Shown here: positions 1 to 64,000 of the stretch, piece by piece
Numbering within the stretch: position 1 is the stretch's first letter
How the letters are laid out: each line of letters opens with the position of its first letter
Translations under genes and position numbers: made by a program
Origin: Minisyncoccota bacterium
GTDB taxonomy: Bacteria; Patescibacteriota; Minisyncoccia; Phycocordibacterales; CAJQIN01
DNA: 64,000 bases
NCBI GenBank assembly: GCA_905478465.1
Contig: CAJQIN010000012.1
Coordinates: 32,890-96,889 of the forward strand
Reading direction: 5' to 3'
The notes under the pieces: generated by a model
What the model was told of the DNA's origin: nothing
The model's database searches: none
Seen by the model: the letters and a program-made list of their open reading frames with translations, nothing else

Positions 1-123
1 TTTTTCATTTTCACATTGCTTGAGTTTTTCTTTTAGTTTTTTAATAGGTGCTTGAAGTGCTTCTTCAGAACCGTCTTCAAAAATAATATCTGTGTCTTCT
101 TCGTGAGATTCTTTTTTTATCAT
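1..123 (-). CDS. Partial CDS (N-terminus only) that runs off the window start. The N-terminus MIKKESHEEDTDIIFEDGSEEALQAPIKKLKEKLKQCENEK looks like a GrpE nucleotide-exchange factor.
   Basis: My own translation of the reverse complement of bases 1-123. The ATG is at 121-123 on the minus strand. The acidic N-terminus followed by a lysine-rich coiled-coil start is typical of GrpE. Only about 40 aa are visible. Confidence 0.4.
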   Translation of the reverse strand, partial: MIKKESHEEDTDIIFEDGSEEALQAPIKKLKEKLKQCENEK

Positions 124-170
124 AGAGTATAAAAAATACTAAAATTCTAGCGTTGTAATATGTACACAAT

Positions 171-187
171 AAATGCAAAATATTTGC
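171..187. promoter_or_regulatory. 17-bp near-palindromic motif AAATGCAAAATATTTGC, upstream of the grpE-like gene. It is identical as a reverse complement to the motif in the fur/ZIP intergenic region.
   Basis: Read directly from the sequence. Its reverse complement, GCAAATATTTTGCATTT, occurs at 57555-57571. Confidence 0.35.
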
Positions 188-201
188 ACACGATAAGGAG
201 A

Positions 202-615
202 TTATCGCTTAGACCACTGTGGTGCTTTTCGAGCTTTCTTCAGACCGAACTTTCGTCGCTCTTTTGTTCTCTGGTCACGCTTAAGAAAACCAGCTTTTTT
301 AAGTTTACCTCTTAATTCAAGATCAAAAGCAACAAGTGCACGTGAGATACCGTGTCTAAGAGCTTCTGCTTGTGAGTGAGAACCTCCTCCTGATAAGTGT
401 GCTGTAACATCAAATAGTTCCTTTACCTCAGAAACAGAAAAAGCTTCTCTAGCTACTTTTGCAAGCTCAGGTGTTGGAAAATAATCTTCAATTTCACGAT
501 CATTTATTTTGAATGATGTTTTTTTAGCTCCTTTAAAAATACGAACTCGCGCAACCGATGTTTTGCGTCGTCCAACTGCTTCAATATATGTGTGTTCTGC
601 TGTTTTTGTTGCCAT
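202..615 (-). CDS. rpsI: 30S ribosomal protein S9
   Basis: 137-aa ORF. It has the conserved S9 C-terminus (GGGSHSQAEALRHGISRAL ... RDQRTKERRKFGLKKARKAPQWSKR). Confidence 0.93.
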   Translation of the reverse strand: MATKTAEHTYIEAVGRRKTSVARVRIFKGAKKTSFKINDREIEDYFPTPELAKVAREAFSVSEVKELFDVTAHLSGGGSHSQAEALRHGISRALVAFDLELRGKLKKAGFLKRDQRTKERRKFGLKKARKAPQWSKR

Positions 616-620
616 AATAA

Positions 621-968
621 TTATTCAGAAATAATAAGATTTTTCATCATACGAGCTCGTAGTCGATTAGTGGGAAGCATACCATAAACTGCTTTTCGTA
701 GTACTTCAGAGTATCCTTTTCGTGAAATCACTTGCTCCATTCGAGGTTGCTTCAAGCCACCTGGGTATCCTGAGTATTGTGAATATTTTTTCTGTACAAG
801 TTTCTTCTCGCTAATAGATGCTTTTGAAGCATTAGTAACTTCCACTTTCACATCGGGATATACATTAGGTTGATATTCTGGTAAATTTTTACCCATCAAA
901 ACAACCGCAATCTCCGTTGCTAGTCTTCCAATCTTTTTATCTGTTGCATCAAAGCTGTATGTTTTCAT
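621..968 (-). CDS. rplM: 50S ribosomal protein L13
   Basis: 115-aa ORF. L13-like sequence, and it sits immediately upstream of rpsI as in the conserved rplM-rpsI operon. Confidence 0.9.
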   Translation of the reverse strand: MKTYSFDATDKKIGRLATEIAVVLMGKNLPEYQPNVYPDVKVEVTNASKASISEKKLVQKKYSQYSGYPGGLKQPRMEQVISRKGYSEVLRKAVYGMLPTNRLRARMMKNLIISE

Positions 969-976
969 AAAAATTT

Positions 977-1324
977 CTATACAAATTCTATCTGTGCCAT
1001 TTTAGCGGCATCACTACGCTTAATATCAAGCTTGGTAATTCGAGTATATCCACCACTTCGACTCTTGTATTTAGGTGCAATATCTTCAACAAGTTTTTTT
1101 GTTGCAACTAAGCCAATACGTGAAGTAAGTATGCGACGTGCAGCAAGTGTATCTGCTTTTGCACGTGTTACAAGTTTTTCAATAACAGGCCGCATCTCTT
1201 TTGCCTTAGCTTCTGTTGTTTGAATCTTTTCGTGACTAATAAGTGACGATACGAGTGATTTCATAAGCGCTGTTCGTTGGTTTCTAACTCTGCCAAATTT
1301 TCTGTTTTTTTTGCTGTGGTTCAT
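977..1324 (-). CDS. rplQ: 50S ribosomal protein L17
   Basis: 115-aa ORF. L17 motifs are present (GRVRNQRTALMKSL, GGYTRI) and it follows rpoA as in the alpha operon. Confidence 0.9.
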   Translation of the reverse strand: MNHSKKNRKFGRVRNQRTALMKSLVSSLISHEKIQTTEAKAKEMRPVIEKLVTRAKADTLAARRILTSRIGLVATKKLVEDIAPKYKSRSGGYTRITKLDIKRSDAAKMAQIEFV

Positions 1325-1369
1325 AAAGGTGAAATGAAATACTACCTAATTTACTCTCTAAAGGCAAGC

Positions 1370-2329
1370 CTATTTTAGACTTACTTTTAACTCACTTAAT
1401 GCGGCCTTAATTTCTGTAATGCCCTTCTCACCTAGACCATCGATCTCTAGTAGATCATCTTCCTTTTTTCGGATAAGTCCTCCTATTGTACGAATATTGG
1501 CGTTTGTAAGAGCATTCTCTGTACGAGCTGATAGTTCTAGTGACTCAATACGAGTCTTGAGTATTTCTTGATCATCTTTAGAAAGTTCTTCACCCTCACT
1601 TGTTGGGATATCTGTGATAACTACCTCTGGCTCTTCTTCTTTAAAGCCGATAATAGCTTTAAGTTGACTGATCATTATCTCAATAGATTTTTCAAGTGCT
1701 TCTTTAGGAGCAACTGTTCCATTTGTTTCAATTCGAATTCGTAGACGGTTGAAATCTGTTCGATCTCCTACACGCATATTTTCAACCTCATAGTTTACAC
1801 GTTGAATAGGTGTGAATATGGCGTCCATAGCAATAGTCCCTATATCTACTTTTTCTTTCTGTAGAACATCTCTTTGTACAAAACCAATACCTTGCTGCAC
1901 TGTGATTTCCATATCAAGTTCCGCATTCTTATTTGTAAGGGTCGCAATAACCATATCATCATTCAAAATCTTCACTTGACCAGGAAGAGCTATGTCTTTT
2001 GCTGTAATGATTTGCTCTCCTTTTACTTTTAGAGTAAGTATTTGTGCTTCTGAGGTAAGCATTTGGATACTTAGTCTTTTAAGATTAAGTAAGATTGTGA
2101 TTACATCTTCTTTGATACCCTCGATAGTTGAAAACTCGTGATTTACACCAGTAATCTTAACAGAAGTAACCGCAGCACCCGGAAGAGACGACAAAATAAT
2201 TCGTCGAAGAGAGTTACCTAATGTGTGGCCGTATCCTGGATACAGACCATCTATTTCAAAAACTGCCTTGGAATCCTCTTCAAAAACAACTTTTGGTTTT
2301 GAAGGAAGTACGATGTCAAACTCGTGCAT
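1370..2329 (-). CDS. rpoA: DNA-directed RNA polymerase subunit alpha
   Basis: 319 aa with an N-terminal dimerisation domain (PGYGHTLGNSLRRIILSSLPGAAVTSVKI). It is positioned between rpsD and rplQ. Confidence 0.93.
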   Translation of the reverse strand: MHEFDIVLPSKPKVVFEEDSKAVFEIDGLYPGYGHTLGNSLRRIILSSLPGAAVTSVKITGVNHEFSTIEGIKEDVITILLNLKRLSIQMLTSEAQILTLKVKGEQIITAKDIALPGQVKILNDDMVIATLTNKNAELDMEITVQQGIGFVQRDVLQKEKVDIGTIAMDAIFTPIQRVNYEVENMRVGDRTDFNRLRIRIETNGTVAPKEALEKSIEIMISQLKAIIGFKEEEPEVVITDIPTSEGEELSKDDQEILKTRIESLELSARTENALTNANIRTIGGLIRKKEDDLLEIDGLGEKGITEIKAALSELKVSLK

Positions 2330-2395
2330 ACAAATGAATGGATTAAAAAATAACTTATAAATTATACTTCAAAATTTGTACAATAGCAACTAATG

Positions 2396-3004
2396 TTACC
2401 TACTGTAAAACTCTAGAACAGCATCTAAATTGAAAAGAAGGTCTTGAGCGGTAAGTTTTGGTGACCCCTGTACGGTAATTTTTCTTTTAGTAATATCCGA
2501 CTTCAGCCATGCTGGTGCTGTGTAGTTTTTCATTTTCTCTTCAATATCAGTAAAAAAACCTTTCTGGACACTTCCTTCTTTTACGGTAAGTTCATCCCCC
2601 TCCTTTACTTTATGGGAAGGAACATCGATCTTTTTTCCTGCGGAAAGAATATGTCCATGAGATACCATCTGACGTGCTGCTCGACGCGTAGGAGCGAATC
2701 CAGCACGGTACACAACGTTATCAAGGCGTGTTTCAAGTTTTGCAAACAAGACTTCTGTTTTCTCTGTATTTTTATCTTTCATTGTTTCCTCAACATAATT
2801 TGAGAATTGTCTTTCTGAAATACCATAAGTAAAACGAGCCTTCTGCTTTTCATTCATCTGATTTGCAAAATCTGTTTTAGCTCGTTGAAATTTACGAGTT
2901 TTACTTCTTCGTGCTTCAGAAGCTGCAAATTTTTGAGTTTGAGTTTTCTCAAAAATTGGTGCCCCTAGGCGTCGTGCTAATTTATATAATGGTCTTGCTT
3001 TCAT
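2396..3004 (-). CDS. rpsD: 30S ribosomal protein S4
   Basis: 202 aa. S4 N-terminus (ARPLYKLARRLG) and an S4 RNA-binding domain. Confidence 0.92.
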   Translation of the reverse strand: MKARPLYKLARRLGAPIFEKTQTQKFAASEARRSKTRKFQRAKTDFANQMNEKQKARFTYGISERQFSNYVEETMKDKNTEKTEVLFAKLETRLDNVVYRAGFAPTRRAARQMVSHGHILSAGKKIDVPSHKVKEGDELTVKEGSVQKGFFTDIEEKMKNYTAPAWLKSDITKRKITVQGSPKLTAQDLLFNLDAVLEFYSR

Positions 3005-3029
3005 TTCTAATTTTAAATTATAGTACCTA

Positions 3030-3461
3030 TTAGACTCTTCGTGGTTTTTTTGCTCGAGGACCGTTGTGCGGTACCGGTGTCACATCTTTAATATTTAAAA
3101 TATTAATTCCTTTTGATGTAAAGCCTCGAATGGCTGACTCTCTTCCAGAACCAACACCACTTACCACCACTTTTACATCCTTAACACCAAAAGCAGCAGC
3201 TCTTTCACCAACGGTTTCTCCGACCTTTGCAGCGGCAAAAGGTGTACCCTTTTTAGCCCCTTTAAATCCAAGAGAACCACTAGATGACCAAGCTAAAGTA
3301 CCTCCTGCAGTATCAGTAAATACGGCTTTGGTATTATTGTATGTGGCATGTACAAAAAATATACCGAGCGCATGCTTCTTTTTTCCAACTTTTGACGTCT
3401 TCTGCGCACGACTATTGTCGAACTCTCCTCCTGATTTTGTTGCAATTCTTTTCTTACCCAT
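3030..3461 (-). CDS. rpsK: 30S ribosomal protein S11
   Basis: 143 aa. S11 signature (HATYNNTKAVFTDTAGGTLAWSSSG ... RGFTSKGINI). Confidence 0.92.
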   Translation of the reverse strand: MGKKRIATKSGGEFDNSRAQKTSKVGKKKHALGIFFVHATYNNTKAVFTDTAGGTLAWSSSGSLGFKGAKKGTPFAAAKVGETVGERAAAFGVKDVKVVVSGVGSGRESAIRGFTSKGINILNIKDVTPVPHNGPRAKKPRRV

Positions 3462-3481
3462 AATATTACATTAATATAAAA

Positions 3482-3862
3482 CTATTTTTTATCAACTGCT
3501 CTACGTCCTGTACCCATGGTCTTTCGTGTGTTTCCGCGTCGAGTACGTGAATTTGTTTTTGTTCGCTGTCCTCGCGAAGGAAGACCTACAGAATGTCTCT
3601 TTCCTCGGTACGTCTGAATGTCTCTTAATCTCTTTATGTTACCTGAAACTTCTCGTTTTAAGTCACCCTCTATAACAAGTTTCTCTACTTCTTTTCGGAT
3701 AAGGGCCTCTTCTTCAGTAGTAAGTTCCTTTGCCTTTCTTCCTGAATCAATTTTAACTGATTTCAAAATCTCAAGAGCCAAAGGTCGTCCTACACCATAA
3801 ATAGCAGTGAGGCTGATCTCTAATCTTTTTTCATCTGGAATTGTAATACCTTCTATACGCAT
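3482..3862 (-). CDS. rpsM: 30S ribosomal protein S13
   Basis: 126 aa. S13 N-terminus (MRIEGITIPDEKRLEISLTAIYGVG) and a basic C-terminus. Confidence 0.92.
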   Translation of the reverse strand: MRIEGITIPDEKRLEISLTAIYGVGRPLALEILKSVKIDSGRKAKELTTEEEALIRKEVEKLVIEGDLKREVSGNIKRLRDIQTYRGKRHSVGLPSRGQRTKTNSRTRRGNTRKTMGTGRRAVDKK

Positions 3863-3881
3863 AAAATAATATGTTTAAAAA

Positions 3882-3998
3882 CTACCCTTGTCGGGCTTTT
3901 CTTCGTGGATTTTTTTTGTTAATCCGATACAGCTTACCTTTTCTTTTAACAAGCTTGTCGTTTGGATCAGATTTTTTAATTGAAGATTTAACTTTCAT
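3882..3998 (-). CDS. rpmJ: 50S ribosomal protein L36, cysteine-less (non-zinc) form. This ORF is not in the supplied ORF track.
   Basis: My own translation of the minus strand gives [38 protein letters not shown] (38 aa). It has the L36 framework (MKV..S.KK ... VKR.G ... RQG), but the four Zn ligands are replaced by D, D, N and R. It lies between infA and rpsM, the canonical rpmJ position. Confidence 0.8.
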
Positions 3999-4012
3999 GT
4001 ATTATGTAAAAA

Positions 4013-4234
4013 CTACAAACGTCTTGAAATTCTACCTTTTCCCCCGTAAGGGTCAAGATCTAATCGCACCTTATCTCCAATAAGAACTCGAATTCGATTC
4101 ATTCGCATCTTACCAGAAAGATATGCTATTTGCTCCTCCTCCACCCCTTCGAGCTTGATACGAAACATTGCGTTTGGCAAAGCTTCAGTTACAACTCCTT
4201 CAGTACTATTATCTTGTGGTTTATTTTCTTCCAT
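4013..4234 (-). CDS. infA: Translation initiation factor IF-1
   Basis: 73 aa with an S1-like fold ([61 protein letters not shown]). Confidence 0.93.
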
Positions 4235-4272
4235 TGTTGGGCAATGAAAGATATGTTAACAAACCTATCATA

Positions 4273-5553
4273 TTAGTCAAGGACTTTTTCTACTGAAATC
4301 TCATCTTTCTCGTACGGAAAGGTTCGACTCCAAAATGGATAGATGGTAGCTGTCGCTTTCTCAATACCTTCGTATATACTCAACATTTTTGATAGGTTAT
4401 TTTTAGGCTGTCCAAGCAGATTATCTACCACAGCATTTGTATCAAAACTCCACACCAAATGAGCATCGCCCACAACACGCACAGACAGATCAGTATCATC
4501 TACGGTAAGATCAGTATCTTCGGGAAGATATATATCCAAGTCTGAAATATTTGTTATCTCTACAGGCACAGTATTATTAAGAGATGCTTGTTTGGCCACA
4601 AAACTTTCTAATTGAACCCTGTCTATAACAATAGCCGTAAGTGTGCCGCTTTGTGTAAAAAGTACTTCAGATTCTGTCACATCTTCTTGTTGCATTGAAT
4701 CAAACAAAAATGTAGTTCCATTTTGTGGAATAACTTTTTCAGTACCTAGACGAGCCTGAAGATCGGTAAGAAGTTTCTCTTGAAGCTTACCGCGTAAGGA
4801 GCTAGAAATTGTATCCTTGTCCTCAGGAGAAACGTATTTTTGCAACCCTTTAACACCACCACTCATGTTAGTTTTTGATCTTGCAAAAAAAGTCTCGTAT
4901 CTAGCGTCACCCTCAAATCCTGGAATAGTAAAGTCAGTAAGTCCCATATTATATTTTTCACCAGCTTCATCTGCGACAACGATTACTTCTATTTGTCCAG
5001 GAACAATTTCGCCATTTATTTCTTTCTGTCCAGGGACAATAATCTCTTCTTGTATACGGTAAATAAGTCCTTCTGGAGATTCAAAACGAGTCTGAGTAAT
5101 CAAGGTTTGAGGAGAAGAACTGTGAGTATTATAGACAATAATTGTTCCAGTAGATTTCTCTTCAACATACTGTTCCGTACTAGCCTCTGTAGTATATGTC
5201 ACACTATCACTCACGTGCGCGCTTGTATACGAAGATGATGTGGCTGTACCGGTTTTGATAATAAATGAATTATCAAGTGTCACACTTTGTTGCTTCGGCG
5301 TAATAACAATAGTCGCACCTTTGAAAAAAGATGAGATAGCAAAACCAAGAACTATTATTGATATAGCTGCAATACTCCACAAAGTTACTTTTGAAAAATC
5401 TCTAGGACGATACTCTGAAGGATTTGTTTCTGTTTTAGCACTTCTCTTTCGTATATTTTTCTTCAATACTGCGGTGTGATTACTAGGCATAGGAATATCT
5501 CGAATTGATCGACGAACAGAATCTTTCATACCATCTATACTATTTTTTTTCAT
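4273..5553 (-). CDS. Hypothetical membrane-anchored protein. It has a basic cytoplasmic N-terminus, a single transmembrane helix and an extracytoplasmic domain of about 350 aa.
   Basis: 426-aa ORF. Hydrophobic segment WSIAAISIIVLGFAISSFF. I recognise no family. Confidence 0.5.
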   Translation of the reverse strand: MKKNSIDGMKDSVRRSIRDIPMPSNHTAVLKKNIRKRSAKTETNPSEYRPRDFSKVTLWSIAAISIIVLGFAISSFFKGATIVITPKQQSVTLDNSFIIKTGTATSSSYTSAHVSDSVTYTTEASTEQYVEEKSTGTIIVYNTHSSSPQTLITQTRFESPEGLIYRIQEEIIVPGQKEINGEIVPGQIEVIVVADEAGEKYNMGLTDFTIPGFEGDARYETFFARSKTNMSGGVKGLQKYVSPEDKDTISSSLRGKLQEKLLTDLQARLGTEKVIPQNGTTFLFDSMQQEDVTESEVLFTQSGTLTAIVIDRVQLESFVAKQASLNNTVPVEITNISDLDIYLPEDTDLTVDDTDLSVRVVGDAHLVWSFDTNAVVDNLLGQPKNNLSKMLSIYEGIEKATATIYPFWSRTFPYEKDEISVEKVLD

Positions 5554-5572
5554 ACAAGTTTATTATAAAGTT

Positions 5573-6718
5573 TTAAGATTTTAATTGAAAATTATTATTA
5601 ACAAAACTAACACTAATTGCAACAAAAGGATCCCCGGTAACTCCTTTGCGAAAAGATACCACGTCCTCAAAATGACCCGCTTCTAACATAATTATCTTAC
5701 AACCTAATTCAGAAAGTTTTTTCATAAAAATATTAACAACACCAACATCTCCTGTGACAAAAATTGTTTTCTCCTGAGAAATGTATGGGGTAATTTTTTC
5801 TTGCCATGTTTCAAGAATAGGCGTAATCTTTTTTTCAATCTTATCTATACGACCCTTGTCTAGAGTCCCTGCAGCATACATTTGCAACATTGATAATTCC
5901 GCAGCATAAAACTCACCCTCCTTATCGGTTAATGCTCTAATAAGAGTATTCCGCCCATAAGGAATAGTAGCGGTTTGAGTAATAACATCATTTGTTATTA
6001 CAGAAATATCTGTAATCTCTCCCGAGATATCAATAATACAAGAATTTGAATCAGCTGGAAAAATATTAGTTATGGTTCTATAAGCTGCTAAAGAGAATGA
6101 ATGATGCACTATTTTTTTCGGTTGAACATGTTTATGCACAAGATTTTCAATTTTTTGAGACATATCTTGAGGGATAACACTAATGAATGTTGATATTTCC
6201 ACATCTCTAGCCTTTTTATTCTGTGGTTTTGTTGTTACATAACCATTTAACAATGTTTGTGTTATTTTTTGTTCAATTAAAATTACCTTTTCCTTTATTT
6301 CTAACTTATTCTCAAAATCTTCACGTTCTTTTGTAAGCAAGTTATATAAATAATGTTCAGTTAACAAGATAGGGGTTTTTTCATGCAAAGAAATGGTGTG
6401 TGCTTCCGAAGCGAACCATGGAGATGAGTACACACAAGTTACTTGGTGAATACTCTTGTTTTGCATACGTATAAATTTAGTATGCAAAAGTCCTTTTTTA
6501 ACTATGTCAGAAACAACATTGTCTAAAACTTGAAGCATTGCCGATACATACCTTGATCCTGTGACATCTTCTTGTATAGGTATTGCCAATCTATTACTAT
6601 ACAGAACGCTTGGTACATGCCCTTGTGAAAATAAAACTAAAGATCCGCCAATGCTTGCGCTACCTATGTCTAGAACAATAGAAATTTCTTGCTTTTTTTT
6701 AGATACAAACAAACTCAT
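5573..6718 (-). CDS. Actin-like ATPase fold protein of the FtsA/PilM-like (ASKHA) superfamily. The exact family is uncertain.
   Basis: 381 aa. The N-terminal phosphate-1 motif ISIVLDIGSASIGGSLV is typical of FtsA, PilM and Ppx-GppA type ATPases. Confidence 0.45.
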   Translation of the reverse strand: MSLFVSKKKQEISIVLDIGSASIGGSLVLFSQGHVPSVLYSNRLAIPIQEDVTGSRYVSAMLQVLDNVVSDIVKKGLLHTKFIRMQNKSIHQVTCVYSSPWFASEAHTISLHEKTPILLTEHYLYNLLTKEREDFENKLEIKEKVILIEQKITQTLLNGYVTTKPQNKKARDVEISTFISVIPQDMSQKIENLVHKHVQPKKIVHHSFSLAAYRTITNIFPADSNSCIIDISGEITDISVITNDVITQTATIPYGRNTLIRALTDKEGEFYAAELSMLQMYAAGTLDKGRIDKIEKKITPILETWQEKITPYISQEKTIFVTGDVGVVNIFMKKLSELGCKIIMLEAGHFEDVVSFRKGVTGDPFVAISVSFVNNNFQLKS

Positions 6719-6798
6719 AGAAATAGTATATCAGAGTCGAGTCAGGTTGGGATAATGTTAACCTGTGTGTAAGTTAATAGACACCTATACCACTATAT

Positions 6799-8556
6799 TT
6801 ATTCAAGAATAGCTTTAATTCTTCTAACTCCAGCAGAACTAGATTCTTGTTTTTTTATACGAAACACTCCAAGATCTTTAGTATTTTCAACGTGTGGTCC
6901 CCCACAAAATTCTTGTGAATACACAACCCCATTTTCATCTTCAATAGAGTACACAGAAACTATATCAGCATACTTTGTGCCAAATTCCATCTCAGCGCCT
7001 AGTTTTTCAGCTTCTTCTTTAGGCATTTCTTTTCGAATTACCTTGTGGCCTTCTTTTATTCTATCGTTCACAAATTTTTCAACTTGAGATTTTTCTTCAT
7101 CAGTAAGTTTTCTATCGAATGAGAAATCTAGACGCAAACGTTCGTCAGTAATATTTGACCCTTTTTGCTTTACCTCCTTTCCTAGTACTTGTTGTAATCC
7201 AGCAAGAAGAAGATGATGAGCTGTGTGTAACTTTGTAATCTGCTCACTATTTCCTCCTAATCCACCTTTAAATTTTCCAGCAGATGCTGTTCTGGATTGT
7301 TCTTGATGCTTTTTCAGTTCCCCATCAAAAGACTCCCTATCCACAATGATTCCCTTTTCTGTCGCAATTTCTTCAGTCATTTCAATAGGAAAACCATATG
7401 TAGTAAATAGAATGAATGCATCTGTTCCTGAAATGTGTTTACCTAATTTTTCTAACTGTTTGATACCTAGAGCAATAGTTTTTGAAAATTTTTCAACTTC
7501 TTTTTCAATTTCTGAACAAATAATGACAATTTGTGCCGTGATATCTGGATACTGTTGTGAATAAATGCCAGAAACAGCTCCAGTTAAAGCTGTAATATCT
7601 CCAGTTGTCAGTGTTTTATTTACTGTATGAAAAATCGCCCGACGAAGTAGTCTTCTAAGTACGTAACCCTTATCCGTATTTGAAGGTCTCACACCATCTG
7701 CAATCATAAATGTCGCCGTACGAATATGATCAGAAAGTATTCGTTGTGACCGAACATTATTTGTCAGCGTTTTTGCACAATCCATAACCGGAGCAAAAAG
7801 ATCTGTTTCAAAAATACTATCTTTCTTTTGAAGAACCATAAGAAGTCGCTCAAGTCCCGAACCAGTATCAACATTTCTGTTGGACAGCTTACCCACAATT
7901 TCACCATCTTTTTTGAGATATTCCATAAAGACATCATTCCAAATCTCAACAACTTTTTGAGACTCATCAGCTTTTTCAAATTGTTCTTGAGTAAGGTCGC
8001 CAAGACCCTCTTCGGTAAGATCGTAAAACATTTCTGTACTTGGACCGCTGGGTCCGCTCTCTCCAGCACTCCAGAAATTGTCTTTTCCAAGAAAATATAT
8101 CCTATTTTCTGGTATACCTGTTTTTTTCCAAAAATCTACCGAATCAGTATCTCTTGAAACATTATCATCACCAGCAAACACCGTGACATATAAACGATCT
8201 ATATCAAGACCAAAACCTTCTTCATGTGATGTTAGAAGCTCAAAACTCCACTGTATAGCGTTTTCTTTGAAATAATCACCAATAGACCAGTTCCCTAGCA
8301 TTTCAAAAAAAGTACCATGTGTTTTGTCGCCAATGTCATCAATGTCAGTTGTTCGCACACATTTTTGAACACTAGCAAGCTTACTTCCTTTTGGATGTGA
8401 ACCTTGGAGAATGTAAGGTACCAAAGGCTGTACTCCAGCAGTTGTAAAAAGTGCTGAAGGGTCATTTTCAGGTACGAGAGAAGCTGACGGGAGCACTGCG
8501 TGTTCTCGTTTAGCAAAAAAATCTAAAAATCGTTCTCGTACATCCTGTGAATTCAT
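6799..8556 (-). CDS. alaS: Alanyl-tRNA synthetase, short form that lacks the C-terminal C-Ala domain
   Basis: 585 aa. Class II AlaRS N-terminus (FLDFFAKREHAVLPSASLVPENDPSALFTTAGVQ ... QKCVRTTDIDDIGDKTHGTFFEMLGNWSIGDYFK) and an editing-domain HxxxH region (HTAHHLLLAGLQ). Confidence 0.85.
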   Translation of the reverse strand: MNSQDVRERFLDFFAKREHAVLPSASLVPENDPSALFTTAGVQPLVPYILQGSHPKGSKLASVQKCVRTTDIDDIGDKTHGTFFEMLGNWSIGDYFKENAIQWSFELLTSHEEGFGLDIDRLYVTVFAGDDNVSRDTDSVDFWKKTGIPENRIYFLGKDNFWSAGESGPSGPSTEMFYDLTEEGLGDLTQEQFEKADESQKVVEIWNDVFMEYLKKDGEIVGKLSNRNVDTGSGLERLLMVLQKKDSIFETDLFAPVMDCAKTLTNNVRSQRILSDHIRTATFMIADGVRPSNTDKGYVLRRLLRRAIFHTVNKTLTTGDITALTGAVSGIYSQQYPDITAQIVIICSEIEKEVEKFSKTIALGIKQLEKLGKHISGTDAFILFTTYGFPIEMTEEIATEKGIIVDRESFDGELKKHQEQSRTASAGKFKGGLGGNSEQITKLHTAHHLLLAGLQQVLGKEVKQKGSNITDERLRLDFSFDRKLTDEEKSQVEKFVNDRIKEGHKVIRKEMPKEEAEKLGAEMEFGTKYADIVSVYSIEDENGVVYSQEFCGGPHVENTKDLGVFRIKKQESSSAGVRRIKAILE

Positions 8557-8588
8557 ATACTATAACTTACGCTATCTTAGCCACTCTT

Positions 8589-10349
8589 TCAAGAAAGAAG
8601 TTGTTCTAGCGTTTTAATTTCTTGACTAATAACAGAAAGTCCTTTTGTATATGTTTCTTTTTTCTCAGTATCAATACCCATACGCTTGAATATCTCTCGC
8701 GGAGACACACTTCCTCCACTTGAAAGAAAATTTATGATATCTTTTTTAATACTTGGATTTTCTACATACTTTGCATACAAAGCATTGCTTACGATACAAC
8801 CGTACGCATATGTGTACACATAGAAAAATCTACGAAAATGACTCCAGTACACGAACAGGTTTCCAACTACATCAGGTACTAGAACATCTGAACCAAGGTA
8901 TGCTCGTAAGTGCTTTATTAACATTGCCCCAATTTTTTCTTTAGATTGGAAACCTTCCTTTCGGATCATGTTGTGTAGCTCAAGTTCAAAATTAAATGCC
9001 GACACCTGCCTATAAATAGTACTGACCTCATCACTAATTCGATCATGGAAAAGGACAATTTTTTCTTTCTTTGTTAGACCTTTCGCCACCTCATTCATAA
9101 CCACCTTTTCAAAAAAAGTACTGGCAACTTCTGCTATAGAAATAGGATAATCCTGATATAGCACATCTTGTTTTTTACTTAATTCACTATGAAAAGCATG
9201 CCCCATTTCATGAGCAAATGTACGCAAGGACCGAAAGTCATTAGTATGATTCAAAAATACATATGTAGGCACATTAACAGCACCTGCACAAAAAGCCCCT
9301 CCCATCTTTCCTTTCTTAGGGAAAGCACTTATTTGTCCGCTTTCAAGCATGCGATTAAAAATATCTTCAAATACTGGATCAAAGTTCCTAAAAGCTTTTC
9401 GAAGAATTTTAACACTTTCTTCAAAAGTAAACTTTGTAGATATTTTTCCTATCGACACGTCTTTGTCAGCATACTCCATATCTTTCAATCCTAAAGCTTT
9501 CTTTTTTAGAGTGTAAAACTTTTTTGATGTTTTGTAGTCACCAGATACAGCCTGAGTAACTGCTTCAAGTTCAGCGCCAGTGTTCTCAAAGGAAAGTACA
9601 GTAGATGAGTACGGCTTTTTGAAGCCACGAAGTTCATCTGTAATCTTCTTATCTATAATGACAGCATTAAGCTCACTTTCAGCAAAATCAGACCCTTTTT
9701 CAAAAACCGCATACACTTTTTTAAACAATTCTCTACGTTTTTTTGTACTCAAGTTGCTAATACTTGAAACTGCTTCGTCTAAAGGAACAAGTGTTCCGTT
9801 TAATTCAATCTCTTGTTTAGCCAGAAATTTTTGTACCCCCTCAGTCCATAAATCATAACTTGTTTGTTTTTTTAAGCTTAAAATATTTTCCTCATCCTCA
9901 GATAGCATATGTTCACTTTGATCAAATATCTGCTTCAAAAAATAGGAATATTTTTTTATAGACGTAGCCTGCAGTAGACTTTTTTGTGTTTTTTTATCCA
10001 GAGCACCTAATCTTAATTGTACAAAACTAAGATTATTCAAGGCCTTAGTGATCCTCTCGTCTATTTGGTACATTCGCTGTTGAACTTTTTCATCAAAAGA
10101 GTTTAGTTGGAAATTCAAACTTATATAGTAAGCAGTTTTAACAAGTCCAGGATGTTCAAAGAATTTTTTATACTTCTCAAGAATAACCAGAAGTGTACCT
10201 GGTTTTTTGAAATCTGCCTTTTTTGAATAGTAGTTAGTACGAAATTTTTCAATAGCTTGTTCTGCACTACGTATATCTTTTTCTATTAAGGGGTCTGTAG
10301 GAGAAAGATAAAGTTGTTTTAAATTCCATTCTGCTTGTATTTTTTTCAT
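8589..10349 (-). CDS. pepF: Oligoendopeptidase F, M3B family metallopeptidase
   Basis: HEXXH zinc motif (FAHEMGHAFHSELS). I placed the start at the internal Met (MKKIQAEWNLKQLY), which removes the overlap with the ogt gene. The ORF track extends it to 10415. Confidence 0.8.
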   Translation of the reverse strand: MKKIQAEWNLKQLYLSPTDPLIEKDIRSAEQAIEKFRTNYYSKKADFKKPGTLLVILEKYKKFFEHPGLVKTAYYISLNFQLNSFDEKVQQRMYQIDERITKALNNLSFVQLRLGALDKKTQKSLLQATSIKKYSYFLKQIFDQSEHMLSEDEENILSLKKQTSYDLWTEGVQKFLAKQEIELNGTLVPLDEAVSSISNLSTKKRRELFKKVYAVFEKGSDFAESELNAVIIDKKITDELRGFKKPYSSTVLSFENTGAELEAVTQAVSGDYKTSKKFYTLKKKALGLKDMEYADKDVSIGKISTKFTFEESVKILRKAFRNFDPVFEDIFNRMLESGQISAFPKKGKMGGAFCAGAVNVPTYVFLNHTNDFRSLRTFAHEMGHAFHSELSKKQDVLYQDYPISIAEVASTFFEKVVMNEVAKGLTKKEKIVLFHDRISDEVSTIYRQVSAFNFELELHNMIRKEGFQSKEKIGAMLIKHLRAYLGSDVLVPDVVGNLFVYWSHFRRFFYVYTYAYGCIVSNALYAKYVENPSIKKDIINFLSSGGSVSPREIFKRMGIDTEKKETYTKGLSVISQEIKTLEQLLS

Positions 10350-10359
10350 ATATTTTATA

Positions 10360-10602
10360 TTATTTTTCCGCTTCAAGTATTTTTTTCTTTTTTTCAAACC
10401 CACGATTATAGCCACCCGTTTTTCCGTCAGAACGAACTACTCTGTGGCACGGTATACCTTGATCGTAATTTGTATGCAAGATATTTCCCACAGCACGATA
10501 TGCCATTGGGCTTCCAGCTTTCTGAGCAACTTCTTTGTATGTTAAGGTTACTCCTGAAGGAATTTTCTTCACCACAGCGAAAACTTTTTCTTTAAAAATC
10601 AT
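10360..10602 (-). CDS. ogt: Methylated-DNA--protein-cysteine methyltransferase, single-domain (about 81 aa)
   Basis: PCHRVV active-site motif plus an HTH region (TYKEVAQKAGSPMAYRAVGNILHTNYDQGIPCHRVVRSDG). I chose the start at MIFKEKVF, where the ATG is at 10600-10602 on the minus strand. Confidence 0.8.
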   Translation of the reverse strand: MIFKEKVFAVVKKIPSGVTLTYKEVAQKAGSPMAYRAVGNILHTNYDQGIPCHRVVRSDGKTGGYNRGFEKKKKILEAEK

Positions 10603-10662
10603 ACATAAAATTATAACAAAAAAACTAGTGGAATATATTTGAAACATTCCACTAGGTACTCA

Positions 10663-10833
10663 TTACTTATTTGCATTTTCCTTTCCCTTCTTTGTGTTGT
10701 AAAATTTTTTCTGTGCACTGCGAACTTCCTTGAGATACGTACTATATTCGCAGGGATTCTTTTTTGCCTGTGCTGCCACAGCAGCATAGACATCGAGAGT
10801 ATCATCCCGACCATCAATACATAAAAGTGTCAT
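10663..10833 (-). CDS. Small hypothetical protein (56 aa) with a strong Shine-Dalgarno sequence
   Basis: AAGGAGGTG lies 7 nt upstream of the ATG (MTLLCIDGRDDTLDVYAAVAAQAKKNPCEYSTYLKEVRSAQKKFYNTKKGKENANK). No family recognised. Confidence 0.45.
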   Translation of the reverse strand: MTLLCIDGRDDTLDVYAAVAAQAKKNPCEYSTYLKEVRSAQKKFYNTKKGKENANK

Positions 10834-10938
10834 AATACACCTCCTTGGTATTCGGACCCTCTTTAAAGCTAAAAAATACAAGAAACACTCTTATATCTTT
10901 ATTTTCTAATTATATTATACACCCTAAAGAACAAAATG

Positions 10939-11790
10939 TCAAGCATCTGAATGAACACAAATTAGTTTCACCTCCTCCAGTACCTTGGTCTTTTTTTGTA
11001 CAGATAGACCCAAAACATCCAGAACTTCTGGATTATTCTTAACATGTTTTAATAACACCACCCCTCTCTCTAAGAGCAAATTCTTTTCCGCTTTTGAAAG
11101 TGTTGTTAATGTAGTTAAAGGATGCAAATCTGCTTCAGTAATAAAATCATGTAAGTTACCCTTCTTTGGATAATCCCAACCAATAATTTGTAATTGCTGA
11201 CAGGCAGCATACTGTTTCGCACTCTGTGTGAACTTGGTATTAGTAATAAGCCATCCATCTGTCATTTTTCTTTCTTGTTTGTCTATAACAATAGCGACAT
11301 CTCTCAAATCATCGAAACGAGATTTTATATACAAAGCAACTTTAGTATCTGTTTTTGTTCCATGATTATTATGAAATTTTGCTTCTATAAGGTGCACTTC
11401 AGCATCATTATATGCCAAGACATCTATCTCATGACTAATACAATGTCCTTGGATAACACGCCCTATCTGAACCTTATAACCTTTCTGAATAAAAATCTCA
11501 CCAATAAACTTTTCAAAAGGAAAACCTGAAGGACCCAAATCCATCACGGCACGACGAAGAGAATATAATCCAGCAACAGGTTTAGTATTTCCTTTTTTAA
11601 GAAGAGTAAAAGCTTGCTGGTATATCCGCCTTGTCGTCATCCCATCTTGTAATCCTTTTTCTATCTCAGTAAGAATGGATTTTATAAGCAAAGGTTGTGC
11701 ACCGGCACGACGAAGAGATCTGATAAGTTTTGAAGAATCAAAAGGTTCTTTTTGACCATTCGCTTTTGTAATAATAATTTGTTGACTCAT
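10939..11790 (-). CDS. ATP-cone domain fused to a Mrr-like restriction endonuclease (PD-(D/E)xK) domain
   Basis: N-terminal ATP-cone (IIITKANGQKEPFDSSKLIRSLRRAG ... AGLYSLRRA), as in NrdR and RNR regulatory domains. The C-terminal half carries a D...E.K nuclease signature (HEIDVLAY ... VHLIEAKF). Confidence 0.65.
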   Translation of the reverse strand: MSQQIIITKANGQKEPFDSSKLIRSLRRAGAQPLLIKSILTEIEKGLQDGMTTRRIYQQAFTLLKKGNTKPVAGLYSLRRAVMDLGPSGFPFEKFIGEIFIQKGYKVQIGRVIQGHCISHEIDVLAYNDAEVHLIEAKFHNNHGTKTDTKVALYIKSRFDDLRDVAIVIDKQERKMTDGWLITNTKFTQSAKQYAACQQLQIIGWDYPKKGNLHDFITEADLHPLTTLTTLSKAEKNLLLERGVVLLKHVKNNPEVLDVLGLSVQKKTKVLEEVKLICVHSDA

Positions 11791-11805
11791 ATAAATATTA
11801 GTATA

Positions 11806-12882
11806 TCACTCTATAATACCACCTCCCAAACAAACATCACCACTATAGACCACTAGAGACTGTCCTCGCACAGGAATATCACAAGATTTGCTAAATTTAA
11901 CACTCCACACATCATCCTTGCATAACAAATTTGCTTTAGATACTTTCTGTCTATAACGCATTTGTATACCATATTCTTTCTGAGACACCGGTTTCTCCCC
12001 TACCCAATTCACTTCACGAAGTGTGTGTGAGTTAAGGGTAGATGTTTTTGCCGGTTTCCTAGAAACCATTAATGTATTTTTTACGACATCTTTTGAAATG
12101 ATGTAATAAGGCTCATCATTAACTTTTTTTTCTGTAATAGTAAAATTATGACGTTGTCCGATTGTATACGAGACAGCCCCGTTGTGTTTACCTACGGGCT
12201 CTCCAGATTCATTTAATACCACACCTGCACTAGGATGCAGATAGTGTTTTAAAAATTCTTCCATATTAATATCTTCAAGAAAACATACACCCTGACTATC
12301 TTTTTTTAGAGCTGTTACAAGATTATATTTCTTAGCCAATTTTCGTACTCTTTTTTTCTCCAAAGAACCCAAAGGAAAAAGTGTCTTGGCAAGGTGTTTC
12401 TGCGTCAATGTCCATAAAAAATAACTCTGATCCTTGTTTGTATCTTTTCCGCGCAACAATTCATACTTAGTATTTTTTTTGGCACGTACCTGAGCATAAT
12501 GTCCTGTCGCTATGTAATTTGCACCATCTTCTATTGCCCAATCAAAAAAACCACCGAACTTTATATACTTGTTACACATAATATCAGGATTGGGAGTTTC
12601 TCCTTTTTGGTATTCAGCTAGTAGATAATCTACTACTTCTTTTTTGTACTCCTTAGACAAATCCAGTGTCTTAAAAGGAATATGAAGCTGTGCACATATT
12701 CTCATTGCATCCCTTCTACTCTCCTTCCAAGAACACCTAACCCATTCTGGATACCAACCTTTTATATAGACACCCACAACTTCAAAACCTTGAGACTGCA
12801 GTAATGCTGCGGTTACCGAACTATCAACTCCTCCAGAGAGCCCTACGTACACCTTTTTTCTTTTTTTATATTTCCAAAACAT
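11806..12882 (-). CDS. mnmA: tRNA-specific 2-thiouridylase
   Basis: PP-loop motif (VYVGLSGGVDSSV) plus the conserved MnmA catalytic region (GETPNPDIMCNKYIKFG ... YIATGHYA). Confidence 0.88.
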   Translation of the reverse strand: MFWKYKKRKKVYVGLSGGVDSSVTAALLQSQGFEVVGVYIKGWYPEWVRCSWKESRRDAMRICAQLHIPFKTLDLSKEYKKEVVDYLLAEYQKGETPNPDIMCNKYIKFGGFFDWAIEDGANYIATGHYAQVRAKKNTKYELLRGKDTNKDQSYFLWTLTQKHLAKTLFPLGSLEKKRVRKLAKKYNLVTALKKDSQGVCFLEDINMEEFLKHYLHPSAGVVLNESGEPVGKHNGAVSYTIGQRHNFTITEKKVNDEPYYIISKDVVKNTLMVSRKPAKTSTLNSHTLREVNWVGEKPVSQKEYGIQMRYRQKVSKANLLCKDDVWSVKFSKSCDIPVRGQSLVVYSGDVCLGGGIIE

Positions 12883-13857
12883 TTACCAAATATATAAAGC
12901 TTTCTTTTCTTTGTGTTCTGCAAAAGTTTGTGAATAATGCACAAAACCATCAGAATCAGCAAGGAAAAACAAATATGGAGATTCTTTTGGGTGTAATGTA
13001 GCTAAAATTGCATCTAAACTTGGATTAGAAATGGGCGTAGGAGGCAATCCTTTGTGTACATACGTATTATATGGAGAATCATTTTTTAAATCTTCTAAAG
13101 TTAAATCTGCGGTAGTTTTGCCATTCAAGTATCGAAAAGTAACATCAACCTGAAGCGGCATTCCGATTTTAAGACGTTTCCATAAAATACCTGCAACATA
13201 CTGCCGATCTTCTGTACTTGAAGCTTCAGCCTCAACAATAGAGGCCAGTATTATAATATCTTCTATGGATTTTTCAGATTTCTGAACATCCTCCTGAAGA
13301 GAATTTATTTTTTTATAAAAAGTATCTTCTAAAATCTGCGCGACGACATCTGCAGTACTCGAGGGTAAAAAGTAATACGTATCAGGAAATAAGTAACCTT
13401 CTTTATCCTGTGTAATTTCTAAAAAAACATCTACATCAAAATTCGGCAAATTTTCTGCAAGAATTTCTGCAACATCTACACGACTTAACCCTTCAGGAAT
13501 AGTAACTCTTACAGACACCTGACCAAGATCTCCCCTCAGAAGTCTCACTGCCACATCGTAGACACTTTCAGGAGTATCAAAATAATATGTTCCAGCCTGT
13601 ATCCCACTCTCTCCACGAAGTAAGATTATTATTTTTGATAATATAAATGCTGAACGAATAATACCCTTCTCCTTCAGAAGAATAGCTGTTGTCTGTGCCG
13701 TTTTACCGTTCTCAATAGAAACGAGAGTATTATCTGGAAAATTAACAGGTGCTGAAATACAAAGACTGTATAACATACCAAGAATAATCAATATGCTAGC
13801 AATATAAGCTAATATATGATGAAAATATGTGCGTAAAAAAGATTCTGTATTAGACAT
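12883..13857 (-). CDS. mltG: Endolytic murein transglycosylase, YceG/MltG family
   Basis: N-terminal transmembrane helix and YceG signatures (GYLFPDTYYF, PTPISNPSLDAI). Confidence 0.8.
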   Translation of the reverse strand: MSNTESFLRTYFHHILAYIASILIILGMLYSLCISAPVNFPDNTLVSIENGKTAQTTAILLKEKGIIRSAFILSKIIILLRGESGIQAGTYYFDTPESVYDVAVRLLRGDLGQVSVRVTIPEGLSRVDVAEILAENLPNFDVDVFLEITQDKEGYLFPDTYYFLPSSTADVVAQILEDTFYKKINSLQEDVQKSEKSIEDIIILASIVEAEASSTEDRQYVAGILWKRLKIGMPLQVDVTFRYLNGKTTADLTLEDLKNDSPYNTYVHKGLPPTPISNPSLDAILATLHPKESPYLFFLADSDGFVHYSQTFAEHKEKKALYIW

Positions 13858-15053
13858 TATATAGGAAGATTTGCTGGTGGTTCTGCTTTTTTAGAAGGAA
13901 TACGAACAAAAGTAGGTGTCTGTACAGCAATACCACTGACCGGACGAAAAATTGTAGCTAACTCTTCTGTAGTTAAAATAAAAGGTTTTTGTTGAAAGTA
14001 CTTATATGGCTCTTGATGAAAAGAACGAAGTTTGTATGCCTCCAAATACTGACGTTCTATGGCATTTCGGCGCATACGTCTGAAATCTTGCCAAGGATAG
14101 TCAAAATCTGTAAAATTACCTAACTTAAAACCATTAAGGGTATTAGAGCCGTATTGTCTAAATGTTCCTATCAGACCAGGAATATTGTCAGCGTTAAAGG
14201 CATCTCCTTCAGCAATATAAGCACCTCGGATAGCAGTATCAAAAGCCGGTTTTGATAGACTTCTCTCGAGCGCTACAATAGCATCTTGTTCTCCTTTTGT
14301 TTGAGGACGCGGGAACTTACCCTCACCTGGACTAAATTCTTCTAAGATATTTTTTATTTCAGTTTTCACGCCTAGTTTCCAATCATCTTTTTTAAACAAA
14401 CGACCCTCTTTCAACCACTCATCTCTGTTGGCCTGAATTAGAATCTGTATCCAACACTGCTCACCTTTTTTCAAGGAACCCAGATACTCAAGCACAGCAG
14501 TCATGGGATCAATCTTACTCTCCTCTTCTTGATCCTTATCAAGCCCATAATCAATATATGTTTTTATAGGATATGCATCAGCTTTTGCAAGCCTAAAATT
14601 TGTTATCCACATTCCCCATTTTGAACTATTAGACACATGAGGTGTATAGTCTTCAACTTCATACAATTCAATATTGGGATATTGGGCATATAACTGATGT
14701 TCAATCATTCCTCTAAATTTTTGAAATGTCCAAATATAAAAATGAACTTCTCCACCAAGAGACACTAATTCTAGAGAAAACCAAGGGGGAACCTTTCCTG
14801 TAATGTATGTATCTATATAAGTAGCAGATCCTTTTTGATATAGAGCACTCAAAAAAATCTCCATAGCAAGTGGTGATTTGATTATTTCTTTTGGCATCTT
14901 TATTTCAAGTAAAACTTTCTTCTGTTTAGAGATAAAAGATTGACGAACATATCTCAACCACACAGGAAAAAAAGAAAATACCAATAAAACGGGAAGCCAC
15001 ACAAAAGATGTTTTATAAAGAAGCGCTAGAGCATCCAAAAATATATCAAACAT
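13857..15053 (-). CDS. Hypothetical membrane-anchored protein. It overlaps mltG by one base (ATGA).
   Basis: 398-aa ORF. N-terminal hydrophobic helices. No family recognised. Confidence 0.45.
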   Translation of the reverse strand: MFDIFLDALALLYKTSFVWLPVLLVFSFFPVWLRYVRQSFISKQKKVLLEIKMPKEIIKSPLAMEIFLSALYQKGSATYIDTYITGKVPPWFSLELVSLGGEVHFYIWTFQKFRGMIEHQLYAQYPNIELYEVEDYTPHVSNSSKWGMWITNFRLAKADAYPIKTYIDYGLDKDQEEESKIDPMTAVLEYLGSLKKGEQCWIQILIQANRDEWLKEGRLFKKDDWKLGVKTEIKNILEEFSPGEGKFPRPQTKGEQDAIVALERSLSKPAFDTAIRGAYIAEGDAFNADNIPGLIGTFRQYGSNTLNGFKLGNFTDFDYPWQDFRRMRRNAIERQYLEAYKLRSFHQEPYKYFQQKPFILTTEELATIFRPVSGIAVQTPTFVRIPSKKAEPPANLPI

Positions 15054-15117
15054 ACCTATATATTATAGCGCAATAAAAAACATCCTGCATAAATGCAGGA
15101 TGTTTTTCTGTGAAAAA

Positions 15118-16164
15118 CTATTTAGCAACAGAGTATTTTCCATCCTTATTTCGCTTGAAGTAATTCTGATTTTGAAGGTTAACAAAAATAGTATTCTCCT
15201 TAACATACCTCTCTTTTAGCACCTTATCCACAATTTCTTCTCGAGTAAGCGGTCCTTCTTTTTTAAGAATATTTTGAATAACATCTTTTACAACACCACT
15301 CATATATCCCCACTCACTAAGAGCATACAGTCCCCGACCAACCAAAACAAATCTTGGGTCTTTAATTAGTTCATTGTGTGTAGTAGCCTCGTGTGCTTTT
15401 TTGTTAAAAATTTCAGAAATTGACTTAGCTACTTCTCTAAAATGAATTGGGGATCCGTGTCTTCTTATAACAAGAAATGCGTAATCTCTAATACCCTTAG
15501 CGTTAATATTTGGAGAATCAGATCTTCCCCATTCATTTAAAGGATTCTTATCTATTTTCTTTGATAGACTAAGCCACCTCTTGATAACTTCTTCATTTTT
15601 ATATTTCTCAGAAATATCCTTAATGTGTTCCAAAAAATCATTAATCATTTCTGATTCTGAGACAATATCATCATCACTTAAACCTGAGTATAACTTTTCA
15701 AGAGTGCTGTGAATAGTTTTTGATATTCCCTCATCAACATTCCAACGGTGCTTATAACTATCATTCTCTTTCTCCATAGCAAACGGATTTCCAATTACTA
15801 GCAAAAAATGTAAATGATTTTTTGTACTTGCTTCATTTGTGATAGTCTCCAGTAAATCTTCTTCAGAAACAATAGCACCAATGTTCTCTATATGCTTCTT
15901 AAGCTCTTCGAAAATAATTTCTTCTTTTTCATATGCCCCAGACTTTCTAATAGTGTTAAGAGAGTGATTTTCAATTTGTCGCACACGCTCACGTGTAATA
16001 CCATATTTTTTACCAATAGACTCCAGAGTCAAGCGTTGTGTACTTGTTCCAAGCCCGTATCGTCCCGTAATAACATCCTTTGCTCGATCATTTAGTACAG
16101 AAAGAAGGCGTTTAGTTACTTGTTTGGGTTTGAAAGATATAGTTGCTATTGTTTTTTTTGCCAT
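15118..16164 (-). CDS. Protein with an N-terminal sigma-70 region-4 HTH and a C-terminal HARE-HTH-like domain
   Basis: The N-terminus (GRYGLGTSTQRLTLESIGKKYGITRERVRQIENHSL) matches sigma-70 region 4.2. The C-terminus (HFREVAKSISEIF ... DPRFVLVGRGLYALSEWGY) resembles the HARE-HTH of the RpoE delta subunit. Confidence 0.5.
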   Translation of the reverse strand: MAKKTIATISFKPKQVTKRLLSVLNDRAKDVITGRYGLGTSTQRLTLESIGKKYGITRERVRQIENHSLNTIRKSGAYEKEEIIFEELKKHIENIGAIVSEEDLLETITNEASTKNHLHFLLVIGNPFAMEKENDSYKHRWNVDEGISKTIHSTLEKLYSGLSDDDIVSESEMINDFLEHIKDISEKYKNEEVIKRWLSLSKKIDKNPLNEWGRSDSPNINAKGIRDYAFLVIRRHGSPIHFREVAKSISEIFNKKAHEATTHNELIKDPRFVLVGRGLYALSEWGYMSGVVKDVIQNILKKEGPLTREEIVDKVLKERYVKENTIFVNLQNQNYFKRNKDGKYSVAK

Positions 16165-16220
16165 ATGTATTAGTTATGTGGTTTAATTTTTATCACTATC
16201 GTAAGATAAAGTCAAGTATA

Positions 16221-19079
16221 TCAGACTTTTGTGTCTGTTGCAAAGCTGACTAACCTGTCAGGAATAAATTTCTTTAATTCGTATGATGCACTGATCCAAC
16301 GAAAAATTTCTTCTGTTTCTTTAATTTTTTGTACCACATCACCCTCAGTACTACCAACTGGAACCCGAATGGTCCCCCTCATTTTTCCATCAACCTGAAC
16401 TGCAATTGTTGTCTCAGCATCCATGATCTTCTCATGATCATACTTAGGCCAACTCTGCACATGAATAGATTCTGATCCTGCTACTACTTTCGACCACAAT
16501 TCTTCAGCAAGATAAGGAGCGAAAGGTGCCAGAATTTTTAAAGTCATCTGATACTGTTCTTTTGTTAAAGACTTAGTCTTCTCAACATGATTTAAGAATA
16601 TCATCATGGCAGAAATAGCAGTGTTAAATTTGAACTCAGACATATCACTGGTTACTTTTTTTAACATTTTGTGCAACTCTTTTTCCACACGCTCAGAAAC
16701 ACCCTCTTTTTCTATATAAGCTTCAAGTCCACACAGACGCTCTAAAAATCTTCGTATACCAGCAATACCCCCCATATCCCAGGGATACGATCCTGCCTCT
16801 CCGTACGGTCCAATAAAAGCCAAATACATACGCACAACATCTGCTCCCACCTTTTCTACCATTGCATCTGGATCCACGACGTTACCCTTAGACTTACTCA
16901 TTTTTTGTCCATCAGGACCCATAATAAGACCTCTATTGATACGCTTTCTGAAAGGTTCCATTTCTGCAACAGCACCAATATCAAAAAGTACTTTTTGTAA
17001 GAAACGAGAATAAAGCAAATGAAGTGTGGTATGTTCTGATCCTCCAAAATATTGCCCAACAGGCATCCATGCTTTCTGTGCTTCTAGCGAGGAAATAGAT
17101 TCCTTATTATGTACATCAATATACCTAAGAAAATACCAAGATGAATCAATAAAAGTATCCATCGTTTCAACTTCCGGAGTCCATCCTTTTCCAAAAATAT
17201 CTTCTGTATTCTTCTTTAACATCTCAGACTTATCCAAGGGCGCCTTGCCTGTCGGCGTAAAGTCAACATCTTCTGGTAGAATCCATGGTAAATGTTCCTC
17301 CGGAACAGCATGTGGTTTTCCATCAGGATCGAAAACAATAGGAATTGGAGTACCCCAATATCTCTGACGTCCTATGGACCAATCCCTAAGCTTAAATGTA
17401 GTCTTCAAATTTCCATTAACCTTTTCCGTTATACTCTTTTGAACCTCTGTTGAGAGACTACCGTCAAATTCTCCAGAGTTTATAAGTATCCCTTCTCCTG
17501 TATACGCGTGTCTTTCTACACTAAAAAACTCTTGAATATGCGGAAGTTCAGAGACAGGATTAAAATCCCTAAAATTATCAATAGGTACCCAGACAACATC
17601 ATGTAGACCCTTCTCTTCCTGGGTAATTTCATCTTTTTCTAGATCTCTTAGTTCAATATAAAATACTTGAGAAAAAGCTTTTCGATTAACATCCTTATGA
17701 GCCACATAAAAACGTGATTCCATTTGCCACCCAATTCTCTCTATTTTTCCAACATTTTTATACCCAGTCTCTTCTTGTACTTCACGCAAAACAGCATCTT
17801 CATAACTCTCTCCCTCTTCAACACCACCAATAACAAAAGTTTTCCAAGGCTGTTGCTTCCATTGAATTTGAATTATTCTGTCTTCCGTTGGGTGCTTAAC
17901 AATGACTTGAACATTACGTCTCGGAGAAATATCCTTACCTTCCAAAGGAGGATTATCTTTATCTACAAAAATTGGTGCAATAACTTGCACAACAGGGAGG
18001 TTGAACTTTTCTGCAAACTCAAAATCACGCTGATCATGTGCTGGTACAGCCATTACCGCGCCTGTACCATATCCTCCAAGAACATAATCGGATACAAACA
18101 CAGGAATCTCCATATTATTTGCTGGATTAATAGCGGTAATCCCTTCAAGTAATACGCCAGTTTTTTCTTTTTGATTAGCTTGACGCTCGAGTTCACTTTT
18201 TTTGATAGATTTTTGAACATATTTCCGAACCTCTTCTTTATTCTTTATTCTTGATTTATTTTCACTAAGCGCTGAATCAATAAGCTCATGCTCTGGAGCC
18301 ACCACAAGATACGTCACTCCAAAAAGAGTATCTGCTCGCGTCGTAAATACAGATATATTTTCTATAGTATCTTCTGTTATAAAATTAATAAGAGAACCCT
18401 CCGATCTTCCAATCCAATTTCTCTGCTGTTCTTTTATTTGTTCTGGCCAATCAAGATCATCAAGGTCATTTAATAACCTTTCCGCATAATCTGTAATTTT
18501 TAACATCCACTGTTTCTGTTTTCTTTTTTCTATCTCCGTACCACATCGTTCACATTTTCCATCTACCACCTGTTCATTAGCTAAAACAGTTTTACACGAC
18601 GAACACCAGTTTACTGTCGTCTCCGCTTTATACGCCAAACCTTTCTCAAACATTTTAGTAAAAATCCACTGGGTCCATTTGTAATACTTAGGATCAGATG
18701 TGCGAAGTTCTCTAGACCAATCAAACATAGTTCCCATTGATTGAAGTTGCATCTTCATGTAATCAATATTGCCATATGTCCATTTTTTTGGATCAAGTCC
18801 GTGTTTTATGGCTGCATTTTCCGCAGGAAGCCCGAAAGAATCGAAACCGATAGGATACAAAACATTCTTCCCCTGCATACGCATAAAGCGTGCATATATA
18901 TCTGGAATAGCAAAAGCATACCAATGTCCAATATGGAGATTTCCTGATGGATACGGAAATTCAACTAGTGTGTAGAAATTTTCTGCACCTTCTTTTTTTT
19001 GCGGTGTTTCGTAAAGCTTATCCTCTATCCACTTATTTTTCCATTTTTTCTCTATTTCTTTATGGTCGTATTCTTTCAT
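16221..19079 (-). CDS. leuS: Leucyl-tRNA synthetase carrying an inserted Nudix hydrolase domain of about 150 aa
   Basis: Class I motifs HIGH (NLHIGHWY) and KMSKS. ZN-1 (CSSCKTV ... CERCG), TRADTLFG and AVMAVPAHDQRDFEFAEKFNLPV are all present. Between that segment and GILINSGEFDG sits a Nudix fold with a canonical Nudix box (GGVEEGESYEDAVLREVQEETGY). I placed the start at MKEYDHKEIEKKWKNKW. The ORF track extends it to 19127. Confidence 0.88.
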   Translation of the reverse strand: MKEYDHKEIEKKWKNKWIEDKLYETPQKKEGAENFYTLVEFPYPSGNLHIGHWYAFAIPDIYARFMRMQGKNVLYPIGFDSFGLPAENAAIKHGLDPKKWTYGNIDYMKMQLQSMGTMFDWSRELRTSDPKYYKWTQWIFTKMFEKGLAYKAETTVNWCSSCKTVLANEQVVDGKCERCGTEIEKRKQKQWMLKITDYAERLLNDLDDLDWPEQIKEQQRNWIGRSEGSLINFITEDTIENISVFTTRADTLFGVTYLVVAPEHELIDSALSENKSRIKNKEEVRKYVQKSIKKSELERQANQKEKTGVLLEGITAINPANNMEIPVFVSDYVLGGYGTGAVMAVPAHDQRDFEFAEKFNLPVVQVIAPIFVDKDNPPLEGKDISPRRNVQVIVKHPTEDRIIQIQWKQQPWKTFVIGGVEEGESYEDAVLREVQEETGYKNVGKIERIGWQMESRFYVAHKDVNRKAFSQVFYIELRDLEKDEITQEEKGLHDVVWVPIDNFRDFNPVSELPHIQEFFSVERHAYTGEGILINSGEFDGSLSTEVQKSITEKVNGNLKTTFKLRDWSIGRQRYWGTPIPIVFDPDGKPHAVPEEHLPWILPEDVDFTPTGKAPLDKSEMLKKNTEDIFGKGWTPEVETMDTFIDSSWYFLRYIDVHNKESISSLEAQKAWMPVGQYFGGSEHTTLHLLYSRFLQKVLFDIGAVAEMEPFRKRINRGLIMGPDGQKMSKSKGNVVDPDAMVEKVGADVVRMYLAFIGPYGEAGSYPWDMGGIAGIRRFLERLCGLEAYIEKEGVSERVEKELHKMLKKVTSDMSEFKFNTAISAMMIFLNHVEKTKSLTKEQYQMTLKILAPFAPYLAEELWSKVVAGSESIHVQSWPKYDHEKIMDAETTIAVQVDGKMRGTIRVPVGSTEGDVVQKIKETEEIFRWISASYELKKFIPDRLVSFATDTKV

Positions 19080-19128
19080 GATGTGATGCATTGTAACATT
19101 TTTTTTAAAAGCCAAAACCCCCACCAAA

Positions 19129-19151
19129 AAACCACCCCTCCAGGGTGGTTT
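19129..19151 (-). terminator. Rho-independent terminator-like hairpin downstream of surface-protein gene copy A
   Basis: AAACCACCC-CTCCA-GGGTGGTTT. On the minus strand it is followed by a U-rich tract. Confidence 0.5.
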
Positions 19152-19164
19152 CCATCTCCCAACA

Positions 19165-22107
19165 CAATCCCAATTATTGTTCTTGGAATTCAGGATTCAC
19201 AGTAATCTCAAAGGGTTCAGTCTCACAGGAGTCTGTAAGTCCTTCAGTATTAGTCACAGTTACCTTTGCATTCTTGGTTCCGGTGGTTAGGAACTTCAAG
19301 GTTTGTGTTTGGTCACTGAGGTTCTGTGGTGTATATAGATTTTCATCTATTATCTCCCATTCATATGATAATCCAGTGGTTTCTCCGGTGACTACAACAG
19401 TGAGATCCATATCTTGATTCACGTAGTGAGGAGATGTGGGTTCTGCGGGTCCACAAGATCCAATATCGAAGTTACCTGTCTCTGGTGGATCTGTGGGATC
19501 AGGGTCGGTGTCAGTATCAGTATCTGATGGATCAAGATTTGAAACGGTAATGGTTTCAGAATCCATGATCTTTTGTCCATCAGGTCCGAAACAGAGATAA
19601 TAGAAAGTGGTGTTTTCTGTGATTGGACTTGAGGTTTGTGAACCAGCTACGTTTGGTGTTATTTCTTTGTAGAAAAGCTGTAATGGTGTGTAATCTGAGG
19701 TACTCCAGTTATTGTTTGCAGGATCTGAGACAGCTCCACAACTACTTGCACCTGATGAATTCCAATCAAGATCTACGGTCTCTCCTGAAGAGACAAGGTT
19801 TCGATCAACAGATAGATCAATGATGGGTAATGGTTGGAGGACGGTGACGGTTTTTTCATCAGTTACAGTGGTTCCGTCTAATCCATCACATGTAATGGTG
19901 TATGTGGTGGTACGTGTTGGTGATACTACTTTATTTCCACTTTTGATGTTGTCGGTCCAACCGTATGTGGGGGTGATTGGTATGAGTGTTAGGTCACCGA
20001 TAATAGGCATTCCTATTATCGATGGATATACCCCTGTTGTCATTACGGGTCCAACGAAATTATTATCTACCGGTACTGATACGGTTGGTATATCTGCTAA
20101 TGTTGTACTCTTTAGAGTACCGGTACAACTTGAAACATTCTCTGATGACCACTCAAGGGTTGATGAGTTTCCTCGGTCTATGGTTTCGGGTGTGATGGTG
20201 AGAGAGACGGTGGGTGCGGCGGGTTTGGTGACGGTGTATGAGTTGGAGAGGGTGCCGTAAAACAAATAAGGATCGTCTCTATAAAAAGCAATGCTTCCAT
20301 CTCGATATTTAACATATCCTAAAAATGACCAGTCTGTCGCATCTGACAAGACATACCGACTTGTTTCTTCAAAAAAATTTGCTTGCATTTCATCAAAGTC
20401 AGGTACAATAATAGTCTTAATATTAGCTACAGCAGTTCCACCTCTTCCAACAGTAGCGTCATAATCTTCTGTAGTCACGATAGCGTCTTTACTGTATCTA
20501 GAATAAGACCATTCACTAGGTTTAGATTTCATAAGCCTTAGAAGATCAGGAACATAAGCATAAATCCAACCCGAAGGATCAATAATATATACAGAAGAAT
20601 TAGAGGAACTTCTTATCATGCTATCTATTTGTTCTTCTCTGCGCTCTTCAGTAAACAAAGTAGCGTAAGCAAATCCCTGATTTCCACAAGTGTGTAACCA
20701 AATACTAATAGTTTCGATAAGCTCCTCCCCAACCTCAAAACTATCCTTATTTAAAGAGGTTGTAATGTGCACATGATGTGACACACTCAAATACGTCGCC
20801 GCCTCCACCTCCTGCCCAAACATCCCACCAACCACAATAAGTCCCACAAAAAGCATCATCATCGGAGTTGTACTTGATCGCTTCTTCAAAAGATAACCAA
20901 GACCCAACAGAATAACAATCAAAGCGATAATTGACAGAAGAATGGTTGTAATATTCCCTCCTGTATCTGTTTTTGGTGTCTGGACTTCTCGGGTTGCAAG
21001 AATACCTGAGTCATCAGCTACGGTAGTCATGATAGTTGGAGCAGTACAGTTTCGAGTGACCTCGAAAGTATACGTTCCGGTAACATCAACTTCTGGATCA
21101 ACTGATACTGTCTGGGTATCAGCACAAGAGTTGTTGTTGGCATCAACTAGAGCAATGGTCAGGGTTGGATTTGAAAGAGGGGTTGAGGTAGCTAATGATC
21201 CTGGATATGAATCAGCAGATCCTGACCAGAAGACTTCCACAGTAGCGGTGTCCCCCTTCTGGTATGAGGTTTGATCTGGGGTGACGTTTTGAATGGTGGC
21301 CGAGTTTCCTCTGATGACATAGTGAGGAGTAATTTCATTTGAGACAGTATTGTCATTTTGGAGGGTAATGATGGTGTCATATGCCTGTGGAGCCTGTGGC
21401 AGATGCATAGTGATGTCTAGGGTTTTGGTTTGATTTGACTCCAGAGTGTATGTGTCTGTACTAGTGTATGTCTCAATCACTGGACCTGAGATAGTACGTT
21501 CGTGTGTAATGAAATGTGGTGAGAGTGTTTGTGGGTCTTTTGTACTGTTTGTGACCTCACATGAGAGGATTAGGGTGTCAGTGGCTTCAAGGTCGATACC
21601 TTGGAAGATAGTATATGTCTCATTGTTGTATGTGAACAAACAAGAAGCGGTATCAATAGCAACATACTCTCCTGTTCCTTGGAGAGTGATTGTCTGTACT
21701 GGTACTTGAGAGAAACGAAGACCTGAACTGTTTTCAGATATCATCCAGATTTCGTGTTCTCCTTGGAGGTATGTGGGTGGTGTGTATGTAACTGTTTTGG
21801 TGACACGATCTCCTTCATTGAGAGCTACGATATCATCGAATACTTTGATGTCTGCTGTTTCTCCTGTTTCTGAGTTAATGAGAACAATACTGTAACGGAT
21901 ATCTGATTGATAGTTGAACTTGTTGACGATGTCGAAGTCTAGAGTATATGTATTCTCAGTTCCATTGAAATATGTTATTTCTGCATTATATATACTGACA
22001 TCTGCTACCAAGGTGAGGTCTGATGTATCAACGGGTATTTCTTCTTGCGCGAAGAGTGGGGTGATGATGAGGAGTGAAAGAAGAGAGAGAAAGGTGAGTT
22101 TTTTCAT
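19165..22107. repeat. Direct repeat copy 1, 2,943 bp, 100% identical to 44470..47412
   Basis: All ORF-track ORFs on both strands are identical at a constant offset of 25,305 bp. Read directly, identity starts at CAATCCCAATTATTG, just 3' of the stop, and ends exactly at the ATG. Confidence 0.9.
19174..22107 (-). CDS. Large secreted two-ectodomain surface protein, copy A. Order of parts: signal peptide, ectodomain 1, transmembrane hairpin, ectodomain 2 with Ig/PKD-like repeats.
   Basis: 977 aa. Signal peptide MKKLTFLSLLSLLIITPLFAQ. Transmembrane helix ITTILLSIIALIVILLGLGYLL, then a short loop KKRSSTTP, then a second hydrophobic segment MMMLFVGLIVVGGMF. C-terminal repeats of the form ...TL(E/D)W(S/N)S...SSC(T/G). 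D/T/P-rich linker DPSDTDTDTDPDPTDPPETG. Confidence 0.7.
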   Translation of the reverse strand: MKKLTFLSLLSLLIITPLFAQEEIPVDTSDLTLVADVSIYNAEITYFNGTENTYTLDFDIVNKFNYQSDIRYSIVLINSETGETADIKVFDDIVALNEGDRVTKTVTYTPPTYLQGEHEIWMISENSSGLRFSQVPVQTITLQGTGEYVAIDTASCLFTYNNETYTIFQGIDLEATDTLILSCEVTNSTKDPQTLSPHFITHERTISGPVIETYTSTDTYTLESNQTKTLDITMHLPQAPQAYDTIITLQNDNTVSNEITPHYVIRGNSATIQNVTPDQTSYQKGDTATVEVFWSGSADSYPGSLATSTPLSNPTLTIALVDANNNSCADTQTVSVDPEVDVTGTYTFEVTRNCTAPTIMTTVADDSGILATREVQTPKTDTGGNITTILLSIIALIVILLGLGYLLKKRSSTTPMMMLFVGLIVVGGMFGQEVEAATYLSVSHHVHITTSLNKDSFEVGEELIETISIWLHTCGNQGFAYATLFTEERREEQIDSMIRSSSNSSVYIIDPSGWIYAYVPDLLRLMKSKPSEWSYSRYSKDAIVTTEDYDATVGRGGTAVANIKTIIVPDFDEMQANFFEETSRYVLSDATDWSFLGYVKYRDGSIAFYRDDPYLFYGTLSNSYTVTKPAAPTVSLTITPETIDRGNSSTLEWSSENVSSCTGTLKSTTLADIPTVSVPVDNNFVGPVMTTGVYPSIIGMPIIGDLTLIPITPTYGWTDNIKSGNKVVSPTRTTTYTITCDGLDGTTVTDEKTVTVLQPLPIIDLSVDRNLVSSGETVDLDWNSSGASSCGAVSDPANNNWSTSDYTPLQLFYKEITPNVAGSQTSSPITENTTFYYLCFGPDGQKIMDSETITVSNLDPSDTDTDTDPDPTDPPETGNFDIGSCGPAEPTSPHYVNQDMDLTVVVTGETTGLSYEWEIIDENLYTPQNLSDQTQTLKFLTTGTKNAKVTVTNTEGLTDSCETEPFEITVNPEFQEQ

Positions 22108-22141
22108 ATGTAGTGGTGAATAAATTATTTAATATGATTAA

Positions 22142-22169
22142 ATTATAACACTCACCAAAAACCAAGCAA
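22142..22169 (-). promoter_or_regulatory. Sigma-70-like promoter upstream of surface gene copy A (TTGCTT-N16-TATAAT on the minus strand)
   Basis: Read directly from the sequence. On the plus strand it appears as AAGCAA ... ATTATA. Confidence 0.45.
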
Positions 22170-22178
22170 TTACAATTT

Positions 22179-23279
22179 TTATATCTTAAACTCAATCACA
22201 TCTCCATCTTTTACTACATACTGCTTACCCTCTGTACGAACGAGTCCTTTTTCTCTAGCAATACCAAAAGAACCAGCATTTAATAATTCTTCCCAAAATA
22301 TTATTTCTGCTTTAATAAACTTATCCTCAAAATCTCCATGAATAGCAGCTCCAGCTTGTGGAGCTGTTGAACCTTCTTTTATAGTCCACGCACGAGTTTC
22401 TTTTTCTCCTGTTGTGAAATATGTAATGAGATGTAAAAGTTCGTACCCCTTACGAATAAGCTCATCGATACCATCATCAGGTGCTCCTCCAAGCTCCTTT
22501 CGAAACTCATTTCGCTCTTCCTTATCAAAATCTTTTAAATCTAATTCAATACCAGCATCAATAAAAACATATACAGCATTGTTATCATCTAAATATTTCT
22601 GTAACTCTTGAAACTTATCATCATTTAATTCATCAAGATTTCTTGAATTTTGTTTTTTATTAAGAGCATATAAAACTTGTTTTGCCGTAATAAGATGCAA
22701 ACCTTTCAAAATTACAACTTCATCCTTTTCCATCCCCAGAGTCAAAGCTAGATTATCCCCAAGCAAGTGCTCTTTGAGACGCACAAGTAAATCTCTTTCC
22801 ATAATAATTTTAGCGTCTCCTTTCTTTGCTTCACGTTCTACGGTCTGTAATCTTTTTTCTACAGTCTGTAGATCAGCAAGAATAAGTTCAGTATTAATAG
22901 TACGAATATCAGAAAGAGGATCTATTTCACCGTGCACATGATGCACATCCTCATCCTCAAAAATACGTACTACATGACAAATAGCATCTGTTTCTCGAAT
23001 ATTAGTAAGGAATTGATTTCCAAGCCCTTCTCCTTCAGAGGCACCCTTCACGAGTCCAGCAATATCAACGAACTCTACTGCAGCAGGAATCGTTTTCTGT
23101 GTCTTACTAAACTCAGCTAATTTATGCAGACGAGTGTCAGGCACAGCAACAACCCCTACAGATGGATCAATAGTGGCAAAAGGATAGTTTGCAACAAGAA
23201 CACTCTTTTTTGTAAGTGCATTAAATAAAGTCGATTTTCCGACATTTGGTAATCCAACAATTCCGATTGATAGTGACAT
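22179..23279 (-). CDS. ychF: Ribosome-binding ATPase YchF (Obg-like GTPase family with a TGS domain)
   Basis: [23 protein letters not shown] ... [19 protein letters not shown]. Confidence 0.9.
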
Positions 23280-23407
23280 AGTCTAGATACGTTATCACAA
23301 AGAAGACAAAATAAAAATACCAACACATCTGCTACAAGCTGACGTATTGGTATTATGTGCGTAGATTATTTGAACTGAAAACTATTTGTCTGTCCATGAC
23401 AACCCCT

Positions 23408-23674
23408 TTACTTTACACTTGAAAACTGTCTGAGATATTCAGCTGAATATTCAATACCCGTATCGATAACTTCTTCAACTTCCTGATCACTTAAGCCAAG
23501 TTCTTTTCCTTGAATACGAAGATTGTCAACCTGATCCTTTTTCCACGATTGATACTCCTTAGATGCGCCGGCACGTTCTCCCTTTTTCGCACTTCCTATA
23601 TCTAAAAAATATTTTTCCACAAAGTCCTCAAAACATTGCTTAACTTCTGACAAAAAAATTTCTGTATTATCCAT
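23408..23674 (-). CDS. Hypothetical small acidic protein (88 aa)
   Basis: ATG at 23672-23674 preceded by GAGGAG. The ORF track starts it at an upstream TTG. Confidence 0.4.
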   Translation of the reverse strand: MDNTEIFLSEVKQCFEDFVEKYFLDIGSAKKGERAGASKEYQSWKKDQVDNLRIQGKELGLSDQEVEEVIDTGIEYSAEYLRQFSSVK

Positions 23675-23786
23675 AATAATACTCCTCAAAGTTACGAAGT
23701 AATCTACGCAAATTCCATATTAAGTAAATATAAAAAACCAGCGTTTGTCAAACACTGGTTTTATATAGGTTAGAGAAAAAAATGTA

Positions 23787-24215
23787 TTATTTTTTCTTAA
23801 ACTTATCTCTAGCACGTCTATGAGCCGCCTGAAACTTCTTAGAAGGCTTAGAAACCCTTCTTGATGATAGAAAGAAGAAAGAAACTTTTTGAAGACTTGT
23901 CCACCGCCCTTCAAACCATCTCAGATATTTACTCTTCTCCTCACTGATAGTTTTTTTGATTCTTTCTGTTTCCTCGCGAGCATCAGCAAGACTTCTTTTT
24001 TCCCTACTCTTTACATCTTCAAGCTCTTTCCGATATCTGTTTCTAATATCCCTTCGATTTCTTTCAGACCTATCCTTGATTTTTTGAGCTATATTTCCTC
24101 TCAGAGAAAGTTGCTTCATAAGATCAAGAATACGATTTAACATGTTTCTACGTTCCTCCTCAAACAATTCAAATTTTTTTACAAGTGGCGTAAAAAGGTC
24201 TTTAAAGCGTCCCAT
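23787..24215 (-). CDS. Hypothetical basic coiled-coil protein (about 142 aa)
   Basis: Start MGRFKDLF, with a GGAGGG RBS upstream. The C-terminus is rich in K and R. Confidence 0.4.
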   Translation of the reverse strand: MGRFKDLFTPLVKKFELFEEERRNMLNRILDLMKQLSLRGNIAQKIKDRSERNRRDIRNRYRKELEDVKSREKRSLADAREETERIKKTISEEKSKYLRWFEGRWTSLQKVSFFFLSSRRVSKPSKKFQAAHRRARDKFKKK

Positions 24216-24321
24216 GCTAGCACCCTCCTCTCTTTTGTAATAAGGGATAACTGTTTCTATATACACGATACATCCAAACTCCCCAAAAAACAAATACCAG
24301 CTAAAGCTGGTATTTTAATTT

Positions 24322-24543
24322 TTACATTAATCCTTTAAGTTCATTTTGATACTTTTGCATCACAGACATCGTTGCGCTCATCTGATCTTTTCCCGCTTTT
24401 ACCTCTACCTGCACTTCCTCTGCAATTTTTTTAAAAAAATCAGGATTTTTCTCAATCATACCTAAAATCTGATCTTGTTGATCTTGAGGAACATCTTTCA
24501 TCTGAGACTTCAACATTTTTTTCATTAAAAAGTTTTTAAACAT
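24322..24543 (-). CDS. Hypothetical small protein (73 aa)
   Basis: ORF only. Confidence 0.3.
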   Translation of the reverse strand: MFKNFLMKKMLKSQMKDVPQDQQDQILGMIEKNPDFFKKIAEEVQVEVKAGKDQMSATMSVMQKYQNELKGLM

Positions 24544-24580
24544 ATATACAAAAAATTATTTACAGAAATTATATTTTACC

Positions 24581-25393
24581 CTACCCAAGACGACTATTCA
24601 AATACGCTAAAGCTCCATACAAACCTCCAACAGCTCCAAGCTGGGCTTTCTTTATTATTGGCTGTATGGGATATACTTTTGATATCTCTTTAAGATACAT
24701 TTCTACCCTTGAAACTTGAATAGCAGGACTTCCTGTAATCATGGAACCACCAAGCACAATCACATCTGGCGACCAGTGTACTCTTGAATTATGAAGTCCA
24801 TAAGCAAGTTTCTCTGCTAACTCTTCCCAGATAAAATTATCCTGGGATATCTCATATGCTTTCTTTCCAAAACGTTCTTCAACTGCCCTACCAGAAACAA
24901 GTTCTTCAAGAGTATGTTGCATATCAATAATTTCTGTTCCGGGTTCAAAACCAAGAGCATGTTCATCTATCTCCCCGTTTACAATTCGAGCTCCGCCAAC
25001 ACCAGTACTTACCGTCATGTACATCACAATACTCTTCCCCATGCCAGCACCAGAAACAGCTTCACCCAAACCAACAACTGCGGCATCATTTTCGATAAAC
25101 ACAGGACATTTAAAATCTGTTTCAAGTCGTTCATCAATAGGCTTATTCACCCACCCAGACAAGTTAGGAGAACGAGTAAGTTTTGAGCGCGTCGCATCAA
25201 GAGTTCCACTAATTCCTCCAGCAATACCTTTTATTTCCTCACGAGTCATTCTTTCTACATGATTACAAATACCTGCAATACCCTTCTCATAATCTTGTTC
25301 TGTATCAAAAATAACAGGATCTGCAAAACTTTTTAGATCTTTTGAAAGAGCTAATCGTGTCTTTGTGGCACCTATATCAAAAAGAAGATACAT
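24581..25393 (-). CDS. ROK-family sugar kinase (glucokinase-like)
   Basis: N-terminus MYLLFDIGATKTRLAL and ROK motif ENDAAVVGLGEA. Confidence 0.7.
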   Translation of the reverse strand: MYLLFDIGATKTRLALSKDLKSFADPVIFDTEQDYEKGIAGICNHVERMTREEIKGIAGGISGTLDATRSKLTRSPNLSGWVNKPIDERLETDFKCPVFIENDAAVVGLGEAVSGAGMGKSIVMYMTVSTGVGGARIVNGEIDEHALGFEPGTEIIDMQHTLEELVSGRAVEERFGKKAYEISQDNFIWEELAEKLAYGLHNSRVHWSPDVIVLGGSMITGSPAIQVSRVEMYLKEISKVYPIQPIIKKAQLGAVGGLYGALAYLNSRLG

Positions 25394-25394
25394 A

Positions 25395-26387
25395 TTATTT
25401 AATAATTAATTTTTTAAACTCTTCTACCATCGGTACTTGTTCAGCTTCTGTTCCGTATAAACGTGAAATACTTAGCGCTGTCCAATCTGCAACAAGAAGT
25501 GTCGAGAAAATCTTTTCAAAAAGAGATGCTCCATTTATTTCACGTACAATTACCTCAAATCCTTTTTCCTCAAAAATCTTTTCGGTAACATCCATTCTTT
25601 TTTGAATATGTTCATTATCATCCCTGTCTTTAAGGAAAATAAAAGTAAATTTTTCTGACAATTCTTTTGTACTATCAATAAAGTCAAAGCCCGTCATTTC
25701 ATTATGATTTAACTCTGGGAAAACATTATAAAATGCAGGAATCTTCCCTGTTTCATTAAATTTAATCTTCCAGTTATACACAAGAGGCAGATTACGAAGT
25801 GAGCTATATATAACAGGTACTTTGCCTTTTAAATTTTCTGCCAACTCCTTACCTGCACTTTCATACTCTTCAGGCTTCAAAACATTTGCCACCTGAGCAA
25901 GATCAAATGCCAATTGCCCATTTCCAATAAGCGCCGCTAAAGCAACGAGAGAATATCCAAGCGCACTTCGTGGTTGAATACCCGTAGATGGAATTTCTAT
26001 ATACGGAATATTATATTCTTTAGCTTTTTCGATCAGCTTTCCTCCTGTCGCCATAACCGCCATGGAATATCCGTGTGCAATACCGTCATCAAGAAAACTC
26101 AAAACTTCTTCAGTATTACCAGAATAAGAACTAGCAATAAGAAGACTGTCCTTCAGAAAAGACTCGTCGTAAGGAGGCATATCATAATCACGATGTACGT
26201 ATAAATCAATTCCAGGTTGCCACATTTTAATAAGTCCTGTTGAAAGATGAGATCCACCCATACCAGCTACAACAATTTGTTTATGTGCCACTTTTAAATT
26301 ATCCATATTTTCGATAATAGGTTTCCAAGAAAATTGTGTCGCAAATTTTTTTATAGCTTCTTCCATATATTTTATATTATTACACAT
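25395..26387 (-). CDS. Bifunctional phosphoglucose/phosphomannose isomerase (SIS domain, archaeal-type PGI)
   Basis: VVAGMGGSHLS motif, and it sits in the pentose-phosphate cluster. Confidence 0.7.
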   Translation of the reverse strand: MCNNIKYMEEAIKKFATQFSWKPIIENMDNLKVAHKQIVVAGMGGSHLSTGLIKMWQPGIDLYVHRDYDMPPYDESFLKDSLLIASSYSGNTEEVLSFLDDGIAHGYSMAVMATGGKLIEKAKEYNIPYIEIPSTGIQPRSALGYSLVALAALIGNGQLAFDLAQVANVLKPEEYESAGKELAENLKGKVPVIYSSLRNLPLVYNWKIKFNETGKIPAFYNVFPELNHNEMTGFDFIDSTKELSEKFTFIFLKDRDDNEHIQKRMDVTEKIFEEKGFEVIVREINGASLFEKIFSTLLVADWTALSISRLYGTEAEQVPMVEEFKKLIIK

Positions 26388-27092
26388 TTATAATTCTAAA
26401 TCAGTACAGAGAGTCACTTTTTTCATATCTTTCCATACCTGCGCTGGCATAACATGATACGGTAATTTCTCACCTTTAATCTTCTTTAACATTAAGTGTT
26501 TTTGTTCACCACATGCAAATGCTATAGCATATTCAACTTCCTGCAGAAGAAAACTAAGTGTCACAGTAAAACGTATAGAATGTTGATTCTTACCCTTCGC
26601 ATCATATCCTACTACCCACTCATCATCTAGAAACAAATCATTAAAACATTTTTCACTCTCTGGAAAAGGGAAAATACCAGCAGTATGCCCATCGTCTCCC
26701 ATACCCAATATCGCACACACAATACCCTCAGGATTTCTTTTTCTCCACATTCGCAACTGCATTTCATAATGTTGCACGGCCCTCGGCAAAGATTCCCCTT
26801 TATATATTTTAGTACCTATAATAGACACTTGTTTTTCTAATAATTTATCAAAAAAATCTGTCTGCTCAAATTGAGTGAAATTATTCACAAGCGGGTCCAT
26901 ACTAAACCTGTCATCGATAACAGACATTGTAATTCTCTCATCGACGTACTCAGCATCAACGTGTTCAAACACAGAGAAAGCAGATCCTCCAGAAAACATC
27001 AGTAATACAGGAACATCCTTATGCTCCTTCAAAAAATTATTTATTTGTTTGCCTGCCTGAACTTCAGGATGAGTATCAATACAGTATTCCAT
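26388..27092 (-). CDS. pgl: 6-phosphogluconolactonase (NagB/RpiA/DevB family)
   Basis: LLMFSGGSAFSVF motif, plus its position between pgi and gnd. Confidence 0.7.
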   Translation of the reverse strand: MEYCIDTHPEVQAGKQINNFLKEHKDVPVLLMFSGGSAFSVFEHVDAEYVDERITMSVIDDRFSMDPLVNNFTQFEQTDFFDKLLEKQVSIIGTKIYKGESLPRAVQHYEMQLRMWRKRNPEGIVCAILGMGDDGHTAGIFPFPESEKCFNDLFLDDEWVVGYDAKGKNQHSIRFTVTLSFLLQEVEYAIAFACGEQKHLMLKKIKGEKLPYHVMPAQVWKDMKKVTLCTDLEL

Positions 27093-27991
27093 TATTCACC
27101 TTTAGCATTATGTCCACCAAACATATTTCGTAATGTTGCAAGAACTTTTCCGGTATAACTTGGATTTCCTTTAGACTGCACTCGAAAATTAAAAGCTCCC
27201 TCTATAACAGGAACATCTACACCTAGTTCTTTTGCTGTCTCCACAGTCCACTGACCTTCACCGCTATGCGCAACCTCTCCAGAGATACTTTCAAGATCTT
27301 CTCCATATTGTTCATATCCATCATGCAACCAATTAACCAATCTTGACTCAATAACACTTCGACAATTATAAATACGTGATACATCAGTTAAATTAAAATC
27401 AAAATCAGAAACTTTGAGCACTTCCATACCTTCAGCAAGAGCCTGCATCATTCCGTATTCAATACCGTTATGCACCATTTTTGCGAAATGTCCTGCGCCA
27501 ATCTTTCCAAGATACTGATAACAGTCAGGTGCTGCGGCTGCCTGAAATAGAGGAAGAAGTGTCTCATAGGTATTCCGGTCACCTCCGATCAAAATACAAG
27601 CACCGTGCCTAGCTCCCCAAGGACCTCCACTCACGCCAGCATCCATAAATTTAATACCTAAATTAGAAAGCTCTTTCTCTCGACGAATAGTATTTTTGTA
27701 GAAAGAGTTACCTCCATCAATAACAATGTCTCCTTTTTGCAAAAATGGAAGAATTTCAGTAATGACATCATCTACCACAGCATGCGGCACCATGAGCCAA
27801 ATAATTCTCTGATCAGTATCAAGGTTCTTAAAAACCTCTTCATACGCATATGCAGGTACAGCACCTTTATCCGAAACTTCTTTCACAGCTTCTGGACTTC
27901 TGTTATATGCAACAATTTCAAGACCCTCTTCGAGCAATAACTGCACCATCCCTTTCCCCATTTTTCCCAAACCAATATATCCAATTTTCAT
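27092..27991 (-). CDS. gnd: 6-phosphogluconate dehydrogenase, short (about 300 aa) decarboxylating form
   Basis: MKIGYIGLGKMGKGMVQLL Rossmann N-terminus. It has the short 6PGDH form (about 300 aa) and lies next to zwf. Confidence 0.8.
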   Translation of the reverse strand: MKIGYIGLGKMGKGMVQLLLEEGLEIVAYNRSPEAVKEVSDKGAVPAYAYEEVFKNLDTDQRIIWLMVPHAVVDDVITEILPFLQKGDIVIDGGNSFYKNTIRREKELSNLGIKFMDAGVSGGPWGARHGACILIGGDRNTYETLLPLFQAAAAPDCYQYLGKIGAGHFAKMVHNGIEYGMMQALAEGMEVLKVSDFDFNLTDVSRIYNCRSVIESRLVNWLHDGYEQYGEDLESISGEVAHSGEGQWTVETAKELGVDVPVIEGAFNFRVQSKGNPSYTGKVLATLRNMFGGHNAKGE

Positions 27992-27997
27992 ACAATG

Positions 27998-29452
27998 CTA
28001 TAAATTATTTGATAATGACATGATATCTTCTGGATTATCTCCAATATGATATTTATGCAATGGAATATGCCTTAAGTTATCTTTCACGGACATAATAAAC
28101 TTCCACGATGATTTCACTTCAGCTGTATTAATAAATGATGTTTGATCTCCAGCAATACAATCAAAAAGAACTTTTTCGTAGGCATCAATATGTACAGACG
28201 CATCTTCATGATACGAGAAATAAAGTTCTTTAGGCTCTATCTTATGTTCAAATCCTGGAACTTTAACCCAAAAAAGAATTGCAATTTTTTCTTCCGGCTG
28301 AATAGAAATAGTAAGTTTATTATGTTCTTGCATTTCGTGTTGCATAGGCATAAAAGAACCTTTTGTTGCATCTTTGAAATTAATAATAATTTCTACCCGA
28401 GACTCTTTCAGGGCTTTTCCGCTAGTTAAGCGAAACGGAACACCTCTCCAGCGCCTATTTTTTATACGTGCCACCAAAGAAAAAAATGTTTCGGTATCTG
28501 AATCTTTTGCAACACCCTCTTCATCTCGAAAACCATTATACTGCGCCCGCACCACACCAGTTTTAATACTTTTTTTAGTATATTTTTGTAAATATGTAAA
28601 AACACGAGCACGCTCTTTTCGCACACTAGAACAATGTAAATCTTTTGGCTGTTCCATGGCAATAAGTGCAAGCATTTGAAGTAAGTGATTTTGTCCAACA
28701 TCACGAAGCGCACCATTGTCGTCATAAAAAACACCGCGCCCCTTAGCAGTATTACTTTCAAAAAGTTTTATATCGACAGACTCAATATGCTTCCTATTCC
28801 ACAATGGCTCAAATAGCGTATTTGAAAAACGAAATGCCAAAATATTTTGTAGTGTTTGTTTTTCAAGATAATGGTCAATACGATACACCTGTTCCTCCTT
28901 AAACAAGGTTCCCAAAAGAATATCTAGCTTCTGAGCCGTTTCAACATCTTTTCCAAAAGGTTTTTCAATAAGTATTCTAGTCCAACCATTCATATCATCA
29001 CAAGGAACAGAAAGGCCTGAATCAGCTAAATGATTTAATATAAGCTCATATAGAACAGGTGGAACTGAAAGATAGAAAAGTTTATTAGAACACTGTCCCC
29101 AACCAGCATCAATGGAGTCAAAAAGTTTCTGTGAATTGATATACGTTTCAGAAACATCAAAGTTCCCCTGAGAATACTGAACATGTTCCAAGAAAGAGAC
29201 GAGGATCGATTCATCATATGTTTTCTTTTTTAAAACAGCATCACGCACAAACTTCTGAAAATCTTCTCGACTAATATCTCGACGAGCAATACCTACAACA
29301 GCAAATTTTTCTGGAAGAAGTTTTTTTTGATACAGGTCAATAAGGGCTGGGAATATCTTCTTTTGAGCTAAATCTCCCGTCACACCAAAAATAGCAAAAA
29401 TAGTAGGGACATTATGTCGATGTATTTTTTCATTAATACCTGAATTATTCAT
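27998..29452 (-). CDS. zwf: Glucose-6-phosphate 1-dehydrogenase
   Basis: IFGVTGDLAQKKIFPAL and RIDHYLEKQTLQN motifs. Confidence 0.88.
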   Translation of the reverse strand: MNNSGINEKIHRHNVPTIFAIFGVTGDLAQKKIFPALIDLYQKKLLPEKFAVVGIARRDISREDFQKFVRDAVLKKKTYDESILVSFLEHVQYSQGNFDVSETYINSQKLFDSIDAGWGQCSNKLFYLSVPPVLYELILNHLADSGLSVPCDDMNGWTRILIEKPFGKDVETAQKLDILLGTLFKEEQVYRIDHYLEKQTLQNILAFRFSNTLFEPLWNRKHIESVDIKLFESNTAKGRGVFYDDNGALRDVGQNHLLQMLALIAMEQPKDLHCSSVRKERARVFTYLQKYTKKSIKTGVVRAQYNGFRDEEGVAKDSDTETFFSLVARIKNRRWRGVPFRLTSGKALKESRVEIIINFKDATKGSFMPMQHEMQEHNKLTISIQPEEKIAILFWVKVPGFEHKIEPKELYFSYHEDASVHIDAYEKVLFDCIAGDQTSFINTAEVKSSWKFIMSVKDNLRHIPLHKYHIGDNPEDIMSLSNNL

Positions 29453-29554
29453 AGAAGATTATTATAACAAAAAAGCACGAGGCGGTTATACAAACCGCAC
29501 TCGTACTTATTGAATTCTATTTGAAACCTCAACTATTTTTTTGTTTTTTGTGGA

Positions 29555-29824
29555 TTATAGAGCGTCTATCATCTTATTAAGCTTAGTCCTAACTCCTCCC
29601 CGTATATTGTTGGAATCAAGCACTTGACGTGCTTTATTAGCATCCTCGCAGCGCAAGGTGCCAGCCAGCAACTTGTTAACAACAGACTGATCTCTTGGCA
29701 ACATTTTTTTCAAACATCTGCCCATCTGAATTTCAACTTTTTTATGAGCCCCACTGTTAACTGCTGATTTATTTCCAGCACAATTGGTCTTCCTGACCGT
29801 TGTTGAACACATAGACATACGCAT
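29555..29824 (-). CDS. Small protein (89 aa) with a strong RBS. Its C-terminus weakly resembles the anti-sigma-28 factor FlgM.
   Basis: TAAGGAGG lies 5 nt upstream of the ATG. Compare C-terminus KARQVLDSNNIRGGVRTKLNKMIDAL with the FlgM C-terminal pattern ...AIRNGELKMDTGKIADAL. Confidence 0.35.
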   Translation of the reverse strand: MRMSMCSTTVRKTNCAGNKSAVNSGAHKKVEIQMGRCLKKMLPRDQSVVNKLLAGTLRCEDANKARQVLDSNNIRGGVRTKLNKMIDAL

Positions 29825-30047
29825 GTCCTCCTTAAAAAGAAACGAAAAGAACTATTTAACCTACACTAATAAAATACTGTACCATACTAAATAAAGTGCG
29901 CAATATTTTATTTATTTTGATAAATCAGGAATCACATGTAGCAAACTATCTGGTTCACAAACAATAGTTTCTTTACTAGTTTCGATTTGTTGACTCTTAA
30001 GAAACTTCTGCAGATCATCATGCTTCGGTCTTATAAAAAGAACAGCA

Positions 30048-30260
30048 TCATCCAAAGTTTCTACCAATAACTACAGGTAACAATATATCCGCCTCACAAA
30101 CATCATAACGTCTACACAAAAGCAACATTTCTGCTCGAACACCAGGATCATCTATAGACCTAGCGCTATACTTATATTTATTTTTCATCAAAGATGCGGC
30201 TAAAAGATGAGTATCAAAACACGAAAAATACCCGTACAGTGTTATTTTTGGAATAGGCAT
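30048..30260 (-). CDS. Hypothetical small protein that may be a thioredoxin/glutaredoxin-fold remnant. A +1 frame continues past the stop.
   Basis: MPIPKITLYGYFSCFDTHLL ... LLPVVIGRNFG-stop. Read in the +1 frame, the sequence continues DDAVLFIRPKHDDLQKFL, which loosely resembles a glutaredoxin C-terminus. Confidence 0.25.
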   Translation of the reverse strand: MPIPKITLYGYFSCFDTHLLAASLMKNKYKYSARSIDDPGVRAEMLLLCRRYDVCEADILLPVVIGRNFG

Positions 30261-30361
30261 AAAAGTCCCCTTTATAAAAGTAGTGTTCCTCACAACAGAC
30301 TCTGTATGCAGTATAGTCCTATAAAACAATTTGTAAAATTGAAATAATCACACTATCTATT

Positions 30362-30393
30362 AAAAAAACAAACGCTATTGCGTTTGTTTTTTT
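30362..30393. terminator. Bidirectional hairpin terminator immediately 3' of tRNA-Ala
   Basis: AAAAAAACAAACGC-TATT-GCGTTTGTTTTTTT. Confidence 0.65.
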
Positions 30394-30399
30394 AATTTG

Positions 30400-30473
30400 T
30401 GGACCCGAGAGGACTTGAACCCCCTGCCTCCTCAGTGCAAGTGAGGCGCTCTAGCCAGATGAGCTACGGGCCC
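30400..30473 (-). tRNA. tRNA-Ala (anticodon UGC) with the G3:U70 identity pair. CCA is not encoded.
   Basis: Reverse complement is GGGCCCGTAGCTCATCTGGCTAGAGCGCCTCACTTGCACTGAGGAGGCAGGGGGTTCAAGTCCTCTCGGGTCCA. I folded the cloverleaf by hand. Anticodon loop CTTGCAC, T-loop GGTTCAAGTCC. Confidence 0.88.
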
Positions 30474-30556
30474 AAATAAAATACATCCATAAAGGATAAA
30501 AGAAATTGTACCGAAAACAGAGCAGAAAGCAAGTATTTTACACAAAAAACAGCTTT

Positions 30557-31528
30557 CTACACCTTCAACATGGCTCTTTCAAGGATATGCCCTAAAAATT
30601 CAGACAGATCACTTCCCGACTGCACGAGCGCATGAGAAAGTAGCGAAGCTTCTGTCAAACCTGGCAAAGTGTTTACTTCCAAAAAATATACACCCCTCTT
30701 TGGATGAACAATAAAATCTGAACGTGAATAATGACGAAGACCGAGAACTTCGTGTGCAAGTTTAGTTAATCTCTGTATTTCCTTTTTTTCACTATCAAAA
30801 AATCTTCCCGGACAATACATACTATGCATGTCATCTGAATACTTTGAATCATATCCCCAGACATCAGTACCAGAAGTATCAACAATCTCCGTGGGCATCA
30901 ATGTATAATTTTCTTCTCCCCGGAAACCCTCAACAATCCCACAGGTTGCCTCTTTTCCTTGTATGTACTCTTCCACAATAACCTTATCTGCATATGTAAA
31001 AGCTTGCTCAAGTGCATCGGTTAGATCTTTTTCAGTACGAGCAACTCGCACTCCTACAGAAGACCCTCCAAAGAGTGGCTTAATAACCGAAGGTTGTGGA
31101 AATGTGTGGAATACTTCTCGCACTTTTTCTGAACATAAATCATTTTTATGCAAAACCATATGTATTGGCATACGCACATCATGCACCTTAAGTATTTTTT
31201 TTGTCATAGCTTTATTCATGCCCACTGCAGATGCCAGTGAGGTAGATCCTGTATATGAAACTTCTTCTCTCTCTAGAATACCCTGAACCTTTCCATCCTC
31301 ACCATATTCTCCATGCAGGGCATTAAACACAACATCTACTTTTTTTAAAATATCTTGCGGTTGTACAACATGGCCATCAACATGCCATTCTCCCTGTTTA
31401 GAAATAAAAATATCAATAGGAACATACCCTTCTGGAAGATGCTTTAGTACCTCCGATCCAGAAGATAGCGAAACTTCGTATTCACTCGAAGGTCCCCCTC
31501 TCAGTACACCAACAATAGTTTGCGTCAT
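30557..31528 (-). CDS. ddl: D-alanine--D-alanine ligase
   Basis: ATP-grasp enzyme. N-terminus IVGVLRGGPSSEYEVSLSSG, C-terminal ...EVNTLPGLTEASL. Confidence 0.85.
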   Translation of the reverse strand: MTQTIVGVLRGGPSSEYEVSLSSGSEVLKHLPEGYVPIDIFISKQGEWHVDGHVVQPQDILKKVDVVFNALHGEYGEDGKVQGILEREEVSYTGSTSLASAVGMNKAMTKKILKVHDVRMPIHMVLHKNDLCSEKVREVFHTFPQPSVIKPLFGGSSVGVRVARTEKDLTDALEQAFTYADKVIVEEYIQGKEATCGIVEGFRGEENYTLMPTEIVDTSGTDVWGYDSKYSDDMHSMYCPGRFFDSEKKEIQRLTKLAHEVLGLRHYSRSDFIVHPKRGVYFLEVNTLPGLTEASLLSHALVQSGSDLSEFLGHILERAMLKV

Positions 31529-31699
31529 TAAATAAGTATAACAAAAAAAGGACTTCTATTGCTACGAGCAAAGAAGTCCTTGTGTACGAAAGATAAGTGA
31601 GCTCAATCGAATAGATTACTAAAACGAAATAGACACATGGTGTCAGGTTCTAGGTCTAGAGCACATCCCCTTATCTAGATAGGGTATATCATACTCAAT

Positions 31700-32971
31700 T
31701 TATTTGTCAACCTTTTTAACCCCCTTTTTTTCAAACATTGCTGTAGAGCGTTTTTTTCTATGAAAATTAATAGCAAAACGGTGAGCCTCTATATTAGCGA
31801 GCAATACTTCTTTTTCTTTTACCGTCACACCAAGTATCATCTTAGCTCTATGTTTTGCATCTTTTGTCACAGCAACCACCGGAATCTCTACCCCACTCTC
31901 CCTCAAAACTCTTTCAATAGCATTCTTTTGTGCTTTTCCGCCATCAGCCACAATGAGTCTTGGATACTTCCACTCAGGGTGAGTCAAACGACGTTCCACT
32001 ATTTCTCTTAAAGCCTTTGTGTCATTTATACCAGGACTGTCTTTAATGATAAATTTTCTATATTCATGCGGAAGTGGTAGTCCATTTTGTACAACAGCCA
32101 TAACACCAACAACACTCCTTCCTTGAGTATGCGCAACATCATATGCTTCAATACGATATTTATCATCTTTTTTATCATGATAAACAAAACTATCATCTAC
32201 CAAAGACACATCCTTAATATGTTGTAATGCAAAAATTTGTTTTTTTATACGCTGTGCATCCTCAAACTCTTCCCTTTTTGCTGATAAAAACATATCCTTT
32301 TCAAGAGAACGTATAAGTTTCTTATTTTTACCTTGAAAAAATAAAACTAAATTTTTAATATTTTTTTTATATAAACCAGATGCATTCTTTAAAGATGTGT
32401 CAGGAAGAAGCCCTATTTGAGTATAGAAATTACTATTAGATGATTTATGCGACTTACCGTCTCTAAAAGGAAAAATCTTTCTAAGAATCTTTAAAGCCTC
32501 TTTCAAAGATTTACCATGAGGGAAAGGTCCAAAATCATGAGCAATAGAAATACCAGATAGAGAGACCTTATCATTCAAAAGATCATGTCCACGAACCAAA
32601 AGAACTCTTGGAAATTCTTCTTTTGTGATAAGAACATGGTTGAAACTTTTATTATCTTTTTCCTTACTATTATAAACAGGCTGATATTTTTTAATAAGAT
32701 TCGCCTCAAGAATAAGAGCTTCTAGTGCCGAAGGAGTCTCTTGCCAATCTATTGAATCTGACTCTTCTACCATTTTAGCAATCAAAGGACTTCTCACAAC
32801 ACTCATATCCTTCTGAAAATAACTTCGTACTCGATCTTTAAGAGACGTAGCCTTACCAATGTATAGGATATTTTTACCTTTTTTAAAAAAATATACCCCA
32901 GACACATCAGGAATATTCAACTTTAGTATATATTCATTATTCACCTCTAGAGTATAAGGTGTCGCACACAA
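31700..32971 (-). CDS. uvrC: Excinuclease ABC subunit C, short form that lacks the C-terminal HhH domain
   Basis: GIY-YIG N-terminus (GVYFFKKGKNILYIGKATSLKDRVRSYF), a UvrB-interaction helix (EEFEDAQRIKKQIFAL) and a C-terminal endonuclease domain (IEAYDVAHTQG). Confidence 0.8.
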   Translation of the reverse strand: MCATPYTLEVNNEYILKLNIPDVSGVYFFKKGKNILYIGKATSLKDRVRSYFQKDMSVVRSPLIAKMVEESDSIDWQETPSALEALILEANLIKKYQPVYNSKEKDNKSFNHVLITKEEFPRVLLVRGHDLLNDKVSLSGISIAHDFGPFPHGKSLKEALKILRKIFPFRDGKSHKSSNSNFYTQIGLLPDTSLKNASGLYKKNIKNLVLFFQGKNKKLIRSLEKDMFLSAKREEFEDAQRIKKQIFALQHIKDVSLVDDSFVYHDKKDDKYRIEAYDVAHTQGRSVVGVMAVVQNGLPLPHEYRKFIIKDSPGINDTKALREIVERRLTHPEWKYPRLIVADGGKAQKNAIERVLRESGVEIPVVAVTKDAKHRAKMILGVTVKEKEVLLANIEAHRFAINFHRKKRSTAMFEKKGVKKVDK

Positions 32972-33202
32972 ATATCAACAAAACTTATTTGCAAAAAAAT
33001 ATCAGAGGTTTACTATAATAACTAGGTCTGAACTTTTCTTATCTTTATAAGGGGAACACGGATGTCATCTTCTGGTAAATGTTTGGTGCAAAAAACAGGA
33101 CAAAAAACACCGACAAAAAAACCAAAAAAGGAAAACCCAGGAAACACATACGCAAAAAGGCTAAAACAACTCGGCAAATAGAAACCCTCACAAAAAAATA
33201 CT

Positions 33203-33231
33203 AATATCCTGTGCATATAACACAGGATATT
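33203..33231. promoter_or_regulatory. Perfect 11-bp inverted repeat (AATATCCTGTG-N7-CACAGGATATT). It lies 3 bp upstream of the -35 of the small plus-strand gene.
   Basis: Read directly from the sequence. It could be an operator or a bidirectional terminator. Confidence 0.4.
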
Positions 33232-33234
33232 TTA

Positions 33235-33262
33235 TTGCTTAAAAAATATTACATGGTATAAT
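33235..33262 (+). promoter_or_regulatory. Near-consensus sigma-70 promoter TTGCTT-N16-TATAAT, followed by RBS AGGAGG
   Basis: Read directly from the sequence. -35 at 33235-33240, -10 at 33257-33262, RBS at 33275-33280, ATG at 33286. Confidence 0.6.
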
Positions 33263-33285
33263 AAAATTTAGAAAGGAGGTTCAAT

Positions 33286-33543
33286 ATGGATCCTCTAAAA
33301 GAAATGGATCAAATTTTATCTAAAGGTACCAATATAACTCTTGCTGAGATTACTCGCTTTGGAGACATCTTAGAGAGAGTTAGGGAAGATTTAGTAGAAA
33401 AATCTAAACGCATGAATAAACTAAAGAAGCAGGTGCATGCAAAGTGTAATCACACGTTCGTCACAGAGCATCCTAAATGCTTTGAATCCTGGAAAGTTTG
33501 TACAAAATGTGGATTTTCGACAGACATTGTCTGTCGAAAATAA
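33286..33543 (+). CDS. Small Cys/His-rich protein (85 aa), a possible zinc-ribbon. It is the only plus-strand gene between uvrC and uvrA.
   Basis: Strong promoter and RBS. C-terminus HAKCNHTFVTEHPKCFESWKVCTKCGFSTDIVCRK. A hairpin terminator follows the stop. Confidence 0.6.
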   Translation: MDPLKEMDQILSKGTNITLAEITRFGDILERVREDLVEKSKRMNKLKKQVHAKCNHTFVTEHPKCFESWKVCTKCGFSTDIVCRK

Positions 33544-33544
33544 A

Positions 33545-33585
33545 TTCCTAACCTTCAAAGAGAAGTGTTAGGAATTTTTTAATAT
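33545..33585. terminator. Hairpin terminator AATTCCTAAC-N14-GTTAGGAATT followed by TTTT. It is shared by the convergent small gene and the 3' end of uvrA.
   Basis: Read directly from the sequence. Confidence 0.5.
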
Positions 33586-36156
33586 TTTCTTCAAATACTT
33601 TCCGGTATGTGACCCCTTCACCATTGCCACCTGCTCAGGTGTTCCTTTGGCAACAATACTTCCTCCGCCGATTCCACCCTCCGGACCTATATCAATGACA
33701 TAGTCTGAACTTTTTATGACATCCATATTATGTTCAATAACTACCACGGTATTACCTTTATTAACAAGCTGCTGCAAGATTTCAATTAATTTCTTCACAT
33801 CCTCATAATGCAAACCAATAGTTGGTTCGTCTAACAGATACACTGTTTTCTGTGTGTGTTGTCTATACAATTCTGAAGAAACTTTGACGCGCTGAGCTTC
33901 TCCCCCCGAAAGAGTCGTAGCAGATTGTCCTAGTGTAAGATACCCTAGACCTACCTCATTTAAAGTTCGTAGCCTATCTGCAATAGCAGGAATGTCTTCA
34001 AAAAAACTATAAGCCTCTTCAACTGTCATCGAAAGAACATCATAAATACTCTTATCTTTATACTTCACATCAAGAGTTTCTTTCATAAAACGTTTTCCAT
34101 TACAAACATCACAAGGAACATAAACTGTTGGTAAAAAATGCATTTCAACAGCAATTTGACCATTTCCCTGACATGCCTCACATCGACCACCTTTTACATT
34201 AAAAGAAAATCTTTTCGGTTTCCATCCACGAGATTTTGCTTCTAAAGTCTCAGCAAACAAATCCCGGATAAAAGTAAAAGCTCCTGTATAGGTAGCTGGG
34301 TTTGATCTAGGAGTTCTACCTATCGGAGATTGATTAATTAGGATAGTTCGACCCACATACTCTGTACCAGAAAAAGAAGTACAGTTATAGATATCATTAG
34401 ATCGATACCTTCTATCAAAACGCGCTTGCATATTCTTATGCAAAATTTCATACATAAATGAAGATTTCCCTGATCCTGAAACACCAGTAACTGTAATTAG
34501 TCTTCCCAGAGGAAGATCAACATTCATGTTTTTAATATTAAAAACATTACCACCTTTAATAGATATTTTTCCTTGCGGAGCATTCCTTCTTTCTTTCGGT
34601 ATTTCAATTTTCTCTACCCCGGTTAAATACTGTAACGTTAGGGATTTTTTAACACTCTTAGAATCATCAATCAAAGTATCCAAATAATCAGCAACTATAA
34701 CACTTCCTCCACGAATACCTGCACCCGGTCCAATATCAATCATATAGTCTGATGCAAAAATAGTATCCTCATCATGTTCCACAACAAGAATTGTATTACC
34801 CATGTCACGTAGATTAAGAAGAGTTTGAATCAATCGGTCATTGTCCCTAGAATGCAAACCAATAGTTGGTTCGTCTAATACGTAGAGTGCTCCCACAAGA
34901 CCCGAACCAAGCTGAGACGCCAACCGAATACGCTGTGCCTCGCCCCCAGAGAGAGTATGTGCTCGTCTATCAAGTGTTAGATAGTCTATACCAACATCTA
35001 ACATAAATTTTAATCTATTTGAAATTTCTTTGGTAATAACTTTTGAAATCTCTTTCTGTGTATCAGTAAGCTCTAAGTGCTCAAAAAAACTATACGCCTC
35101 TAGAATAGACATACCTGTAACATTTACGATATTTTTCTTCTGACCACTCTTGTCAGTTACAAAAATATACAAAGCCTCACTCCGCAAACGCGCACCTTCA
35201 CACACAGTACATATTTCATCCCCAAAAAGATGCTTCGTTCCAAGACCATTACATTCAGCACAAGCTCCATATGGAGAGTTGAATGAAAAAAGACGTGGTT
35301 CAATTTCAGGAAAAGAGAAGCCGTCATAAGGACACATAAACTTTGACGAAATAACTTTTTCTCCTTGAGGTGTTACTAATTTAATCAAACCTTCTGACTC
35401 ATCAAGAGTTCTCTCAACAGCTTCACCGAGACGTTCCTTGGTATCTTCACTTATCTTTTTGAGATCTGTTACATAAAACTCATCTACTAGCACATCGATA
35501 TTATGTCGTTTATTTTTTGACAAAACAATTTTGTCTTGCAAGTCATAACGTTTTCCATCAATAGCTACAAACTTATACCCCTTTCCAAGTAAATCATATA
35601 ATAGCTGATAGTATTCCCCTTTTCGTCCGACAACAACAGGTGCATAAAGTTGAACCTTTAAGTCACTCACCGATACCCCTAACACTTCTTTGACTCCAGA
35701 TATTTTAATAGACGTAATCGTTTTAACAATTACACCTAAAATTTCTTCTTTAGAAAGTTTTTTTATTTCACGTCCACACTCAAGACAATGAGGAGCACCA
35801 ATACGAGCAAACAAAATACGAAGGTAATCATATATCTCTGTAATGGTTGCCACTGTTGAACGAGGATTATTAGAACGTGATTTTTGGTCAATAGAAATAG
35901 CCGGAGAAAGTCCTTGTATTTCATCCACATCAGGCTTTTGCATTTGATTTAAAAACTGTCGCGCATACGAAGACAGAGATTCTACATACCTACGCTGTCC
36001 TTCGGCAAAAATAGTATCAAAAGCGAGTGAAGATTTTCCTGAACCCGACAAACCAGTAAAAACCACCATCTTATTACGAGGCATTTTAACTGTTATATTT
36101 TTTAAGTTATGAGTACGTGCACCTTTAACTACAAGAAAATCTTCTCCTTTTTTCAT
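33568..36156 (-). CDS. uvrA: Excinuclease ABC subunit A
   Basis: 862 aa. [10 protein letters not shown] ... [37 protein letters not shown]. Two ABC ATPase modules and zinc-finger Cys clusters. Confidence 0.93.
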
Positions 36157-36198
36157 CTATAGGATACTAGCAAGTAATGAGTAGTTTGACCAACAAAA

Positions 36199-36591
36199 CT
36201 ATTTGGTATCAACACCCTCAGATGGAATATATTGCTCAACCTCTTTTACGATATCATCAAGAACAACAGTAGCCTTTATGATAAATTTCTCAGCACCAAG
36301 CTTTATACCCTTATCGATGTCTTCTCTTTGTCCAAGATTCGAGAATAGAATAACAGGAATATTTTTTGTTTCTTCATTAGATTTTATTTGTTCTAAAACT
36401 TCAAAACCACTCATCTCCGGAAGAAGAATGTCCAATAAAATAACAGCTGGTTTTTCTTCCTGAACCATTTTAAGGGCATCTTCACCATTAGCAGCATGGA
36501 TCATTTGATATCCTGCAGCAGAAAGCTTCTTAGCTACAAGACTACTTAAAAACTTATCATCCTCAATCGATAAAACTTTTTTATTTTGCAT
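36199..36591 (-). CDS. Response regulator, receiver domain only (CheY-like)
   Basis: 130 aa with no output domain. Conserved residues SIEDD, LLDILLP, KFIIKA. Confidence 0.8.
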   Translation of the reverse strand: MQNKKVLSIEDDKFLSSLVAKKLSAAGYQMIHAANGEDALKMVQEEKPAVILLDILLPEMSGFEVLEQIKSNEETKNIPVILFSNLGQREDIDKGIKLGAEKFIIKATVVLDDIVKEVEQYIPSEGVDTK

Positions 36592-36607
36592 ATGTAATTA
36601 TTATATA

Positions 36608-37369
36608 TTAAGTAGTAGGAATAATAAAATAAAATGTTGTACCTGTTTTTTCACTACTTTCAAACCATATCTTACCTCCATGCTTCTCAATAATTCCCCT
36701 TGCTATGAAAAGCCCTAACCCTGAACCTTTTTCTTGAAAATGTGAAGCATTCGATGCACGAAAAAATCTTGAGAAAATATTTGATTTTTCTAATTCAGGA
36801 ATTCCAATACCACTATCTTTAATTGAAACTTTAACATCACCCGTCTCTTTTTCAATTCGTATAAGTATCTTATCACCCGCACGACTGTATCGTATGGCAT
36901 TTTCAAATAAATTCTGAAAGGCTACAACTAGTTTTTCTGCATCAGCATTAATAATTATAGGACCTTCAGGATTAACCTCATACAAAACCTGAATTTTTTT
37001 CTTTGCGATATAAGGATCCAGTACTTGAATAGCCTGAGAGAAAAGTTTTGCGATATCTACCTCTTTCTTACTAAGAATAAATTTATCCTCATCAATCCGA
37101 ATAGAGTCGAGCATTTCATCAATCAGTAAAAGGACTCTTTCATTTGAATCAAAACTCTTCTGAAGCCACTCTTTCTGCTCTGCATTCATTTCTCCCACAT
37201 CTCCATCAAGAAGCATCTTGAGGGTCCATTTTAGACCAGCAAGAGGTGTTTTGATCTGATGTGTGGCCATTGAAACAAAATCAGATTGTTTATTAGTGAA
37301 ATTCCAAAGGCGTTCAGTACCTGAAGTATTATCTTTATCCGAAATAAGATGAAATGATAGTCGTGACAT
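36608..37369 (-). CDS. Sensor histidine kinase, cytoplasmic (HisKA plus HATPase_c, no transmembrane or sensor domain)
   Basis: H-box MATHQIKTPL, N/G boxes FENAIRYS and DSGIGIP ... GSGLGL. Confidence 0.8.
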   Translation of the reverse strand: MSRLSFHLISDKDNTSGTERLWNFTNKQSDFVSMATHQIKTPLAGLKWTLKMLLDGDVGEMNAEQKEWLQKSFDSNERVLLLIDEMLDSIRIDEDKFILSKKEVDIAKLFSQAIQVLDPYIAKKKIQVLYEVNPEGPIIINADAEKLVVAFQNLFENAIRYSRAGDKILIRIEKETGDVKVSIKDSGIGIPELEKSNIFSRFFRASNASHFQEKGSGLGLFIARGIIEKHGGKIWFESSEKTGTTFYFIIPTT

Positions 37370-37402
37370 AACAAAATAATATTAATATACAAATACAGTA
37401 TA

Positions 37403-39430
37403 TCATCTTTTTTTAGATTCCTCTTCTTCAATCTTTTTTATCTCATCTCTTATAATAGCAGCTGTTTCAAAATCTAAAATTTTAACAGCCTCAGACATCT
37501 GCTTTCTCTTAACCTGAAGTAACTTCTTCATGTTTCCTTTATAAGCCTCTTTTTCAATAGTATATATCTCTTCTACAGCTTTCGTATGTTCGGACTTCAT
37601 TTGCTCTGTAATATCTTTAATGTTTTTATGAATCGTTGTGGGAGTAATATTATGCTTTTTATTGTACTCCAGCTGTATATTTCTTCTTCGATCTGTCTCA
37701 GCAATAGATCTCTCAATTGAACCAGTAATAACATCGGCGTATAGAATAACTCGACCTTCAACATTTCTAGCCGCACGACCAATAGTTTGCACAAGAGCTG
37801 TTTCTGAACGCAAAAATCCCTCTTTATCAGCATCAAGAATACCAATAAAAGAAACTTCTGGTAAATCAAGGCCTTCTCGAAGCAAGTTTACCCCAACCAA
37901 ACAATCAAATTCACCCTTACGAAAAGCAGTGAGTATTTCAATACGTTCAATGGTATGAATTTCACTATGTAAATATTTTGTTTTTACACCTTTCTCAAGA
38001 AGATAATCAGATAGATCCTCCGCCATTTTTTTTGTTAAGGTGGTGGCAATAACACGTCCCCCTTTTTTAATTGCCTTTTCAGCCTCTTTAATAAAATGTG
38101 TTACCTGCCCAGGATGTGCACCTTTTTCTGTTACTGGCACAATATCTACCTGAGGGTCAATGAGACCTGTTGGACGAATTACTTGTTCGGCAACAACAGA
38201 ACTCTTATCCTTTTCATATTTTCCCGGGGTTGCTGTTGTGTATAAAACTGAACCTACTCGATCTTCAAATTCATCAAATGTTAATGGCCTATTATCTTTA
38301 GCACTAGGCAGTCTAAAACCATGCTCAACAAGATTTTGTTTTCTAGAAGCATCTCCAGCAAACATCCCTCCTATTTGTGGCACAGCAACGTGTGATTCGT
38401 CTATGATGGTAAGAAAATCAGGACGACCATCTGCAGTATGCGGAAAATAAGACAAAAGTGTATCGGGGGCTTCACCTGTTTTCTTACCGGAAAAGTGCCT
38501 TGAGTAATTTTCAATTCCATTACAATATCCAACTTCCCTAATCAAAGCCAAGTCATATCTAGTACGTCTTTTGAGACGTTCTGCTTCAAGTATTTTTCCA
38601 GATTTTTCAAATTCTTTTAATCGTTGCTCCAATTCTTTCGTAATAGTACCTAATGCTCTTTTCTGCTGTTCTTTATTTGTCACAAAATGCTTTGCAGGAA
38701 AAACAAATACAACATCAAGTTTCTCCTGAATCATGCGTGTAATAGGGTCTATTTTTGTAATACTACAAATAACATCTTGGTCAATCTCTATCGCAAAAAT
38801 ATATCTTTCATGTGCAGGCATTATTTCTATAGTATTTCCAATAACACGAAACAAACTTGGCGTTAAATCCGCATTTGTTCTTTCATAATGCAGACCTACC
38901 AAAGTATCAATGATATTTTTTCGAGAACTCTTTGCCCCTTTTTCAATTTTAAAATTAACTTTCTCATACTCTTTCGGAGAACCCAATCCATAAATACATG
39001 AGACTGAGGCAACAATAATAACATCCTTCCTTGTCAACAAAGATTGGGTGGAGGCGTGTCGTAACCGATCAATTTCCTTATTAATCTGAGCCTCTTTCTC
39101 TATGTACGTGTCACTTCCTGGCAAATATGCCTCAGGTTGATAGTAATCATAATAAGAAACAAAGTAATGAACAGCATTATTCGGAAAAAATTCTTTATAC
39201 TCCTGAGCAAGCTGAGCAGCTAATGTTTTATTATGCGCAATAACTAACGTAGGTTTATTTACTTCAGTAATGACATTTGCAGCCGTAAATGTCTTTCCGG
39301 ATCCTGTAACCCCTAACAATGTCTGATGTCCATTACCTTTCTTGATACTTGTAATAAGCTTTTTAATAGCAGCAGGCTGATCTCCAGATGGTTTAAAATC
39401 ACTTTTTAACTGAAATATTTTTTTAGACAT
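37403..39430 (-). CDS. uvrB: Excinuclease ABC subunit B
   Basis: 675 aa. GDQPAAIKKL ... LLGVTGSGKTF helicase motifs and a C-terminal UvrB/UvrC interaction helix. Confidence 0.93.
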   Translation of the reverse strand: MSKKIFQLKSDFKPSGDQPAAIKKLITSIKKGNGHQTLLGVTGSGKTFTAANVITEVNKPTLVIAHNKTLAAQLAQEYKEFFPNNAVHYFVSYYDYYQPEAYLPGSDTYIEKEAQINKEIDRLRHASTQSLLTRKDVIIVASVSCIYGLGSPKEYEKVNFKIEKGAKSSRKNIIDTLVGLHYERTNADLTPSLFRVIGNTIEIMPAHERYIFAIEIDQDVICSITKIDPITRMIQEKLDVVFVFPAKHFVTNKEQQKRALGTITKELEQRLKEFEKSGKILEAERLKRRTRYDLALIREVGYCNGIENYSRHFSGKKTGEAPDTLLSYFPHTADGRPDFLTIIDESHVAVPQIGGMFAGDASRKQNLVEHGFRLPSAKDNRPLTFDEFEDRVGSVLYTTATPGKYEKDKSSVVAEQVIRPTGLIDPQVDIVPVTEKGAHPGQVTHFIKEAEKAIKKGGRVIATTLTKKMAEDLSDYLLEKGVKTKYLHSEIHTIERIEILTAFRKGEFDCLVGVNLLREGLDLPEVSFIGILDADKEGFLRSETALVQTIGRAARNVEGRVILYADVITGSIERSIAETDRRRNIQLEYNKKHNITPTTIHKNIKDITEQMKSEHTKAVEEIYTIEKEAYKGNMKKLLQVKRKQMSEAVKILDFETAAIIRDEIKKIEEEESKKR

Positions 39431-40649
39431 TTTTTCTGTAATATTTTTTTAAGAATGATTCTTTAAAAATTGCAAAATTTCCATCTTGAATTGATTTCCT
39501 AATATCACTCATGAGCTTCGTAATAAAAGCAATATTATTAATACTTGCAAGTGTTCCGGCAACCATTTCATCTGCCCTAAAAAGATGTGCAACATATGCT
39601 TTTGTATATTTTTGTTCAAAATCCCACAAACCATTCTCATCTAACAAAGTAAAATCTGTTGTATATTTCTTATTAGAAATCCTTATAGGTCCATATTCTG
39701 TATAAACAACACCATGTCGTCCAACACGTGTTGGAGCAACACAGTCAAACAAATCACATCCATTCTCTACTCCCATTAAAATATCTACCGGCTCACCTAT
39801 GCCCAATAAATGTCTGGGTTTTTCCTCAGGAAGAATGTCATTAACCCAGGCTACAGCAGTAGACATATCCTCTTTTTCAAAAGAACCTCCAATACCAAAA
39901 CCATCAAACGACATCTCAGAAATAGTTTTAGCACTTTCTTTTCTTAATTCTTCATATCTCCCACCTTGTACAACACCAAACAAAGCCTGCTTCTCTGAAG
40001 CTAAGGTATTTTGCATATGAGATTGCAATGAACGTTTTGCCCACCGATGAGTACGATCAAGCGCTTCCTTTTGATACTCGTATTCAGCCAAAGGCGATGT
40101 GCACTCATCAAAAGCAAACATAATATCAGCTCCAATATTATGCTGAATTTCAATAGAACGTTCTGGGGTAAATCTATGTAAACTGCCATCTAGGTGCGAA
40201 GTGAAGGTCACTCCGTCCTCATCTATATGTGCCAACTTTGCATGCTCAGTCAAGGTTTCCTCTCGAAAAACATCTAGCCCGTCTGCATCAACTACATCTG
40301 TAGATATTTTACTGATATTTTTTCCAAAAGCTGTTCCTAGAGAGAATACCTGAAATCCTCCAGAATCGGTAATTGTTGGACCATCCCAACCCATAAAAGA
40401 ACCTAGCCCTCCAGCACCTTTTACTATTTCTTCACCAGGTTGTAGGAATAGATGATAAGTATTAGCAAGTACTGCTTGCACACCAACATCTTGTACATCT
40501 TTAGGGAGTACTGACTTTATCGTAGCTTTCGTACCGACGGGTGTGAAGTTAGGTGTATCAATATGACCGTGCGGTGTCTCGATACGCCCTACACGTGCGC
40601 TACTCTTGGTATCCTTAGCAACTATTTCAAACTGTAATGGTTTCTTCAT
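39423..40649 (-). CDS. tgt: Queuine tRNA-ribosyltransferase
   Basis: FEIVAKDTKSSARVGRIETPHGHIDTPNFTPVGT ... LANTYHL. The C-terminal region is where the Zn-binding Cys/His cluster of Tgt is expected. Confidence 0.88.
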   Translation of the reverse strand: MKKPLQFEIVAKDTKSSARVGRIETPHGHIDTPNFTPVGTKATIKSVLPKDVQDVGVQAVLANTYHLFLQPGEEIVKGAGGLGSFMGWDGPTITDSGGFQVFSLGTAFGKNISKISTDVVDADGLDVFREETLTEHAKLAHIDEDGVTFTSHLDGSLHRFTPERSIEIQHNIGADIMFAFDECTSPLAEYEYQKEALDRTHRWAKRSLQSHMQNTLASEKQALFGVVQGGRYEELRKESAKTISEMSFDGFGIGGSFEKEDMSTAVAWVNDILPEEKPRHLLGIGEPVDILMGVENGCDLFDCVAPTRVGRHGVVYTEYGPIRISNKKYTTDFTLLDENGLWDFEQKYTKAYVAHLFRADEMVAGTLASINNIAFITKLMSDIRKSIQDGNFAIFKESFLKKYYRKNV

Positions 40650-40688
40650 ATAACCAGACTAGTTGCGAATATACTTTTCGTCAATGTC

Positions 40689-41216
40689 TTACTGTTGCGT
40701 AGACTGTACACCCAAAAGTTCTACATCAAAAATTAATGTAGCATTCGCAGGGATAAGATATTCTCCAGTCTGAGGATTTTTAATTCCAGCTGAACCGTAG
40801 GCATATTCAGACTTAATAGTTAGTTGTCTTTTTCCTCCAATCTTCATACCAGCAACTCCAAGATCCCAACCTTTAATTACAGAACCATACCCAAGAGGAA
40901 ACTGAAAAGGTTCCCCCCGAGAAACTGAACTATCAAAAACAGTCCCGTCTTCAAGACGCCCAGTGTAATGCACAGTAACTAATGATCCATTAGTAGCAAC
41001 TTCCCCTGTTCCAATAACTTCATCTTTCATGATAAGTGCGTCTGATTCTGATACCGGTTGTTTTTGTTCATCTGTCATATTTAAAGTTTGATTTAATGTG
41101 TAATTACTAGAAGAGTCTGAAAAAAAAATTTTATTAATAAAAGGAAAGAAAAGAATAAGTATAACAATCACTCCTGCTGCTACAGCTATCCATTCCCTAG
41201 ATGTGTATTTTTTCAT
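40689..41216 (-). CDS. FKBP-type peptidyl-prolyl cis-trans isomerase, membrane-anchored
   Basis: TVHYTGRLEDGTVFDSSVSRGEPFQFPLGYGSVIKGWDLGVAGMKIGGKRQLTI. I placed the start at MKKYTSREW. The ORF track extends it to 41336. Confidence 0.82.
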   Translation of the reverse strand: MKKYTSREWIAVAAGVIVILILFFPFINKIFFSDSSSNYTLNQTLNMTDEQKQPVSESDALIMKDEVIGTGEVATNGSLVTVHYTGRLEDGTVFDSSVSRGEPFQFPLGYGSVIKGWDLGVAGMKIGGKRQLTIKSEYAYGSAGIKNPQTGEYLIPANATLIFDVELLGVQSTQQ

Positions 41217-41294
41217 ATGTATATTACAAAACAAATAATATCTAAAGTATAATACGAGCTCCCAAATAAGTACAATTTTGGTATACTGTAGAAC

Positions 41295-42017
41295 ATGATA
41301 AAAAAAGCAGACAACCCAAAAGCAGGTAAAACACACTCATTTACCCCATTAACCCTCAATGAAATACGTCAAGCAACAGAAAAACGTATTGAAAAGATAC
41401 AAAAAGAATTCTCAGAGGGATTCAATCTAATAGAAAATCATCCACGCTCTGTTACTTTTTTTGGTTCAGCTCGCCTGTCTGAAAAACATCCTTGGTATAT
41501 AAAAGCGCAAGAATTGGCTCGACGCATATCATCTGAATTACAATACTCAGTTTTAACAGGAGGTGGTCCTGGAATTATGGAAGCAGGAAATCGTGGAGCA
41601 CATGAAGCCGGAGGTAAATCTCTTGGACTTGATATTGAACTTCCACATGAACAAAATAAAAATCCATACACAACAGAATCTGCTAGTTTTTATTATTTTT
41701 TCAGTCGTAAGGTTTGCCTCTCATTCTCTGCTGAAACATATGTATTTTTCCCCGGTGGCTTTGGTACTATGGACGAAATATTTGAAATACTAACACTAAT
41801 ACAAACTGGAAAAATAGATCCTGTACCAGTAGTCCTAGTCGGAAAAAGCTACTGGAAACATCTGGATAAATTTATACAAAAGATACTGGTAAAAAATAAA
41901 TTTATAGACCCTGATGACACAAAACTTTACACAATTACTGACAACCTAGATGAAGTACTTGAAATTATAAAAAATGCACCCGTACGAAACGGTATTCGTT
42001 TTGAGGAAGAAAAATAA
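41295..42017 (+). CDS. LOG family protein (TIGR00730, cytokinin riboside 5'-monophosphate phosphoribohydrolase-like)
   Basis: VTFFGSARL ... LTGGGPGIMEAGNRGA ... FPGGFGTMDEIFE. Confidence 0.8.
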   Translation: MIKKADNPKAGKTHSFTPLTLNEIRQATEKRIEKIQKEFSEGFNLIENHPRSVTFFGSARLSEKHPWYIKAQELARRISSELQYSVLTGGGPGIMEAGNRGAHEAGGKSLGLDIELPHEQNKNPYTTESASFYYFFSRKVCLSFSAETYVFFPGGFGTMDEIFEILTLIQTGKIDPVPVVLVGKSYWKHLDKFIQKILVKNKFIDPDDTKLYTITDNLDEVLEIIKNAPVRNGIRFEEEK

Positions 42018-42022
42018 AAAAT

Positions 42023-42053
42023 AAGTGCGTTCTTTGTTTAAAAGAACGCACTT
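42023..42053. terminator. Bidirectional hairpin terminator AAGTGCGTTCTTT-N5-AAAGAACGCACTT flanked by A and T runs
   Basis: Read directly from the sequence. It sits between the convergent LOG gene and the 42078 ORF. Confidence 0.6.
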
Positions 42054-42077
42054 TTTTATTTTCTGTTTAAAAAAATA

Positions 42078-42356
42078 CTAGCTGATTTCAGCCACGTGCA
42101 CCGTAGGAATAGAAAGTCCACGCTGCACAGGAATAGCCACAACCACTACAGAACACATAGCCTGTTCTTTGTTAGCCGGCCAGTTGCCCTTCTTAGGAAG
42201 AACAAGTTGAGTTCCCTCATACATACCAAGTACATTTCTTGAGGAGGGATCAGGATTATAAAACATAACACCCCCAATCATAGTATCTACAGGAAGTGTA
42301 CCGTTTTTCACAGATGAATTAATCGCCGTCATACAAGGCCCCTTAATATAGAACAT
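42078..42356 (-). CDS. Hypothetical small protein (92 aa)
   Basis: ORF only. Confidence 0.3.
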   Translation of the reverse strand: MFYIKGPCMTAINSSVKNGTLPVDTMIGGVMFYNPDPSSRNVLGMYEGTQLVLPKKGNWPANKEQAMCSVVVVAIPVQRGLSIPTVHVAEIS

Positions 42357-42447
42357 GCCTGAATCCGTCAGGCGCGGTTGTTGCTCTACTCCTTTGTAAG
42401 CAACTGTCCAAGAATACTATACCAAAGATAAACCAATCTGTGAAGAA

Positions 42448-42720
42448 CTACCACTCACAAGTATAGGCACAGACACTCGTACACAATTCCTCCTCTGTTG
42501 CACATGCTGTACCACAAGTATTAAAATTTCCTTTTTTTTCTTTACAATCTTTTATAAGAGGAGATTTATTTTCAGATAAATTAACAGTATAGACTATTTT
42601 ATTTTCATACACAGCTTGAGTAGATACCAAACGTCCAGGCTTTACACCATAAGAAATAAAAAAATACCAAATAATGATATTTACCACGACCAACAATGCA
42701 ACCTTACTTCGATATCCCAT
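42448..42720 (-). CDS. Hypothetical small membrane-anchored protein (90 aa) with a Cys-rich C-terminus
   Basis: N-terminal transmembrane helix. C-terminus CGTACATEEELCTSVCAYTCEW. Confidence 0.35.
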   Translation of the reverse strand: MGYRSKVALLVVVNIIIWYFFISYGVKPGRLVSTQAVYENKIVYTVNLSENKSPLIKDCKEKKGNFNTCGTACATEEELCTSVCAYTCEW

Positions 42721-42728
42721 AAGAATAA

Positions 42729-43472
42729 TTATTTAGAATCAGTAATAATAGATATAGTAACACGATATTCATCCATAGATATTTCTTCAATTGTTTTCTC
42801 TGGCATTACCGAAAGTATTTTTATCAAATAATCCCCTGCCAAAAATTCATCATCATTTGTCGTAATAGTGTAATTACCTTTCTCGCCAGAAAAAACATCT
42901 TCAACAGAAATATCCACAGCAATACGTCCAGTCTGCACACACACAACTCCAGTAACACACCGACTATCTTCAAGAATTTTATTAAGAACTATTTTTAAAC
43001 CATCATACTCAACCTTTTGCCCTACCGAAAATGTAGTTATTTTTTGAGGGATATCCGTCCACAAAACTTTATATATCTCAGAAATACCCTTAACCGGAAA
43101 ATCAAACCTATCCATAGTATTTCCTTCAGAATCTAATCCTGTCACATATATCTCCCTTGCCATAACTGGATCAGGCAATGACATAATCCATGTCTGTTTA
43201 TCACCATACGACTCAACTAGATGACCCTGCCCAATTGACACAACTTCTTTTTCAGCACTATACACAAAAACTTCAACCGACGCCGCGTCAACAGTTTCAA
43301 TAACAAAATTACTATCAGTGGCTGAGAACCCATAGATCAAACCTGTTTCGAGTGAAGTTTTGCTAATATTTTCTGTCTCAATAGAACTTGTACTATTAGT
43401 AGCAGACATGTACACCAAAAAACCTCCAAGCAACACAACACTTATTCCTACAGCAATCCAATCTTTTTTCAT
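42729..43472 (-). CDS. Hypothetical membrane-anchored protein (247 aa)
   Basis: N-terminal transmembrane helix (IAVGISVVLLGGFLVYM). Confidence 0.4.
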   Translation of the reverse strand: MKKDWIAVGISVVLLGGFLVYMSATNSTSSIETENISKTSLETGLIYGFSATDSNFVIETVDAASVEVFVYSAEKEVVSIGQGHLVESYGDKQTWIMSLPDPVMAREIYVTGLDSEGNTMDRFDFPVKGISEIYKVLWTDIPQKITTFSVGQKVEYDGLKIVLNKILEDSRCVTGVVCVQTGRIAVDISVEDVFSGEKGNYTITTNDDEFLAGDYLIKILSVMPEKTIEEISMDEYRVTISIITDSK

Positions 43473-43486
43473 TTAATAAAAGTTGA

Positions 43487-43990
43487 TTACTCTACTGTTT
43501 TAAATAGACTTGAAACAGGATCATTACCGTCAATAACAAGAGAGTCAAAATTTTGATCAAATTCTTTATCACCATTATCACGATATATAACTACACTATA
43601 TTCGTTTTCAGATATAGTTGGACGTAATAGGTCAACGGTAACATCCTGATATGAGCCAGTAGAAAGACGCACAGCACCAAGAATATTACCCATCTGTCCA
43701 CCTACTACTTCTCGTACTGCCAACCAACCATCTAAAGAAACTTTCACTGAAGCAATATCTACCGTTTCGCCAGCAACCTGATCTTGTACTGAAATATATT
43801 CTCCTTCCTGTTTTTGTACGTCTTTTGTTACTACATCTTTTGTATGATCAAAAACAATACTTTCTTTTTGCTGCTCTGTATTAGATTCAATACTATTACT
43901 CTCTCCTGAAGACCTTCCAGCCACAAAACCAATGATAAGACCTGCTACCAAGGCAATTACTACGGGTGTGTATATTTTTGATGTATCCAT
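43487..43990 (-). CDS. Hypothetical membrane-anchored protein (about 167 aa)
   Basis: I placed the start at MDTSKIYTPVVIALVAGLIIGFVAG, which begins with a transmembrane helix. The ORF track extends it to 44038. Confidence 0.4.
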   Translation of the reverse strand: MDTSKIYTPVVIALVAGLIIGFVAGRSSGESNSIESNTEQQKESIVFDHTKDVVTKDVQKQEGEYISVQDQVAGETVDIASVKVSLDGWLAVREVVGGQMGNILGAVRLSTGSYQDVTVDLLRPTISENEYSVVIYRDNGDKEFDQNFDSLVIDGNDPVSSLFKTVE

Positions 43991-44051
43991 ATATCTATAA
44001 TTAACGTACTTAATATTCACAGAATAGCACGAATACACAACGATTCAAGAA

Positions 44052-44090
44052 CAAAAAACCGGCGCGCTTGAATAAGCAACGCCGGCCGGG
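44052..44090 (-). terminator. GC-rich rho-independent terminator (CCGGCG-loop-CGCCGG followed by UUUUUUG on the minus strand)
   Basis: Read directly from the sequence. It is the only strongly GC-rich hairpin in this neighbourhood. Confidence 0.6.
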
Positions 44091-44469
44091 ACCCACCCTC
44101 TGAACTAATCCAAAGGTACTGATGGAATATTATCTGGAAGAAACACACTTGCGGTTAAGCTACTCGGCTCCTCCAAAACACTTTGTGTAACTTCAAAGAA
44201 CGCTACGAGGGTATTCTCAAGACCAGAAAAAACTGCTGGCATTAAGAACTTGATAGTAATTAGTATCATGATCAGACACAATGCGCTGAATAATTTCATA
44301 TATTCATGTGCCTGAGAAAGATGTTACTGTATTCGGACAAGAATACAGCGTGAACTAATTGTTCACTACCCCTCTCTTCTCTTTAATCAATAGAATTTAA
44401 TTAATGAAAGAAAAGAGAGGATTAGCTTCTCTATTCTAATTTAAATTATAATCTATTTTACTAATATGT

Positions 44470-47412
44470 CAATCCCAATTATTGTTCTTGGAATTCAGGA
44501 TTCACAGTAATCTCAAAGGGTTCAGTCTCACAGGAGTCTGTAAGTCCTTCAGTATTAGTCACAGTTACCTTTGCATTCTTGGTTCCGGTGGTTAGGAACT
44601 TCAAGGTTTGTGTTTGGTCACTGAGGTTCTGTGGTGTATATAGATTTTCATCTATTATCTCCCATTCATATGATAATCCAGTGGTTTCTCCGGTGACTAC
44701 AACAGTGAGATCCATATCTTGATTCACGTAGTGAGGAGATGTGGGTTCTGCGGGTCCACAAGATCCAATATCGAAGTTACCTGTCTCTGGTGGATCTGTG
44801 GGATCAGGGTCGGTGTCAGTATCAGTATCTGATGGATCAAGATTTGAAACGGTAATGGTTTCAGAATCCATGATCTTTTGTCCATCAGGTCCGAAACAGA
44901 GATAATAGAAAGTGGTGTTTTCTGTGATTGGACTTGAGGTTTGTGAACCAGCTACGTTTGGTGTTATTTCTTTGTAGAAAAGCTGTAATGGTGTGTAATC
45001 TGAGGTACTCCAGTTATTGTTTGCAGGATCTGAGACAGCTCCACAACTACTTGCACCTGATGAATTCCAATCAAGATCTACGGTCTCTCCTGAAGAGACA
45101 AGGTTTCGATCAACAGATAGATCAATGATGGGTAATGGTTGGAGGACGGTGACGGTTTTTTCATCAGTTACAGTGGTTCCGTCTAATCCATCACATGTAA
45201 TGGTGTATGTGGTGGTACGTGTTGGTGATACTACTTTATTTCCACTTTTGATGTTGTCGGTCCAACCGTATGTGGGGGTGATTGGTATGAGTGTTAGGTC
45301 ACCGATAATAGGCATTCCTATTATCGATGGATATACCCCTGTTGTCATTACGGGTCCAACGAAATTATTATCTACCGGTACTGATACGGTTGGTATATCT
45401 GCTAATGTTGTACTCTTTAGAGTACCGGTACAACTTGAAACATTCTCTGATGACCACTCAAGGGTTGATGAGTTTCCTCGGTCTATGGTTTCGGGTGTGA
45501 TGGTGAGAGAGACGGTGGGTGCGGCGGGTTTGGTGACGGTGTATGAGTTGGAGAGGGTGCCGTAAAACAAATAAGGATCGTCTCTATAAAAAGCAATGCT
45601 TCCATCTCGATATTTAACATATCCTAAAAATGACCAGTCTGTCGCATCTGACAAGACATACCGACTTGTTTCTTCAAAAAAATTTGCTTGCATTTCATCA
45701 AAGTCAGGTACAATAATAGTCTTAATATTAGCTACAGCAGTTCCACCTCTTCCAACAGTAGCGTCATAATCTTCTGTAGTCACGATAGCGTCTTTACTGT
45801 ATCTAGAATAAGACCATTCACTAGGTTTAGATTTCATAAGCCTTAGAAGATCAGGAACATAAGCATAAATCCAACCCGAAGGATCAATAATATATACAGA
45901 AGAATTAGAGGAACTTCTTATCATGCTATCTATTTGTTCTTCTCTGCGCTCTTCAGTAAACAAAGTAGCGTAAGCAAATCCCTGATTTCCACAAGTGTGT
46001 AACCAAATACTAATAGTTTCGATAAGCTCCTCCCCAACCTCAAAACTATCCTTATTTAAAGAGGTTGTAATGTGCACATGATGTGACACACTCAAATACG
46101 TCGCCGCCTCCACCTCCTGCCCAAACATCCCACCAACCACAATAAGTCCCACAAAAAGCATCATCATCGGAGTTGTACTTGATCGCTTCTTCAAAAGATA
46201 ACCAAGACCCAACAGAATAACAATCAAAGCGATAATTGACAGAAGAATGGTTGTAATATTCCCTCCTGTATCTGTTTTTGGTGTCTGGACTTCTCGGGTT
46301 GCAAGAATACCTGAGTCATCAGCTACGGTAGTCATGATAGTTGGAGCAGTACAGTTTCGAGTGACCTCGAAAGTATACGTTCCGGTAACATCAACTTCTG
46401 GATCAACTGATACTGTCTGGGTATCAGCACAAGAGTTGTTGTTGGCATCAACTAGAGCAATGGTCAGGGTTGGATTTGAAAGAGGGGTTGAGGTAGCTAA
46501 TGATCCTGGATATGAATCAGCAGATCCTGACCAGAAGACTTCCACAGTAGCGGTGTCCCCCTTCTGGTATGAGGTTTGATCTGGGGTGACGTTTTGAATG
46601 GTGGCCGAGTTTCCTCTGATGACATAGTGAGGAGTAATTTCATTTGAGACAGTATTGTCATTTTGGAGGGTAATGATGGTGTCATATGCCTGTGGAGCCT
46701 GTGGCAGATGCATAGTGATGTCTAGGGTTTTGGTTTGATTTGACTCCAGAGTGTATGTGTCTGTACTAGTGTATGTCTCAATCACTGGACCTGAGATAGT
46801 ACGTTCGTGTGTAATGAAATGTGGTGAGAGTGTTTGTGGGTCTTTTGTACTGTTTGTGACCTCACATGAGAGGATTAGGGTGTCAGTGGCTTCAAGGTCG
46901 ATACCTTGGAAGATAGTATATGTCTCATTGTTGTATGTGAACAAACAAGAAGCGGTATCAATAGCAACATACTCTCCTGTTCCTTGGAGAGTGATTGTCT
47001 GTACTGGTACTTGAGAGAAACGAAGACCTGAACTGTTTTCAGATATCATCCAGATTTCGTGTTCTCCTTGGAGGTATGTGGGTGGTGTGTATGTAACTGT
47101 TTTGGTGACACGATCTCCTTCATTGAGAGCTACGATATCATCGAATACTTTGATGTCTGCTGTTTCTCCTGTTTCTGAGTTAATGAGAACAATACTGTAA
47201 CGGATATCTGATTGATAGTTGAACTTGTTGACGATGTCGAAGTCTAGAGTATATGTATTCTCAGTTCCATTGAAATATGTTATTTCTGCATTATATATAC
47301 TGACATCTGCTACCAAGGTGAGGTCTGATGTATCAACGGGTATTTCTTCTTGCGCGAAGAGTGGGGTGATGATGAGGAGTGAAAGAAGAGAGAGAAAGGT
47401 GAGTTTTTTCAT
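44470..47412. repeat. Direct repeat copy 2, 2,943 bp, identical to 19165..22107
   Basis: See copy 1. Confidence 0.9.
44479..47412 (-). CDS. Large secreted two-ectodomain surface protein, copy B. It is 100% identical to copy A.
   Basis: Identical 977-aa translation. It is divergent from the plus-strand exonuclease gene and lacks the copy-A promoter sequence. Confidence 0.7.
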   Translation of the reverse strand: MKKLTFLSLLSLLIITPLFAQEEIPVDTSDLTLVADVSIYNAEITYFNGTENTYTLDFDIVNKFNYQSDIRYSIVLINSETGETADIKVFDDIVALNEGDRVTKTVTYTPPTYLQGEHEIWMISENSSGLRFSQVPVQTITLQGTGEYVAIDTASCLFTYNNETYTIFQGIDLEATDTLILSCEVTNSTKDPQTLSPHFITHERTISGPVIETYTSTDTYTLESNQTKTLDITMHLPQAPQAYDTIITLQNDNTVSNEITPHYVIRGNSATIQNVTPDQTSYQKGDTATVEVFWSGSADSYPGSLATSTPLSNPTLTIALVDANNNSCADTQTVSVDPEVDVTGTYTFEVTRNCTAPTIMTTVADDSGILATREVQTPKTDTGGNITTILLSIIALIVILLGLGYLLKKRSSTTPMMMLFVGLIVVGGMFGQEVEAATYLSVSHHVHITTSLNKDSFEVGEELIETISIWLHTCGNQGFAYATLFTEERREEQIDSMIRSSSNSSVYIIDPSGWIYAYVPDLLRLMKSKPSEWSYSRYSKDAIVTTEDYDATVGRGGTAVANIKTIIVPDFDEMQANFFEETSRYVLSDATDWSFLGYVKYRDGSIAFYRDDPYLFYGTLSNSYTVTKPAAPTVSLTITPETIDRGNSSTLEWSSENVSSCTGTLKSTTLADIPTVSVPVDNNFVGPVMTTGVYPSIIGMPIIGDLTLIPITPTYGWTDNIKSGNKVVSPTRTTTYTITCDGLDGTTVTDEKTVTVLQPLPIIDLSVDRNLVSSGETVDLDWNSSGASSCGAVSDPANNNWSTSDYTPLQLFYKEITPNVAGSQTSSPITENTTFYYLCFGPDGQKIMDSETITVSNLDPSDTDTDTDPDPTDPPETGNFDIGSCGPAEPTSPHYVNQDMDLTVVVTGETTGLSYEWEIIDENLYTPQNLSDQTQTLKFLTTGTKNAKVTVTNTEGLTDSCETEPFEITVNPEFQEQ

Positions 47413-47526
47413 GGGTGAATGTTTAATGGTGATAATGTTGAAATTATACCACTAATAAGTTACAAACTAAAAAAATTCTGTATAATTTTATAAACTTGCA
47501 CTAGACAACATGCTACAATATTTATT

Positions 47527-48255
47527 ATGCAAAAAATAATTTTTCTTGATACAGAAACAACAGGTGCCGAGCTTGGTACGGATCGTTTAGTAGAAGTCTG
47601 CTACAAAATTCGTGGTGACGAAGAAATACACACAGAACAATTCAAACCACCCCTACCCATTTCGATCAAGTCAATGAGTATTACACATATTACCAACAAG
47701 ATGGTTTCTGAAAAAAAACCCTTTGAAGGAAGTGATATGCAGGAAACTCTTTCGAAACTTCTCAAAGATCACATACTTGTAGCGCACAATGCCCCTTTTG
47801 ATATTGCCATGCTTGAATCAGAAAATCTAAAAGTACCACAATCTATTGACACACTTCGTATTGCACGTGCATTAGATGAAGATGCTATTATTCCAGAGTA
47901 TAATCTTCAGTTTCTTCGATACTATCTTGATCTTGATATAGAAGGTGCCGGAGCACATGATGCAGAAAGTGATGTCCGCACACTCGAAGCGCTCTTTGAA
48001 AGACTTTTTCAAAAAATACAGTTGGATACCAAAAACGAACAAGAAACTCTTGAGAAAATGCTCGACATATCAAGTAAGCCATCTCTCATGAAAAAATTTA
48101 ATTTTGGCAAACATAAAGAAAAATTAGTAAAAGATGTCGCACAATCTGACCGAGGATACCTAGAATGGCTATACAAACAAAAAATAGAAAATGGCGAGGA
48201 AGGACAAGATGTAGACTGGATATACACACTCAAATACCACCTAAACATTTTGTAA
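47527..48255 (+). CDS. DnaQ-like 3'-5' exonuclease (DEDDh) with a C-terminal extension of about 70 aa
   Basis: Exo I motif IIFLDTETTG, Exo II motif LVAHNAPFDIAML and Exo III motif GAHDAESDV. Confidence 0.78.
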   Translation: MQKIIFLDTETTGAELGTDRLVEVCYKIRGDEEIHTEQFKPPLPISIKSMSITHITNKMVSEKKPFEGSDMQETLSKLLKDHILVAHNAPFDIAMLESENLKVPQSIDTLRIARALDEDAIIPEYNLQFLRYYLDLDIEGAGAHDAESDVRTLEALFERLFQKIQLDTKNEQETLEKMLDISSKPSLMKKFNFGKHKEKLVKDVAQSDRGYLEWLYKQKIENGEEGQDVDWIYTLKYHLNIL

Positions 48256-48292
48256 CAAAAAAACATCTCTTACGAGATGTTTTTTTGTTACA
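48251..48292. terminator. Perfect 19-bp inverted repeat (TGTAACAAAAAAACATCTC-TTAC-GAGATGTTTTTTTGTTACA) acting as a bidirectional terminator
   Basis: Read directly from the sequence. Confidence 0.7.
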
Positions 48293-48298
48293 AAACCA

Positions 48299-48808
48299 TT
48301 AAGCAAAAGAACTCAAAAGATAACCGATATAGTACGAGATTCCCGCAGCAGCTGCACCAATAAGTAATGTCTCAATTGCCTCCAACCAAATAGGGTTTCT
48401 TGAAATATAAGCTTTAGATGCGCCAACCAGAAAGAAAGCAATTCCCGTTGCGACAGATGCTATGAGGAAAGTTTTTTCAAAAAGATTTGGAAATATAAGA
48501 AGTCCAACATATGGCAACACCGGTACAGCACCTACAATAAGAAAAGAAATAAATGTTGCTGAAGCAGTCTTCAAAGGCTCCTTATTCTTCTCATTTACAT
48601 CAGACTTCACTGACAGATAATTTGAAGCAGCCATTGAAAAACCATCAGCAAAAAGATTAGCAAATCCTAAAATCAGGATAATGGAAGGAGACAGTCCTGC
48701 ACCAACTACTCCTGCCGTTACAGCAAACGTGGTTACAGCACCATCTATACCTCCATATACAAGTTCTGGTAAATATTTTCTAATTCGAATCATCATACGC
48801 AAGTGCAA
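48299..48808 (-). CDS. VIT1/CCC1-family membrane protein (putative Fe/Mn transporter)
   Basis: ELVYGGIDGAVTTFAVTAGVVGAGLS motif. Confidence 0.7.
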   Translation of the reverse strand: MHLRMMIRIRKYLPELVYGGIDGAVTTFAVTAGVVGAGLSPSIILILGFANLFADGFSMAASNYLSVKSDVNEKNKEPLKTASATFISFLIVGAVPVLPYVGLLIFPNLFEKTFLIASVATGIAFFLVGASKAYISRNPIWLEAIETLLIGAAAAGISYYIGYLLSSFA

Positions 48809-48850
48809 TAAATTTTTAATTAAGTTGATACAGTGTATCAGAAAAAACTT

Positions 48851-49894
48851 CTATAAAAAGGGCAATAAATCAAGTAGCACACGCACCATTGCCTTAGTCT
48901 CATTTGCATAGACTGAAATAATAATTGAAAATATTACAAGAGCCCCGTATAACATGTTTCTAGGACGTTGTACTTTATGATGAATAAGAATCATCATAAA
49001 AAATGCAATAGCAATGAGCAGTGAAATTGCATACAAAACATACTCTGCAATCTTAGTTGGATTCAAAAGTATCCACTCATACCAAGATGTATATTTTTCA
49101 TATCCAGGGGCTTGACCCTGAAGAACTTGAGCATCATTAATATTCTCTACATCCGAAATAGGATCCATATCTAGTACAGGCTCAACGACAACGACAGGAG
49201 GAACACTTTCTACTGAAATAAATTTCTGTTCGGCACTTTCTTTTTGCTCCAATAATTCCACAGACTGTTCCTGTATATCTGTAGCGACTGATTTAGACAC
49301 GGGCATAAATACAGATGTTGCAACAGGATCTGGCACTGGTGCAGGAGTTCCAAAAGTCTGCACAACAAAAACAGTCGCATGACCATCATACGTACCCTCT
49401 GCTGTTGCAATACCAACCTCAGTAAAATTAGAATTAAGAATATTTTCACGATGCCCCGGAGAATTCAACCATGCGGCATTAACATCTACAGAGTCTGCAA
49501 AATCAATAGCCAAATTCTCTCCTCCATATATAAATTTATATCCCGCCACCCCAAACCAATACCACGGAGTAACACCATCAGGACTATTGTGTGCAAAATA
49601 TCCATTTTCTGCCATGTGATCAGCCTTAAGTTGTGCTACACGCTCAAGATCAGGACTTGTAATAAGTGGATCTAGATTATTGTCAATTCTTGTTTCATTT
49701 GTAAGATCAACAAGAACAGCAGGATAAATAGCAGATAACAAACCACTTTTTTCTACTACCACAGAAACAATCGAAGCTCCGAGAAGAGTTCCAAATATAA
49801 TAAGAAGAAAAACAAAAGTTGATACACCACGAAAAATACCTGGCCTATAATCATTTTCTTCGCTCGGAACAAAGTATGTTTTTATCTTTTTCAT
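48851..49894 (-). CDS. CAP/SCP domain protein (YkwD-like), membrane-anchored
   Basis: GYFAHNSPDG ... GENLA ... WLNSPGHRENIL. Confidence 0.72.
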   Translation of the reverse strand: MKKIKTYFVPSEENDYRPGIFRGVSTFVFLLIIFGTLLGASIVSVVVEKSGLLSAIYPAVLVDLTNETRIDNNLDPLITSPDLERVAQLKADHMAENGYFAHNSPDGVTPWYWFGVAGYKFIYGGENLAIDFADSVDVNAAWLNSPGHRENILNSNFTEVGIATAEGTYDGHATVFVVQTFGTPAPVPDPVATSVFMPVSKSVATDIQEQSVELLEQKESAEQKFISVESVPPVVVVEPVLDMDPISDVENINDAQVLQGQAPGYEKYTSWYEWILLNPTKIAEYVLYAISLLIAIAFFMMILIHHKVQRPRNMLYGALVIFSIIISVYANETKAMVRVLLDLLPFL

Positions 49895-49933
49895 ATACTA
49901 TATTATACCATAATAATACAAGATTTGCAATAT

Positions 49934-50938
49934 TTACCAATTCTCAAATATAGCCTTGCCCTTTTCCCAAAATTCAGGATGTCCCTGTATCTTCATCCAA
50001 TACCACCATTCTGCCCCCCAAAGAAACTGTGTATCAAAACCAGTTTCTTTAGCAAAGTGTATTATTTCATCAAAATTTTCTAGACTCATACGATTTAACT
50101 GGGTTTCTATGGAAGTATTTACAATAGAATCCACAAGCCATGGCTCTGTTGAAAGTTCAATAATTAGAGTAGGTTGTTTTTTATAAAAGTAACCCATAAT
50201 ATTCTTTTTAAAAGAATAAAATGACGCTGGTAAACGAGACTTAAACATTCCAAGTTCTGGATTCCAAAAATATCTATACAAACTTGTACCAAAAACATCT
50301 CCAACCTGATATGCATTGTGCCATGTTCCTAAATTTCCACTATCAGTAACAAGAACAGGTGTGCCCGGATCAAGTTTGTGAACAAGAGCCACTTCCTCCT
50401 TCAAAAATTCTTCATCAAGTTCCCCGCAATGATCATAAGCAAACAGACTTAAAAAAGGTTCGTTTTCAATCTGCCAATATAAAATATTGTCATAGTCTTT
50501 ATACCTAGAAACAACAACCGTAATATATTTCAATAATGCATCATTACGTTCTTCAATTGTTTTATCTTCGACCCAGTACGGATCATGACATTCCGGCCAC
50601 CTAGGCAAACGCCGTCCTATAGCAAAAATAACCCTTGCATCACGACGTCTCGCTTCACTCATCTGGTAATCTAGCTCCGTAAAATTGAATAGGTTTTCTT
50701 CAGGTTCGGTATTAGGCCAATGCGCGGAGAAACGAAAATTTCGCACCTTCAGATCATCAAGAATAGCTAAAAATGTCTCTTCAAATGGCAAATTTAATTC
50801 ATCTGTACGAAACTTACTGAAAGACATTCCATAGGTGATATTTTTTGGAATTTCACGGAAAGACAGAATAAACCACAAACCTATCAGAATACATGCCGTC
50901 AATAATATTATTTTGAATATTTTTTTTACGTATTTCAT
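49934..50938 (-). CDS. Membrane-anchored glycoside hydrolase, clan GH-A-like. The family is uncertain.
   Basis: N-terminal transmembrane helix. A YWQIENEP motif, which I read as the acid/base motif. Confidence 0.5.
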   Translation of the reverse strand: MKYVKKIFKIILLTACILIGLWFILSFREIPKNITYGMSFSKFRTDELNLPFEETFLAILDDLKVRNFRFSAHWPNTEPEENLFNFTELDYQMSEARRRDARVIFAIGRRLPRWPECHDPYWVEDKTIEERNDALLKYITVVVSRYKDYDNILYWQIENEPFLSLFAYDHCGELDEEFLKEEVALVHKLDPGTPVLVTDSGNLGTWHNAYQVGDVFGTSLYRYFWNPELGMFKSRLPASFYSFKKNIMGYFYKKQPTLIIELSTEPWLVDSIVNTSIETQLNRMSLENFDEIIHFAKETGFDTQFLWGAEWWYWMKIQGHPEFWEKGKAIFENW

Positions 50939-51876
50939 AAAAACAAAAGGAATAAACCTACAACAATAAAACTCACTGAAATAACTTTGTGTAGTATCTC
51001 ACGCTTTCCAACATTTTCTCCTACTTCCCTAGGTGTTTTATGTCCAAATAATAATGCAAACAAAATCAGAAATACAAACTGTAATCCGCCAAGGGCATTC
51101 ACAATAGATATATCCCCTAAATCAATAGCCACAAGCCCTAAAATAGCAGCTACGCTAGCAATAAGCTTATTTCCAAGAATCCATGCTCCAGCTCGAACAT
51201 TTTCCCCTCTTGACTGCTTAAAAACCCTGAACCGAACACTTCTCAAAGAAAGAAGCGACAGTGCAGCAATCACTCCTGCCATTCGTGTCCAGAAAAAACC
51301 ATCACTGAAATTTTCTTGATTAAAAATAATCTTTAGTAACACAGAATGGACAGCAAATAATACTCCTGAAAAAATAGCCAATCGTACAGTTCTCATTGAA
51401 CATCTCAAATGAGATATAAGGAGCGTACCTACAACAAGTAAAACAAAGGCAATGAAAGTATAAGTAGTAAAACGAGCATCAAATACAAAATAACTTAATG
51501 AAAAAGTCGCAACTGCAGAAACAGCAGTTACTATAGGTATTACATCTGAAGCATCTGATTGACGCAAAGATTTAAATAGAAAGATAAGAGCCTGCAACGT
51601 TACAAAACCAAATATCAAGGAGATAATAACCAGGTGAAGAGAAGGTATGCTTAATTCTCTAAAAGATGGGAGGGCAATATTATATGAATTCAAAACTGGA
51701 TTAAGAGCATCTCCAATCAATAGTACAAAAATAGAAGTACTCGACAAAATATTTACATAAAAAGCATATACCACCGGATTTGGAAGACCAGGTTTTGAAA
51801 CAATATACTTATCAACAAGTACAACAATGGCATTCAGAAACTGCACCAGAACAACAATTAAAATCCATATTTCCAT
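50935..51876 (-). CDS. Polytopic membrane protein, probably a DMT/EamA-like transporter
   Basis: About 10 predicted transmembrane helices in two halves. A 4-bp ATGA overlap with the next gene. Confidence 0.45.
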   Translation of the reverse strand: MEIWILIVVLVQFLNAIVVLVDKYIVSKPGLPNPVVYAFYVNILSSTSIFVLLIGDALNPVLNSYNIALPSFRELSIPSLHLVIISLIFGFVTLQALIFLFKSLRQSDASDVIPIVTAVSAVATFSLSYFVFDARFTTYTFIAFVLLVVGTLLISHLRCSMRTVRLAIFSGVLFAVHSVLLKIIFNQENFSDGFFWTRMAGVIAALSLLSLRSVRFRVFKQSRGENVRAGAWILGNKLIASVAAILGLVAIDLGDISIVNALGGLQFVFLILFALLFGHKTPREVGENVGKREILHKVISVSFIVVGLFLLFL

Positions 51877-51879
51877 AGA

Positions 51880-53037
51880 TTATGTGTGCAAAGAATTAGA
51901 TTTACATATATCCCTATACGCAAGTGCAGATTTTCTAATAGTTCGTTTTTGATTTTCATAATCTATTTCGATAAGACCAAATCTTTTACCAAAACCATGT
52001 GCCCATTCATAATTATCAAGAAGAGACCAGTACAAAAATCCTCGAACAACAGCACCGCGTTCAATAGCAACATGCATCCAATACAACATATCCCTTATAT
52101 AATCTTCACGATAAAAATCTTTTTCATCAGCAATACCAGCTTCTGCAACAAAAAGTGGTTTATTATACTGCTTCAACTCACGAAGTGTATGATAAAGTCC
52201 TTCGGGATATAGATCCCACCCCATGTCACTTTTTTCATAAGTAGCAGTATCTCCAAATTTTTTATGAAAATAATAATTTAATCCAATAGAATCAACACTT
52301 TGTTTTATTTTATTTAAAAAACGACGATTCCACCACCAACCCATAAAAAGTGCGGCAATTTTATTGAAAGGATTCCAATTTGCATGCCAATAAAAATTAT
52401 CTTTCACAATACCTACCTCACAAGCAATATCAAGATTTTTAATCTTTTCGTATGCACGAATATGTGCCCTAACAAGATTATTAAAAACTTTATTATACAA
52501 ACGTAAACTTCTTTTAAACGGAGGCCAGAATTTTCTAATATATCCATTATTTGTGTACACCAATGGTTCATTAATAGTCACCCAATGTCGACAGTAATCA
52601 CCAAGATTCTTTACAACAAACTCACAATATCTAGCAAAAAACTCTGGAGATTTTTTATTTTCAAATCCCCCCTGATCAGCAAACCATTGTGGAAGAGTAA
52701 AGTGCCACAATGTCACAAAAGGCATCATTCCTCTATCATGTATAGATTCTAGTACTTTTTTGTAGTGCTCTATTTCAGCCATGTCAAACTTCCCTTCTTC
52801 TGGCTCAATGCGAGCCCATTCAATAGAAATCCTTGTGGCATTATGTCCAAGAGATTTAGCCATATCAAAATCTTCTTCATACCTATTATAATGATCACAA
52901 GCTTTTCCACAGACGGGGACTTTTCCGTCTCTAGAACCTTTTGCCCAATCACAATTTTCAATACCTCCTTCTACTTGATATGAAGCACTGGCTGCTCCCC
53001 AATAGAACCCTTCAGGAAATGTTCGCTTATCTTTCAT
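51880..53037 (-). CDS. Glycoside hydrolase family 1 (beta-glucosidase-like)
   Basis: FPEGFYWGAASASYQVEGG and TINEP motifs. I placed the start at MKDKRTF. Confidence 0.8.
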   Translation of the reverse strand: MKDKRTFPEGFYWGAASASYQVEGGIENCDWAKGSRDGKVPVCGKACDHYNRYEEDFDMAKSLGHNATRISIEWARIEPEEGKFDMAEIEHYKKVLESIHDRGMMPFVTLWHFTLPQWFADQGGFENKKSPEFFARYCEFVVKNLGDYCRHWVTINEPLVYTNNGYIRKFWPPFKRSLRLYNKVFNNLVRAHIRAYEKIKNLDIACEVGIVKDNFYWHANWNPFNKIAALFMGWWWNRRFLNKIKQSVDSIGLNYYFHKKFGDTATYEKSDMGWDLYPEGLYHTLRELKQYNKPLFVAEAGIADEKDFYREDYIRDMLYWMHVAIERGAVVRGFLYWSLLDNYEWAHGFGKRFGLIEIDYENQKRTIRKSALAYRDICKSNSLHT

Positions 53038-53093
53038 AAAGATATTATAACAGAACAAGAGTAGTACTCCCAAATTTTAAAGCATATTTTTAT

Positions 53094-53564
53094 TTACACA
53101 TGACATGTCGGGTCAATCCCCTTCTTTTCAAAATATCTTTGGTGATATTCTTCTGCAGGAAAAAACTCTACAGCCTCCACAATCTCGGTCACAATATTTT
53201 GCATATATTGCTCTTGTACTTTTTCTTTTGATTCTTCCGCAAGATTCTTTTGCACATCATCCAGATAAAAAATAGCTGAGCGATACTGCTCACCAATGTC
53301 AGGACCTTGTCTATTTAGAGTTGTTGGATTATGAGTTGTCCAAAAAATATCCAATAGTTCTTCATAAGACACTGATTCATCCTCATATTCCACGAGTACT
53401 GCCTCAGCATGACCACTTGATCCCTCACACACTTCTTCATAATGAGGTGAACTAGTACTACCTCCGGTGTATCCAACCGTCACATTATGCACTCCTTTTA
53501 TTTTTCGAAATACACTTTCCACTCCCCAAAAACAACCCTCAGCAAATATAGCTTTTTGTATCAT
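53094..53564 (-). CDS. msrA: Peptide methionine sulfoxide reductase A
   Basis: AIFAEGCFWGVE motif. Confidence 0.9.
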   Translation of the reverse strand: MIQKAIFAEGCFWGVESVFRKIKGVHNVTVGYTGGSTSSPHYEEVCEGSSGHAEAVLVEYEDESVSYEELLDIFWTTHNPTTLNRQGPDIGEQYRSAIFYLDDVQKNLAEESKEKVQEQYMQNIVTEIVEAVEFFPAEEYHQRYFEKKGIDPTCHV

Positions 53565-54609
53565 TTTCTTTTGAAATTAACTGACAAATATTTTTCATTA
53601 AATGTGGTCCTGTATATATCATACCGGTAACAAGTTGCAGAAGATTAGCACCTGCGTGAAGTTTTTCTAACGCATCCTGAGGAGACAGTATTCCACCACA
53701 GCCAATGATGGTAAAATTATTTCCACAATATTTTCTTGTCTTTTTAATCAAATCAGTTGATATCTCTCTACAAGGTAAACCACTCAGACCCCCTTGATAC
53801 GAACCTGGCACCTCCTTACGACAAGACAATTTGGTGTAATCTTTATTTAAATTTCCAATGATAACACCTGAAATACCGTACTCCATAACCACATCAAGAA
53901 GCTTCTGTATTTCAGACCAAGAAAGATTAATAGGCATTTTTATATACAGAGGTTTTTTTATACCCAAATTATTTACATGACCAAGTAGTTGTCTCAACAA
54001 TAAAGGTGTCGTGAAAGATTCTCCCCCAAAAGCATTTGGACATGAAATATTAATTGTGTAATAATCTCCAACCTCAGAATCATTAAGCTTTCTCAGGGAA
54101 TATATATAATCTTCTATAGCACCTTCTGTATCTACGCACTCTTTACAATTTGTTTTAGCAACAGACACACCAACAACAAACCCTTCTTCTTTTTTATTTT
54201 TAGAAAGCCTGCTCACGATAGAGTCGACCCCTTTATTTTTTAAACCCTTATTAACCAAAATACTTTGAGACTTTTTTAAACGCCTAAGTCGTGGCTTAGT
54301 ATTTCCTTCATATGCTCGTGCTGTCACAGAACCAACTTCTACCCCAGCAAAAGAAACCTTTGATAAAATCTTCGTAAGATATCCATCATAATCAAACCCT
54401 GCAGCTAGAACAACAGGATTTCTGTATTTAATACCGTCAACCACAACACTTATATCTTTTCCTCGATAACCGTACAAAAATGAGACAAGTATTTTACCCA
54501 ACCTAGATTCTCCACACACTCTTCCGAGTACAACAAACACATCATGCACCTTTTCTGGATCAAAAAGAAACAGTACCGGTTTAAATATGTAGCAATATAA
54601 AAAAGACAT
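53539..54609 (-). CDS. pyrD: Dihydroorotate dehydrogenase (quinone), class 2-like
   Basis: RNPVVLAAGFDYDG ... GFVVGVSVAKTNCKE ... GIIGNLNKD. Confidence 0.7.
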   Translation of the reverse strand: MSFLYCYIFKPVLFLFDPEKVHDVFVVLGRVCGESRLGKILVSFLYGYRGKDISVVVDGIKYRNPVVLAAGFDYDGYLTKILSKVSFAGVEVGSVTARAYEGNTKPRLRRLKKSQSILVNKGLKNKGVDSIVSRLSKNKKEEGFVVGVSVAKTNCKECVDTEGAIEDYIYSLRKLNDSEVGDYYTINISCPNAFGGESFTTPLLLRQLLGHVNNLGIKKPLYIKMPINLSWSEIQKLLDVVMEYGISGVIIGNLNKDYTKLSCRKEVPGSYQGGLSGLPCREISTDLIKKTRKYCGNNFTIIGCGGILSPQDALEKLHAGANLLQLVTGMIYTGPHLMKNICQLISKENDTKSYIC

Positions 54610-54644
54610 TAGAAAGAGTATAATATGATTATCAAAAGAAAGAT

Positions 54645-55100
54645 ATGTTTAAAATACTTACAGAGATCATACATACCATCGTTTCTTTAGGAGGACGAGC
54701 AAATGTAAAAACCGAACGTTTTTTAAGATATTCAGCCTCAGGTGCTTTTACCTTTATTATCGATTTTATTGGTTTATGGTTTTTGATTCAATATCTAAAC
54801 ATACATTATGTACCAGCACTTTCTATTTCTTTCCTAATATCTGCATACATTCACTACAATATTGTTCGTCACTGGGCATTCAAGGGCACTAAACGTGAAA
54901 TTTTTTCTGGATATCTAATATTTTCCACCATATCAATAACCGGCCTTTTGCTAACAACAGGAATCATGATTATTTTTGTCGAATATTCTAATCTTGGAGT
55001 ATATATTTCTAGAATTATTACTGCTTTTTTTATCGGAGTATGGAACTACAATCTAAATCTCTTTTTCAACTTTAAGACTCACAACACAGAGCTTTATTAA
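54645..55100 (+). CDS. GtrA-family membrane protein
   Basis: FLRYSASGAFTFIIDFIGLWFL ... RHWAF. Confidence 0.7.
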   Translation: MFKILTEIIHTIVSLGGRANVKTERFLRYSASGAFTFIIDFIGLWFLIQYLNIHYVPALSISFLISAYIHYNIVRHWAFKGTKREIFSGYLIFSTISITGLLLTTGIMIIFVEYSNLGVYISRIITAFFIGVWNYNLNLFFNFKTHNTELY

Positions 55101-55181
55101 GAGTAAAATATCTCCTCAAAAAAATCACAGAATATATTCTGTGATTTTTTGTTAATTCTTTAAATTAAAACACCAATACCC

Positions 55182-56972
55182 TTACTTCTGTCTAGGGTTT
55201 TTCTTCCTAGCATTTTCAGTCAGAAACTTCTTTCGAAGACGAATGTCCTCAGGTGTAATCTCAAGGTATTCATCATCTCTCATTAATCCAAGAGCTCTCT
55301 CAAGAGTTAGATCAAAATGTGGAGTAATTTGAACCACACCATCAGATCCTGAAGCTCGCATGTTCGTCAACTGCTTTCCTTTTATGGGGTTTACTGTCAT
55401 GTCTTCACCTTTTGATGTATTTCCAACCACCATTCCTTCATACACATCGGTTGTTGGAGGAATATAAAGCACACCTCTTTCTTGCAAGTTTGCAAGCGCA
55501 AAAGCCAAAGATTTTCCGGTAATCATAGACACCATTGATCCATACTCAGTTTTCATAATGGCTCCTGCATAAGGACGAAAATCTAGAAAAAGAGAAGTCA
55601 TAATACCCTCTCCCTTTGTCTCAATTACAAATTCGTTTCGATACCCAAGTAATCCTCGTGTTGGCACATGAAAAACCATTCTAGTCTGACTACCTTCTTG
55701 CTTCATATCCATCATTATTCCTTTTCTATTTCCAAGTTTTTCTATAACAACACCTGAAAATTCTGTTGGTACAAGAATGGTAACTTCTTCAAATGGTTCA
55801 CTTTTCACACCATCTATTTCCTTAACAATAACTTCTGGTTGTGAGACAGCTATTTCAAATCCTTCTCGACGCATATGCTCAAGAAGCACGGCAAGATGGA
55901 GTTCTCCACGTCCAAATACTTGAAAACGATTATCCTCACCGAAAGTAATTCTGAGTCCAACATTAATTTCAAGTTCTTTTGCAAGTCGATCACGAATCTG
56001 TCTAGAGGTAAGGAATTTTCCTGAGCGCCCCGCAAAAGGAGAATCGTTTACAAACATAAAAAGAGATAAGGTCGGCTCATCAACAGTAATGGCCGGTAAC
56101 ATTTCCCCATCTTCAACATCAACAATGGTGTGCCCAATATAAATCTCTGGTATACCGGCAATCATTACAATATCTCCAGTTTCAGCCTGATCCTCTGCCT
56201 TCTTTTGCATCCCCTCAAACGTAAAAAGTTTAGTTATTTTTCCTTTAAAAACTTCACCTGTAGGACTTTTGGCAAATACTTCTTGTCCTTGTTTTACAAC
56301 TCCAGAATAAATACGACAAATACCCATACGTCCAAGAAAATTATCATATGCGAGGTTAAACACTTGTGCCTGAAGAGGTTTTGTTTTTGATTCACTATCT
56401 GAAGCAGGTGGAACTACTTCTAAAATTAAGTCCAGAAGCGGTGACAAGTCACCTGATTCATCTTCCATTTTTATTTTAGCCATTCCATCACGTCCGATTG
56501 CATACACAGTTTTAAAATCTAACTGTTCTTCTGTCGCTCCTAAATCAAAAAATAATTCATACACTTCATCATGAGACTTCTTCACATCAGCAGTAGGCTT
56601 GTCAATTTTATTTAATACTAGAATAGGTTTCAGTCCAAGCTCCAGGGATTTCTTAAGCACAAATTTTGTTTGTGGCATTGGACCTTCAGCAGCATCTACA
56701 ACAAGAAGTACCGAGTCAATTGACCGCAATACACGTTCCACCTCTGAACCAAAGTCGGCATGTCCTGGTGTATCGAGAATATTGATTTTCGTATCCTTAT
56801 AAAAAACGGAGGTATTTTTAGCATAAATAGTAATACCACGCTCTTTTTCAAGATCATCTGAGTCCATAGTAGTGCCTTCTTCTACCATACCTGCCTGTTT
56901 CAAAATGGCATCTGTTAGAGTTGTTTTGCCATGGTCAACGTGAGCAATAATAGCTATATTTCTAATTTCCAT
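55182..56972 (-). CDS. typA: Translational GTPase TypA/BipA
   Basis: IRNIAIIAHVDHGKTTLTD ... DTPGHADF ... NKIDK. Confidence 0.92.
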   Translation of the reverse strand: MEIRNIAIIAHVDHGKTTLTDAILKQAGMVEEGTTMDSDDLEKERGITIYAKNTSVFYKDTKINILDTPGHADFGSEVERVLRSIDSVLLVVDAAEGPMPQTKFVLKKSLELGLKPILVLNKIDKPTADVKKSHDEVYELFFDLGATEEQLDFKTVYAIGRDGMAKIKMEDESGDLSPLLDLILEVVPPASDSESKTKPLQAQVFNLAYDNFLGRMGICRIYSGVVKQGQEVFAKSPTGEVFKGKITKLFTFEGMQKKAEDQAETGDIVMIAGIPEIYIGHTIVDVEDGEMLPAITVDEPTLSLFMFVNDSPFAGRSGKFLTSRQIRDRLAKELEINVGLRITFGEDNRFQVFGRGELHLAVLLEHMRREGFEIAVSQPEVIVKEIDGVKSEPFEEVTILVPTEFSGVVIEKLGNRKGIMMDMKQEGSQTRMVFHVPTRGLLGYRNEFVIETKGEGIMTSLFLDFRPYAGAIMKTEYGSMVSMITGKSLAFALANLQERGVLYIPPTTDVYEGMVVGNTSKGEDMTVNPIKGKQLTNMRASGSDGVVQITPHFDLTLERALGLMRDDEYLEITPEDIRLRKKFLTENARKKNPRQK

Positions 56973-57113
56973 AAAATAAATAATTAAATTGTTGTTTGTA
57001 TAAAAAACCTGAGTTTTTTGTTAGTTTTTCAAGATTATCAAGAAAAAAATAATCCGTAGTTTTTACACGGAAGAAGAATAACTATACACTATTTTTAAAA
57101 AAGATAAAGGGTA

Positions 57114-57533
57114 CTAATAATTATTTTTTGATACCCCGCATTTATTACACACCCCAAAAAATTCAAGCATATGACGATCTATACTAGAAAATGACCTAGT
57201 CTCTTTTATAACACTCTTTAAAATAGCAGGAGAAATACAGGCAGCAATCTCTTCTTTATACCCACATACCGTACATACAACATGATGATGGTGGTGTTCC
57301 TGAAATTCAAAATACGCCTTTCCTTTTCTAAAATCTGTCTGGTACACCAGCCCTCGAGAAACAAATATATCAAGAATACGATACACAGTTACTTTATTAA
57401 GAAATCCAACCCCTAAGGAAATATTCTCAATAGTGAGAGGTTCTCCTGTATCGATTAGATATTGCAAAACAGCAAGTCTTCCCTTGGTCACTTTCATGTG
57501 ATTTAGCTTAATAAGCTCTTGTGCATTCTTCAT
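57114..57533 (-). CDS. Fur-family metalloregulator. Zur is likely, given the divergent ZIP transporter.
   Basis: KVTKGRLAVLQYL HTH region, His-rich HHHHHVVCTVCG and a C-terminal CxxC. Confidence 0.8.
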   Translation of the reverse strand: MKNAQELIKLNHMKVTKGRLAVLQYLIDTGEPLTIENISLGVGFLNKVTVYRILDIFVSRGLVYQTDFRKGKAYFEFQEHHHHHVVCTVCGYKEEIAACISPAILKSVIKETRSFSSIDRHMLEFFGVCNKCGVSKNNY

Positions 57534-57554
57534 ATTTTATAGTATACTCTAAAA

Positions 57555-57571
57555 GCAAATATTTTGCATTT
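57555..57571. promoter_or_regulatory. Near-palindromic 17-mer GCAAATATTTTGCATTT in the fur/ZIP divergent intergenic region (candidate Fur/Zur box)
   Basis: Read directly from the sequence. It is the exact reverse complement of 171-187. Confidence 0.45.
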
Positions 57572-57590
57572 AAAATAAACCACTTTTACC

Positions 57591-58328
57591 ATGTATATAT
57601 ACTCACTTTGTAGCGTACTTATTGTTAGTCTCATATCTTTTGTTGGCGCCTTCTCTCTTGCCACACGTGAGAAAACTCTTAGGAAATACATAGTATTTTT
57701 TGTAAGTCTTGCTGTGGGTGCCCTACTTGGAGATGCTTTTATCCATCTTATTCCAGAAGCTTTCGAAAACACATCTTCTCCGACAATGGTCTCTCTCCTT
57801 ATTCTTGTAGGTATTTTTATATTCTTTATGTTTGAAAAAATACTTCACTGGCATCATCATCCAGAATGCTCAGACACACACATTCATCCAGTCGGAAAAA
57901 TGGTTCTTTTTTCTGATGGTCTTCACAACATGATTGATGGTGTGATTATTGGTATTAGTTATCTGATAAGTATGGAGGTTGGTATTGCAACAACTATCGC
58001 TGTTATTCTCCACGAAATTCCACAGGAAATTGGAGACTTTAGTATTCTAATCCACGCAGGATACAGTAAAGTAAGGGCTCTATGGCTAAATTTTATTTCA
58101 GCATTATTTGCTGTTGTAGGACTATTTCTTGTATTTATTGTAGGAGAAGCAACAGAGCACCTTATAACATTTATAATCCCCTTAGCTGCCGGAGGTTTTA
58201 TCTACATTGCTATGTCTGATCTTATTCCAGAACTTCACACTTTTAAGAAAAAGAAAAATACAATTACACAAATATGCGCTATCGCACTCGGTATACTACT
58301 GATGATTGGATTACTCTATCTGGAATAA
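57591..58328 (+). CDS. ZIP-family zinc/iron permease (ZupT-like)
   Basis: HEIPQEIGDF and HNMIDGV motifs. Eight transmembrane helices. Confidence 0.85.
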   Translation: MYIYSLCSVLIVSLISFVGAFSLATREKTLRKYIVFFVSLAVGALLGDAFIHLIPEAFENTSSPTMVSLLILVGIFIFFMFEKILHWHHHPECSDTHIHPVGKMVLFSDGLHNMIDGVIIGISYLISMEVGIATTIAVILHEIPQEIGDFSILIHAGYSKVRALWLNFISALFAVVGLFLVFIVGEATEHLITFIIPLAAGGFIYIAMSDLIPELHTFKKKKNTITQICAIALGILLMIGLLYLE

Positions 58329-58388
58329 AAAAAAATACCCTGTCAAAAAAACAGGGTATTTTATTTAAATATTATGTAATCTATACAC

Positions 58389-59231
58389 TTAAGAGAACCT
58401 AGCCTTAAGTCTCGATAGAATACTATTATGCTTTTGCGATATCCTACCTTCAGACAGACCTATAACCCCAGAAATTTCAGACATGGTCATACCTGCCCGA
58501 TAGTAAAGTACAAGTATGAGATATTCCCGTCGATCAAAAATTTTTCTTAGCTCATCAAAAAAAATATTCTCAGAAGCTATTTTTTTTGGATCAATAACAC
58601 TACCATCTTTCAAGATATCCCCCCGAGACACATTCCGATCTCCTGAAAAACCACCTTTTTCTGACCCCCCAAAAGAATCATCTAAACTTGCGATAGTCAC
58701 ACGGGCAATTTTATGACTTGCTAGTATCTTTTTCCACTCACGATCTAATAAATTCAAACCTTTCTGAATTTCTTCTGGTACAGGCAACTCGCCATGCTTT
58801 TTGTAGTAACATCTGCAAAAATCACTTAACTGATTTTCTCGACCACGTGCAACCCGAGAAACATGATCCATGTTACGAAGCATATCTACTATAGACCCTC
58901 TAATACGTATTGAAGAAAATGTTTCAAATTTTATGCCACGAGACAAATCAAATGCATCTATGGAATCCACCAGACCAAATATACCAGCACTCTCAATATC
59001 ACATTCCTCACACCCTATATTTTTTGGCAACCTTAAGCATATTCTGGTTGCCAAAAACTTTACAAAAGGTAGATAGTGCTCGATCAGCCGATTACGATCT
59101 GTATCTAGATGAGACTCCTCATACTTTCTCCATAAAACCAAGACAGCATCTTCTGTTGGAGACTTTTTCACATCAACAGCAAACTTCCTTGTCATAACAG
59201 CAGTCATTGTATTCCCCTTATAAAAGTTCAT
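58389..59231 (-). CDS. RNA polymerase sigma factor, FliA/WhiG (sigma-28)-like
   Basis: Region 2 RNRLIEHYLPFVKFLA and region 4 LILVLYYRAGMTMSEISGVIGLSEGRISQKHNSILSRLK. The latter closely matches the FliA C-terminus. Confidence 0.7.
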   Translation of the reverse strand: MNFYKGNTMTAVMTRKFAVDVKKSPTEDAVLVLWRKYEESHLDTDRNRLIEHYLPFVKFLATRICLRLPKNIGCEECDIESAGIFGLVDSIDAFDLSRGIKFETFSSIRIRGSIVDMLRNMDHVSRVARGRENQLSDFCRCYYKKHGELPVPEEIQKGLNLLDREWKKILASHKIARVTIASLDDSFGGSEKGGFSGDRNVSRGDILKDGSVIDPKKIASENIFFDELRKIFDRREYLILVLYYRAGMTMSEISGVIGLSEGRISQKHNSILSRLKARFS

Positions 59232-59308
59232 TCGTTCCTACACATTCCACATAGAAGTATGCTCTTGTCAAAGAAAATAGTCAAATAATTATCGTATTCA
59301 TAAGCTAT

Positions 59309-60571
59309 TTAATCCTTTTTACCAGCAGCTGCTTTTCCAGCCACATATCCAGTAGTCCAGCACATTTGAAGAGAGTACCCACCAGATGGACGATTAATAT
59401 GCAAAAGATCTCCGGTAAGAAATAAATTTGAATATAATTTAGATTGCATTGTTTTTGTATCCACTTCCTCAAGAAGAACACCTCCGTCTGATACCACAGC
59501 TCTATCAAGACCCATAAGATCCTCAATAAATACAGGCATAGTTTTCAATAAATTTACTAACATTTTTCGCTCCTCTTTTGTAACAGAATGAACTTTTTTT
59601 GACAGCAAATCTTTATCCAAAAGATGTTCCATAGCAGTTGTCATACCGTGCGGAACTATATCATCCAACACATTTTTAAACATTTTGTTTTTTGAAGTAT
59701 CGAGTTTCTTTATTATACTTTTTTCTAGTGATCCAATATCAGTATCTGGATACATATCTATTTCAGCTTTCACCTCACCCTCTTGCAGCAGTTTTCCTAC
59801 CTCACGAGCACTGTTTAAAATAAGAGGACCTGACAAACCAAAATGCGTAAAAAGAATTTTTCCTTTTTTTGAAAATCTCTTTTGTCCAGACACAAAAAAA
59901 GTAATTTTCATAAATGAAAGAGATATTCCAGAGACTGATTTTACCCACTCATCATAGGCTTTTAGAGGAACAATGTCAGGAGAAGATTTTTTTACAGTAT
60001 GTCCCAATTTTTCTAACCAACGAAACCCATCACCTGTTGAACCAGTTTGAGGAGCAGAGATACCACCCGTAGCAAAAACAAAGGCGTCTGCCGTATACTT
60101 CACTTTTTCTATCTGTACTGACTTTATCTTATGATCATCTGTAGCAGTAACCTTTGTTACCTTTGCCCCAGTCTTAACCGTAGTTCGATGGTACCTTGAA
60201 TACCTATTCATGAGATCGCACACATCTTTAGCATTTTGTGTATAAGGAAAAGCTCGCTGACGAGCTTCCACAACTAATCTTAATTTATTTTTTTCAAAAA
60301 AATCAAATGTATCTTGTACACCAAATTGAGAAAAAGGAGAGTAAAGAAAACCCTTAGCATCTCCATAGTGTTCAAGAAGTTTATGAATATCAAATTCTGC
60401 ATTTGTCACATTGCATCTCCCTCCTCCCGTAATTTTTAATTTTTCTCCTAGGTTGTTATTTTTTTCAACAAGTAACACTGATTTTCCGGCACGAGAAGCC
60501 ACACCAGCAGCCATCATTCCTGATGCACCACCTCCAACAACAATCACATCAAAATGAGTTTGAGTTTTCAT
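59309..60571 (-). CDS. HI0933-family FAD-dependent oxidoreductase (BaiN/aminoacetone-oxidase-like flavoprotein)
   Basis: FDVIVVGGGASGMMAAGVA ... ITGGGRCNVTN. Confidence 0.8.
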   Translation of the reverse strand: MKTQTHFDVIVVGGGASGMMAAGVASRAGKSVLLVEKNNNLGEKLKITGGGRCNVTNAEFDIHKLLEHYGDAKGFLYSPFSQFGVQDTFDFFEKNKLRLVVEARQRAFPYTQNAKDVCDLMNRYSRYHRTTVKTGAKVTKVTATDDHKIKSVQIEKVKYTADAFVFATGGISAPQTGSTGDGFRWLEKLGHTVKKSSPDIVPLKAYDEWVKSVSGISLSFMKITFFVSGQKRFSKKGKILFTHFGLSGPLILNSAREVGKLLQEGEVKAEIDMYPDTDIGSLEKSIIKKLDTSKNKMFKNVLDDIVPHGMTTAMEHLLDKDLLSKKVHSVTKEERKMLVNLLKTMPVFIEDLMGLDRAVVSDGGVLLEEVDTKTMQSKLYSNLFLTGDLLHINRPSGGYSLQMCWTTGYVAGKAAAGKKD

Positions 60572-60663
60572 ATAAAAATATATAATGACTTATTTTATAC
60601 AAAAAGTCAAGAGAATGTGTGGTATTACCACACATTCTCTTGACTATATTTTAATGTTTAGTC

Positions 60664-62079
60664 TTATAACTCTGCCCTAGCATCATATGCAAGATCTTCT
60701 GCATCTTCAGCATAACGTATAGCATCCTCATAATCAGCATCATCAAATGCATCTTCTGCATCACCTATTTTATCTAAAGCATCATCAAGATAATCTTCTG
60801 CATCATCGGTATCATCGCCATCATCTTGCGCATCAGTAATATCATCAACGATTTCGTAAATAGTCTCCCACACATCATCAATAGCATTTTGGGCATCGTC
60901 CTCTGTGTATGTTTCTAGAGATTCCAGCGCATCATCGATGAGATCTTCAATTTCTTCAACAGTATCTAGTACATCATCATAATCCTTGTCATCAAATTGA
61001 TCTTTTGCCTCATCAAGCAAATCTTCTGCCTCATCTAAATAATCTTCAGCATCATCAGTATCCCCACTTGCATCATCTACATCATCCCAGGCCTCCGCAA
61101 GCTCATCTTCGATATCATCAATAGCATCATCTGCATCAGATTTATCAGCACGACCTGATGAACTACCAATTTCATCAAGAGCATCATCTACAATATTTTC
61201 AATATCATCAATAATATCCAAAACTTCTTCATAGTCCTGATCGTCATACGCATCTTCCGCATCTTCCAACAAATCATCAGCTTCATCAAGATAATCCTCA
61301 GCATCATCTACATCCTCACCGTCATCATCTGCAGCATTCACATCATTTCGAGCATCATCAATCAAAATTTCAACATCATCAATGGCATCTTTTGCCTTAC
61401 TCTTTGTTGCATTTTTATTACTTGAACTCCCTCCATCGGCTTCATCATACGCATCATCTGCATCATTTATAGAGTTATCGGCATAATTTTCTGATTTTGA
61501 AAAGTTTTTTCCAAGAAAAGACTGTACGGCATCAAAAAAATTATCTTCCGCATCCCAATACATGTCTAAAGCATCATCATAGTTAGAATCATCAGTATCA
61601 AGATCATTAATAGCATCTCGCGCATCTTTTAAGATATTAATAGCATCTTGTACAGCATCTTTTGCACTTTGTTCTACAAATGTAACACTTGTATTTTGAC
61701 TAACTACAGTATTAACAGCTGGAGAAGTATTCCCAAGAATAGAGGCACTTGAAAGAGCCAGATATTTAGCTCTCGAAACTGGCCCAAAATAACCAGTTGC
61801 AGGACTTACACCATTTGCTTTTTGCCATGCAATGACAGCTTTCTTTGTAAGAGTTTGGTATAAATTAGTCTCTCTTCCAGAAGAACCTACACCTGTCTCA
61901 GCAACAGTGTATCCTTTTTCATTTAAATATCTCTGTAAACACCTAACCTCCTCACTCACAACTCCAATATCTAAATCTTGAGTGAAGGTACAGATACTAG
62001 CAGCATTTGCTGTTGAAGAGGTAAATCCGAATATAAATAAAAAAGCTCCTAGTGACAAAAAATACTTACTACATCTCAT
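60664..62079 (-). CDS. Secreted protein with a peptidoglycan-binding domain followed by three poly-acidic (D/E-rich) repeats
   Basis: Signal peptide, then a PG_binding_1-like segment (CLQRYLNEKGYTV ... AVIAWQKANGVSPATGYFGP). After that come three units of about 85 aa each of the form DD.EDYLDEA.DLL(E/D)(D/E)A.D..DD.DY(E/D).VLD....IE..D. Confidence 0.6.
   Translation of the reverse strand: MRCSKYFLSLGAFLFIFGFTSSTANAASICTFTQDLDIGVVSEEVRCLQRYLNEKGYTVAETGVGSSGRETNLYQTLTKKAVIAWQKANGVSPATGYFGPVSRAKYLALSSASILGNTSPAVNTVVSQNTSVTFVEQSAKDAVQDAINILKDARDAINDLDTDDSNYDDALDMYWDAEDNFFDAVQSFLGKNFSKSENYADNSINDADDAYDEADGGSSSNKNATKSKAKDAIDDVEILIDDARNDVNAADDDGEDVDDAEDYLDEADDLLEDAEDAYDDQDYEEVLDIIDDIENIVDDALDEIGSSSGRADKSDADDAIDDIEDELAEAWDDVDDASGDTDDAEDYLDEAEDLLDEAKDQFDDKDYDDVLDTVEEIEDLIDDALESLETYTEDDAQNAIDDVWETIYEIVDDITDAQDDGDDTDDAEDYLDDALDKIGDAEDAFDDADYEDAIRYAEDAEDLAYDARAEL
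60667..61482 (-). repeat. Intragenic tandem repeats of about 250 bp (three copies) that encode the acidic repeat units
   Basis: Protein-level periodicity, and a DNA rich in recurring GCATCATC/GATGATG. Confidence 0.5.
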
Positions 62080-62182
62080 GTTGTTGTTAAATTAATTTAA
62101 AACTTAATAGAATAATATCTTATAACCTTATTATTTTATCACACAAAAAACACACCCACATATAAGAATGTGCATATCTTTA

Positions 62183-62383
62183 TTAAGACAATAATTCTGG
62201 AGATACGGGAACAATAAAAATAGCAATAATATACGTTAATCCCACAGGAATAATTGCAGTAGAGAGCGCGACTAAAAGAAAGAGTAATCTTAATATTTTA
62301 GGATCAATATTAAAATATTCACCCAGACCACCAATAACTCCTGCGAATACTTTATTATTTTGACTTCTGTATAGTTTTTTCAT
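62183..62383 (-). CDS. PspC-domain membrane protein
   Basis: LYRSQNNKVFAGVIGGLGEYFNIDPKILRLLFLLVAL. Confidence 0.75.
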   Translation of the reverse strand: MKKLYRSQNNKVFAGVIGGLGEYFNIDPKILRLLFLLVALSTAIIPVGLTYIIAIFIVPVSPELLS

Positions 62384-62396
62384 ACATTTTATAGTA

Positions 62397-62480
62397 CTCT
62401 ATTAACGGAAGTCTTTCAAACACGCACCCTAGGCAAGGATGCCCCGCATCCCCGATCACCGATGCACCCCGCCAACCAAT
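62397..62480. ncRNA. GC-rich structured element of about 85 nt. It is either a 5'-leader for the pspC-domain gene or a small RNA ending in a plus-strand terminator.
   Basis: Two GC hairpins, GGATGC-CCCG-CATCC and CCCCGCC-N14-GGCGGGG. The second is followed by ATTTTTAT on the plus strand. GC content is well above the local background. Confidence 0.3.
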
Positions 62481-62503
62481 ACAGGAAGGCGGGGATTTTT
62501 ATA

Positions 62504-62932
62504 TTATACAAGAATTCCTTTCTCTACGATATCCCTCACATAAGCATCAAGTTCAGGTTCGACCCTCATCTCTTCAACGCTCATCTCTTCAACGCTCATC
62601 CACTTATATGAAATATTCTCACTAGTATCCAATACTGGGTCACCTTCTGTTTCTCCCACATAAGAAAGACGCACAATGTGTCGCTCTTCATTTGGAATAA
62701 TATCTTGCGCATGAATAAGCACAGGTTCTGAAGTAATAGTAAGTCCTGTTTCTTCTTGCACCTCACGTCTCAAATTATCAATAAGTATGGTTCCTGGATC
62801 TATACGGCCACCAACAATATCCCAACTTCCCTTAGTCTTTCCATATTTTTCAGACGAACGCTCGACGATTAAATACTTTCCTTCTTTATTTTTTAAAAAA
62901 ATCTTGGCTCCAACCTGTAAAGTAATAGACAT
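62504..62932 (-). CDS. Nudix hydrolase
   Basis: Nudix box GGRIDPGTILIDNLRREVQEETGL. I placed the start at MSITLQVGAKIF. Confidence 0.85.
   Translation of the reverse strand: MSITLQVGAKIFLKNKEGKYLIVERSSEKYGKTKGSWDIVGGRIDPGTILIDNLRREVQEETGLTITSEPVLIHAQDIIPNEERHIVRLSYVGETEGDPVLDTSENISYKWMSVEEMSVEEMRVEPELDAYVRDIVEKGILV
62567..62596. repeat. 15-bp perfect tandem duplication (CATCTCTTCAACGCT x2) inside the Nudix gene. It encodes MSVEE-MSVEE.
   Basis: Read directly from the sequence. Confidence 0.8.
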
Positions 62933-63000
62933 AATATTAATATTATACAATCTTAATATTTTAATGCACACTCCTTAAAAACTGCTATAATACGCCTCAT

Positions 63001-64000
63001 ATGGACGAAAAATTCAATAAACCGTACGACCCAAAGACAACTGAAGAAAATATCTACTCAATCTGGCAAGAATCTGGTTTTTTTAACCCTGACAATCTAC
63101 CCCCAAGACATCAGAAACCTTTTACCATTGTAATGCCACCACCAAATGCCAATGGGAATCTACACACGGGGCATGCTCTTTTTATCACCCTTGAAGACAT
63201 AATGACTCGCTTTAAGCGTATGAATGGATTTAAAGCTCTTTGGATACCTGGAGCAGATCATGCTGGTTTTGAAACTCAAATTGTATACGAGAAAAAACTC
63301 GAAAAAGAAGGACGATCTCGTTTTAAAATGGATCCACAAGATCTATATAAAGAAATATATGACTTCACTATTGAAAACAAGACAAATATGGAAAACCAAG
63401 TTCGTAGACTTGGCGCATCTTGTGACTGGTCTAGAGAAAAATTTACCCTTGATCCTGGTGTTATAAAAAATGTTCAAAAAACATTCGCTAAAATGTACGA
63501 AGATGGTCTAACCTATCGAGGAAATAGAATGGTGAACTGGTGTACAAAACATCAAACATCTCTTTCTGAAGTAGAAACTGAAACACAAGAAAAGGTAGAT
63601 AAACTATATTATATAAAATATGGACCAGTAACAGTGGCGACCGTACGTCCTGAAACAATTTTTGGAGATGTGGCAGTAGCCGTTAATCCAAATGACGACC
63701 GCTATAAGCATCTAATAAACACAGAAATATCTGTTACTACACCTATCGGTGAAATGCTCCTAAAAGTTATCGGTGATGAATCCGTAGAAACAGATTTTGG
63801 TACCGGCGCACTCAAAATAACTCCAGCACATGACAAAAATGACTTTGAAATGGCCCTCAGGCATAACCTTCCATCTGTTGAAATCATTAACCAGTACGGA
63901 AAACTTAATGAAAAAACAGGAAAATATGCTGGACTAAAAATTAACATTGCTCGTGATGAAGTTGTAAAAGACCTTGAATTAATGGGACTCCTTGAAAAGA
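63001..64000 (+). CDS. valS: Valyl-tRNA synthetase, N-terminal part. It continues past the window end.
   Basis: My own translation gives MDEKFNKPYDPKTTEENIYSIWQESGFF ... PPPNANGNLHTGHALF ... DWSREKFTLDPG ... NWCTKHQTSLSEVE. This ORF is not in the track because it has no stop inside the window. Confidence 0.88.
   Translation, partial: MDEKFNKPYDPKTTEENIYSIWQESGFFNPDNLPPRHQKPFTIVMPPPNANGNLHTGHALFITLEDIMTRFKRMNGFKALWIPGADHAGFETQIVYEKKLEKEGRSRFKMDPQDLYKEIYDFTIENKTNMENQVRRLGASCDWSREKFTLDPGVIKNVQKTFAKMYEDGLTYRGNRMVNWCTKHQTSLSEVETETQEKVDKLYYIKYGPVTVATVRPETIFGDVAVAVNPNDDRYKHLINTEISVTTPIGEMLLKVIGDESVETDFGTGALKITPAHDKNDFEMALRHNLPSVEIINQYGKLNEKTGKYAGLKINIARDEVVKDLELMGLLEK

Follow-up and report, generated by a model that had tools for sequence, protein, structure and literature searches.

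Does an element that occurs once at a metal-transport locus and once in front of a chaperone operon mark two operators of a single repressor? In the 64 kb window (the whole stretch of DNA that was analysed), GCAAATATTTTGCATTT is found on the forward strand at 57555-57571, between divergently transcribed genes for a Fur-family metalloregulator (zur-like; 57114..57533, minus strand) and a ZIP-family transporter (57591..58328, plus strand), and its exact reverse complement is found at 171-187, between rpsI and grpE. The repeat and this gene context, both described in the initial annotation, are borne out; the exact match is one base longer, an 18-mer (170-187, as the reverse complement, and 57555-57572), and independent assemblies from different samples contain both copies in identical form. 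The accompanying statement that an exact 17-mer is very unlikely to recur in 64 kb is wrong: windows simulated with an order-2 Markov model contain 1.03 exact 17-mer pairs on average, with at least one pair in 63% of them, and 0.29 pairs on average for 18-mers. The real window, with a 2.9 kb duplication masked, contains three further repeats of at least 18 nt. The match nevertheless exceeds chance, since both copies fall within the intergenic 6.9% of the window and are the sole strong matches to a weight matrix derived from other genomes. We refer to the grpE-proximal copy as site 1 and to the zur/ZIP copy as site 2.

Site 2 and the zur/ZIP divergent promoters

Site 2 (57549..57573) lies in the middle of the 57-bp spacer between the zur-like and ZIP genes, with its core AGCAAATATTTTGCA at 57554-57568. 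Its counterparts were sought in 80 Paceibacteria loci containing a homologue of the Fur-family gene, a box being defined as TGCAA-N5-TTGCA with at most one mismatch and lying in the 200 nt that precede the regulator gene. Such a box is present in 66 of the 80 loci (45 perfect and 21 with one mismatch), and the remaining 555 kb of the related loci contain only 12 perfect cores, 9/12 of them upstream of ZIP. The ZIP gene adjoins the regulator gene in 52 of the 80 loci, and where it is transcribed separately it is also preceded by a box. Where ZIP is not a neighbour (28 loci), the regulator gene is still accompanied by the box, a hallmark of autoregulation.

The operator is a palindrome of the 7-1-7 type with consensus AAATGCAAAT-n-ATTTGCATTT, in which the C at half-site position 3 is nearly invariant (frequency 0.96). 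The 13-bp palindrome originally taken as the core is too narrow; the functional unit is a palindrome of 15-21 bp, TGCAAAT-n-ATTTGCA with A/T flanks. A weight matrix trained on the relatives' sites only, with the window sites left out, ranks site 2 first in the window (22.0 bits) and site 1 second (17.5 bits), followed at 4.9 bits by the third match; no third operator site was found in ∼82 kb of the source genome. As the box is conserved at the regulator genes of relatives and the relatives-only matrix selects it, site 2 is, on the evidence of sequence, a conserved Fur/Zur-type operator, in support of the assignment first made for this spacer.

The modal layout in relatives is box / 5-8 nt / TATAAT-like -10 / 6-8 nt / ATG, with the first distance observed in 53 of the 66 loci and the second in 35. 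The zur-like gene of the window fits this layout, with a putative -10 hexamer TATACT (57541..57546, minus strand) separated by 7 nt from the box on one side and by 7 nt from the ATG on the other; with so short a distance to the start codon, its mRNA is probably leaderless. On the ZIP side, a candidate -10, TAAAAT (57571..57576, plus strand), comes 2 nt after the box, and 14 nt separate it from the ATG; in relatives, the -10-like hexamer on this side lies 2-8 nt past the box and the leader is variable in length. Site 2 covers the -35/spacer region of both predicted promoters, in keeping with the overlap proposed earlier, a placement relative to the two -10 hexamers at which a metal-loaded dimer would occlude both.

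Site 1 upstream of grpE-dnaK-dnaJ

Site 1 (169..193; core TGCAAAATATTTGCA at 174-188, a perfect TGCAA-N5-TTGCA) is located in the 78-bp spacer between rpsI (202..615, minus strand; PF00380), the last gene of an rpoA-rplQ-rplM-rpsI string, and grpE, the 5' end of which occupies 1..123 (minus strand) and the operon of which continues outside the window. The full locus, read from loci L001 and L187, has the gene order rpsI, grpE, dnaK, dnaJ, encoding GrpE of 179 residues (PF01025), DnaK of 641 residues (PF00012) and DnaJ of 282 residues (PF00226 and PF01556); the DnaJ match falls into two segments that skip the Cys-rich region, and the protein lacks the zinc-finger domain. Site 1 is identical in 10 contigs of the source species, and population data are uninformative on it because all strains are identical there. 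The same 15-mer recurs exactly in another genome (L053), as its zur-proximal box. Very probably, the same Fur-family protein recognises site 1 as a second target.

The rpoA-rplQ-rplM-rpsI/grpE synteny is kept in most related loci. The box is absent from the rpsI-grpE spacer of all 86 related grpE loci, which comprise 80 metagenomic loci (GrpE identity 43-66%), five contigs of the closest relatives found (60-65%) and L190. Site 1 is thus without a phylogenetic footprint and the chaperone link would be lineage-specific; within the loci compared, this species alone appears to carry a second copy before grpE-dnaK-dnaJ. The tie between grpE and the metal regulon put forward in the initial annotation, which had named conservation in relatives as its test, fails on that count (0/86 spacers). 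Site 1 also departs from the modal box / 7 nt / TATAAT / 7 nt / ATG layout, and a consensus scan of the rpsI-grpE spacer found no sigma-70-type promoter. A candidate -10, TATTGT (166..171, minus strand), lies 2 nt past site 1 toward grpE, a gap equal to that on the ZIP side. The better hexamer is an alternative candidate, TAGAAT (144..149, minus strand), with 24 nt between it and site 1 and 20 nt to the start codon of grpE; if it is the grpE -10, the box covers about -51 to -37.

It is possible, though rather doubtful, that site 2 is the real operator and that site 1, fortuitous or neutral and perhaps a product of chance or drift, has, bound or not, no meaningful effect on grpE-dnaK-dnaJ. The missing counterparts in 86/86 related loci, the missing modal geometry and the negative promoter scan would fit such an origin, as would the ∼0.3-1 exact repeats of 17-18 nt expected per window by chance. 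Matches of at least 17.46 bits have a chance of 0.017 (1.7%) per simulated 64 kb window, or ∼0.25 chance sites per genome if a genome size of ∼1 Mb is assumed. In Bacillus subtilis, Zur is bound at 80 sites, many without clear function, and its primary regulon comprises only seven regions (PMC4324032). Against a fortuitous origin, site 1 is intergenic and directly upstream of an operon start, and the chance of such a match is 0.0017 (0.17%) per 4.4 kb intergenic-like set; the gap in score to the next match is very large. Moreover, the identity between the two sites extends to variable positions, including a base found in only 8% of family sites, which has a probability of ∼8e-4 even given two true sites, and in an independent second lineage (L168/L188/L189) the spacer between rplQ and rplM, in this same string with rplM-rpsI-grpE-dnaK, contains a box that scores 23.5 bits. 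Our literature search found no paper that links Zur to dnaK or grpE.

The zinc-sparing theme suggested for this region is weak: rpmJ (3882-3998, minus strand) is confirmed to be Cys-less and has no box, and a zinc-finger-less DnaJ is also present in the two close relatives with a readable dnaJ, both of which lack the box.

The presumed regulator and its metal

The presumed binder of both sites is the 139-residue product of the Fur-family gene (PF01475, E = 1.2e-15), which contains the motif HHHHH-x2-CxxC ... CxxC; residues H81-84, C87, C90, C129 and C132 are invariant in the alignment of its clade. The adjacent transporter gene encodes a ZIP-family divalent metal importer (ZupT-like; PF02535, E = 3.9e-46) with a weak NCBIfam match to ZupT. 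The metal sensed is probably zinc, which we infer solely from the linkage to ZIP; the protein sequence, which matches Fur, PerR and Zur models about equally well, does not show the zinc specificity suggested in the initial annotation.

A Fur-, Mur- or PerR-like sensor of iron, manganese or peroxide would be compatible with the operator reading, and we regard this identity as unlikely. It draws on the NCBIfam matches, in which PerR (59 bits) and Fur (57 bits) exceed Zur (20 bits), all under the model cut-offs, and on the PDB profiles, in which Fur (85 and 84 bits) and PerR (78 bits) rank above Mycobacterium tuberculosis FurB/Zur (71 bits). In addition, ZIP/ZupT transporters carry several divalent metals and are not specific for zinc. 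With such a regulator, oxidative or iron stress, rather than zinc, would be the signal behind the link to grpE-dnaK. Zinc is favoured, however, by the position of ZIP next to the regulator in 52/80 loci, by a box that is one substitution per half-site away from actinobacterial Zur boxes and by the invariant HHHH-x2-CxxC, which we take to resemble that of M. tuberculosis and Streptomyces coelicolor Zur. Furthermore, zupT is a documented Zur target (PMC6103462).

Known systems and the predicted regulon

Zur boxes usually take the form of a 7-1-7 or 9-1-9 palindrome (PMC6103462), and that of mycobacteria is TAATGAAAATGATTTTCATTA (PMC4298942). Like the Zur boxes of Actinobacteria (Mycobacterium, Streptomyces), the present element is an AT-rich palindrome of ∼21 bp with a 7-1-7 core that overlaps promoters of zinc-uptake genes and has a Fur-family binder (metal and binder both presumed here). 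The half-sites differ by one substitution (TGAAAAT in Actinobacteria, TGCAAAT here), position 3 being C in the present case. Actinobacterial Zur proteins presumably share the HHHH-CxxC motif, which does not vary within the present clade. The host, in contrast, belongs to the CPR (Paceibacteria), its predicted targets in ∼82 kb are ZIP, the regulator itself and, unusually, grpE-dnaK-dnaJ, and no box adjoins the Cys-less rpmJ.

The B. subtilis boxes are TGATAAT-n-ATTATCA for Fur, TCGTAAT-n-ATTACGA for Zur and TTATAAT-n-ATTATAA for PerR. The 7-1-7 inverted repeat, the AAT-n-ATT centre and the A/T-rich flanks are common to these and to the present box, as is repression by promoter occlusion, which we propose here, whereas half-site positions 2-4, which discriminate paralogous regulators, are GCA here and differ from all three. 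Zur boxes inside B. subtilis transcription units cause 4- to 9-fold repression in cis (PMC4324032), a proposed parallel for site 1. In Francisella and Cupriavidus, a zinc sensor of the Fur family, Zur, directly controls the gene of a ZIP importer, zupT (PMC6103462); here, by contrast, a conserved divergent pair shares one operator, next to a probably leaderless regulator transcript.

A palindromic operator before the Hsp70 operon is also the hallmark of HrcA/CIRCE control of grpE-dnaK-dnaJ, and hrcA is missing from its usual place upstream of grpE, as is CIRCE. A heat-shock or general stress operator for a regulator of the HrcA, HspR or CtsR type, also controlling zur/ZIP, is nonetheless very improbable and was rejected: the CIRCE, HAIR and CtsR consensus sequences are unmatched in ∼82 kb, CIRCE is missing from 80 related grpE loci, and the box, which is unrelated to CIRCE and common to the metal-homeostasis divergon, is absent from the 86 related grpE loci and tracks the Fur-family gene in 66/80 loci whatever the neighbours. 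Scarcely tenable, too, and likewise rejected are a generic promoter or UP-like element, which had been offered as the alternative, and an rpsI terminator at site 1: although the half-site TTGCAT/TTGCAA looks like a -35 hexamer and site 1 RNA can fold into a 7-bp hairpin followed by UUUAUU, the element occurs in only 2 of ∼60 intergenic regions of the window, shuffled sequence yields more near-matches than the real one (mean 3.5, against 2), a scan finds no terminator, the folding energy of the spacer is ordinary (z = -0.71) and a terminator would be senseless between the divergent genes at site 2.

The initial interpretation is thus partly supported, for the operator between zur and ZIP, and not for a conserved tie to grpE. 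Given the sequence, conservation, geometry and statistics observed, we favour, with some reservation, the reading that the Fur-family (Zur-like) repressor encoded at 57114-57533 binds both copies as its operators and that site 1 most likely places grpE-dnaK-dnaJ under its control. Site 2 would be the ancestral operator of the Paceibacteria regulator clade, from which shortage of the metal, most likely zinc, would derepress the importer and the regulator together. Site 1 would be a lineage-specific second operator, acting by occlusion of a local promoter (with TATTGT or TAGAAT as its -10), by a block of read-through from the ribosomal-protein genes or by both; the binding protein, the metal sensed and how strongly, and in which direction, grpE would respond are inferred. 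In this species, the grpE-dnaK-dnaJ chaperone operon would then most likely be subject to the same metal-dependent repression as metal import.

The repeated element and its surroundings

The Fur-family gene (PF01475; 57114–57533, minus strand) and the ZIP transporter gene (PF02535; 57591–58328, plus strand) start divergently, and the 17-mer GCAAATATTTTGCATTT, assigned to their spacer in the initial annotation, is present there (57555–57571, plus strand), with its exact reverse complement at 171–187. The second position lies between rpsI (202–615, minus strand), which follows rplM (621–968, minus strand), and grpE (1–123, minus strand; truncated at the window edge); these gene assignments were likewise confirmed. 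The identity extends to 18 nt (170–187 against 57555–57572). Both copies recur without change in independent assemblies from different samples, which rules out an assembly artefact, and the same-species contigs continue in the order rpsI, grpE (179 aa), dnaK (641 aa) and dnaJ (282 aa). A FliA/WhiG-like sigma factor gene (58389–59231, minus strand) lies directly downstream of, and convergent with, the ZIP gene; its best NCBIfam matches (WhiG/FliA) fall below the cut-off, and its presence is odd in that the window contains no flagellar genes.

The repeat as such is not evidence, because exact repeats of 17–18 nt are expected by chance. An exact 17-mer pair in 64 kb had been considered very unlikely, which is incorrect: windows of the same composition simulated with an order-2 Markov model contain on average 1.03 such pairs, with at least one in 63% of windows, and 0.29 exact 18-mer pairs. 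The real window, after masking of a 2.9 kb exact duplication, contains three further repeats of at least 18 nt. One 18-mer, GAGGTTGGTATTGCAACA, occurs in inverted orientation in a CAP-domain gene (49403–49420; gene 48851–49894) and in the ZIP coding region (57975–57992); this pair is probably a product of chance, with ∼0.3 such pairs expected per window. The duplication itself is direct (∼2.9 kb; 19165–22107 and 44470–47412, copies 25 kb apart) and contains a whole 977-aa ORF (19174–22107 and 44479–47412, minus strand) that has no Pfam match. The leucyl-tRNA synthetase ORF (16221–19127, minus strand) contains, as an insertion at residues 404–519, a match to a NUDIX domain, and another class-I synthetase, which has a leucyl editing domain, is found just past the right end of the window (6950–9079 of the same-species contig L186).

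The probable operator at the regulator and ZIP genes

The source organism belongs to the class Paceibacteria (Parcubacteria) of the CPR/Patescibacteria. Even the nearest homologues of the regulator share only ∼50% identity with it, and Paceibacteria MAGs are the source of all of them; the species is absent from the GTDB representatives, whose top Zur match has 51% identity. We compared 80 genomic loci encoding a regulator homologue. In 45 of these loci the 200 nt upstream of the regulator gene contain a perfect TGCAA-N5-TTGCA core (the box), and in another 21 a core with one mismatch, giving 66 of the 80 with at most one mismatch. The rest of these loci (555 kb) contains only 12 perfect cores, nine of them directly upstream of separately transcribed ZIP genes; with the ZIP promoters set aside, the background amounts to only ∼3 perfect cores in 555 kb. 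A ZIP gene adjoins the regulator gene in 52 of the 80 loci (35 divergent, nine downstream and eight upstream in the same direction), and in the 28 loci lacking an adjacent ZIP gene the box still accompanies the regulator gene. Such tracking of the regulator, even where ZIP is missing, is what comparative analyses usually take as a sign of autoregulation. The suggestion of a Fur/Zur-family operator that serves both autoregulation and the ZIP permease is thus supported by the box in 66 of the 80 loci and by its recurrence before separate ZIP genes. Site 2 (57549–57573) is very probably the operator of this regulator, as predicted from its conservation. By the same comparison it is an autoregulatory operator of an ordinary Fur/Zur type that also serves a metal importer, and its novelty lies in the sequence and in the clade in which it occurs.

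Variations on this arrangement were also observed among the relatives. At least 16 related loci, mostly without an adjacent ZIP gene (e.g. L054, L056, L061, L062, L078, L084 and L090), contain two boxes upstream of the regulator gene with centers 44–46 bp apart, and the fixed spacing suggests either cooperative binding or two promoters. In another regulator locus (L088, 2563–2577) a perfect box lies away from the regulator and ZIP genes, at the start of a gene whose product is a membrane protein of 140 aa with HDHHH at its C-terminus. The adjoining gene encodes a membrane protein of 376 aa that terminates in HHHHSH, and both may be further metal-related members of the regulon in relatives. No linkage of the regulator gene to rplM, rpsI, grpE or dnaK was found in the 80 loci, except for a convergent dnaK–dnaJ pair in one of them (L064).

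A symmetrized 25 nt weight matrix was built from 82 boxes of relatives, with the window left out. Its consensus, ATAAATGCAAATAATTTGCATTTAT, is highly informative at TGCAA and TTGCA, with center and flanks rich in A/T, i.e. a 7-1-7 inverted repeat TGCAAAT-n-ATTTGCA flanked by A/T. Site 1 (169–193) reads TGCAAAT-A-TTTTGCA and site 2 AGCAAAT-A-TTTTGCA. A 7-1-7 inverted repeat is the form of Fur-family boxes, and the elements here, AT-rich inverted repeats of 15 bp (7-1-7) to ∼21 bp, conform to it. For Zur boxes, palindromes of the 7-1-7 or 9-1-9 type have been described (PMC6103462), and the mycobacterial Zur boxes TAATGAAAATGATTTTCATTA (PMC4298942) differ from the present motif by one substitution per half-site.

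Among the 66 loci with a box, 53 have a TATAAT-like hexamer 5–8 nt past it, and in 35 of the 66 the regulator start codon lies 6–8 nt after that hexamer. This spacing implies leaderless mRNAs, and regulator mRNAs appear, on these predicted positions, to be leaderless across Paceibacteria. In such a geometry the box covers roughly −34 to −20, which corresponds to the −35 hexamer and the spacer. The regulator side of the window matches the modal layout exactly (box, TTTAGAG, TATACT at 57546–57541, ATAAAAT, ATG). On the ZIP side, relatives have a −10-like hexamer 2–8 nt past the box with leaders of variable length, and in the window TAAAAT (57571–57576) lies 2 nt past the box. Overlap of the box with predicted core promoter elements is therefore seen, on positions, in the window and in the majority of relatives, in agreement with the initial annotation, which had the element overlapping the putative promoters of both divergent genes. 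No obvious Shine–Dalgarno sequence was seen in the start regions read (rplM, grpE, dnaK and ZIP).

The signal sensed by the regulator is probably zinc, a reading based on the tight ZIP linkage and the likeness of the box to actinobacterial Zur boxes. The importer that adjoins the regulator gene in 52 of the 80 loci, preceded by a box, belongs to the ZIP family (PF02535) and is a putative zinc importer. Some probability has to be left for a signal of the Fur-, Mur- or PerR-like kind: profile scores against structures were similar, at 85 bits for Fur, 78 for PerR and 71 for FurB/Zur, and every NCBIfam match lies below its cut-off. The Cys4 structural site and an HHHH run, both present in the regulator, are invariant in the clade alignment. 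Zinc as the favored signal had also been linked to a zinc-sparing theme, which bears on the case only in part. The rpmJ gene (3882–3998, minus strand), the only copy seen, does encode a Cys-less L36, but no box accompanies it; in the ∼82 kb scanned the best score near rpmJ is 4.9 bits, inside infA. Similarly, DnaJ (9001–9849 of the same-species sequence L001, outside the window) is a short protein of ∼280 aa without the CXXCXGXG zinc-finger domain, but short DnaJ proteins lacking the zinc finger are also encoded by two close relatives without the box (L183 and L184). The more distant relative L190 encodes a DnaJ with a zinc finger.

The copy upstream of grpE

A scan of the 64 kb with the matrix gave 22.0 bits at 57549–57573, 17.5 bits at 169–193 and 4.9 bits for the third-best position. 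A score of at least 17.46 bits was reached in 1.7% of simulated 64 kb windows (p = 0.017) and in 0.17% of simulated intergenic-like sets (p = 0.0017) with the real total length of 4.4 kb (6.9% of the window), so that site 1 scores well above chance although below site 2. The core of site 1 is perfect (TGCAAAATATTTGCA, 174–188), whereas site 2 has one core base off (AGCAA), and the 15-mer of site 1 equals the regulator-proximal box of another genome (L053). Taken together, the matrix score, the chance figures and this match indicate that site 1 is very probably a real high-affinity site as predicted, and we consider it likely that it would be bound by the same protein as site 2. Looser patterns are less selective: TGCAA-N5-TTGCA with at most one mismatch is not enriched (two occurrences against a mean of 3.5 in shuffles), and GCAAATATTTTGC with at most two mismatches occurs ten times against 3.8, the extra matches scoring poorly on the matrix. 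No third site was found in ∼82 kb of this genome (10 kb of flank on each side of the window adds ∼18 kb).

The likeness of the two sites exceeds that expected of two members of the family. A pair of genuine sites sampled from the family matrix would agree at all 18 positions with a probability of ∼8 × 10−4, and sites 1 and 2 have in common a base that occurs in only 8% of the family. The coincidence suggests that the regulator of this species has a sequence preference of its own or that one site arose as a copy of the other. Both spacers are identical in all contigs of the species, including a variant with 99% identity in GrpE; with no strain variation in either spacer, polymorphism is uninformative on site 1.

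Other readings of the element fare less well than a regulator-binding site. The initial annotation offered a common promoter or UP-like element as its alternative; the box is present in only two of ∼60 intergenic segments in the 64 kb and in none of the 18 kb of extra flank, which rules out a generic element of this kind. Known heat-shock operators would suit the position before grpE. No match was found in the window or in the same-species contigs L186 and L187 to CIRCE/HrcA (TTAGCACTC-N9-GAGTGCTAA, at most four mismatches), or to HAIR/HspR (CTTGAGT-N7-ACTCAAG) or CtsR (GGTCAAANANGGTCAAA) with at most two mismatches, and 80 metagenomic loci with genes for GrpE relatives likewise contain no CIRCE. 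An intrinsic terminator can be dismissed at both sites, since the scan finds none, the hairpin has only two G–C pairs, the fold of the spacer is unremarkable (z = −0.71) and site 2 lies between divergent starts.

Conservation of the grpE link was assessed in the same 80 metagenomic loci (GrpE identity 43–66%) with a box threshold of at least 10 bits. Most of them have the order rpsI–grpE–dnaK, and none of the 80 has a box in the rpsI–grpE spacer; the box is also missing from this spacer in five contigs from the closest relatives found (L181–L185; GrpE identity 60–65%, spacers of 21–85 nt) and in L190. Absence from the orthologous spacers of relatives, named at the outset as an argument against a shared operator, is thus what is seen at site 1, with no box in 86 loci. 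As judged from these spacers, the chaperone link is not ancestral. In one other Paceibacteria lineage a 23.5-bit box precedes rplM–rpsI–grpE–dnaK (L168, 27–51; L188, 45–69; L189, 27–51), lying 25 nt upstream of rplM and followed after 7 nt by TAATCT. These contigs come from different assemblies and all end 26–44 nt upstream of the box. Comparison with L190 places the box in the rplQ–rplM spacer and not in a zur/ZIP neighborhood; the homologous spacer of L190 retains the left half-site only. One lineage with an rplQ–rplM box among 86 loci is anecdotal.

Possible control of the Hsp70 operon and its meaning

In the direction of grpE the sequence reads box, TT, TATTGT, 16 nt, TAGAAT, 20 nt, ATG. 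A consensus scan of the rpsI–grpE spacer found no canonical promoter and no terminator. The candidate hexamer TATTGT (166–171) is 2 nt from the box, as is TAAAAT at the ZIP gene, and would place the box at about −29 to −15; the better candidate, TAGAAT (144–149), would place it at about −51 to −37. Either position would be compatible with repression and the second also with activation, such as that reported for Zur at zitB (PMC5472717). The spacers of relatives are very short (down to 21 nt), which indicates that grpE is probably also read through from the ribosomal-protein genes, and a dimer bound at site 1 could act as a roadblock to this read-through. In B. subtilis, Zur boxes within transcription units cause a four- to ninefold cis-repression (PMC4324032).

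Site 1 is, on the scores and comparisons described, a statistically solid, lineage-specific second operator before the Hsp70 operon, and a physiological effect is plausible but unproven. That site 1 regulates grpE–dnaK–dnaJ, in whichever direction, is an evenly balanced prediction. More tentatively, in this marine Paceibacteria (CPR) lineage the one Fur-family metal sensor observed in the stretches covered might directly control these genes through a newly gained operator. If so, zinc (or other metal) status would be coupled to protein-folding capacity in a reduced genome, in a setting where neither an hrcA gene nor CIRCE was seen in the sequence examined, and the rplQ–rplM box of the second lineage would represent a convergent gain of the same link.

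Members of the CPR/Patescibacteria cannot be cultured on their own, and, to our knowledge, almost nothing is known of how they regulate transcription. The literature searched contained nothing on Fur-family regulators in CPR and nothing tying Zur to dnaK or grpE, and two reviews of Zur regulons mention neither of these genes. The analysis provides a testable motif, TGCAA-N5-TTGCA, for the operators of a Fur-family clade found widely in Paceibacteria, together with the promoter geometry of the clade (leaderless regulator mRNAs, as predicted) and its core target, the ZIP importer, which allow regulon prediction over hundreds of MAGs. The grpE copy, if inert, would be a clean case of a high-scoring, nonconserved site; if functional, it would tie metal homeostasis to the Hsp70 chaperone system, a connection not reported so far, and be an instance of regulon rewiring in a minimal genome.

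Follow-up and report, generated by a model that had tools for sequence, protein, structure and literature searches.

Experimental work has established ATP-cones as switches by which ribonucleotide reductases and the repressor NrdR are regulated allosterically, so that what they control is the supply of dNTPs. In NrdR, an ATP-cone is combined with a Zn-ribbon and acts on a repressor output. N-terminal small-molecule sensors are also found on the Mrr-like PD-(D/E)xK nucleases Can2, Card1/VC1899 and Cdn1, where a CARF domain binds cyclic oligoadenylate, and an architecture in which a ligand sensor is joined to a nuclease is typical of abortive-infection effectors. Catalytic domains of the same Pfam family (Mrr_cat) occur in Mrr and in Type IV enzymes such as MspJI and AspBHI. 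A search of the literature on ATP-cone nucleases and on AF1548 from Archaeoglobus fulgidus (PDB 1Y88), a chain of 199 residues, retrieved no functional study of either, only predictions of AF1548 as a PD-(D/E)xK nuclease. Patescibacteria, the group in which the gene described here is mostly found, as is generally reported, rely on scavenging for their nucleotides.

The gene is contained in a stretch of 64 kb of DNA that was analyzed as a whole and is called the window in the following. Its product differs from NrdR in having no Zn-ribbon and a nuclease as output instead of a repressor. Like Can2, Card1/VC1899 and Cdn1, it carries its sensor at the N-terminus of an Mrr-like nuclease and, by analogy, probably works as the CARF-family ligand-gated nucleases do. 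However, the sensor is an ATP-cone, for which ATP/dATP would be the expected ligand, and neither Pfam and PADLOC nor Foldseek searches detected a CARF domain in the protein, the similarity being limited to the nuclease domain. The gene is also without the CRISPR type III association of the CARF nucleases and shows the genomic behavior of a housekeeping gene. With respect to Mrr and the Type IV enzymes, it lacks a modified-DNA reader domain, a defense context and a patchy distribution.

Domain organization of the encoded protein

The open reading frame lies on the minus strand, exactly where a preliminary description of this DNA had placed it, and the motifs cited there were recovered when the DNA was read: IIITKANGQKEPFDSSKLIRSLRRAG (residues 5-30), YSLRRA (residues 76-81), HEIDVLAY (residues 120-127) and VHLIEAKF (residues 132-139). 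The fusion of an ATP-cone with a Mrr-type nuclease, deduced there from these motifs, is real, with both domains exceeding the curated Pfam cut-offs. The architecture of this open reading frame is three-part and is already listed in databases, whereas a search of NCBIfam with the protein of 283 amino acids matched no model. Homologues carry the name "restriction endonuclease" at NCBI, and one source calls a homologue "Holliday junction resolvase". The full-length AlphaFold2 model reached a pLDDT of 89 and a pTM of 0.71. The third module, formed by residues ~205-283, had been overlooked in the preliminary description; it shares homology with the AF1548 C-terminal domain (Pfam PF22357). Positions of all features are given in Table 1.

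Table 1. Features of the ATP-cone nuclease gene and of its surroundings, in positions of the window.
Feature	Position	Strand	Remarks
ATP-cone + Mrr_cat PD-(D/E)xK nuclease + AF1548-like C-terminal helical module	10939..11790	-	complete ORF, 283 aa, ATG start
ATP-cone domain, residues 6-80	11551..11775	-	PF03477, 31.4 bits (cut-off 25.8)
Near-invariant stretch LGPSGFPFE (linker plus first catalytic helix), residues 85-93	11512..11538	-	ends in E93
Mrr_cat PD-(D/E)xK core, residues 89-202	11185..11526	-	PF04471, 32.2 bits (cut-off 21)
Catalytic codon D123	11422-11424	-	
Catalytic codon E136	11383-11385	-	
Catalytic codon K138	11377-11379	-	
AF1548-like C-terminal helical domain, residues ~222-277	10960..11127	-	1y88 alignment runs through region
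MnmA (tRNA 2-thiouridylase), conserved upstream operon partner	11806..12882	-	Pfam
Perfect sigma-70 consensus TTGACA-17-TATAAT	10914..10942	-	overlaps nuclease stop codon; 12/12 match, consensus only
Downstream "variable slot": small ORF and single-domain MGMT	10360..10881	-	
Small ORF	10663..10833		56 aa, ATG at 10833
Single-domain MGMT	10360..10647		95 aa, DNA_binding_1, E = 1.8e-27

The ATP-cone is most similar to that of NrdR

In the AlphaFold2 model, strands at residues 6-8 and 14-16 are followed by helices at residues 19-28, 33-45, 53-66 and 72-83, which is the beta-hairpin and four-helix bundle expected for an ATP-cone, and the domain can be superposed on known ATP-cones with Foldseek. 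The best-matching ATP-cone is that of NrdR. When compared to the ATP-cones of E. coli NrdR in Foldseek, the model deviated by an rmsd of ~2 Å over ~74 residues (1.8-2.3 Å over 71-77 columns for the NrdR structures 9fxk, 9fvr and 9gex). Similarly, an alignment of the family profile with the E. coli NrdR ATP-cone using hhalign gave a probability of 93.7% and established the equivalences K9=K53, E15=E59, F17=F61, K21=K65, R28=R72 and T53=S105. The motif VxKxxGxxExFxxxKL is common to both proteins, and equivalents of K65, R72 and S105, which belong to the inner site of NrdR (10.1101/2025.03.28.645925), are all found here. The conserved residues of the domain are K9, G12, E15, F17, K21, R28, T53 and Y76. 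Family-wide, K9 was present in 197 of 200 and K21 in 193 of 199 sequences, and K9, G12 and K21 are conserved at 97-98%. The ATP-cone as a whole is retained in 199 of 208 sampled family members, unlike in AF1548, which is devoid of it.

In hhalign, the position of Tyr131, the outer-site gatekeeper of NrdR, is aligned with Arg/Lys79 of the present family. Because of this difference, discrimination between ATP and dATP at a second site may differ from that of NrdR or be absent. No Cys4 ribbon is present ahead of the ATP-cone, which begins at residue 6. A search of PDB sequences with a profile of the N-terminal part found true ATP-cones weakly (E = 0.04-0.17) and was topped by designed helical-repeat proteins, which were rejected as a low-complexity artefact. 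Because that search is artefact-ridden, the assignment of the ATP-cone rests on the Pfam gathering score, the hhalign result and the fold match.

The nuclease belongs to the AF1548 type and has an intact active site

The nuclease and C-terminal parts together match AF1548 with E = 6e-27 in phmmer, where residues 96-277 of the query were aligned with residues 24-195 of the 1Y88 chain. In the AlphaFold2 model, the residues beyond the ATP-cone superposed on 1Y88 with E = 4e-14 and a TM-score of 0.75 on the target in Foldseek. Both proteins have the same catalytic triad, D38/E51/K53 of AF1548 corresponding to D123/E136/K138, and the same C-terminal helical domain. Residues C117, H140 and C197 are also conserved in both, and these might form a Cys/His metal site.

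At the entrance of the nuclease core, G86, P87, G89, F90, P91, F92 and E93 are invariant in 44 sequences, and family-wide G89 was found in 206 of 206 and F92 and E93 each in 207 of 207 sequences. The residues D123, E136 and K138, proposed earlier as catalytic, were each kept in all 208 aligned family members, so that no loss of the D/E/K signature was seen. The active site of the nuclease is intact, with strong purifying selection acting on catalytic and on ligand-site residues. After AF1548, the next-closest solved nuclease domains in Foldseek are those of the ligand-gated CARF nucleases Cdn1, Can2 and Card1/VC1899, and the catalytic domains of MspJI and AspBHI were recovered as well.

For the C-terminal domain, four helices with a pLDDT above 90 were obtained in the AlphaFold2 model. 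The Pfam model PF22357 (AF1548-like_C) is found in homologues, for example with E = 8e-11 in P0014, and did not match the protein of the window itself at E ≤ 1. On inspection, the domain looks helix-hairpin-helix-like, with a hairpin LGLS at residues 259-262, and it is a probable nucleic-acid-binding module.

Distribution and gene neighborhood in Patescibacteria

The gene was detected in at least 595 GTDB species representatives, mostly Patescibacteria, and at 50% identity the family falls into 667 clusters (E ≤ 1e-10). In 51 of 72 loci, MnmA is encoded directly upstream on the same strand, and it is located within three genes in 12 more. The gene order DUF8128-YceG-MnmA-nuclease is present in most Patescibacteria loci examined, and in other lineages of this group the gene follows DnaA or GltX. 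In the window, the stop codon of MnmA precedes the start codon of the nuclease by 15 nt.

The mean pairwise identity of the nuclease (0.54) is close to that of MnmA (0.55) and AlaRS (0.57), and YceG reaches 0.43. Also, the divergence of the nuclease tracks that of its neighbors, with r = 0.70-0.79 for MnmA, YceG and DUF8128 and 0.45 for AlaRS (Mantel p = 0.001 in all cases). Not a single copy was encountered among 50,697 phage genomes, nor was the gene found on viral contigs of IMG/VR, and only 2 of 72,556 plasmids carry it. The gene thus behaves as a housekeeping gene that Patescibacteria (Paceibacteria) inherit vertically, and not as a defense gene that is mobile. Synteny conserved within a single lineage may reflect ancestry rather than function.

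Downstream of the nuclease, at positions +1/+2, a slot of variable content is found in Patescibacteria, which is most commonly occupied by UDG (36 loci), followed by a PDDEXK_1 nuclease (20 loci) and a YfbR-like HD 5'-deoxynucleotidase (13 loci). The gene for MGMT is the slot neighbor in the window and in about 10 loci, and some relatives carry MgtC in this slot. A link to Mg2+ suggested by the P-type ATPase and MgtC neighbors was left out of the main explanation.

Operons outside of Patescibacteria

In Bacteroidota, Chlamydiota and marine metagenomes, the nuclease is encoded by the first gene of a tight operon, together with a beta-CASP ribonuclease of the MBL type, an AMP-phosphorylase-like enzyme and a PRPP synthetase. 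This block was found at seven loci in at least five genomic backgrounds, namely on a Pontibacter plasmid, on a Criblamydia plasmid and at five metagenome loci, and the gaps between its genes range from -50 to +21 nt, mostly less than 12 nt or overlapping, when longest-ORF starts are considered. The homologues of Pontibacter actiniarum and Criblamydia have the accessions WP_237151220.1 and WP_176454803.1. In the MBL partner, Beta-Casp and RMMBL domains were recognized, and it matches the RNase TTHA0252 with E = 1e-71. The phosphorylase partner matches PDB 4GA5 with E = 3e-102 and 346 bits, whereas true pyrimidine-nucleoside phosphorylases reach 140 bits at most. In the PDB, 4GA4-6 are named "putative thymidine phosphorylase"; we take them to be the AMP phosphorylase of T. 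kodakarensis.

The cleavage activity of AMP phosphorylase extends to all NMPs (PMC8376864). Both this enzyme and PRPP synthetase are members of the archaeal/CPR AMP (pentose-bisphosphate) pathway (PMC5113843). In the operons outside of Patescibacteria, the nuclease gene accompanies counterparts of these two enzymes. In the literature searched, neither a nuclease nor an ATP-cone protein is described as a component of the AMP pathway, and the examined loci showed neither an R15P isomerase nor a RuBisCO. A gene for 435 amino acids upstream of the operon at locus L095 had been considered as RuBisCO and was rejected, since it encodes an APC-family amino-acid transporter. Neither in the window nor in 80 Patescibacteria loci were the beta-CASP, AMP-phosphorylase and PRPP-synthetase partners found, and for this reason the operon argument is borrowed from proteins of only 41-44% identity.

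Proposed function and competing explanations

We tentatively favor the explanation that the gene encodes an adenine-nucleotide-gated endonuclease which starts nucleic-acid turnover or salvage. The protein would be a cytoplasmic endonuclease of the AF1548 type, predicted to be active and equipped with a C-terminal helical module for nucleic-acid binding, and its N-terminal NrdR-like ATP-cone would sense adenine (deoxy)nucleotides and thereby control nuclease activity. Judging from every characterized ATP-cone, the binding of ATP/dATP would alter the oligomeric state and turn cleavage on or off; the proposed logic, by which nucleotide-dependent oligomerization leads to a nucleic-acid-binding output, would be shared with NrdR. 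In this way, the adenylate and dNTP status of the cell would gate the endonucleolytic cut that initiates nucleic-acid turnover or salvage, and the products would pass to exonucleases and (d)NMP-processing enzymes. The recipients would be the beta-CASP RNase, AMP phosphorylase and PRPP synthetase in Bacteroidota/Chlamydiota and the PDDEXK_1 nuclease or the YfbR-like 5'-deoxynucleotidase in Patescibacteria. Gating of the nuclease by adenine (deoxy)nucleotides can reasonably be inferred because a real ATP-cone is joined to a nuclease with an intact active site and both sites are under strong purifying selection. The analysis established the architecture, the preserved active-site and ligand-site residues, the distribution, the synteny and the operon partners; the binding of nucleotides, the sense in which they regulate, the choice between RNA and DNA as substrate and the part played in salvage are proposed on this basis. 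Against the salvage reading, the prevalence of UDG in the Patescibacteria slot, together with MGMT, indicates DNA repair equally.

The main rival explanation is accordingly a DNA-repair or recombination endonuclease regulated by dATP/ATP, which would, for example, nick or resolve damaged or branched DNA, and whose ATP-cone would tune it to the dATP/ATP ratio so that cutting would be restricted to times when repair synthesis can draw on dNTPs. Helix-hairpin-helix modules are common in repair proteins, and the C-terminal module appears to resemble one. The Patescibacteria slot is dominated by DNA-repair genes, DnaA adjoins the gene in one lineage, UvrA and UvrB are encoded within the same window, and the resolvase name given to a homologue would also fit. 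However, no junction-resolvase family model was matched in Pfam, and the repair neighbors sit in a variable slot that, in the window, apparently has its own promoter. Moreover, the partners found across phyla are an RNA-type beta-CASP enzyme (RMMBL), an NMP phosphorylase and a PRPP synthetase, none of them a repair gene, and we consider a repair function unlikely.

In the preliminary description, gating by the (d)NTP pool had been combined with a role as a stand-alone anti-phage or surveillance nuclease, which would be set off by infection-induced shifts of ATP/dNTP pools. While gating stands as a reasonable inference, the defense part is at odds with the housekeeping operon context and must be regarded as improbable. 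The arrangement of ligand sensor and nuclease, the resemblance of the nuclease domain to Can2, Card1 and Cdn1 in Foldseek, a weak PADLOC match to CARF_PDDEXK (E = 2.5e-4) and the two plasmid copies would be in agreement with defense. However, the plasmid copies are placed in metabolic operons, the similarity in PADLOC is a weak one of the nuclease domain, and neither the protein nor its non-Patescibacteria homologues nor the operon partners match any PADLOC system. Analysis of the neighborhoods revealed housekeeping synteny in Patescibacteria and a nucleotide-catabolism operon elsewhere, and no defense island. The core-gene behavior, with conservation at the level of MnmA and AlaRS and co-divergence with neighbors, and the absence from phage genomes and IMG/VR equally argue against an anti-phage gene. 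In agreement with the preliminary description, no restriction-modification or CRISPR system is apparent in the 64-kb window, where a search for CRISPR-like arrays was negative and no genuine defense matches occurred. PADLOC matches elsewhere in the window (mad3 with 1.9e-90, mad8, AriA, PbeA and mREase_IV) were rejected as a defense system, since they correspond to UvrA and UvrB.

A non-catalytic, NrdR-like nucleotide-sensing regulator, in which a dead nuclease fold and the helical domain would bind DNA, is very improbable. DNA binding by inactive REase folds is known, the ATP-cone is closest to that of NrdR, and NA-iREase1 was matched weakly (E = 0.0028, below its cut-off), but no exception to E93, D123, E136 and K138 occurs among 207-208 diverse sequences; since all four catalytic residues are retained, catalysis is favored over a dead fold. 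Least probable of all is an Mrr-like Type IV (modification-dependent) restriction endonuclease, to which the Mrr_cat match, the NCBI name of homologues and the likeness to the MspJI and AspBHI catalytic domains would point, as Pfam detects an ATP-cone at the N-terminus and no winged-helix or SRA-like DNA-recognition domain, restriction-modification context is missing, the PADLOC model mREase_IV does not match the protein while REase_II does so at 0.023, and streamlined genomes keep the gene by vertical descent.

If the adenine-nucleotide-gated endonuclease of turnover or salvage is extended to the whole family, ATP-cone nucleases would constitute a previously uncharacterized class of adenylate/dATP-gated endonucleases and would act as a regulated valve at the entry to nucleic-acid recycling. 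In Bacteroidota/Chlamydiota they would feed a route of beta-CASP RNase, AMP phosphorylase and PRPP synthetase from RNA to ribose-1,5-bisphosphate and bases, and in Patescibacteria they would belong to the core of the nucleotide economy; we regard this broader proposal as somewhat doubtful. If true, ATP-cone control would extend from dNTP synthesis (RNR, NrdR) to nucleic-acid degradation. Should gating be confirmed, nucleotide-pool sensing would govern nucleic-acid breakdown too, a testable handle on how Patescibacteria balance scavenging, repair and replication would be gained, the structural-genomics orphan AF1548/1Y88 would obtain a function, and an upstream step might be added to the AMP (pentose-bisphosphate) pathway. 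The case also cautions that fusions of a sensor and a nuclease are not all defense genes.

Genes adjoining the nuclease in the window

Both downstream neighbors mentioned in the preliminary description were recovered. The small open reading frame, preceded by a strong AAGGAGGTG Shine-Dalgarno sequence, found no family match in Pfam, and the adjoining one encodes a single-domain MGMT. Judged by its match to the consensus, the sigma-70 element at the end of the nuclease gene probably gives the small open reading frame and MGMT a transcript of their own.

Domain architecture and residue conservation of the ATP-cone nuclease

The product of the ATP-cone nuclease gene (the window protein) has a three-module architecture. 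The preliminary description had placed the open reading frame exactly, its quoted motifs are legible directly from the DNA, and both domains that it proposed, an N-terminal ATP-cone and a C-terminal Mrr-type nuclease, score above their Pfam cut-offs; the third module, a homologue of the C-terminal helical domain of AF1548 from Archaeoglobus fulgidus (PDB 1Y88), had been missed. An AlphaFold2 model calculated from 44 homologues was confident (pLDDT 89, pTM 0.71), and the hairpin and helical bundle at its N-terminus fit the ATP-cones of NrdR from E. coli, the repressor of ribonucleotide reductase (RNR) genes, at about 2 Å over 71-77 positions, while the rest of the model superposes on 1Y88 (Foldseek E = 4e-14). 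The NrdR ATP-cone aligned with the family profile at 93.7% probability, and 1Y88 was matched by residues 96-277 of the window protein (phmmer E = 6e-27). PF22357, the Pfam model of the AF1548 C-terminal domain, was detected in homologues, and on inspection the third module appears helix-hairpin-helix-like. Given the coordinates, the motifs, the Pfam scores, the superpositions and the profile alignment, the ATP-cone/Mrr_cat fusion is real and far above chance.

Positions of the nuclease gene, its modules and other features of the window
Feature	Position	Strand	Remarks
ATP-cone nuclease ORF	10939-11790	-	ATG start, 283 aa
ATP-cone domain	residues 6-80	-	Pfam 31.4 bits, cut-off 25.8
Mrr_cat restriction-endonuclease core	residues 89-202	-	Pfam 32.2 bits, cut-off 21
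Third module, AF1548 C-terminal helical domain homologue	residues ~205-283	-	phmmer versus 1Y88
C117, H140, C197	~11440-11442, 11371-11373, 11200-11202		putative metal or redox site
Perfect sigma-70 consensus TTGACA-17-TATAAT	10914-10942	-	overlaps nuclease stop codon
Small ORF	10663-10833	-	56 aa, no Pfam match; strong Shine-Dalgarno AAGGAGGTG; MGMT next
Protein between IF-1 and AlaRS	4273-5553	-	426 aa, no Pfam match
Protein between IF-1 and AlaRS	5573-6718	-	381 aa, no Pfam match
LeuRS	16221-19127	-	968 aa; NUDIX domain PF00293, residues 404-519, E = 3e-14
ORF	19174-22107	-	977 aa, no Pfam or PADLOC match
ORF	44479-47412	-	977 aa, no Pfam or PADLOC match
UvrA and UvrB	33568-36156 and 37403-39430	-	PADLOC mad3 (1.9e-90), mad8, AriA; PbeA, mREase_IV, DinG

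Catalytic and ligand-site residues are intact. Among the 44 close homologues, K9, G12, F17 and K21 of the ATP-cone, the linker GPSGFPFE (86-93) and D123, E136 and K138 are invariant. In a family alignment of 208 sequences, of which 150 represent clusters at 50% identity and the others come from plasmids and metagenomes, D123, E136, K138, R158, D161 and N184 are each kept in 208/208, E93 in 207/207, and K9, G12 and K21 in 197/200, 196/200 and 193/199, respectively. D123/E136/K138 correspond to D38/E51/K53 of AF1548, predicted to be catalytic in two papers (PMC1821046; PMC1874628), and K9, K21, R28 and T53 align with K53, K65, R72 and S105 of NrdR, which are inner-site residues (10.1101/2025.03.28.645925). 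The outer-site gatekeeper Tyr131 of NrdR is replaced by Arg/Lys79 in the alignment, which suggests that ATP/dATP discrimination may differ from that of NrdR. Also, C117, H140 and C197 are 91% kept family-wide (190, 190 and 189 of 208), are found in AF1548 too (phmmer alignment) and are candidates for a site in the nuclease domain that is redox-active or holds a structural metal.

Family size and relationship to known proteins

With the full window protein as query, 4,521 sequences were obtained at 90% clustering; the best 120 of these were all 274-314 aa long and 111 of the 120 had an ATP-cone and/or Mrr_cat Pfam match. The nuclease module alone retrieved 895 clusters at 50% identity (667 with E ≤ 1e-10), about 140 of the best 150 matches carry an N-terminal extension of 80-95 aa, and the ATP-cone is present in 199/208 aligned members. 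Judged from these sequences, the ATP-cone fusion is the dominant form of AF1548-like nucleases and cone-less AF1548 the minority form. Members are named 'ATP cone domain-containing protein', 'restriction endonuclease' or 'Holliday junction resolvase' in databases; the architecture is thus already catalogued (Pfam, NCBI) and the window gene is an unremarkable representative of this very large family. Literature searches found no functional study of this family, and the ATP-cone is not yet known as the sensor of a characterised nuclease.

By the membership tests applied, the window protein counts as ATP-cone, Mrr_cat and AF1548-like. It shares nuclease core and C-terminal helical domain with AF1548, which is cone-less, whereas it lacks the Zn-ribbon of NrdR and the CARF domain of CARF effectors. 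The next-closest solved nuclease domains are those of CARF-gated Can2, Card1 and Cdn1 (Foldseek), whose gating logic would, by analogy, be the one proposed here, and in its mode of action the window protein probably resembles a ligand-gated PD-(D/E)xK nuclease.

Genomic context in Patescibacteria

The nuclease is encoded by at least 595 GTDB species representatives, nearly all of them Patescibacteria/Paceibacteria. Housekeeping genes follow one another through the window (36% GC), nearly all on the minus strand; they include those for ribosomal proteins, RpoA, IF-1, AlaRS, PepF, MGMT, the ATP-cone nuclease, MnmA, YceG, DUF8128, a sigma factor, LeuRS, UvrA, UvrB and TGT. In 79 fetched loci in which the nuclease gene was called, 72 had enough flank for MnmA counts; MnmA lies directly upstream on the same strand in 51/72 and no more than three genes away in a further 12 (median gap 15 nt), and AlaRS follows within six genes in 38/55. 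Mean pairwise identity is 0.54 for the nuclease versus 0.55 for MnmA, 0.57 for AlaRS, 0.43 for YceG and 0.44 for DUF8128, and by this measure the gene is conserved to the same degree as its essential neighbours. Its divergence tracks that of MnmA, YceG and DUF8128 (pairwise r = 0.70-0.79) and of AlaRS (r = 0.45; Mantel p = 0.001 throughout), as in housekeeping inheritance.

In other Patescibacteria lineages the gene comes straight after GltX or is flanked by DnaA and a PilB-type ATPase. The dnaA–PilB/T2SSE-type placement occurs in one low-GC lineage (loci L133, L135-L137, L140, L141, L145), where the gene may be near the replication origin; this counts as a single lineage-level observation, of interest for a dATP/ATP sensor.

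A variable slot separates the nuclease gene from PepF/AlaRS and contains UDG (36 loci), a PDDEXK_1 nuclease (20), an MgtC-like protein (15) or a YfbR-like 5'-deoxynucleotidase (13); in the window it contains MGMT. The perfect sigma-70 consensus overlapping the nuclease stop codon suggests a transcript of their own for the small ORF and MGMT. This ORF was seen only in the three contigs with the identical nuclease protein (L001-L003) and not in more distant loci. The MgtC-family protein is at +1 in about 15 Patescibacteria loci (e.g. L012:9590-10075), and a P-type cation ATPase (Cation_ATPase_N/C, MgtA/B-like) adjoins or is near the nuclease gene in at least nine non-Patescibacteria loci (L084, L085, L087, L088, L092, L093, L094, L106, L114); these neighbours may indicate a link to Mg2+/ATP homeostasis.

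Elsewhere in the window, the two proteins between IF-1 and AlaRS look like a conserved unknown pair in Paceibacteria, since loci L004 and L005 have genes of similar size and position, likewise without matches. LeuRS carries an in-frame NUDIX domain after its editing domain; LeuRS of relatives has 807-854 aa, and one relative has a separate NUDIX gene just upstream. Two ORFs are of equal length (977 aa).

An operon outside Patescibacteria

The most informative genomic context lies outside Patescibacteria. Plasmids of Pontibacter actiniarum and Criblamydia sequanensis encode homologues that share 44% and 41.5% identity with the window protein, each heading a co-directional block of ATP-cone protein, MBL-fold hydrolase, 'thymidine phosphorylase family protein' and ribose-phosphate pyrophosphokinase. 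Between the two plasmids each block protein is 49-60% identical, the genes overlap or lie a few bases apart, and a metagenome scan gave five more loci with the same block and differing flanks. The MBL protein is of the RNA-specific type (domains Lactamase_B, Beta-Casp and RMMBL) and matches the Thermus ribonuclease TTHA0252 (E = 1e-71); 5'-3' exonuclease activity is known from beta-CASP proteins such as RNase J and CPSF-73. The phosphorylase, which has an N-terminal extension of about 100 aa, matches PDB 4GA5/4GA4 (~1e-102, 346 bits), which we take to be the AMP phosphorylase of Thermococcus kodakarensis, versus at most 140 bits for genuine pyrimidine-nucleoside phosphorylases. The T. kodakarensis enzyme phosphorolyses all four NMPs (PMC8376864), and AMP phosphorylase and PRPP synthetase are among the components of the archaeal/CPR AMP pathway (PMC5113843). 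From the order of its predicted products, endonuclease, beta-CASP ribonuclease, NMP phosphorylase and PRPP synthetase, the block resembles a module for the catabolism or salvage of nucleic acids. None of the beta-CASP, AMP-phosphorylase and PRPP-synthetase partners was found in the Patescibacteria loci examined or in the window; a loose parallel is that the next gene in Patescibacteria is often a PDDEXK_1 nuclease or dNMP nucleotidase.

Proposed function and alternatives

We tentatively favour, at somewhat less than even confidence, an enzyme through which adenylate and dNTP status controls the turnover or salvage of nucleic acids. The ATP-cone would bind ATP/dATP, binding would alter oligomerisation, by analogy with RNRs and NrdR, and the oligomer change would bring the nuclease domains into, or out of, an arrangement that can cleave. 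The protein, deeply conserved and probably nucleotide-sensing, is a tractable and worthwhile target: its operon suggests a connection with NMP catabolism, and one of its hosts can be cultivated for genetics. The main rival, a DNA-repair nuclease tuned by dATP/ATP, draws support from UDG, MGMT and PDDEXK_1 as slot neighbours and seems rather unlikely beside the operon partners.

The preliminary description had proposed a stand-alone anti-phage or surveillance gene. No homologue occurs in 50,697 phage genomes or in IMG/VR viral contigs, only 2 of 72,556 plasmids carry the gene, PADLOC gave only weak CARF_PDDEXK similarity in the nuclease domain, and in Patescibacteria it behaves as a housekeeping gene, not as part of a defence neighbourhood; taken together, it has no usual feature of mobile defence genes. 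The anti-phage reading does not hold up, and a defence role is improbable. A non-catalytic regulator is highly improbable for a protein with intact catalytic residues, and a Type IV restriction enzyme even more so, as the window protein, unlike Mrr-type restriction enzymes, has neither a modified-DNA reader nor a defence context. As had been stated, the window contains no CRISPR-like array. Strong PADLOC matches elsewhere in the window were rejected as defence genes because the proteins are UvrA and UvrB, a false-positive trap in defence annotation of reduced genomes.

Follow-up and report, generated by a model that had tools for sequence, protein, structure and literature searches.

How two loci of one small genome came to share exactly one coding sequence, identical to the last base and set in different surroundings, is the question raised by the stretch of DNA analysed here, which comes from a tiny marine member of the Patescibacteria. 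These bacteria, whose genomes are very small, rely on contact between their cell surface and their hosts, and the gene in question encodes a surface protein. On present evidence the two genes are a recent paralog pair; the following sections consider whether both copies are real, what their relatives look like and which event could have made them identical.

The repeat and its two settings

Self-comparison of the window (the whole stretch of DNA that was analysed, 64,000 nucleotides) revealed two copies of a 2943-bp repeat (R) in direct orientation, 25.3 kb apart at an offset of 25,305 (Table 1), which are 100 % identical with 0 mismatches, with the reservation that short-read contigs pool reads from both copies and a few mid-gene SNPs between the copies are possible. 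The base-for-base identity described in the first-pass annotation is therefore confirmed, as is the recurrence of open reading frames, since the 977-aa ORF and a number of spurious plus-strand ORFs reappear at +25,305. The limits given there also hold, the repeat being bounded by the coding sequence: its 5' edge is the A of the ATG and its 3' edge lies 9 nt past the TAA. Not one further base matches on either side, and the 7-9 nt outside each edge agree at chance level only. Searches of R for paralog fragments, inverted repeats and internal repeats gave none.

Table 1. Coordinates of the features of the repeat locus within the window
Feature	Position	Strand	Remarks
leuS, flank of copy A	16221..19091	-	
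Intrinsic terminator of copy A, GGAAACCACCC-TGGA-GGGGTGGTTTTTT	19126..19153	-	outside the repeat, then leuS promoter
Repeat copy A (R-A)	19165..22107	-	977-aa CDS 19174-22107 and 9 nt beyond its stop codon
Unique inter-copy segment, 22,362 bp	22108..44469	.	collinear with relatives
Promoter-like site of copy A, TTGCTT-16-TATAAT, TGn extended -10	22142..22169	-	outside the repeat
Perfect consensus promoter TTGACA-16-TATAAT	44445..44472	-	across the 3' boundary of copy B
Repeat copy B (R-B)	44470..47412	-	identical 977-aa CDS 44479-47412 plus the same 9 nt
Extended -10 box of copy B, TGGTATAAT	47443..47451	-	ends 30 nt before the ATG, in a 114-bp divergent region
RNase_T/ExoX-like 3'-5' exonuclease gene (exo)	47527..48255	+	divergent flank of copy B

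Each copy has an upstream region of its own, as had been stated earlier. The promoter proposed for copy A is present, its -10 box ending 34 nt before the ATG, and the divergent region that copy B was said to share with an exonuclease gene was likewise found. At the other end of copy B, the consensus promoter (12/12 positions) takes its TTG from the last 3 nt of the repeat and reads into a unit made up of a structured RNA and a 45-aa ORF. The downstream flanks of the two copies are unrelated. The absence of a Shine-Dalgarno sequence, to which attention had been drawn, is true for both copies, but it is uninformative because it is general in the window: a clear Shine-Dalgarno was seen in 0 of the 44 genes checked, and a weak AAGG or AGGA match in only two.

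The 22.4-kb segment between the copies harbours ychF, G6PD, 6PGD, pgl, pgi, ROK, ddl, uvrC, uvrA, uvrB, tgt, DUF7282 and other genes, which bears out its earlier description as housekeeping DNA without transposase or integrase.

Copy number and arrangement

Independent support comes from other metagenome assemblies of this organism, which are ~99.97-100 % identical: in more than 20 independent short-read assemblies the contigs break off at each of the four junctions, with overlaps of k size. Judged from contig coordinates, from which the overlap counts were derived, the contigs reach into the repeat by exactly k or k-1 bases (127, 55 or 30) at every junction. One such node, NODE_1834_length_22616, consists of the 22,362-bp inter-repeat segment with 127 bp of repeat at each end. 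For copy A, contigs L001 and L002 span R from the ychF flank, L002 joining ychF, R and leuS, and for copy B, contigs L004-L007, L009 and L012 enter R from the exonuclease flank. The exonuclease-anchored contigs stop 1.7-2.0 kb into the gene, at a C-rich patch, and a coverage dip there is the likely cause; internal repeats were rejected as a cause, since none is present in R.

An assembly artefact, which the first-pass annotation had listed among its explanations, would mean that one copy per genome was duplicated in the record or that two near-identical copies were collapsed. A 2.9-kb repeat is indeed beyond phasing by short-read assemblers, no more than 3 collection blocks contain the full-length protein, and the SPAdes contig coverages in ERZ1764476 fit about 1.2x; those in ERZ1764466, however, fit 2x, and at 3-4x depth these contradictory values are too low to count copies. 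Recovery of four distinct junctions in many independent assemblies, each with k-sized overlaps, essentially refutes this option, and the 22,616-bp node, with repeat at both ends, and the backbone order in relatives, which requires both junction pairs on one chromosome, also speak against it. An artefact is thus very unlikely, and we regard the two identical copies as confirmed.

Extremely unlikely, in our opinion, is a different topology, in which the chromosome reads leuS-R-exo and recombination between the repeats has generated a 25.3-kb unit of R and the segment, either circular or tandemly amplified. Both topologies give one and the same assembly graph, in which R has two ins and two outs, and perfect direct repeats of 2.9 kb are efficient RecA substrates. 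The segment, however, carries ddl, uvrA, uvrB, uvrC, tgt, ychF and the pentose-phosphate genes without replication functions, in relatives that lack the repeat altogether it likewise lies between leuS and exo, with order and orientation unchanged, and contig L002 connects ychF, R and leuS directly. The earlier claim that the copies form a recombination substrate stands as a potential one, the perfect repeats lying around 22 kb of unique DNA, and the pair could drive amplification of the 25-kb housekeeping segment. The locus is, in addition, a well-documented natural example of a perfect 2.9-kb repeat that breaks short-read MAG assemblies.

The surface protein, its relatives and the two slots

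The encoded protein, for which the term giant is generous at 977 residues, has a signal peptide and three beta-sandwich domains as well as a transmembrane hairpin, and its C-terminal half is modular and Ig-like. In the AF2 model the beta-sandwich domains occupy aa 35-375, and helices cover 385-408 and 414-428; its Foldseek matches are arrays of FN3/Ig/MG type, and the C-terminal repeat modules are also found in giant repeat proteins. Searches with the protein gave sub-threshold PKD matches only in Pfam, none in NCBIfam and nothing specific on function in a sequence search of the PDB. Relatives are limited to the N-terminal domain and to Patescibacteria, at identities of 37 % or less, and no homolog above 37 % identity was found in a set of 5.8 billion proteins, in GTDB genomes or in JGI metagenomes. 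The family, which has no formal name, was taken as P0001-P0005 together with 51 loci from a genome scan, nearly all of which are labelled as Patescibacteria-type lineages. In the alignment, the protein shows the features of this family, namely a signal peptide, the N-terminal domain, a central pair of transmembrane helices and a variable C-terminal ectodomain; the conserved N-terminal domain spans ~350 aa and carries the motifs PQAYD, SATIQNV and WSGSA. Family members often occur as two paralogs per genome, and in another MAG the paralogs share a 555-bp tract of 97 % identity within proteins that are 55 % identical, which indicates that gene conversion occurs in the family.

The GC content of R is 41.8 % versus 35.9 % in the rest of the window, and its GC3 (0.349) is the highest of the 52 genes in the window, the 51 others ranging from 0.17 to 0.31. 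In 25 other genomes the homolog was never more than 2 sd above its neighbours in composition. The gene looks like a fairly recent horizontal acquisition; a phage origin was rejected, with no relative in IMG/VR and no blastn match in phage records.

In the nearest relatives the flanking proteins are 76-80 % identical (ychF 78-80 %, exo 76 %), and the nearest lineage shows a collinear backbone, leuS-[X]-ychF...uvrCAB...tgt...DUF7282-exo. The slot between ychF and leuS (slot A) is occupied by a NUDIX gene in the nearest lineage and by a DUF5671 gene in the second, and the 71-bp spacer between copy A and ychF is absent there, the slot gene starting 4-9 nt after ychF. At slot B, DUF7282 and exo directly adjoin. 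Comparison with relatives had been proposed as a way to tell whether one or two copies are usual; in the nearest lineages both slots are without the gene. At 80 further exo loci no family member lies within 10 kb, and a search for closer relatives returned none at more than 90 % identity that could show an intermediate state. The synteny of distant homologs, a few of which lie near DHO_dh, exo, CAP or FKBP and one near sigma/DUF8128, is ambiguous as a guide to the ancestral copy and was set aside.

Origin of the identity and comparison with known systems

A very recent duplication or gene conversion, as suggested in the first-pass annotation, is the right class of explanation. Our preferred reading, to which we give roughly even confidence, is that the identity was made by one very recent, non-reciprocal copying of the coding sequence, from the ATG to 9 nt past the stop codon, into a second slot. 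Only this stretch would have passed between the loci, and the receiving slot would already have had its own promoter, 5' UTR and downstream elements. Locus A, being a complete promoter-gene-terminator unit between ychF and leuS, is probably the likelier donor and locus B the target, where the copy probably replaced a former gene that started at the same ATG. The junctions may lie in tiny shared sequences, the ATG on the 5' side and the TTG of a pre-existing TTGACA promoter on the 3' side. What we infer is that the event was recent, that it ran from A to B, that it displaced a former gene and that microhomology was used; the surface protein would as a result be present in two doses, each with an independent promoter. 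The perfect identity with abrupt boundaries, the lack of the gene at either slot in relatives, its outlying GC and GC3, and the position of the promoter and terminator of copy A just outside the repeat all count for such an event. On the other hand, we know of no mechanism that copies exactly one ORF, and by our estimate random breakpoints would have a chance below about 1 % of falling 0 nt and 9 nt from the ends of the coding sequence, which also counts against it, as does the gene conversion seen in another MAG. Well-placed dedicated promoters with similar UTRs (34 and 30 nt) are more natural for two long-established loci.

This last point leads to the main rival, possible though doubtful, in which two old paralogous loci are kept identical by RecA-dependent gene conversion and the identity is limited to the coding sequence because the flanks are non-homologous. 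The tufA/tufB genes show just such ORF-limited identity with unrelated flanks (PMC5485169), and the dedicated promoters at similar spacing, the frequent occurrence of two paralogs per genome and the mosaic high-identity tracts between paralogs elsewhere are in keeping with it; the raised GC3 might reflect GC-biased conversion. The upstream regions of the copies also align better than 99.3 % of the gene pairs in the window. This similarity, however, vanishes once the shared extended -10 box is removed; flank homology as a mark of an old duplication was therefore rejected, and the lack of it counts for a copy event. In the tuf model conversion stops at the end of homology and is much rarer near gene ends (PMC5485169), so that an old pair should have eroded edges, whereas this pair has none, without a single difference up to both ends, including the 9 non-coding nt. 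The lack of a family member at either slot in the nearest relatives and the foreign-like composition likewise speak against long residence.

Movement of R as a discrete unit, either as a promoterless ORF cassette shifted by a recombinase or as a reverse-transcribed mRNA with ends set by start and stop, is very unlikely. It would explain why R has exactly the same ends at two sites, both of them empty in relatives, and it fits the foreign-like composition and the outward-facing TTG that completes a perfect -35 box, as at some IS ends; leaderless mRNAs are apparently widespread in the genome. With just two copies known, however, one event accounts for the shared ends, and the 64 kb contain no transposase, integrase or reverse transcriptase, the sole long ORF in R being that of the surface protein; precomputed Pfam lists for the window's neighbouring genes show no transposase or integrase domain either. 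The ends of R, CAATCCCAATTATTG... and ...GAGTTTTTTCAT, do not form inverted repeats, neither a target-site duplication nor a common target sequence is present in the flanks, and no attC-like element, internal hairpin or inverted repeat of at least 14 nt was found in R. A mobile element was rejected on these grounds, and with no viral matches the earlier view that this is no IS or prophage boundary is upheld. A retro-copy of a leaderless mRNA was likewise rejected, since mRNAs with -10 boxes 30-34 nt upstream are not leaderless, and the terminator of locus A is missing from the copy. A bolder but very unlikely reading holds that the start-to-stop precision is not luck, and that a Shine-Dalgarno-free, largely leaderless lineage copies bare ORFs into promoter-equipped slots, for which ychF-leuS and DUF7282-exo would be recurrent landing pads; template switching or mRNA- or recombinase-mediated transfer of an 'ORF cassette' are examples of how this could proceed.

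A fresh duplicate of a surface-protein gene under two different promoters would indicate that genes are still being gained and dosage altered in Patescibacteria, and the ends that coincide with the ORF, the variability of the ychF-leuS slot and the mosaic paralogs of related MAGs hint at turnover of the family by recombination. Current concepts are unchanged unless a dedicated mechanism of ORF copying is found.

The tufA and tufB genes of Salmonella and E. coli derive from an essential housekeeping gene that was duplicated long ago, and have 1185 nt, inverse orientation, a distance of 762 kb and 12 differing sites (PMC5485169). The R pair resembles them in having two dispersed copies that are near-identical within the coding sequence only, with flanks that are unrelated and expression contexts that differ. 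Unlike them, it encodes a lineage-specific surface protein and lies in direct orientation 25 kb apart, with 0 differences over 2943 nt to the last base and abrupt edges, and the nearest lineages hold other genes or nothing at both slots. Composite transposons and amplifiable units, such as IS-flanked segments and the AUDs of Streptomyces, consist of identical direct repeats flanking a cargo. The R-segment-R arrangement is similar, and amplification or deletion by homologous recombination is possible; however, R encodes a surface protein rather than a transposase, has no inverted-repeat ends or target-site duplications, and its 'cargo' is ancestral, collinear housekeeping DNA that was not inserted. 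Integron cassettes are promoterless, ORF-tight units expressed from a promoter at the insertion site, as R could be described, but R has no attC-like imperfect palindrome after the stop codon, where 9 nt only are shared, no integrase gene or attI was found for it in the window, and its two sites do not form an array. In reduced host-associated bacteria, for example Mycoplasma, variable surface protein families use diverged or partial copies for variation, whereas the R copies are identical and no antigenic diversity is gained; what the two have in common is a duplicated surface-protein gene in a tiny genome, mosaic exchange between paralogs, here in related MAGs, and a possible diversification of dosage or regulation.

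The repeat and its junctions

Direct comparison within the window showed that bases 19165-22107 (copy A, or locus A) and 44470-47412 (copy B, or locus B) match at every one of 2943 positions, with an offset of 25,305, and that the identity breaks off at the very next base beyond either end. Read along the coding strand, the repeat opens with the A of the ATG and closes 9 nt past the TAA; the 7-9 nt outside each end match between the copies only at chance level. Base comparison agrees with the identity, offset and boundaries given in the first-pass annotation, and its claim that ORFs of the repeat are reproduced at this offset was seen for the 977-aa gene and the spurious plus-strand ORFs. No further long repeats were found in the window. 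Within a 471-aa ORF (60664-62079, minus strand), a 42-nt unit (GCATCATC-rich on the plus strand) recurs about 12 times as a degenerate array.

Contigs of the same organism were fetched by exact-protein look-up (ENA ERZ17644xx and ERZ234986xx 'SOLA22-1', Logan ERR43525xx) and, across more than 20 independent assemblies, show 99.97-100% identity to the window. Their overlaps with the repeat, derived from contig coordinates, are 127, 55 or 30 nt from the side of the divergent exonuclease gene, exo (L003, L008, L010, L011), and fall in the same set from the leuS side (L167, L168, L165), the ychF side (L020, L021, L024) and the DUF7282 side (L013, L014); these lengths equal k or k-1, the overlap that a repeat should leave in a de Bruijn graph. 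NODE_1834_length_22616 consists of the 22,362-bp segment between the copies with 127 bp of repeat on both sides, L001 runs from ychF across the entire gene and halts exactly at 19165, L002 covers ychF, the repeat and leuS, and six contigs reach into copy B from its exonuclease side. All four repeat junctions therefore occur in nature, each being found in independent assemblies, and the assembly artefact considered initially can largely be dismissed. Contig coverages of 3-4x are too low for copy counting, and the answers were mixed between samples.

The same graph could be resolved into a leuS-repeat-exo chromosome and a circle of repeat plus segment; however, this is implausible, since the segment holds ddl, uvrA, uvrB, uvrC, tgt, ychF and pentose-phosphate genes, and repeat-free relatives keep it between leuS and exo with unchanged gene order and orientation.

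Five of the six contigs entering copy B from the exonuclease flank break off after 1712-1991 nt of the gene. This zone contains a C-rich patch (G-rich on the plus strand) at gene nt ~1860-1975, and no internal repeats were found; a coverage dip is likely to be behind these early stops, and hidden population variation may be.

Features of the two loci and of related contigs (window coordinates unless a contig is named)
Feature	Position	Strand	Description
977-aa ORF	19174-22107; 44479-47412	minus	single real gene within the repeat
Contig stop zone	45422-45701 (= 20117-20396)		inside the repeat; contigs from exonuclease flank
Copy A promoter	22142-22169		TTGCTT-16-TATAAT, inside 71-bp spacer
Copy A terminator	19126-19153		intrinsic; leuS promoter comes next
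Copy B extended -10 box	47443-47451		in divergent region common to copy B and exo
Promoter at copy B 3' end	44445-44472		TTGACA-16-TATAAT, 12/12 sigma-70 consensus
Structured RNA	44330-44440		~100 nt; MFE -36.3 kcal/mol, z = -5.4
45-aa ORF	44105-44242	minus	in unit 44053-44472 (-)
Terminator after 45-aa ORF	44053-44089		intrinsic; unit 44053-44472 (-)
ychF-leuS slot	19128-22178; L077 11102-11624; L080 11102-12078		surface protein / NUDIX / DUF5671
leuS with inserted NUDIX	16221-19091 (-); L077 11625-14444; L080 12079-14907		Pfam PF00293
Paralog tract, MAG CAYPQU01	L065 10777-11331; L075 10813-11367		555 bp at 96.9% DNA identity

Flanks of the two copies

Judged from its sequence, copy A is a complete unit of promoter, gene and terminator, with the promoter predicted in the first-pass annotation duly located in the gap upstream. 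The divergent upstream region said to be shared by copy B and exo was likewise recovered, with its own extended -10 box. Of the gene pairs in the window, 99.3% have upstream regions that align less well than those of the two copies; once the extended -10 box common to both is left out, significance is lost (p = 0.09 and 0.62), so the likeness consists of this box only.

No terminator lies directly 3' of the copy B gene. The -35 TTG of the perfect promoter at this end constitutes the last three bases of repeat copy B, and a strongly structured RNA, a 45-aa ORF and a terminator follow in that order. No Rfam match was obtained, and the unit is missing in its entirety from the DUF7282-exo spacer of the nearest relative. 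A 247-aa gene (42729-43472, minus strand), flanked by DUF7282 and the small ORFs, matched nothing in Pfam or NCBIfam; it is missing from the nearest relative's syntenic region and is another lineage-specific addition beside copy B.

The lack of a Shine-Dalgarno sequence at either copy stands, but is not peculiar to this gene: clear sites were found at 0 of 44 gene starts in the window (weak AAGG or AGGA matches at two), and the absence is therefore a genome-wide trait. At many of these starts a -10 (TATAAT-like) box ends 6-10 nt 5' of the ATG, which suggests that leaderless mRNAs may be the rule in this organism, placed within Patescibacteria by its flanking proteins.

The gene among relatives and its product

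The nearest lineages (YchF 78-80%, exonuclease 76% identical) keep the same backbone, with uvrA-uvrC-ddl-G6PD-6PGD-pgl-pgi-ROK-...-ychF-[X]-leuS-sigma-DUF8128 to one side and uvrA-...-uvrB-tgt-FKBP-LOG-...-DUF7282-exo-...-CAP to the other. Slot X, the ychF-leuS gap, is occupied by a NUDIX gene of 158 aa in one relative lineage and by a DUF5671 gene of 303 aa in another; a lineage-specific terminator comes after either gene, and the slot looks like a small gene-turnover hot spot within an otherwise collinear region. In the one checkable relative lineage DUF7282 and exo are immediate neighbours separated by 131 bp, and at 80 further loci that carry an exo homolog no family member lies within 10 kb. 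By comparison with every available relative, the 977-aa gene is thus an addition at both slots.

The leuS of this organism carries an inserted NUDIX domain (GGVEEGESYEDAVLREVQEETGY), a family listed inside leuS in both relative lineages also; the free-standing NUDIX gene of one relative immediately precedes leuS and occupies the slot of copy A.

With a GC content of 41.8% (35.9% in the rest of the window) and GC3 of 0.349 (0.17-0.31 across all 51 other window genes), the gene is the compositional outlier of the window, which fits a horizontal acquisition not yet ameliorated. Among 25 other genomes, a family homolog never exceeds its neighbours in composition by more than 2 sd. Searches of GTDB genomes, JGI metagenomes and viral contigs gave no closer relative of the gene.

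The label of surface protein is fair. The product has a cleavable-looking signal peptide at its N-terminus, a region of ~350 aa predicted to form three tandem beta-sandwich domains (AlphaFold model, pLDDT 60-90) and two adjoining transmembrane helices (aa 385-408, 414-428), so that both large parts face outward. The 550-aa C-terminal half, modelled with low confidence, has two ~70-aa modules that also recur in giant multi-repeat proteins. Foldseek detected only generic FN3/Ig/macroglobulin-type arrays, Pfam gave PKD matches below threshold, and PDB sequence search and NCBIfam gave no match. Relatives are restricted to the N-terminal domain (five proteins at <=36% identity in 5.8 billion sequences); a genome scan recovered 51 loci with the family, nearly all labelled Patescibacteria-type, including Paceibacteria, Moranbacteria, Nomurabacteria and Kaiserbacteria. 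Two family paralogs in CAYPQU01, another Patescibacteria MAG, encode proteins 55% identical, and their mosaic is typical of either partial gene conversion or MAG chimerism.

Origin of the pair

The duplication is real, probably recent and ORF-precise, and concerns a Patescibacteria surface-protein gene that was apparently acquired horizontally. A mobile element was rejected as no mobility gene, inverted ends, target duplication, attC or common target was found, in line with the earlier view that this is not a simple IS or prophage boundary. The serious options number two: a copy made very recently, or concerted evolution that has acted for a long time on two paralogous loci. The latter would account for identity limited to the ORF, as in tufA/tufB (PMC5485169), and for the dedicated promoter at each copy, and the CAYPQU01 paralogs with their nearly identical tract lend it further support. 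However, tuf conversion halts where homology ends and occurs far less often close to gene ends (PMC5485169), so the edges of old copies should have diverged, whereas here identity is perfect to the final base, with the 9 non-coding nt included, and then gives way to instant randomness. The absence of the gene from both slots in relatives and its foreign-like composition also argue against concerted evolution.

Given these abrupt edges, the absence from relatives' slots and the composition, a single recent non-reciprocal event is favoured, in which the bare coding sequence would have been written into a second slot already equipped with promoter, 5'UTR and start codon; the recent duplication or gene conversion proposed at first is thus the right kind of event. 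Locus A, as a complete promoter-gene-terminator unit, is the likelier donor and locus B would be the recipient, its junctions representing putative 3-nt microhomologies with pre-existing elements, the ATG and the TTG of the perfect promoter. We infer this direction, the use of microhomology and which gene was overwritten; had that gene been a diverged paralog, the event would amount to homeologous conversion over the full length, and the two options would become one. The exact boundaries are the one feature still in need of explanation; by our estimate, random breakpoints would give ORF-tight ends in well under 1% of events.

Two identical genes with different promoters may permit higher or differently timed expression. 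Direct repeats of 2.9 kb are able to recombine; deletion between them would cost essential genes, and amplification of the 25.3-kb unit is possible. Events of this kind are already known, as recent paralogs or gene conversion, and the repeat pair resembles tufA/tufB in that the likeness of the copies is confined to the ORF and their flanks are unrelated (PMC5485169).
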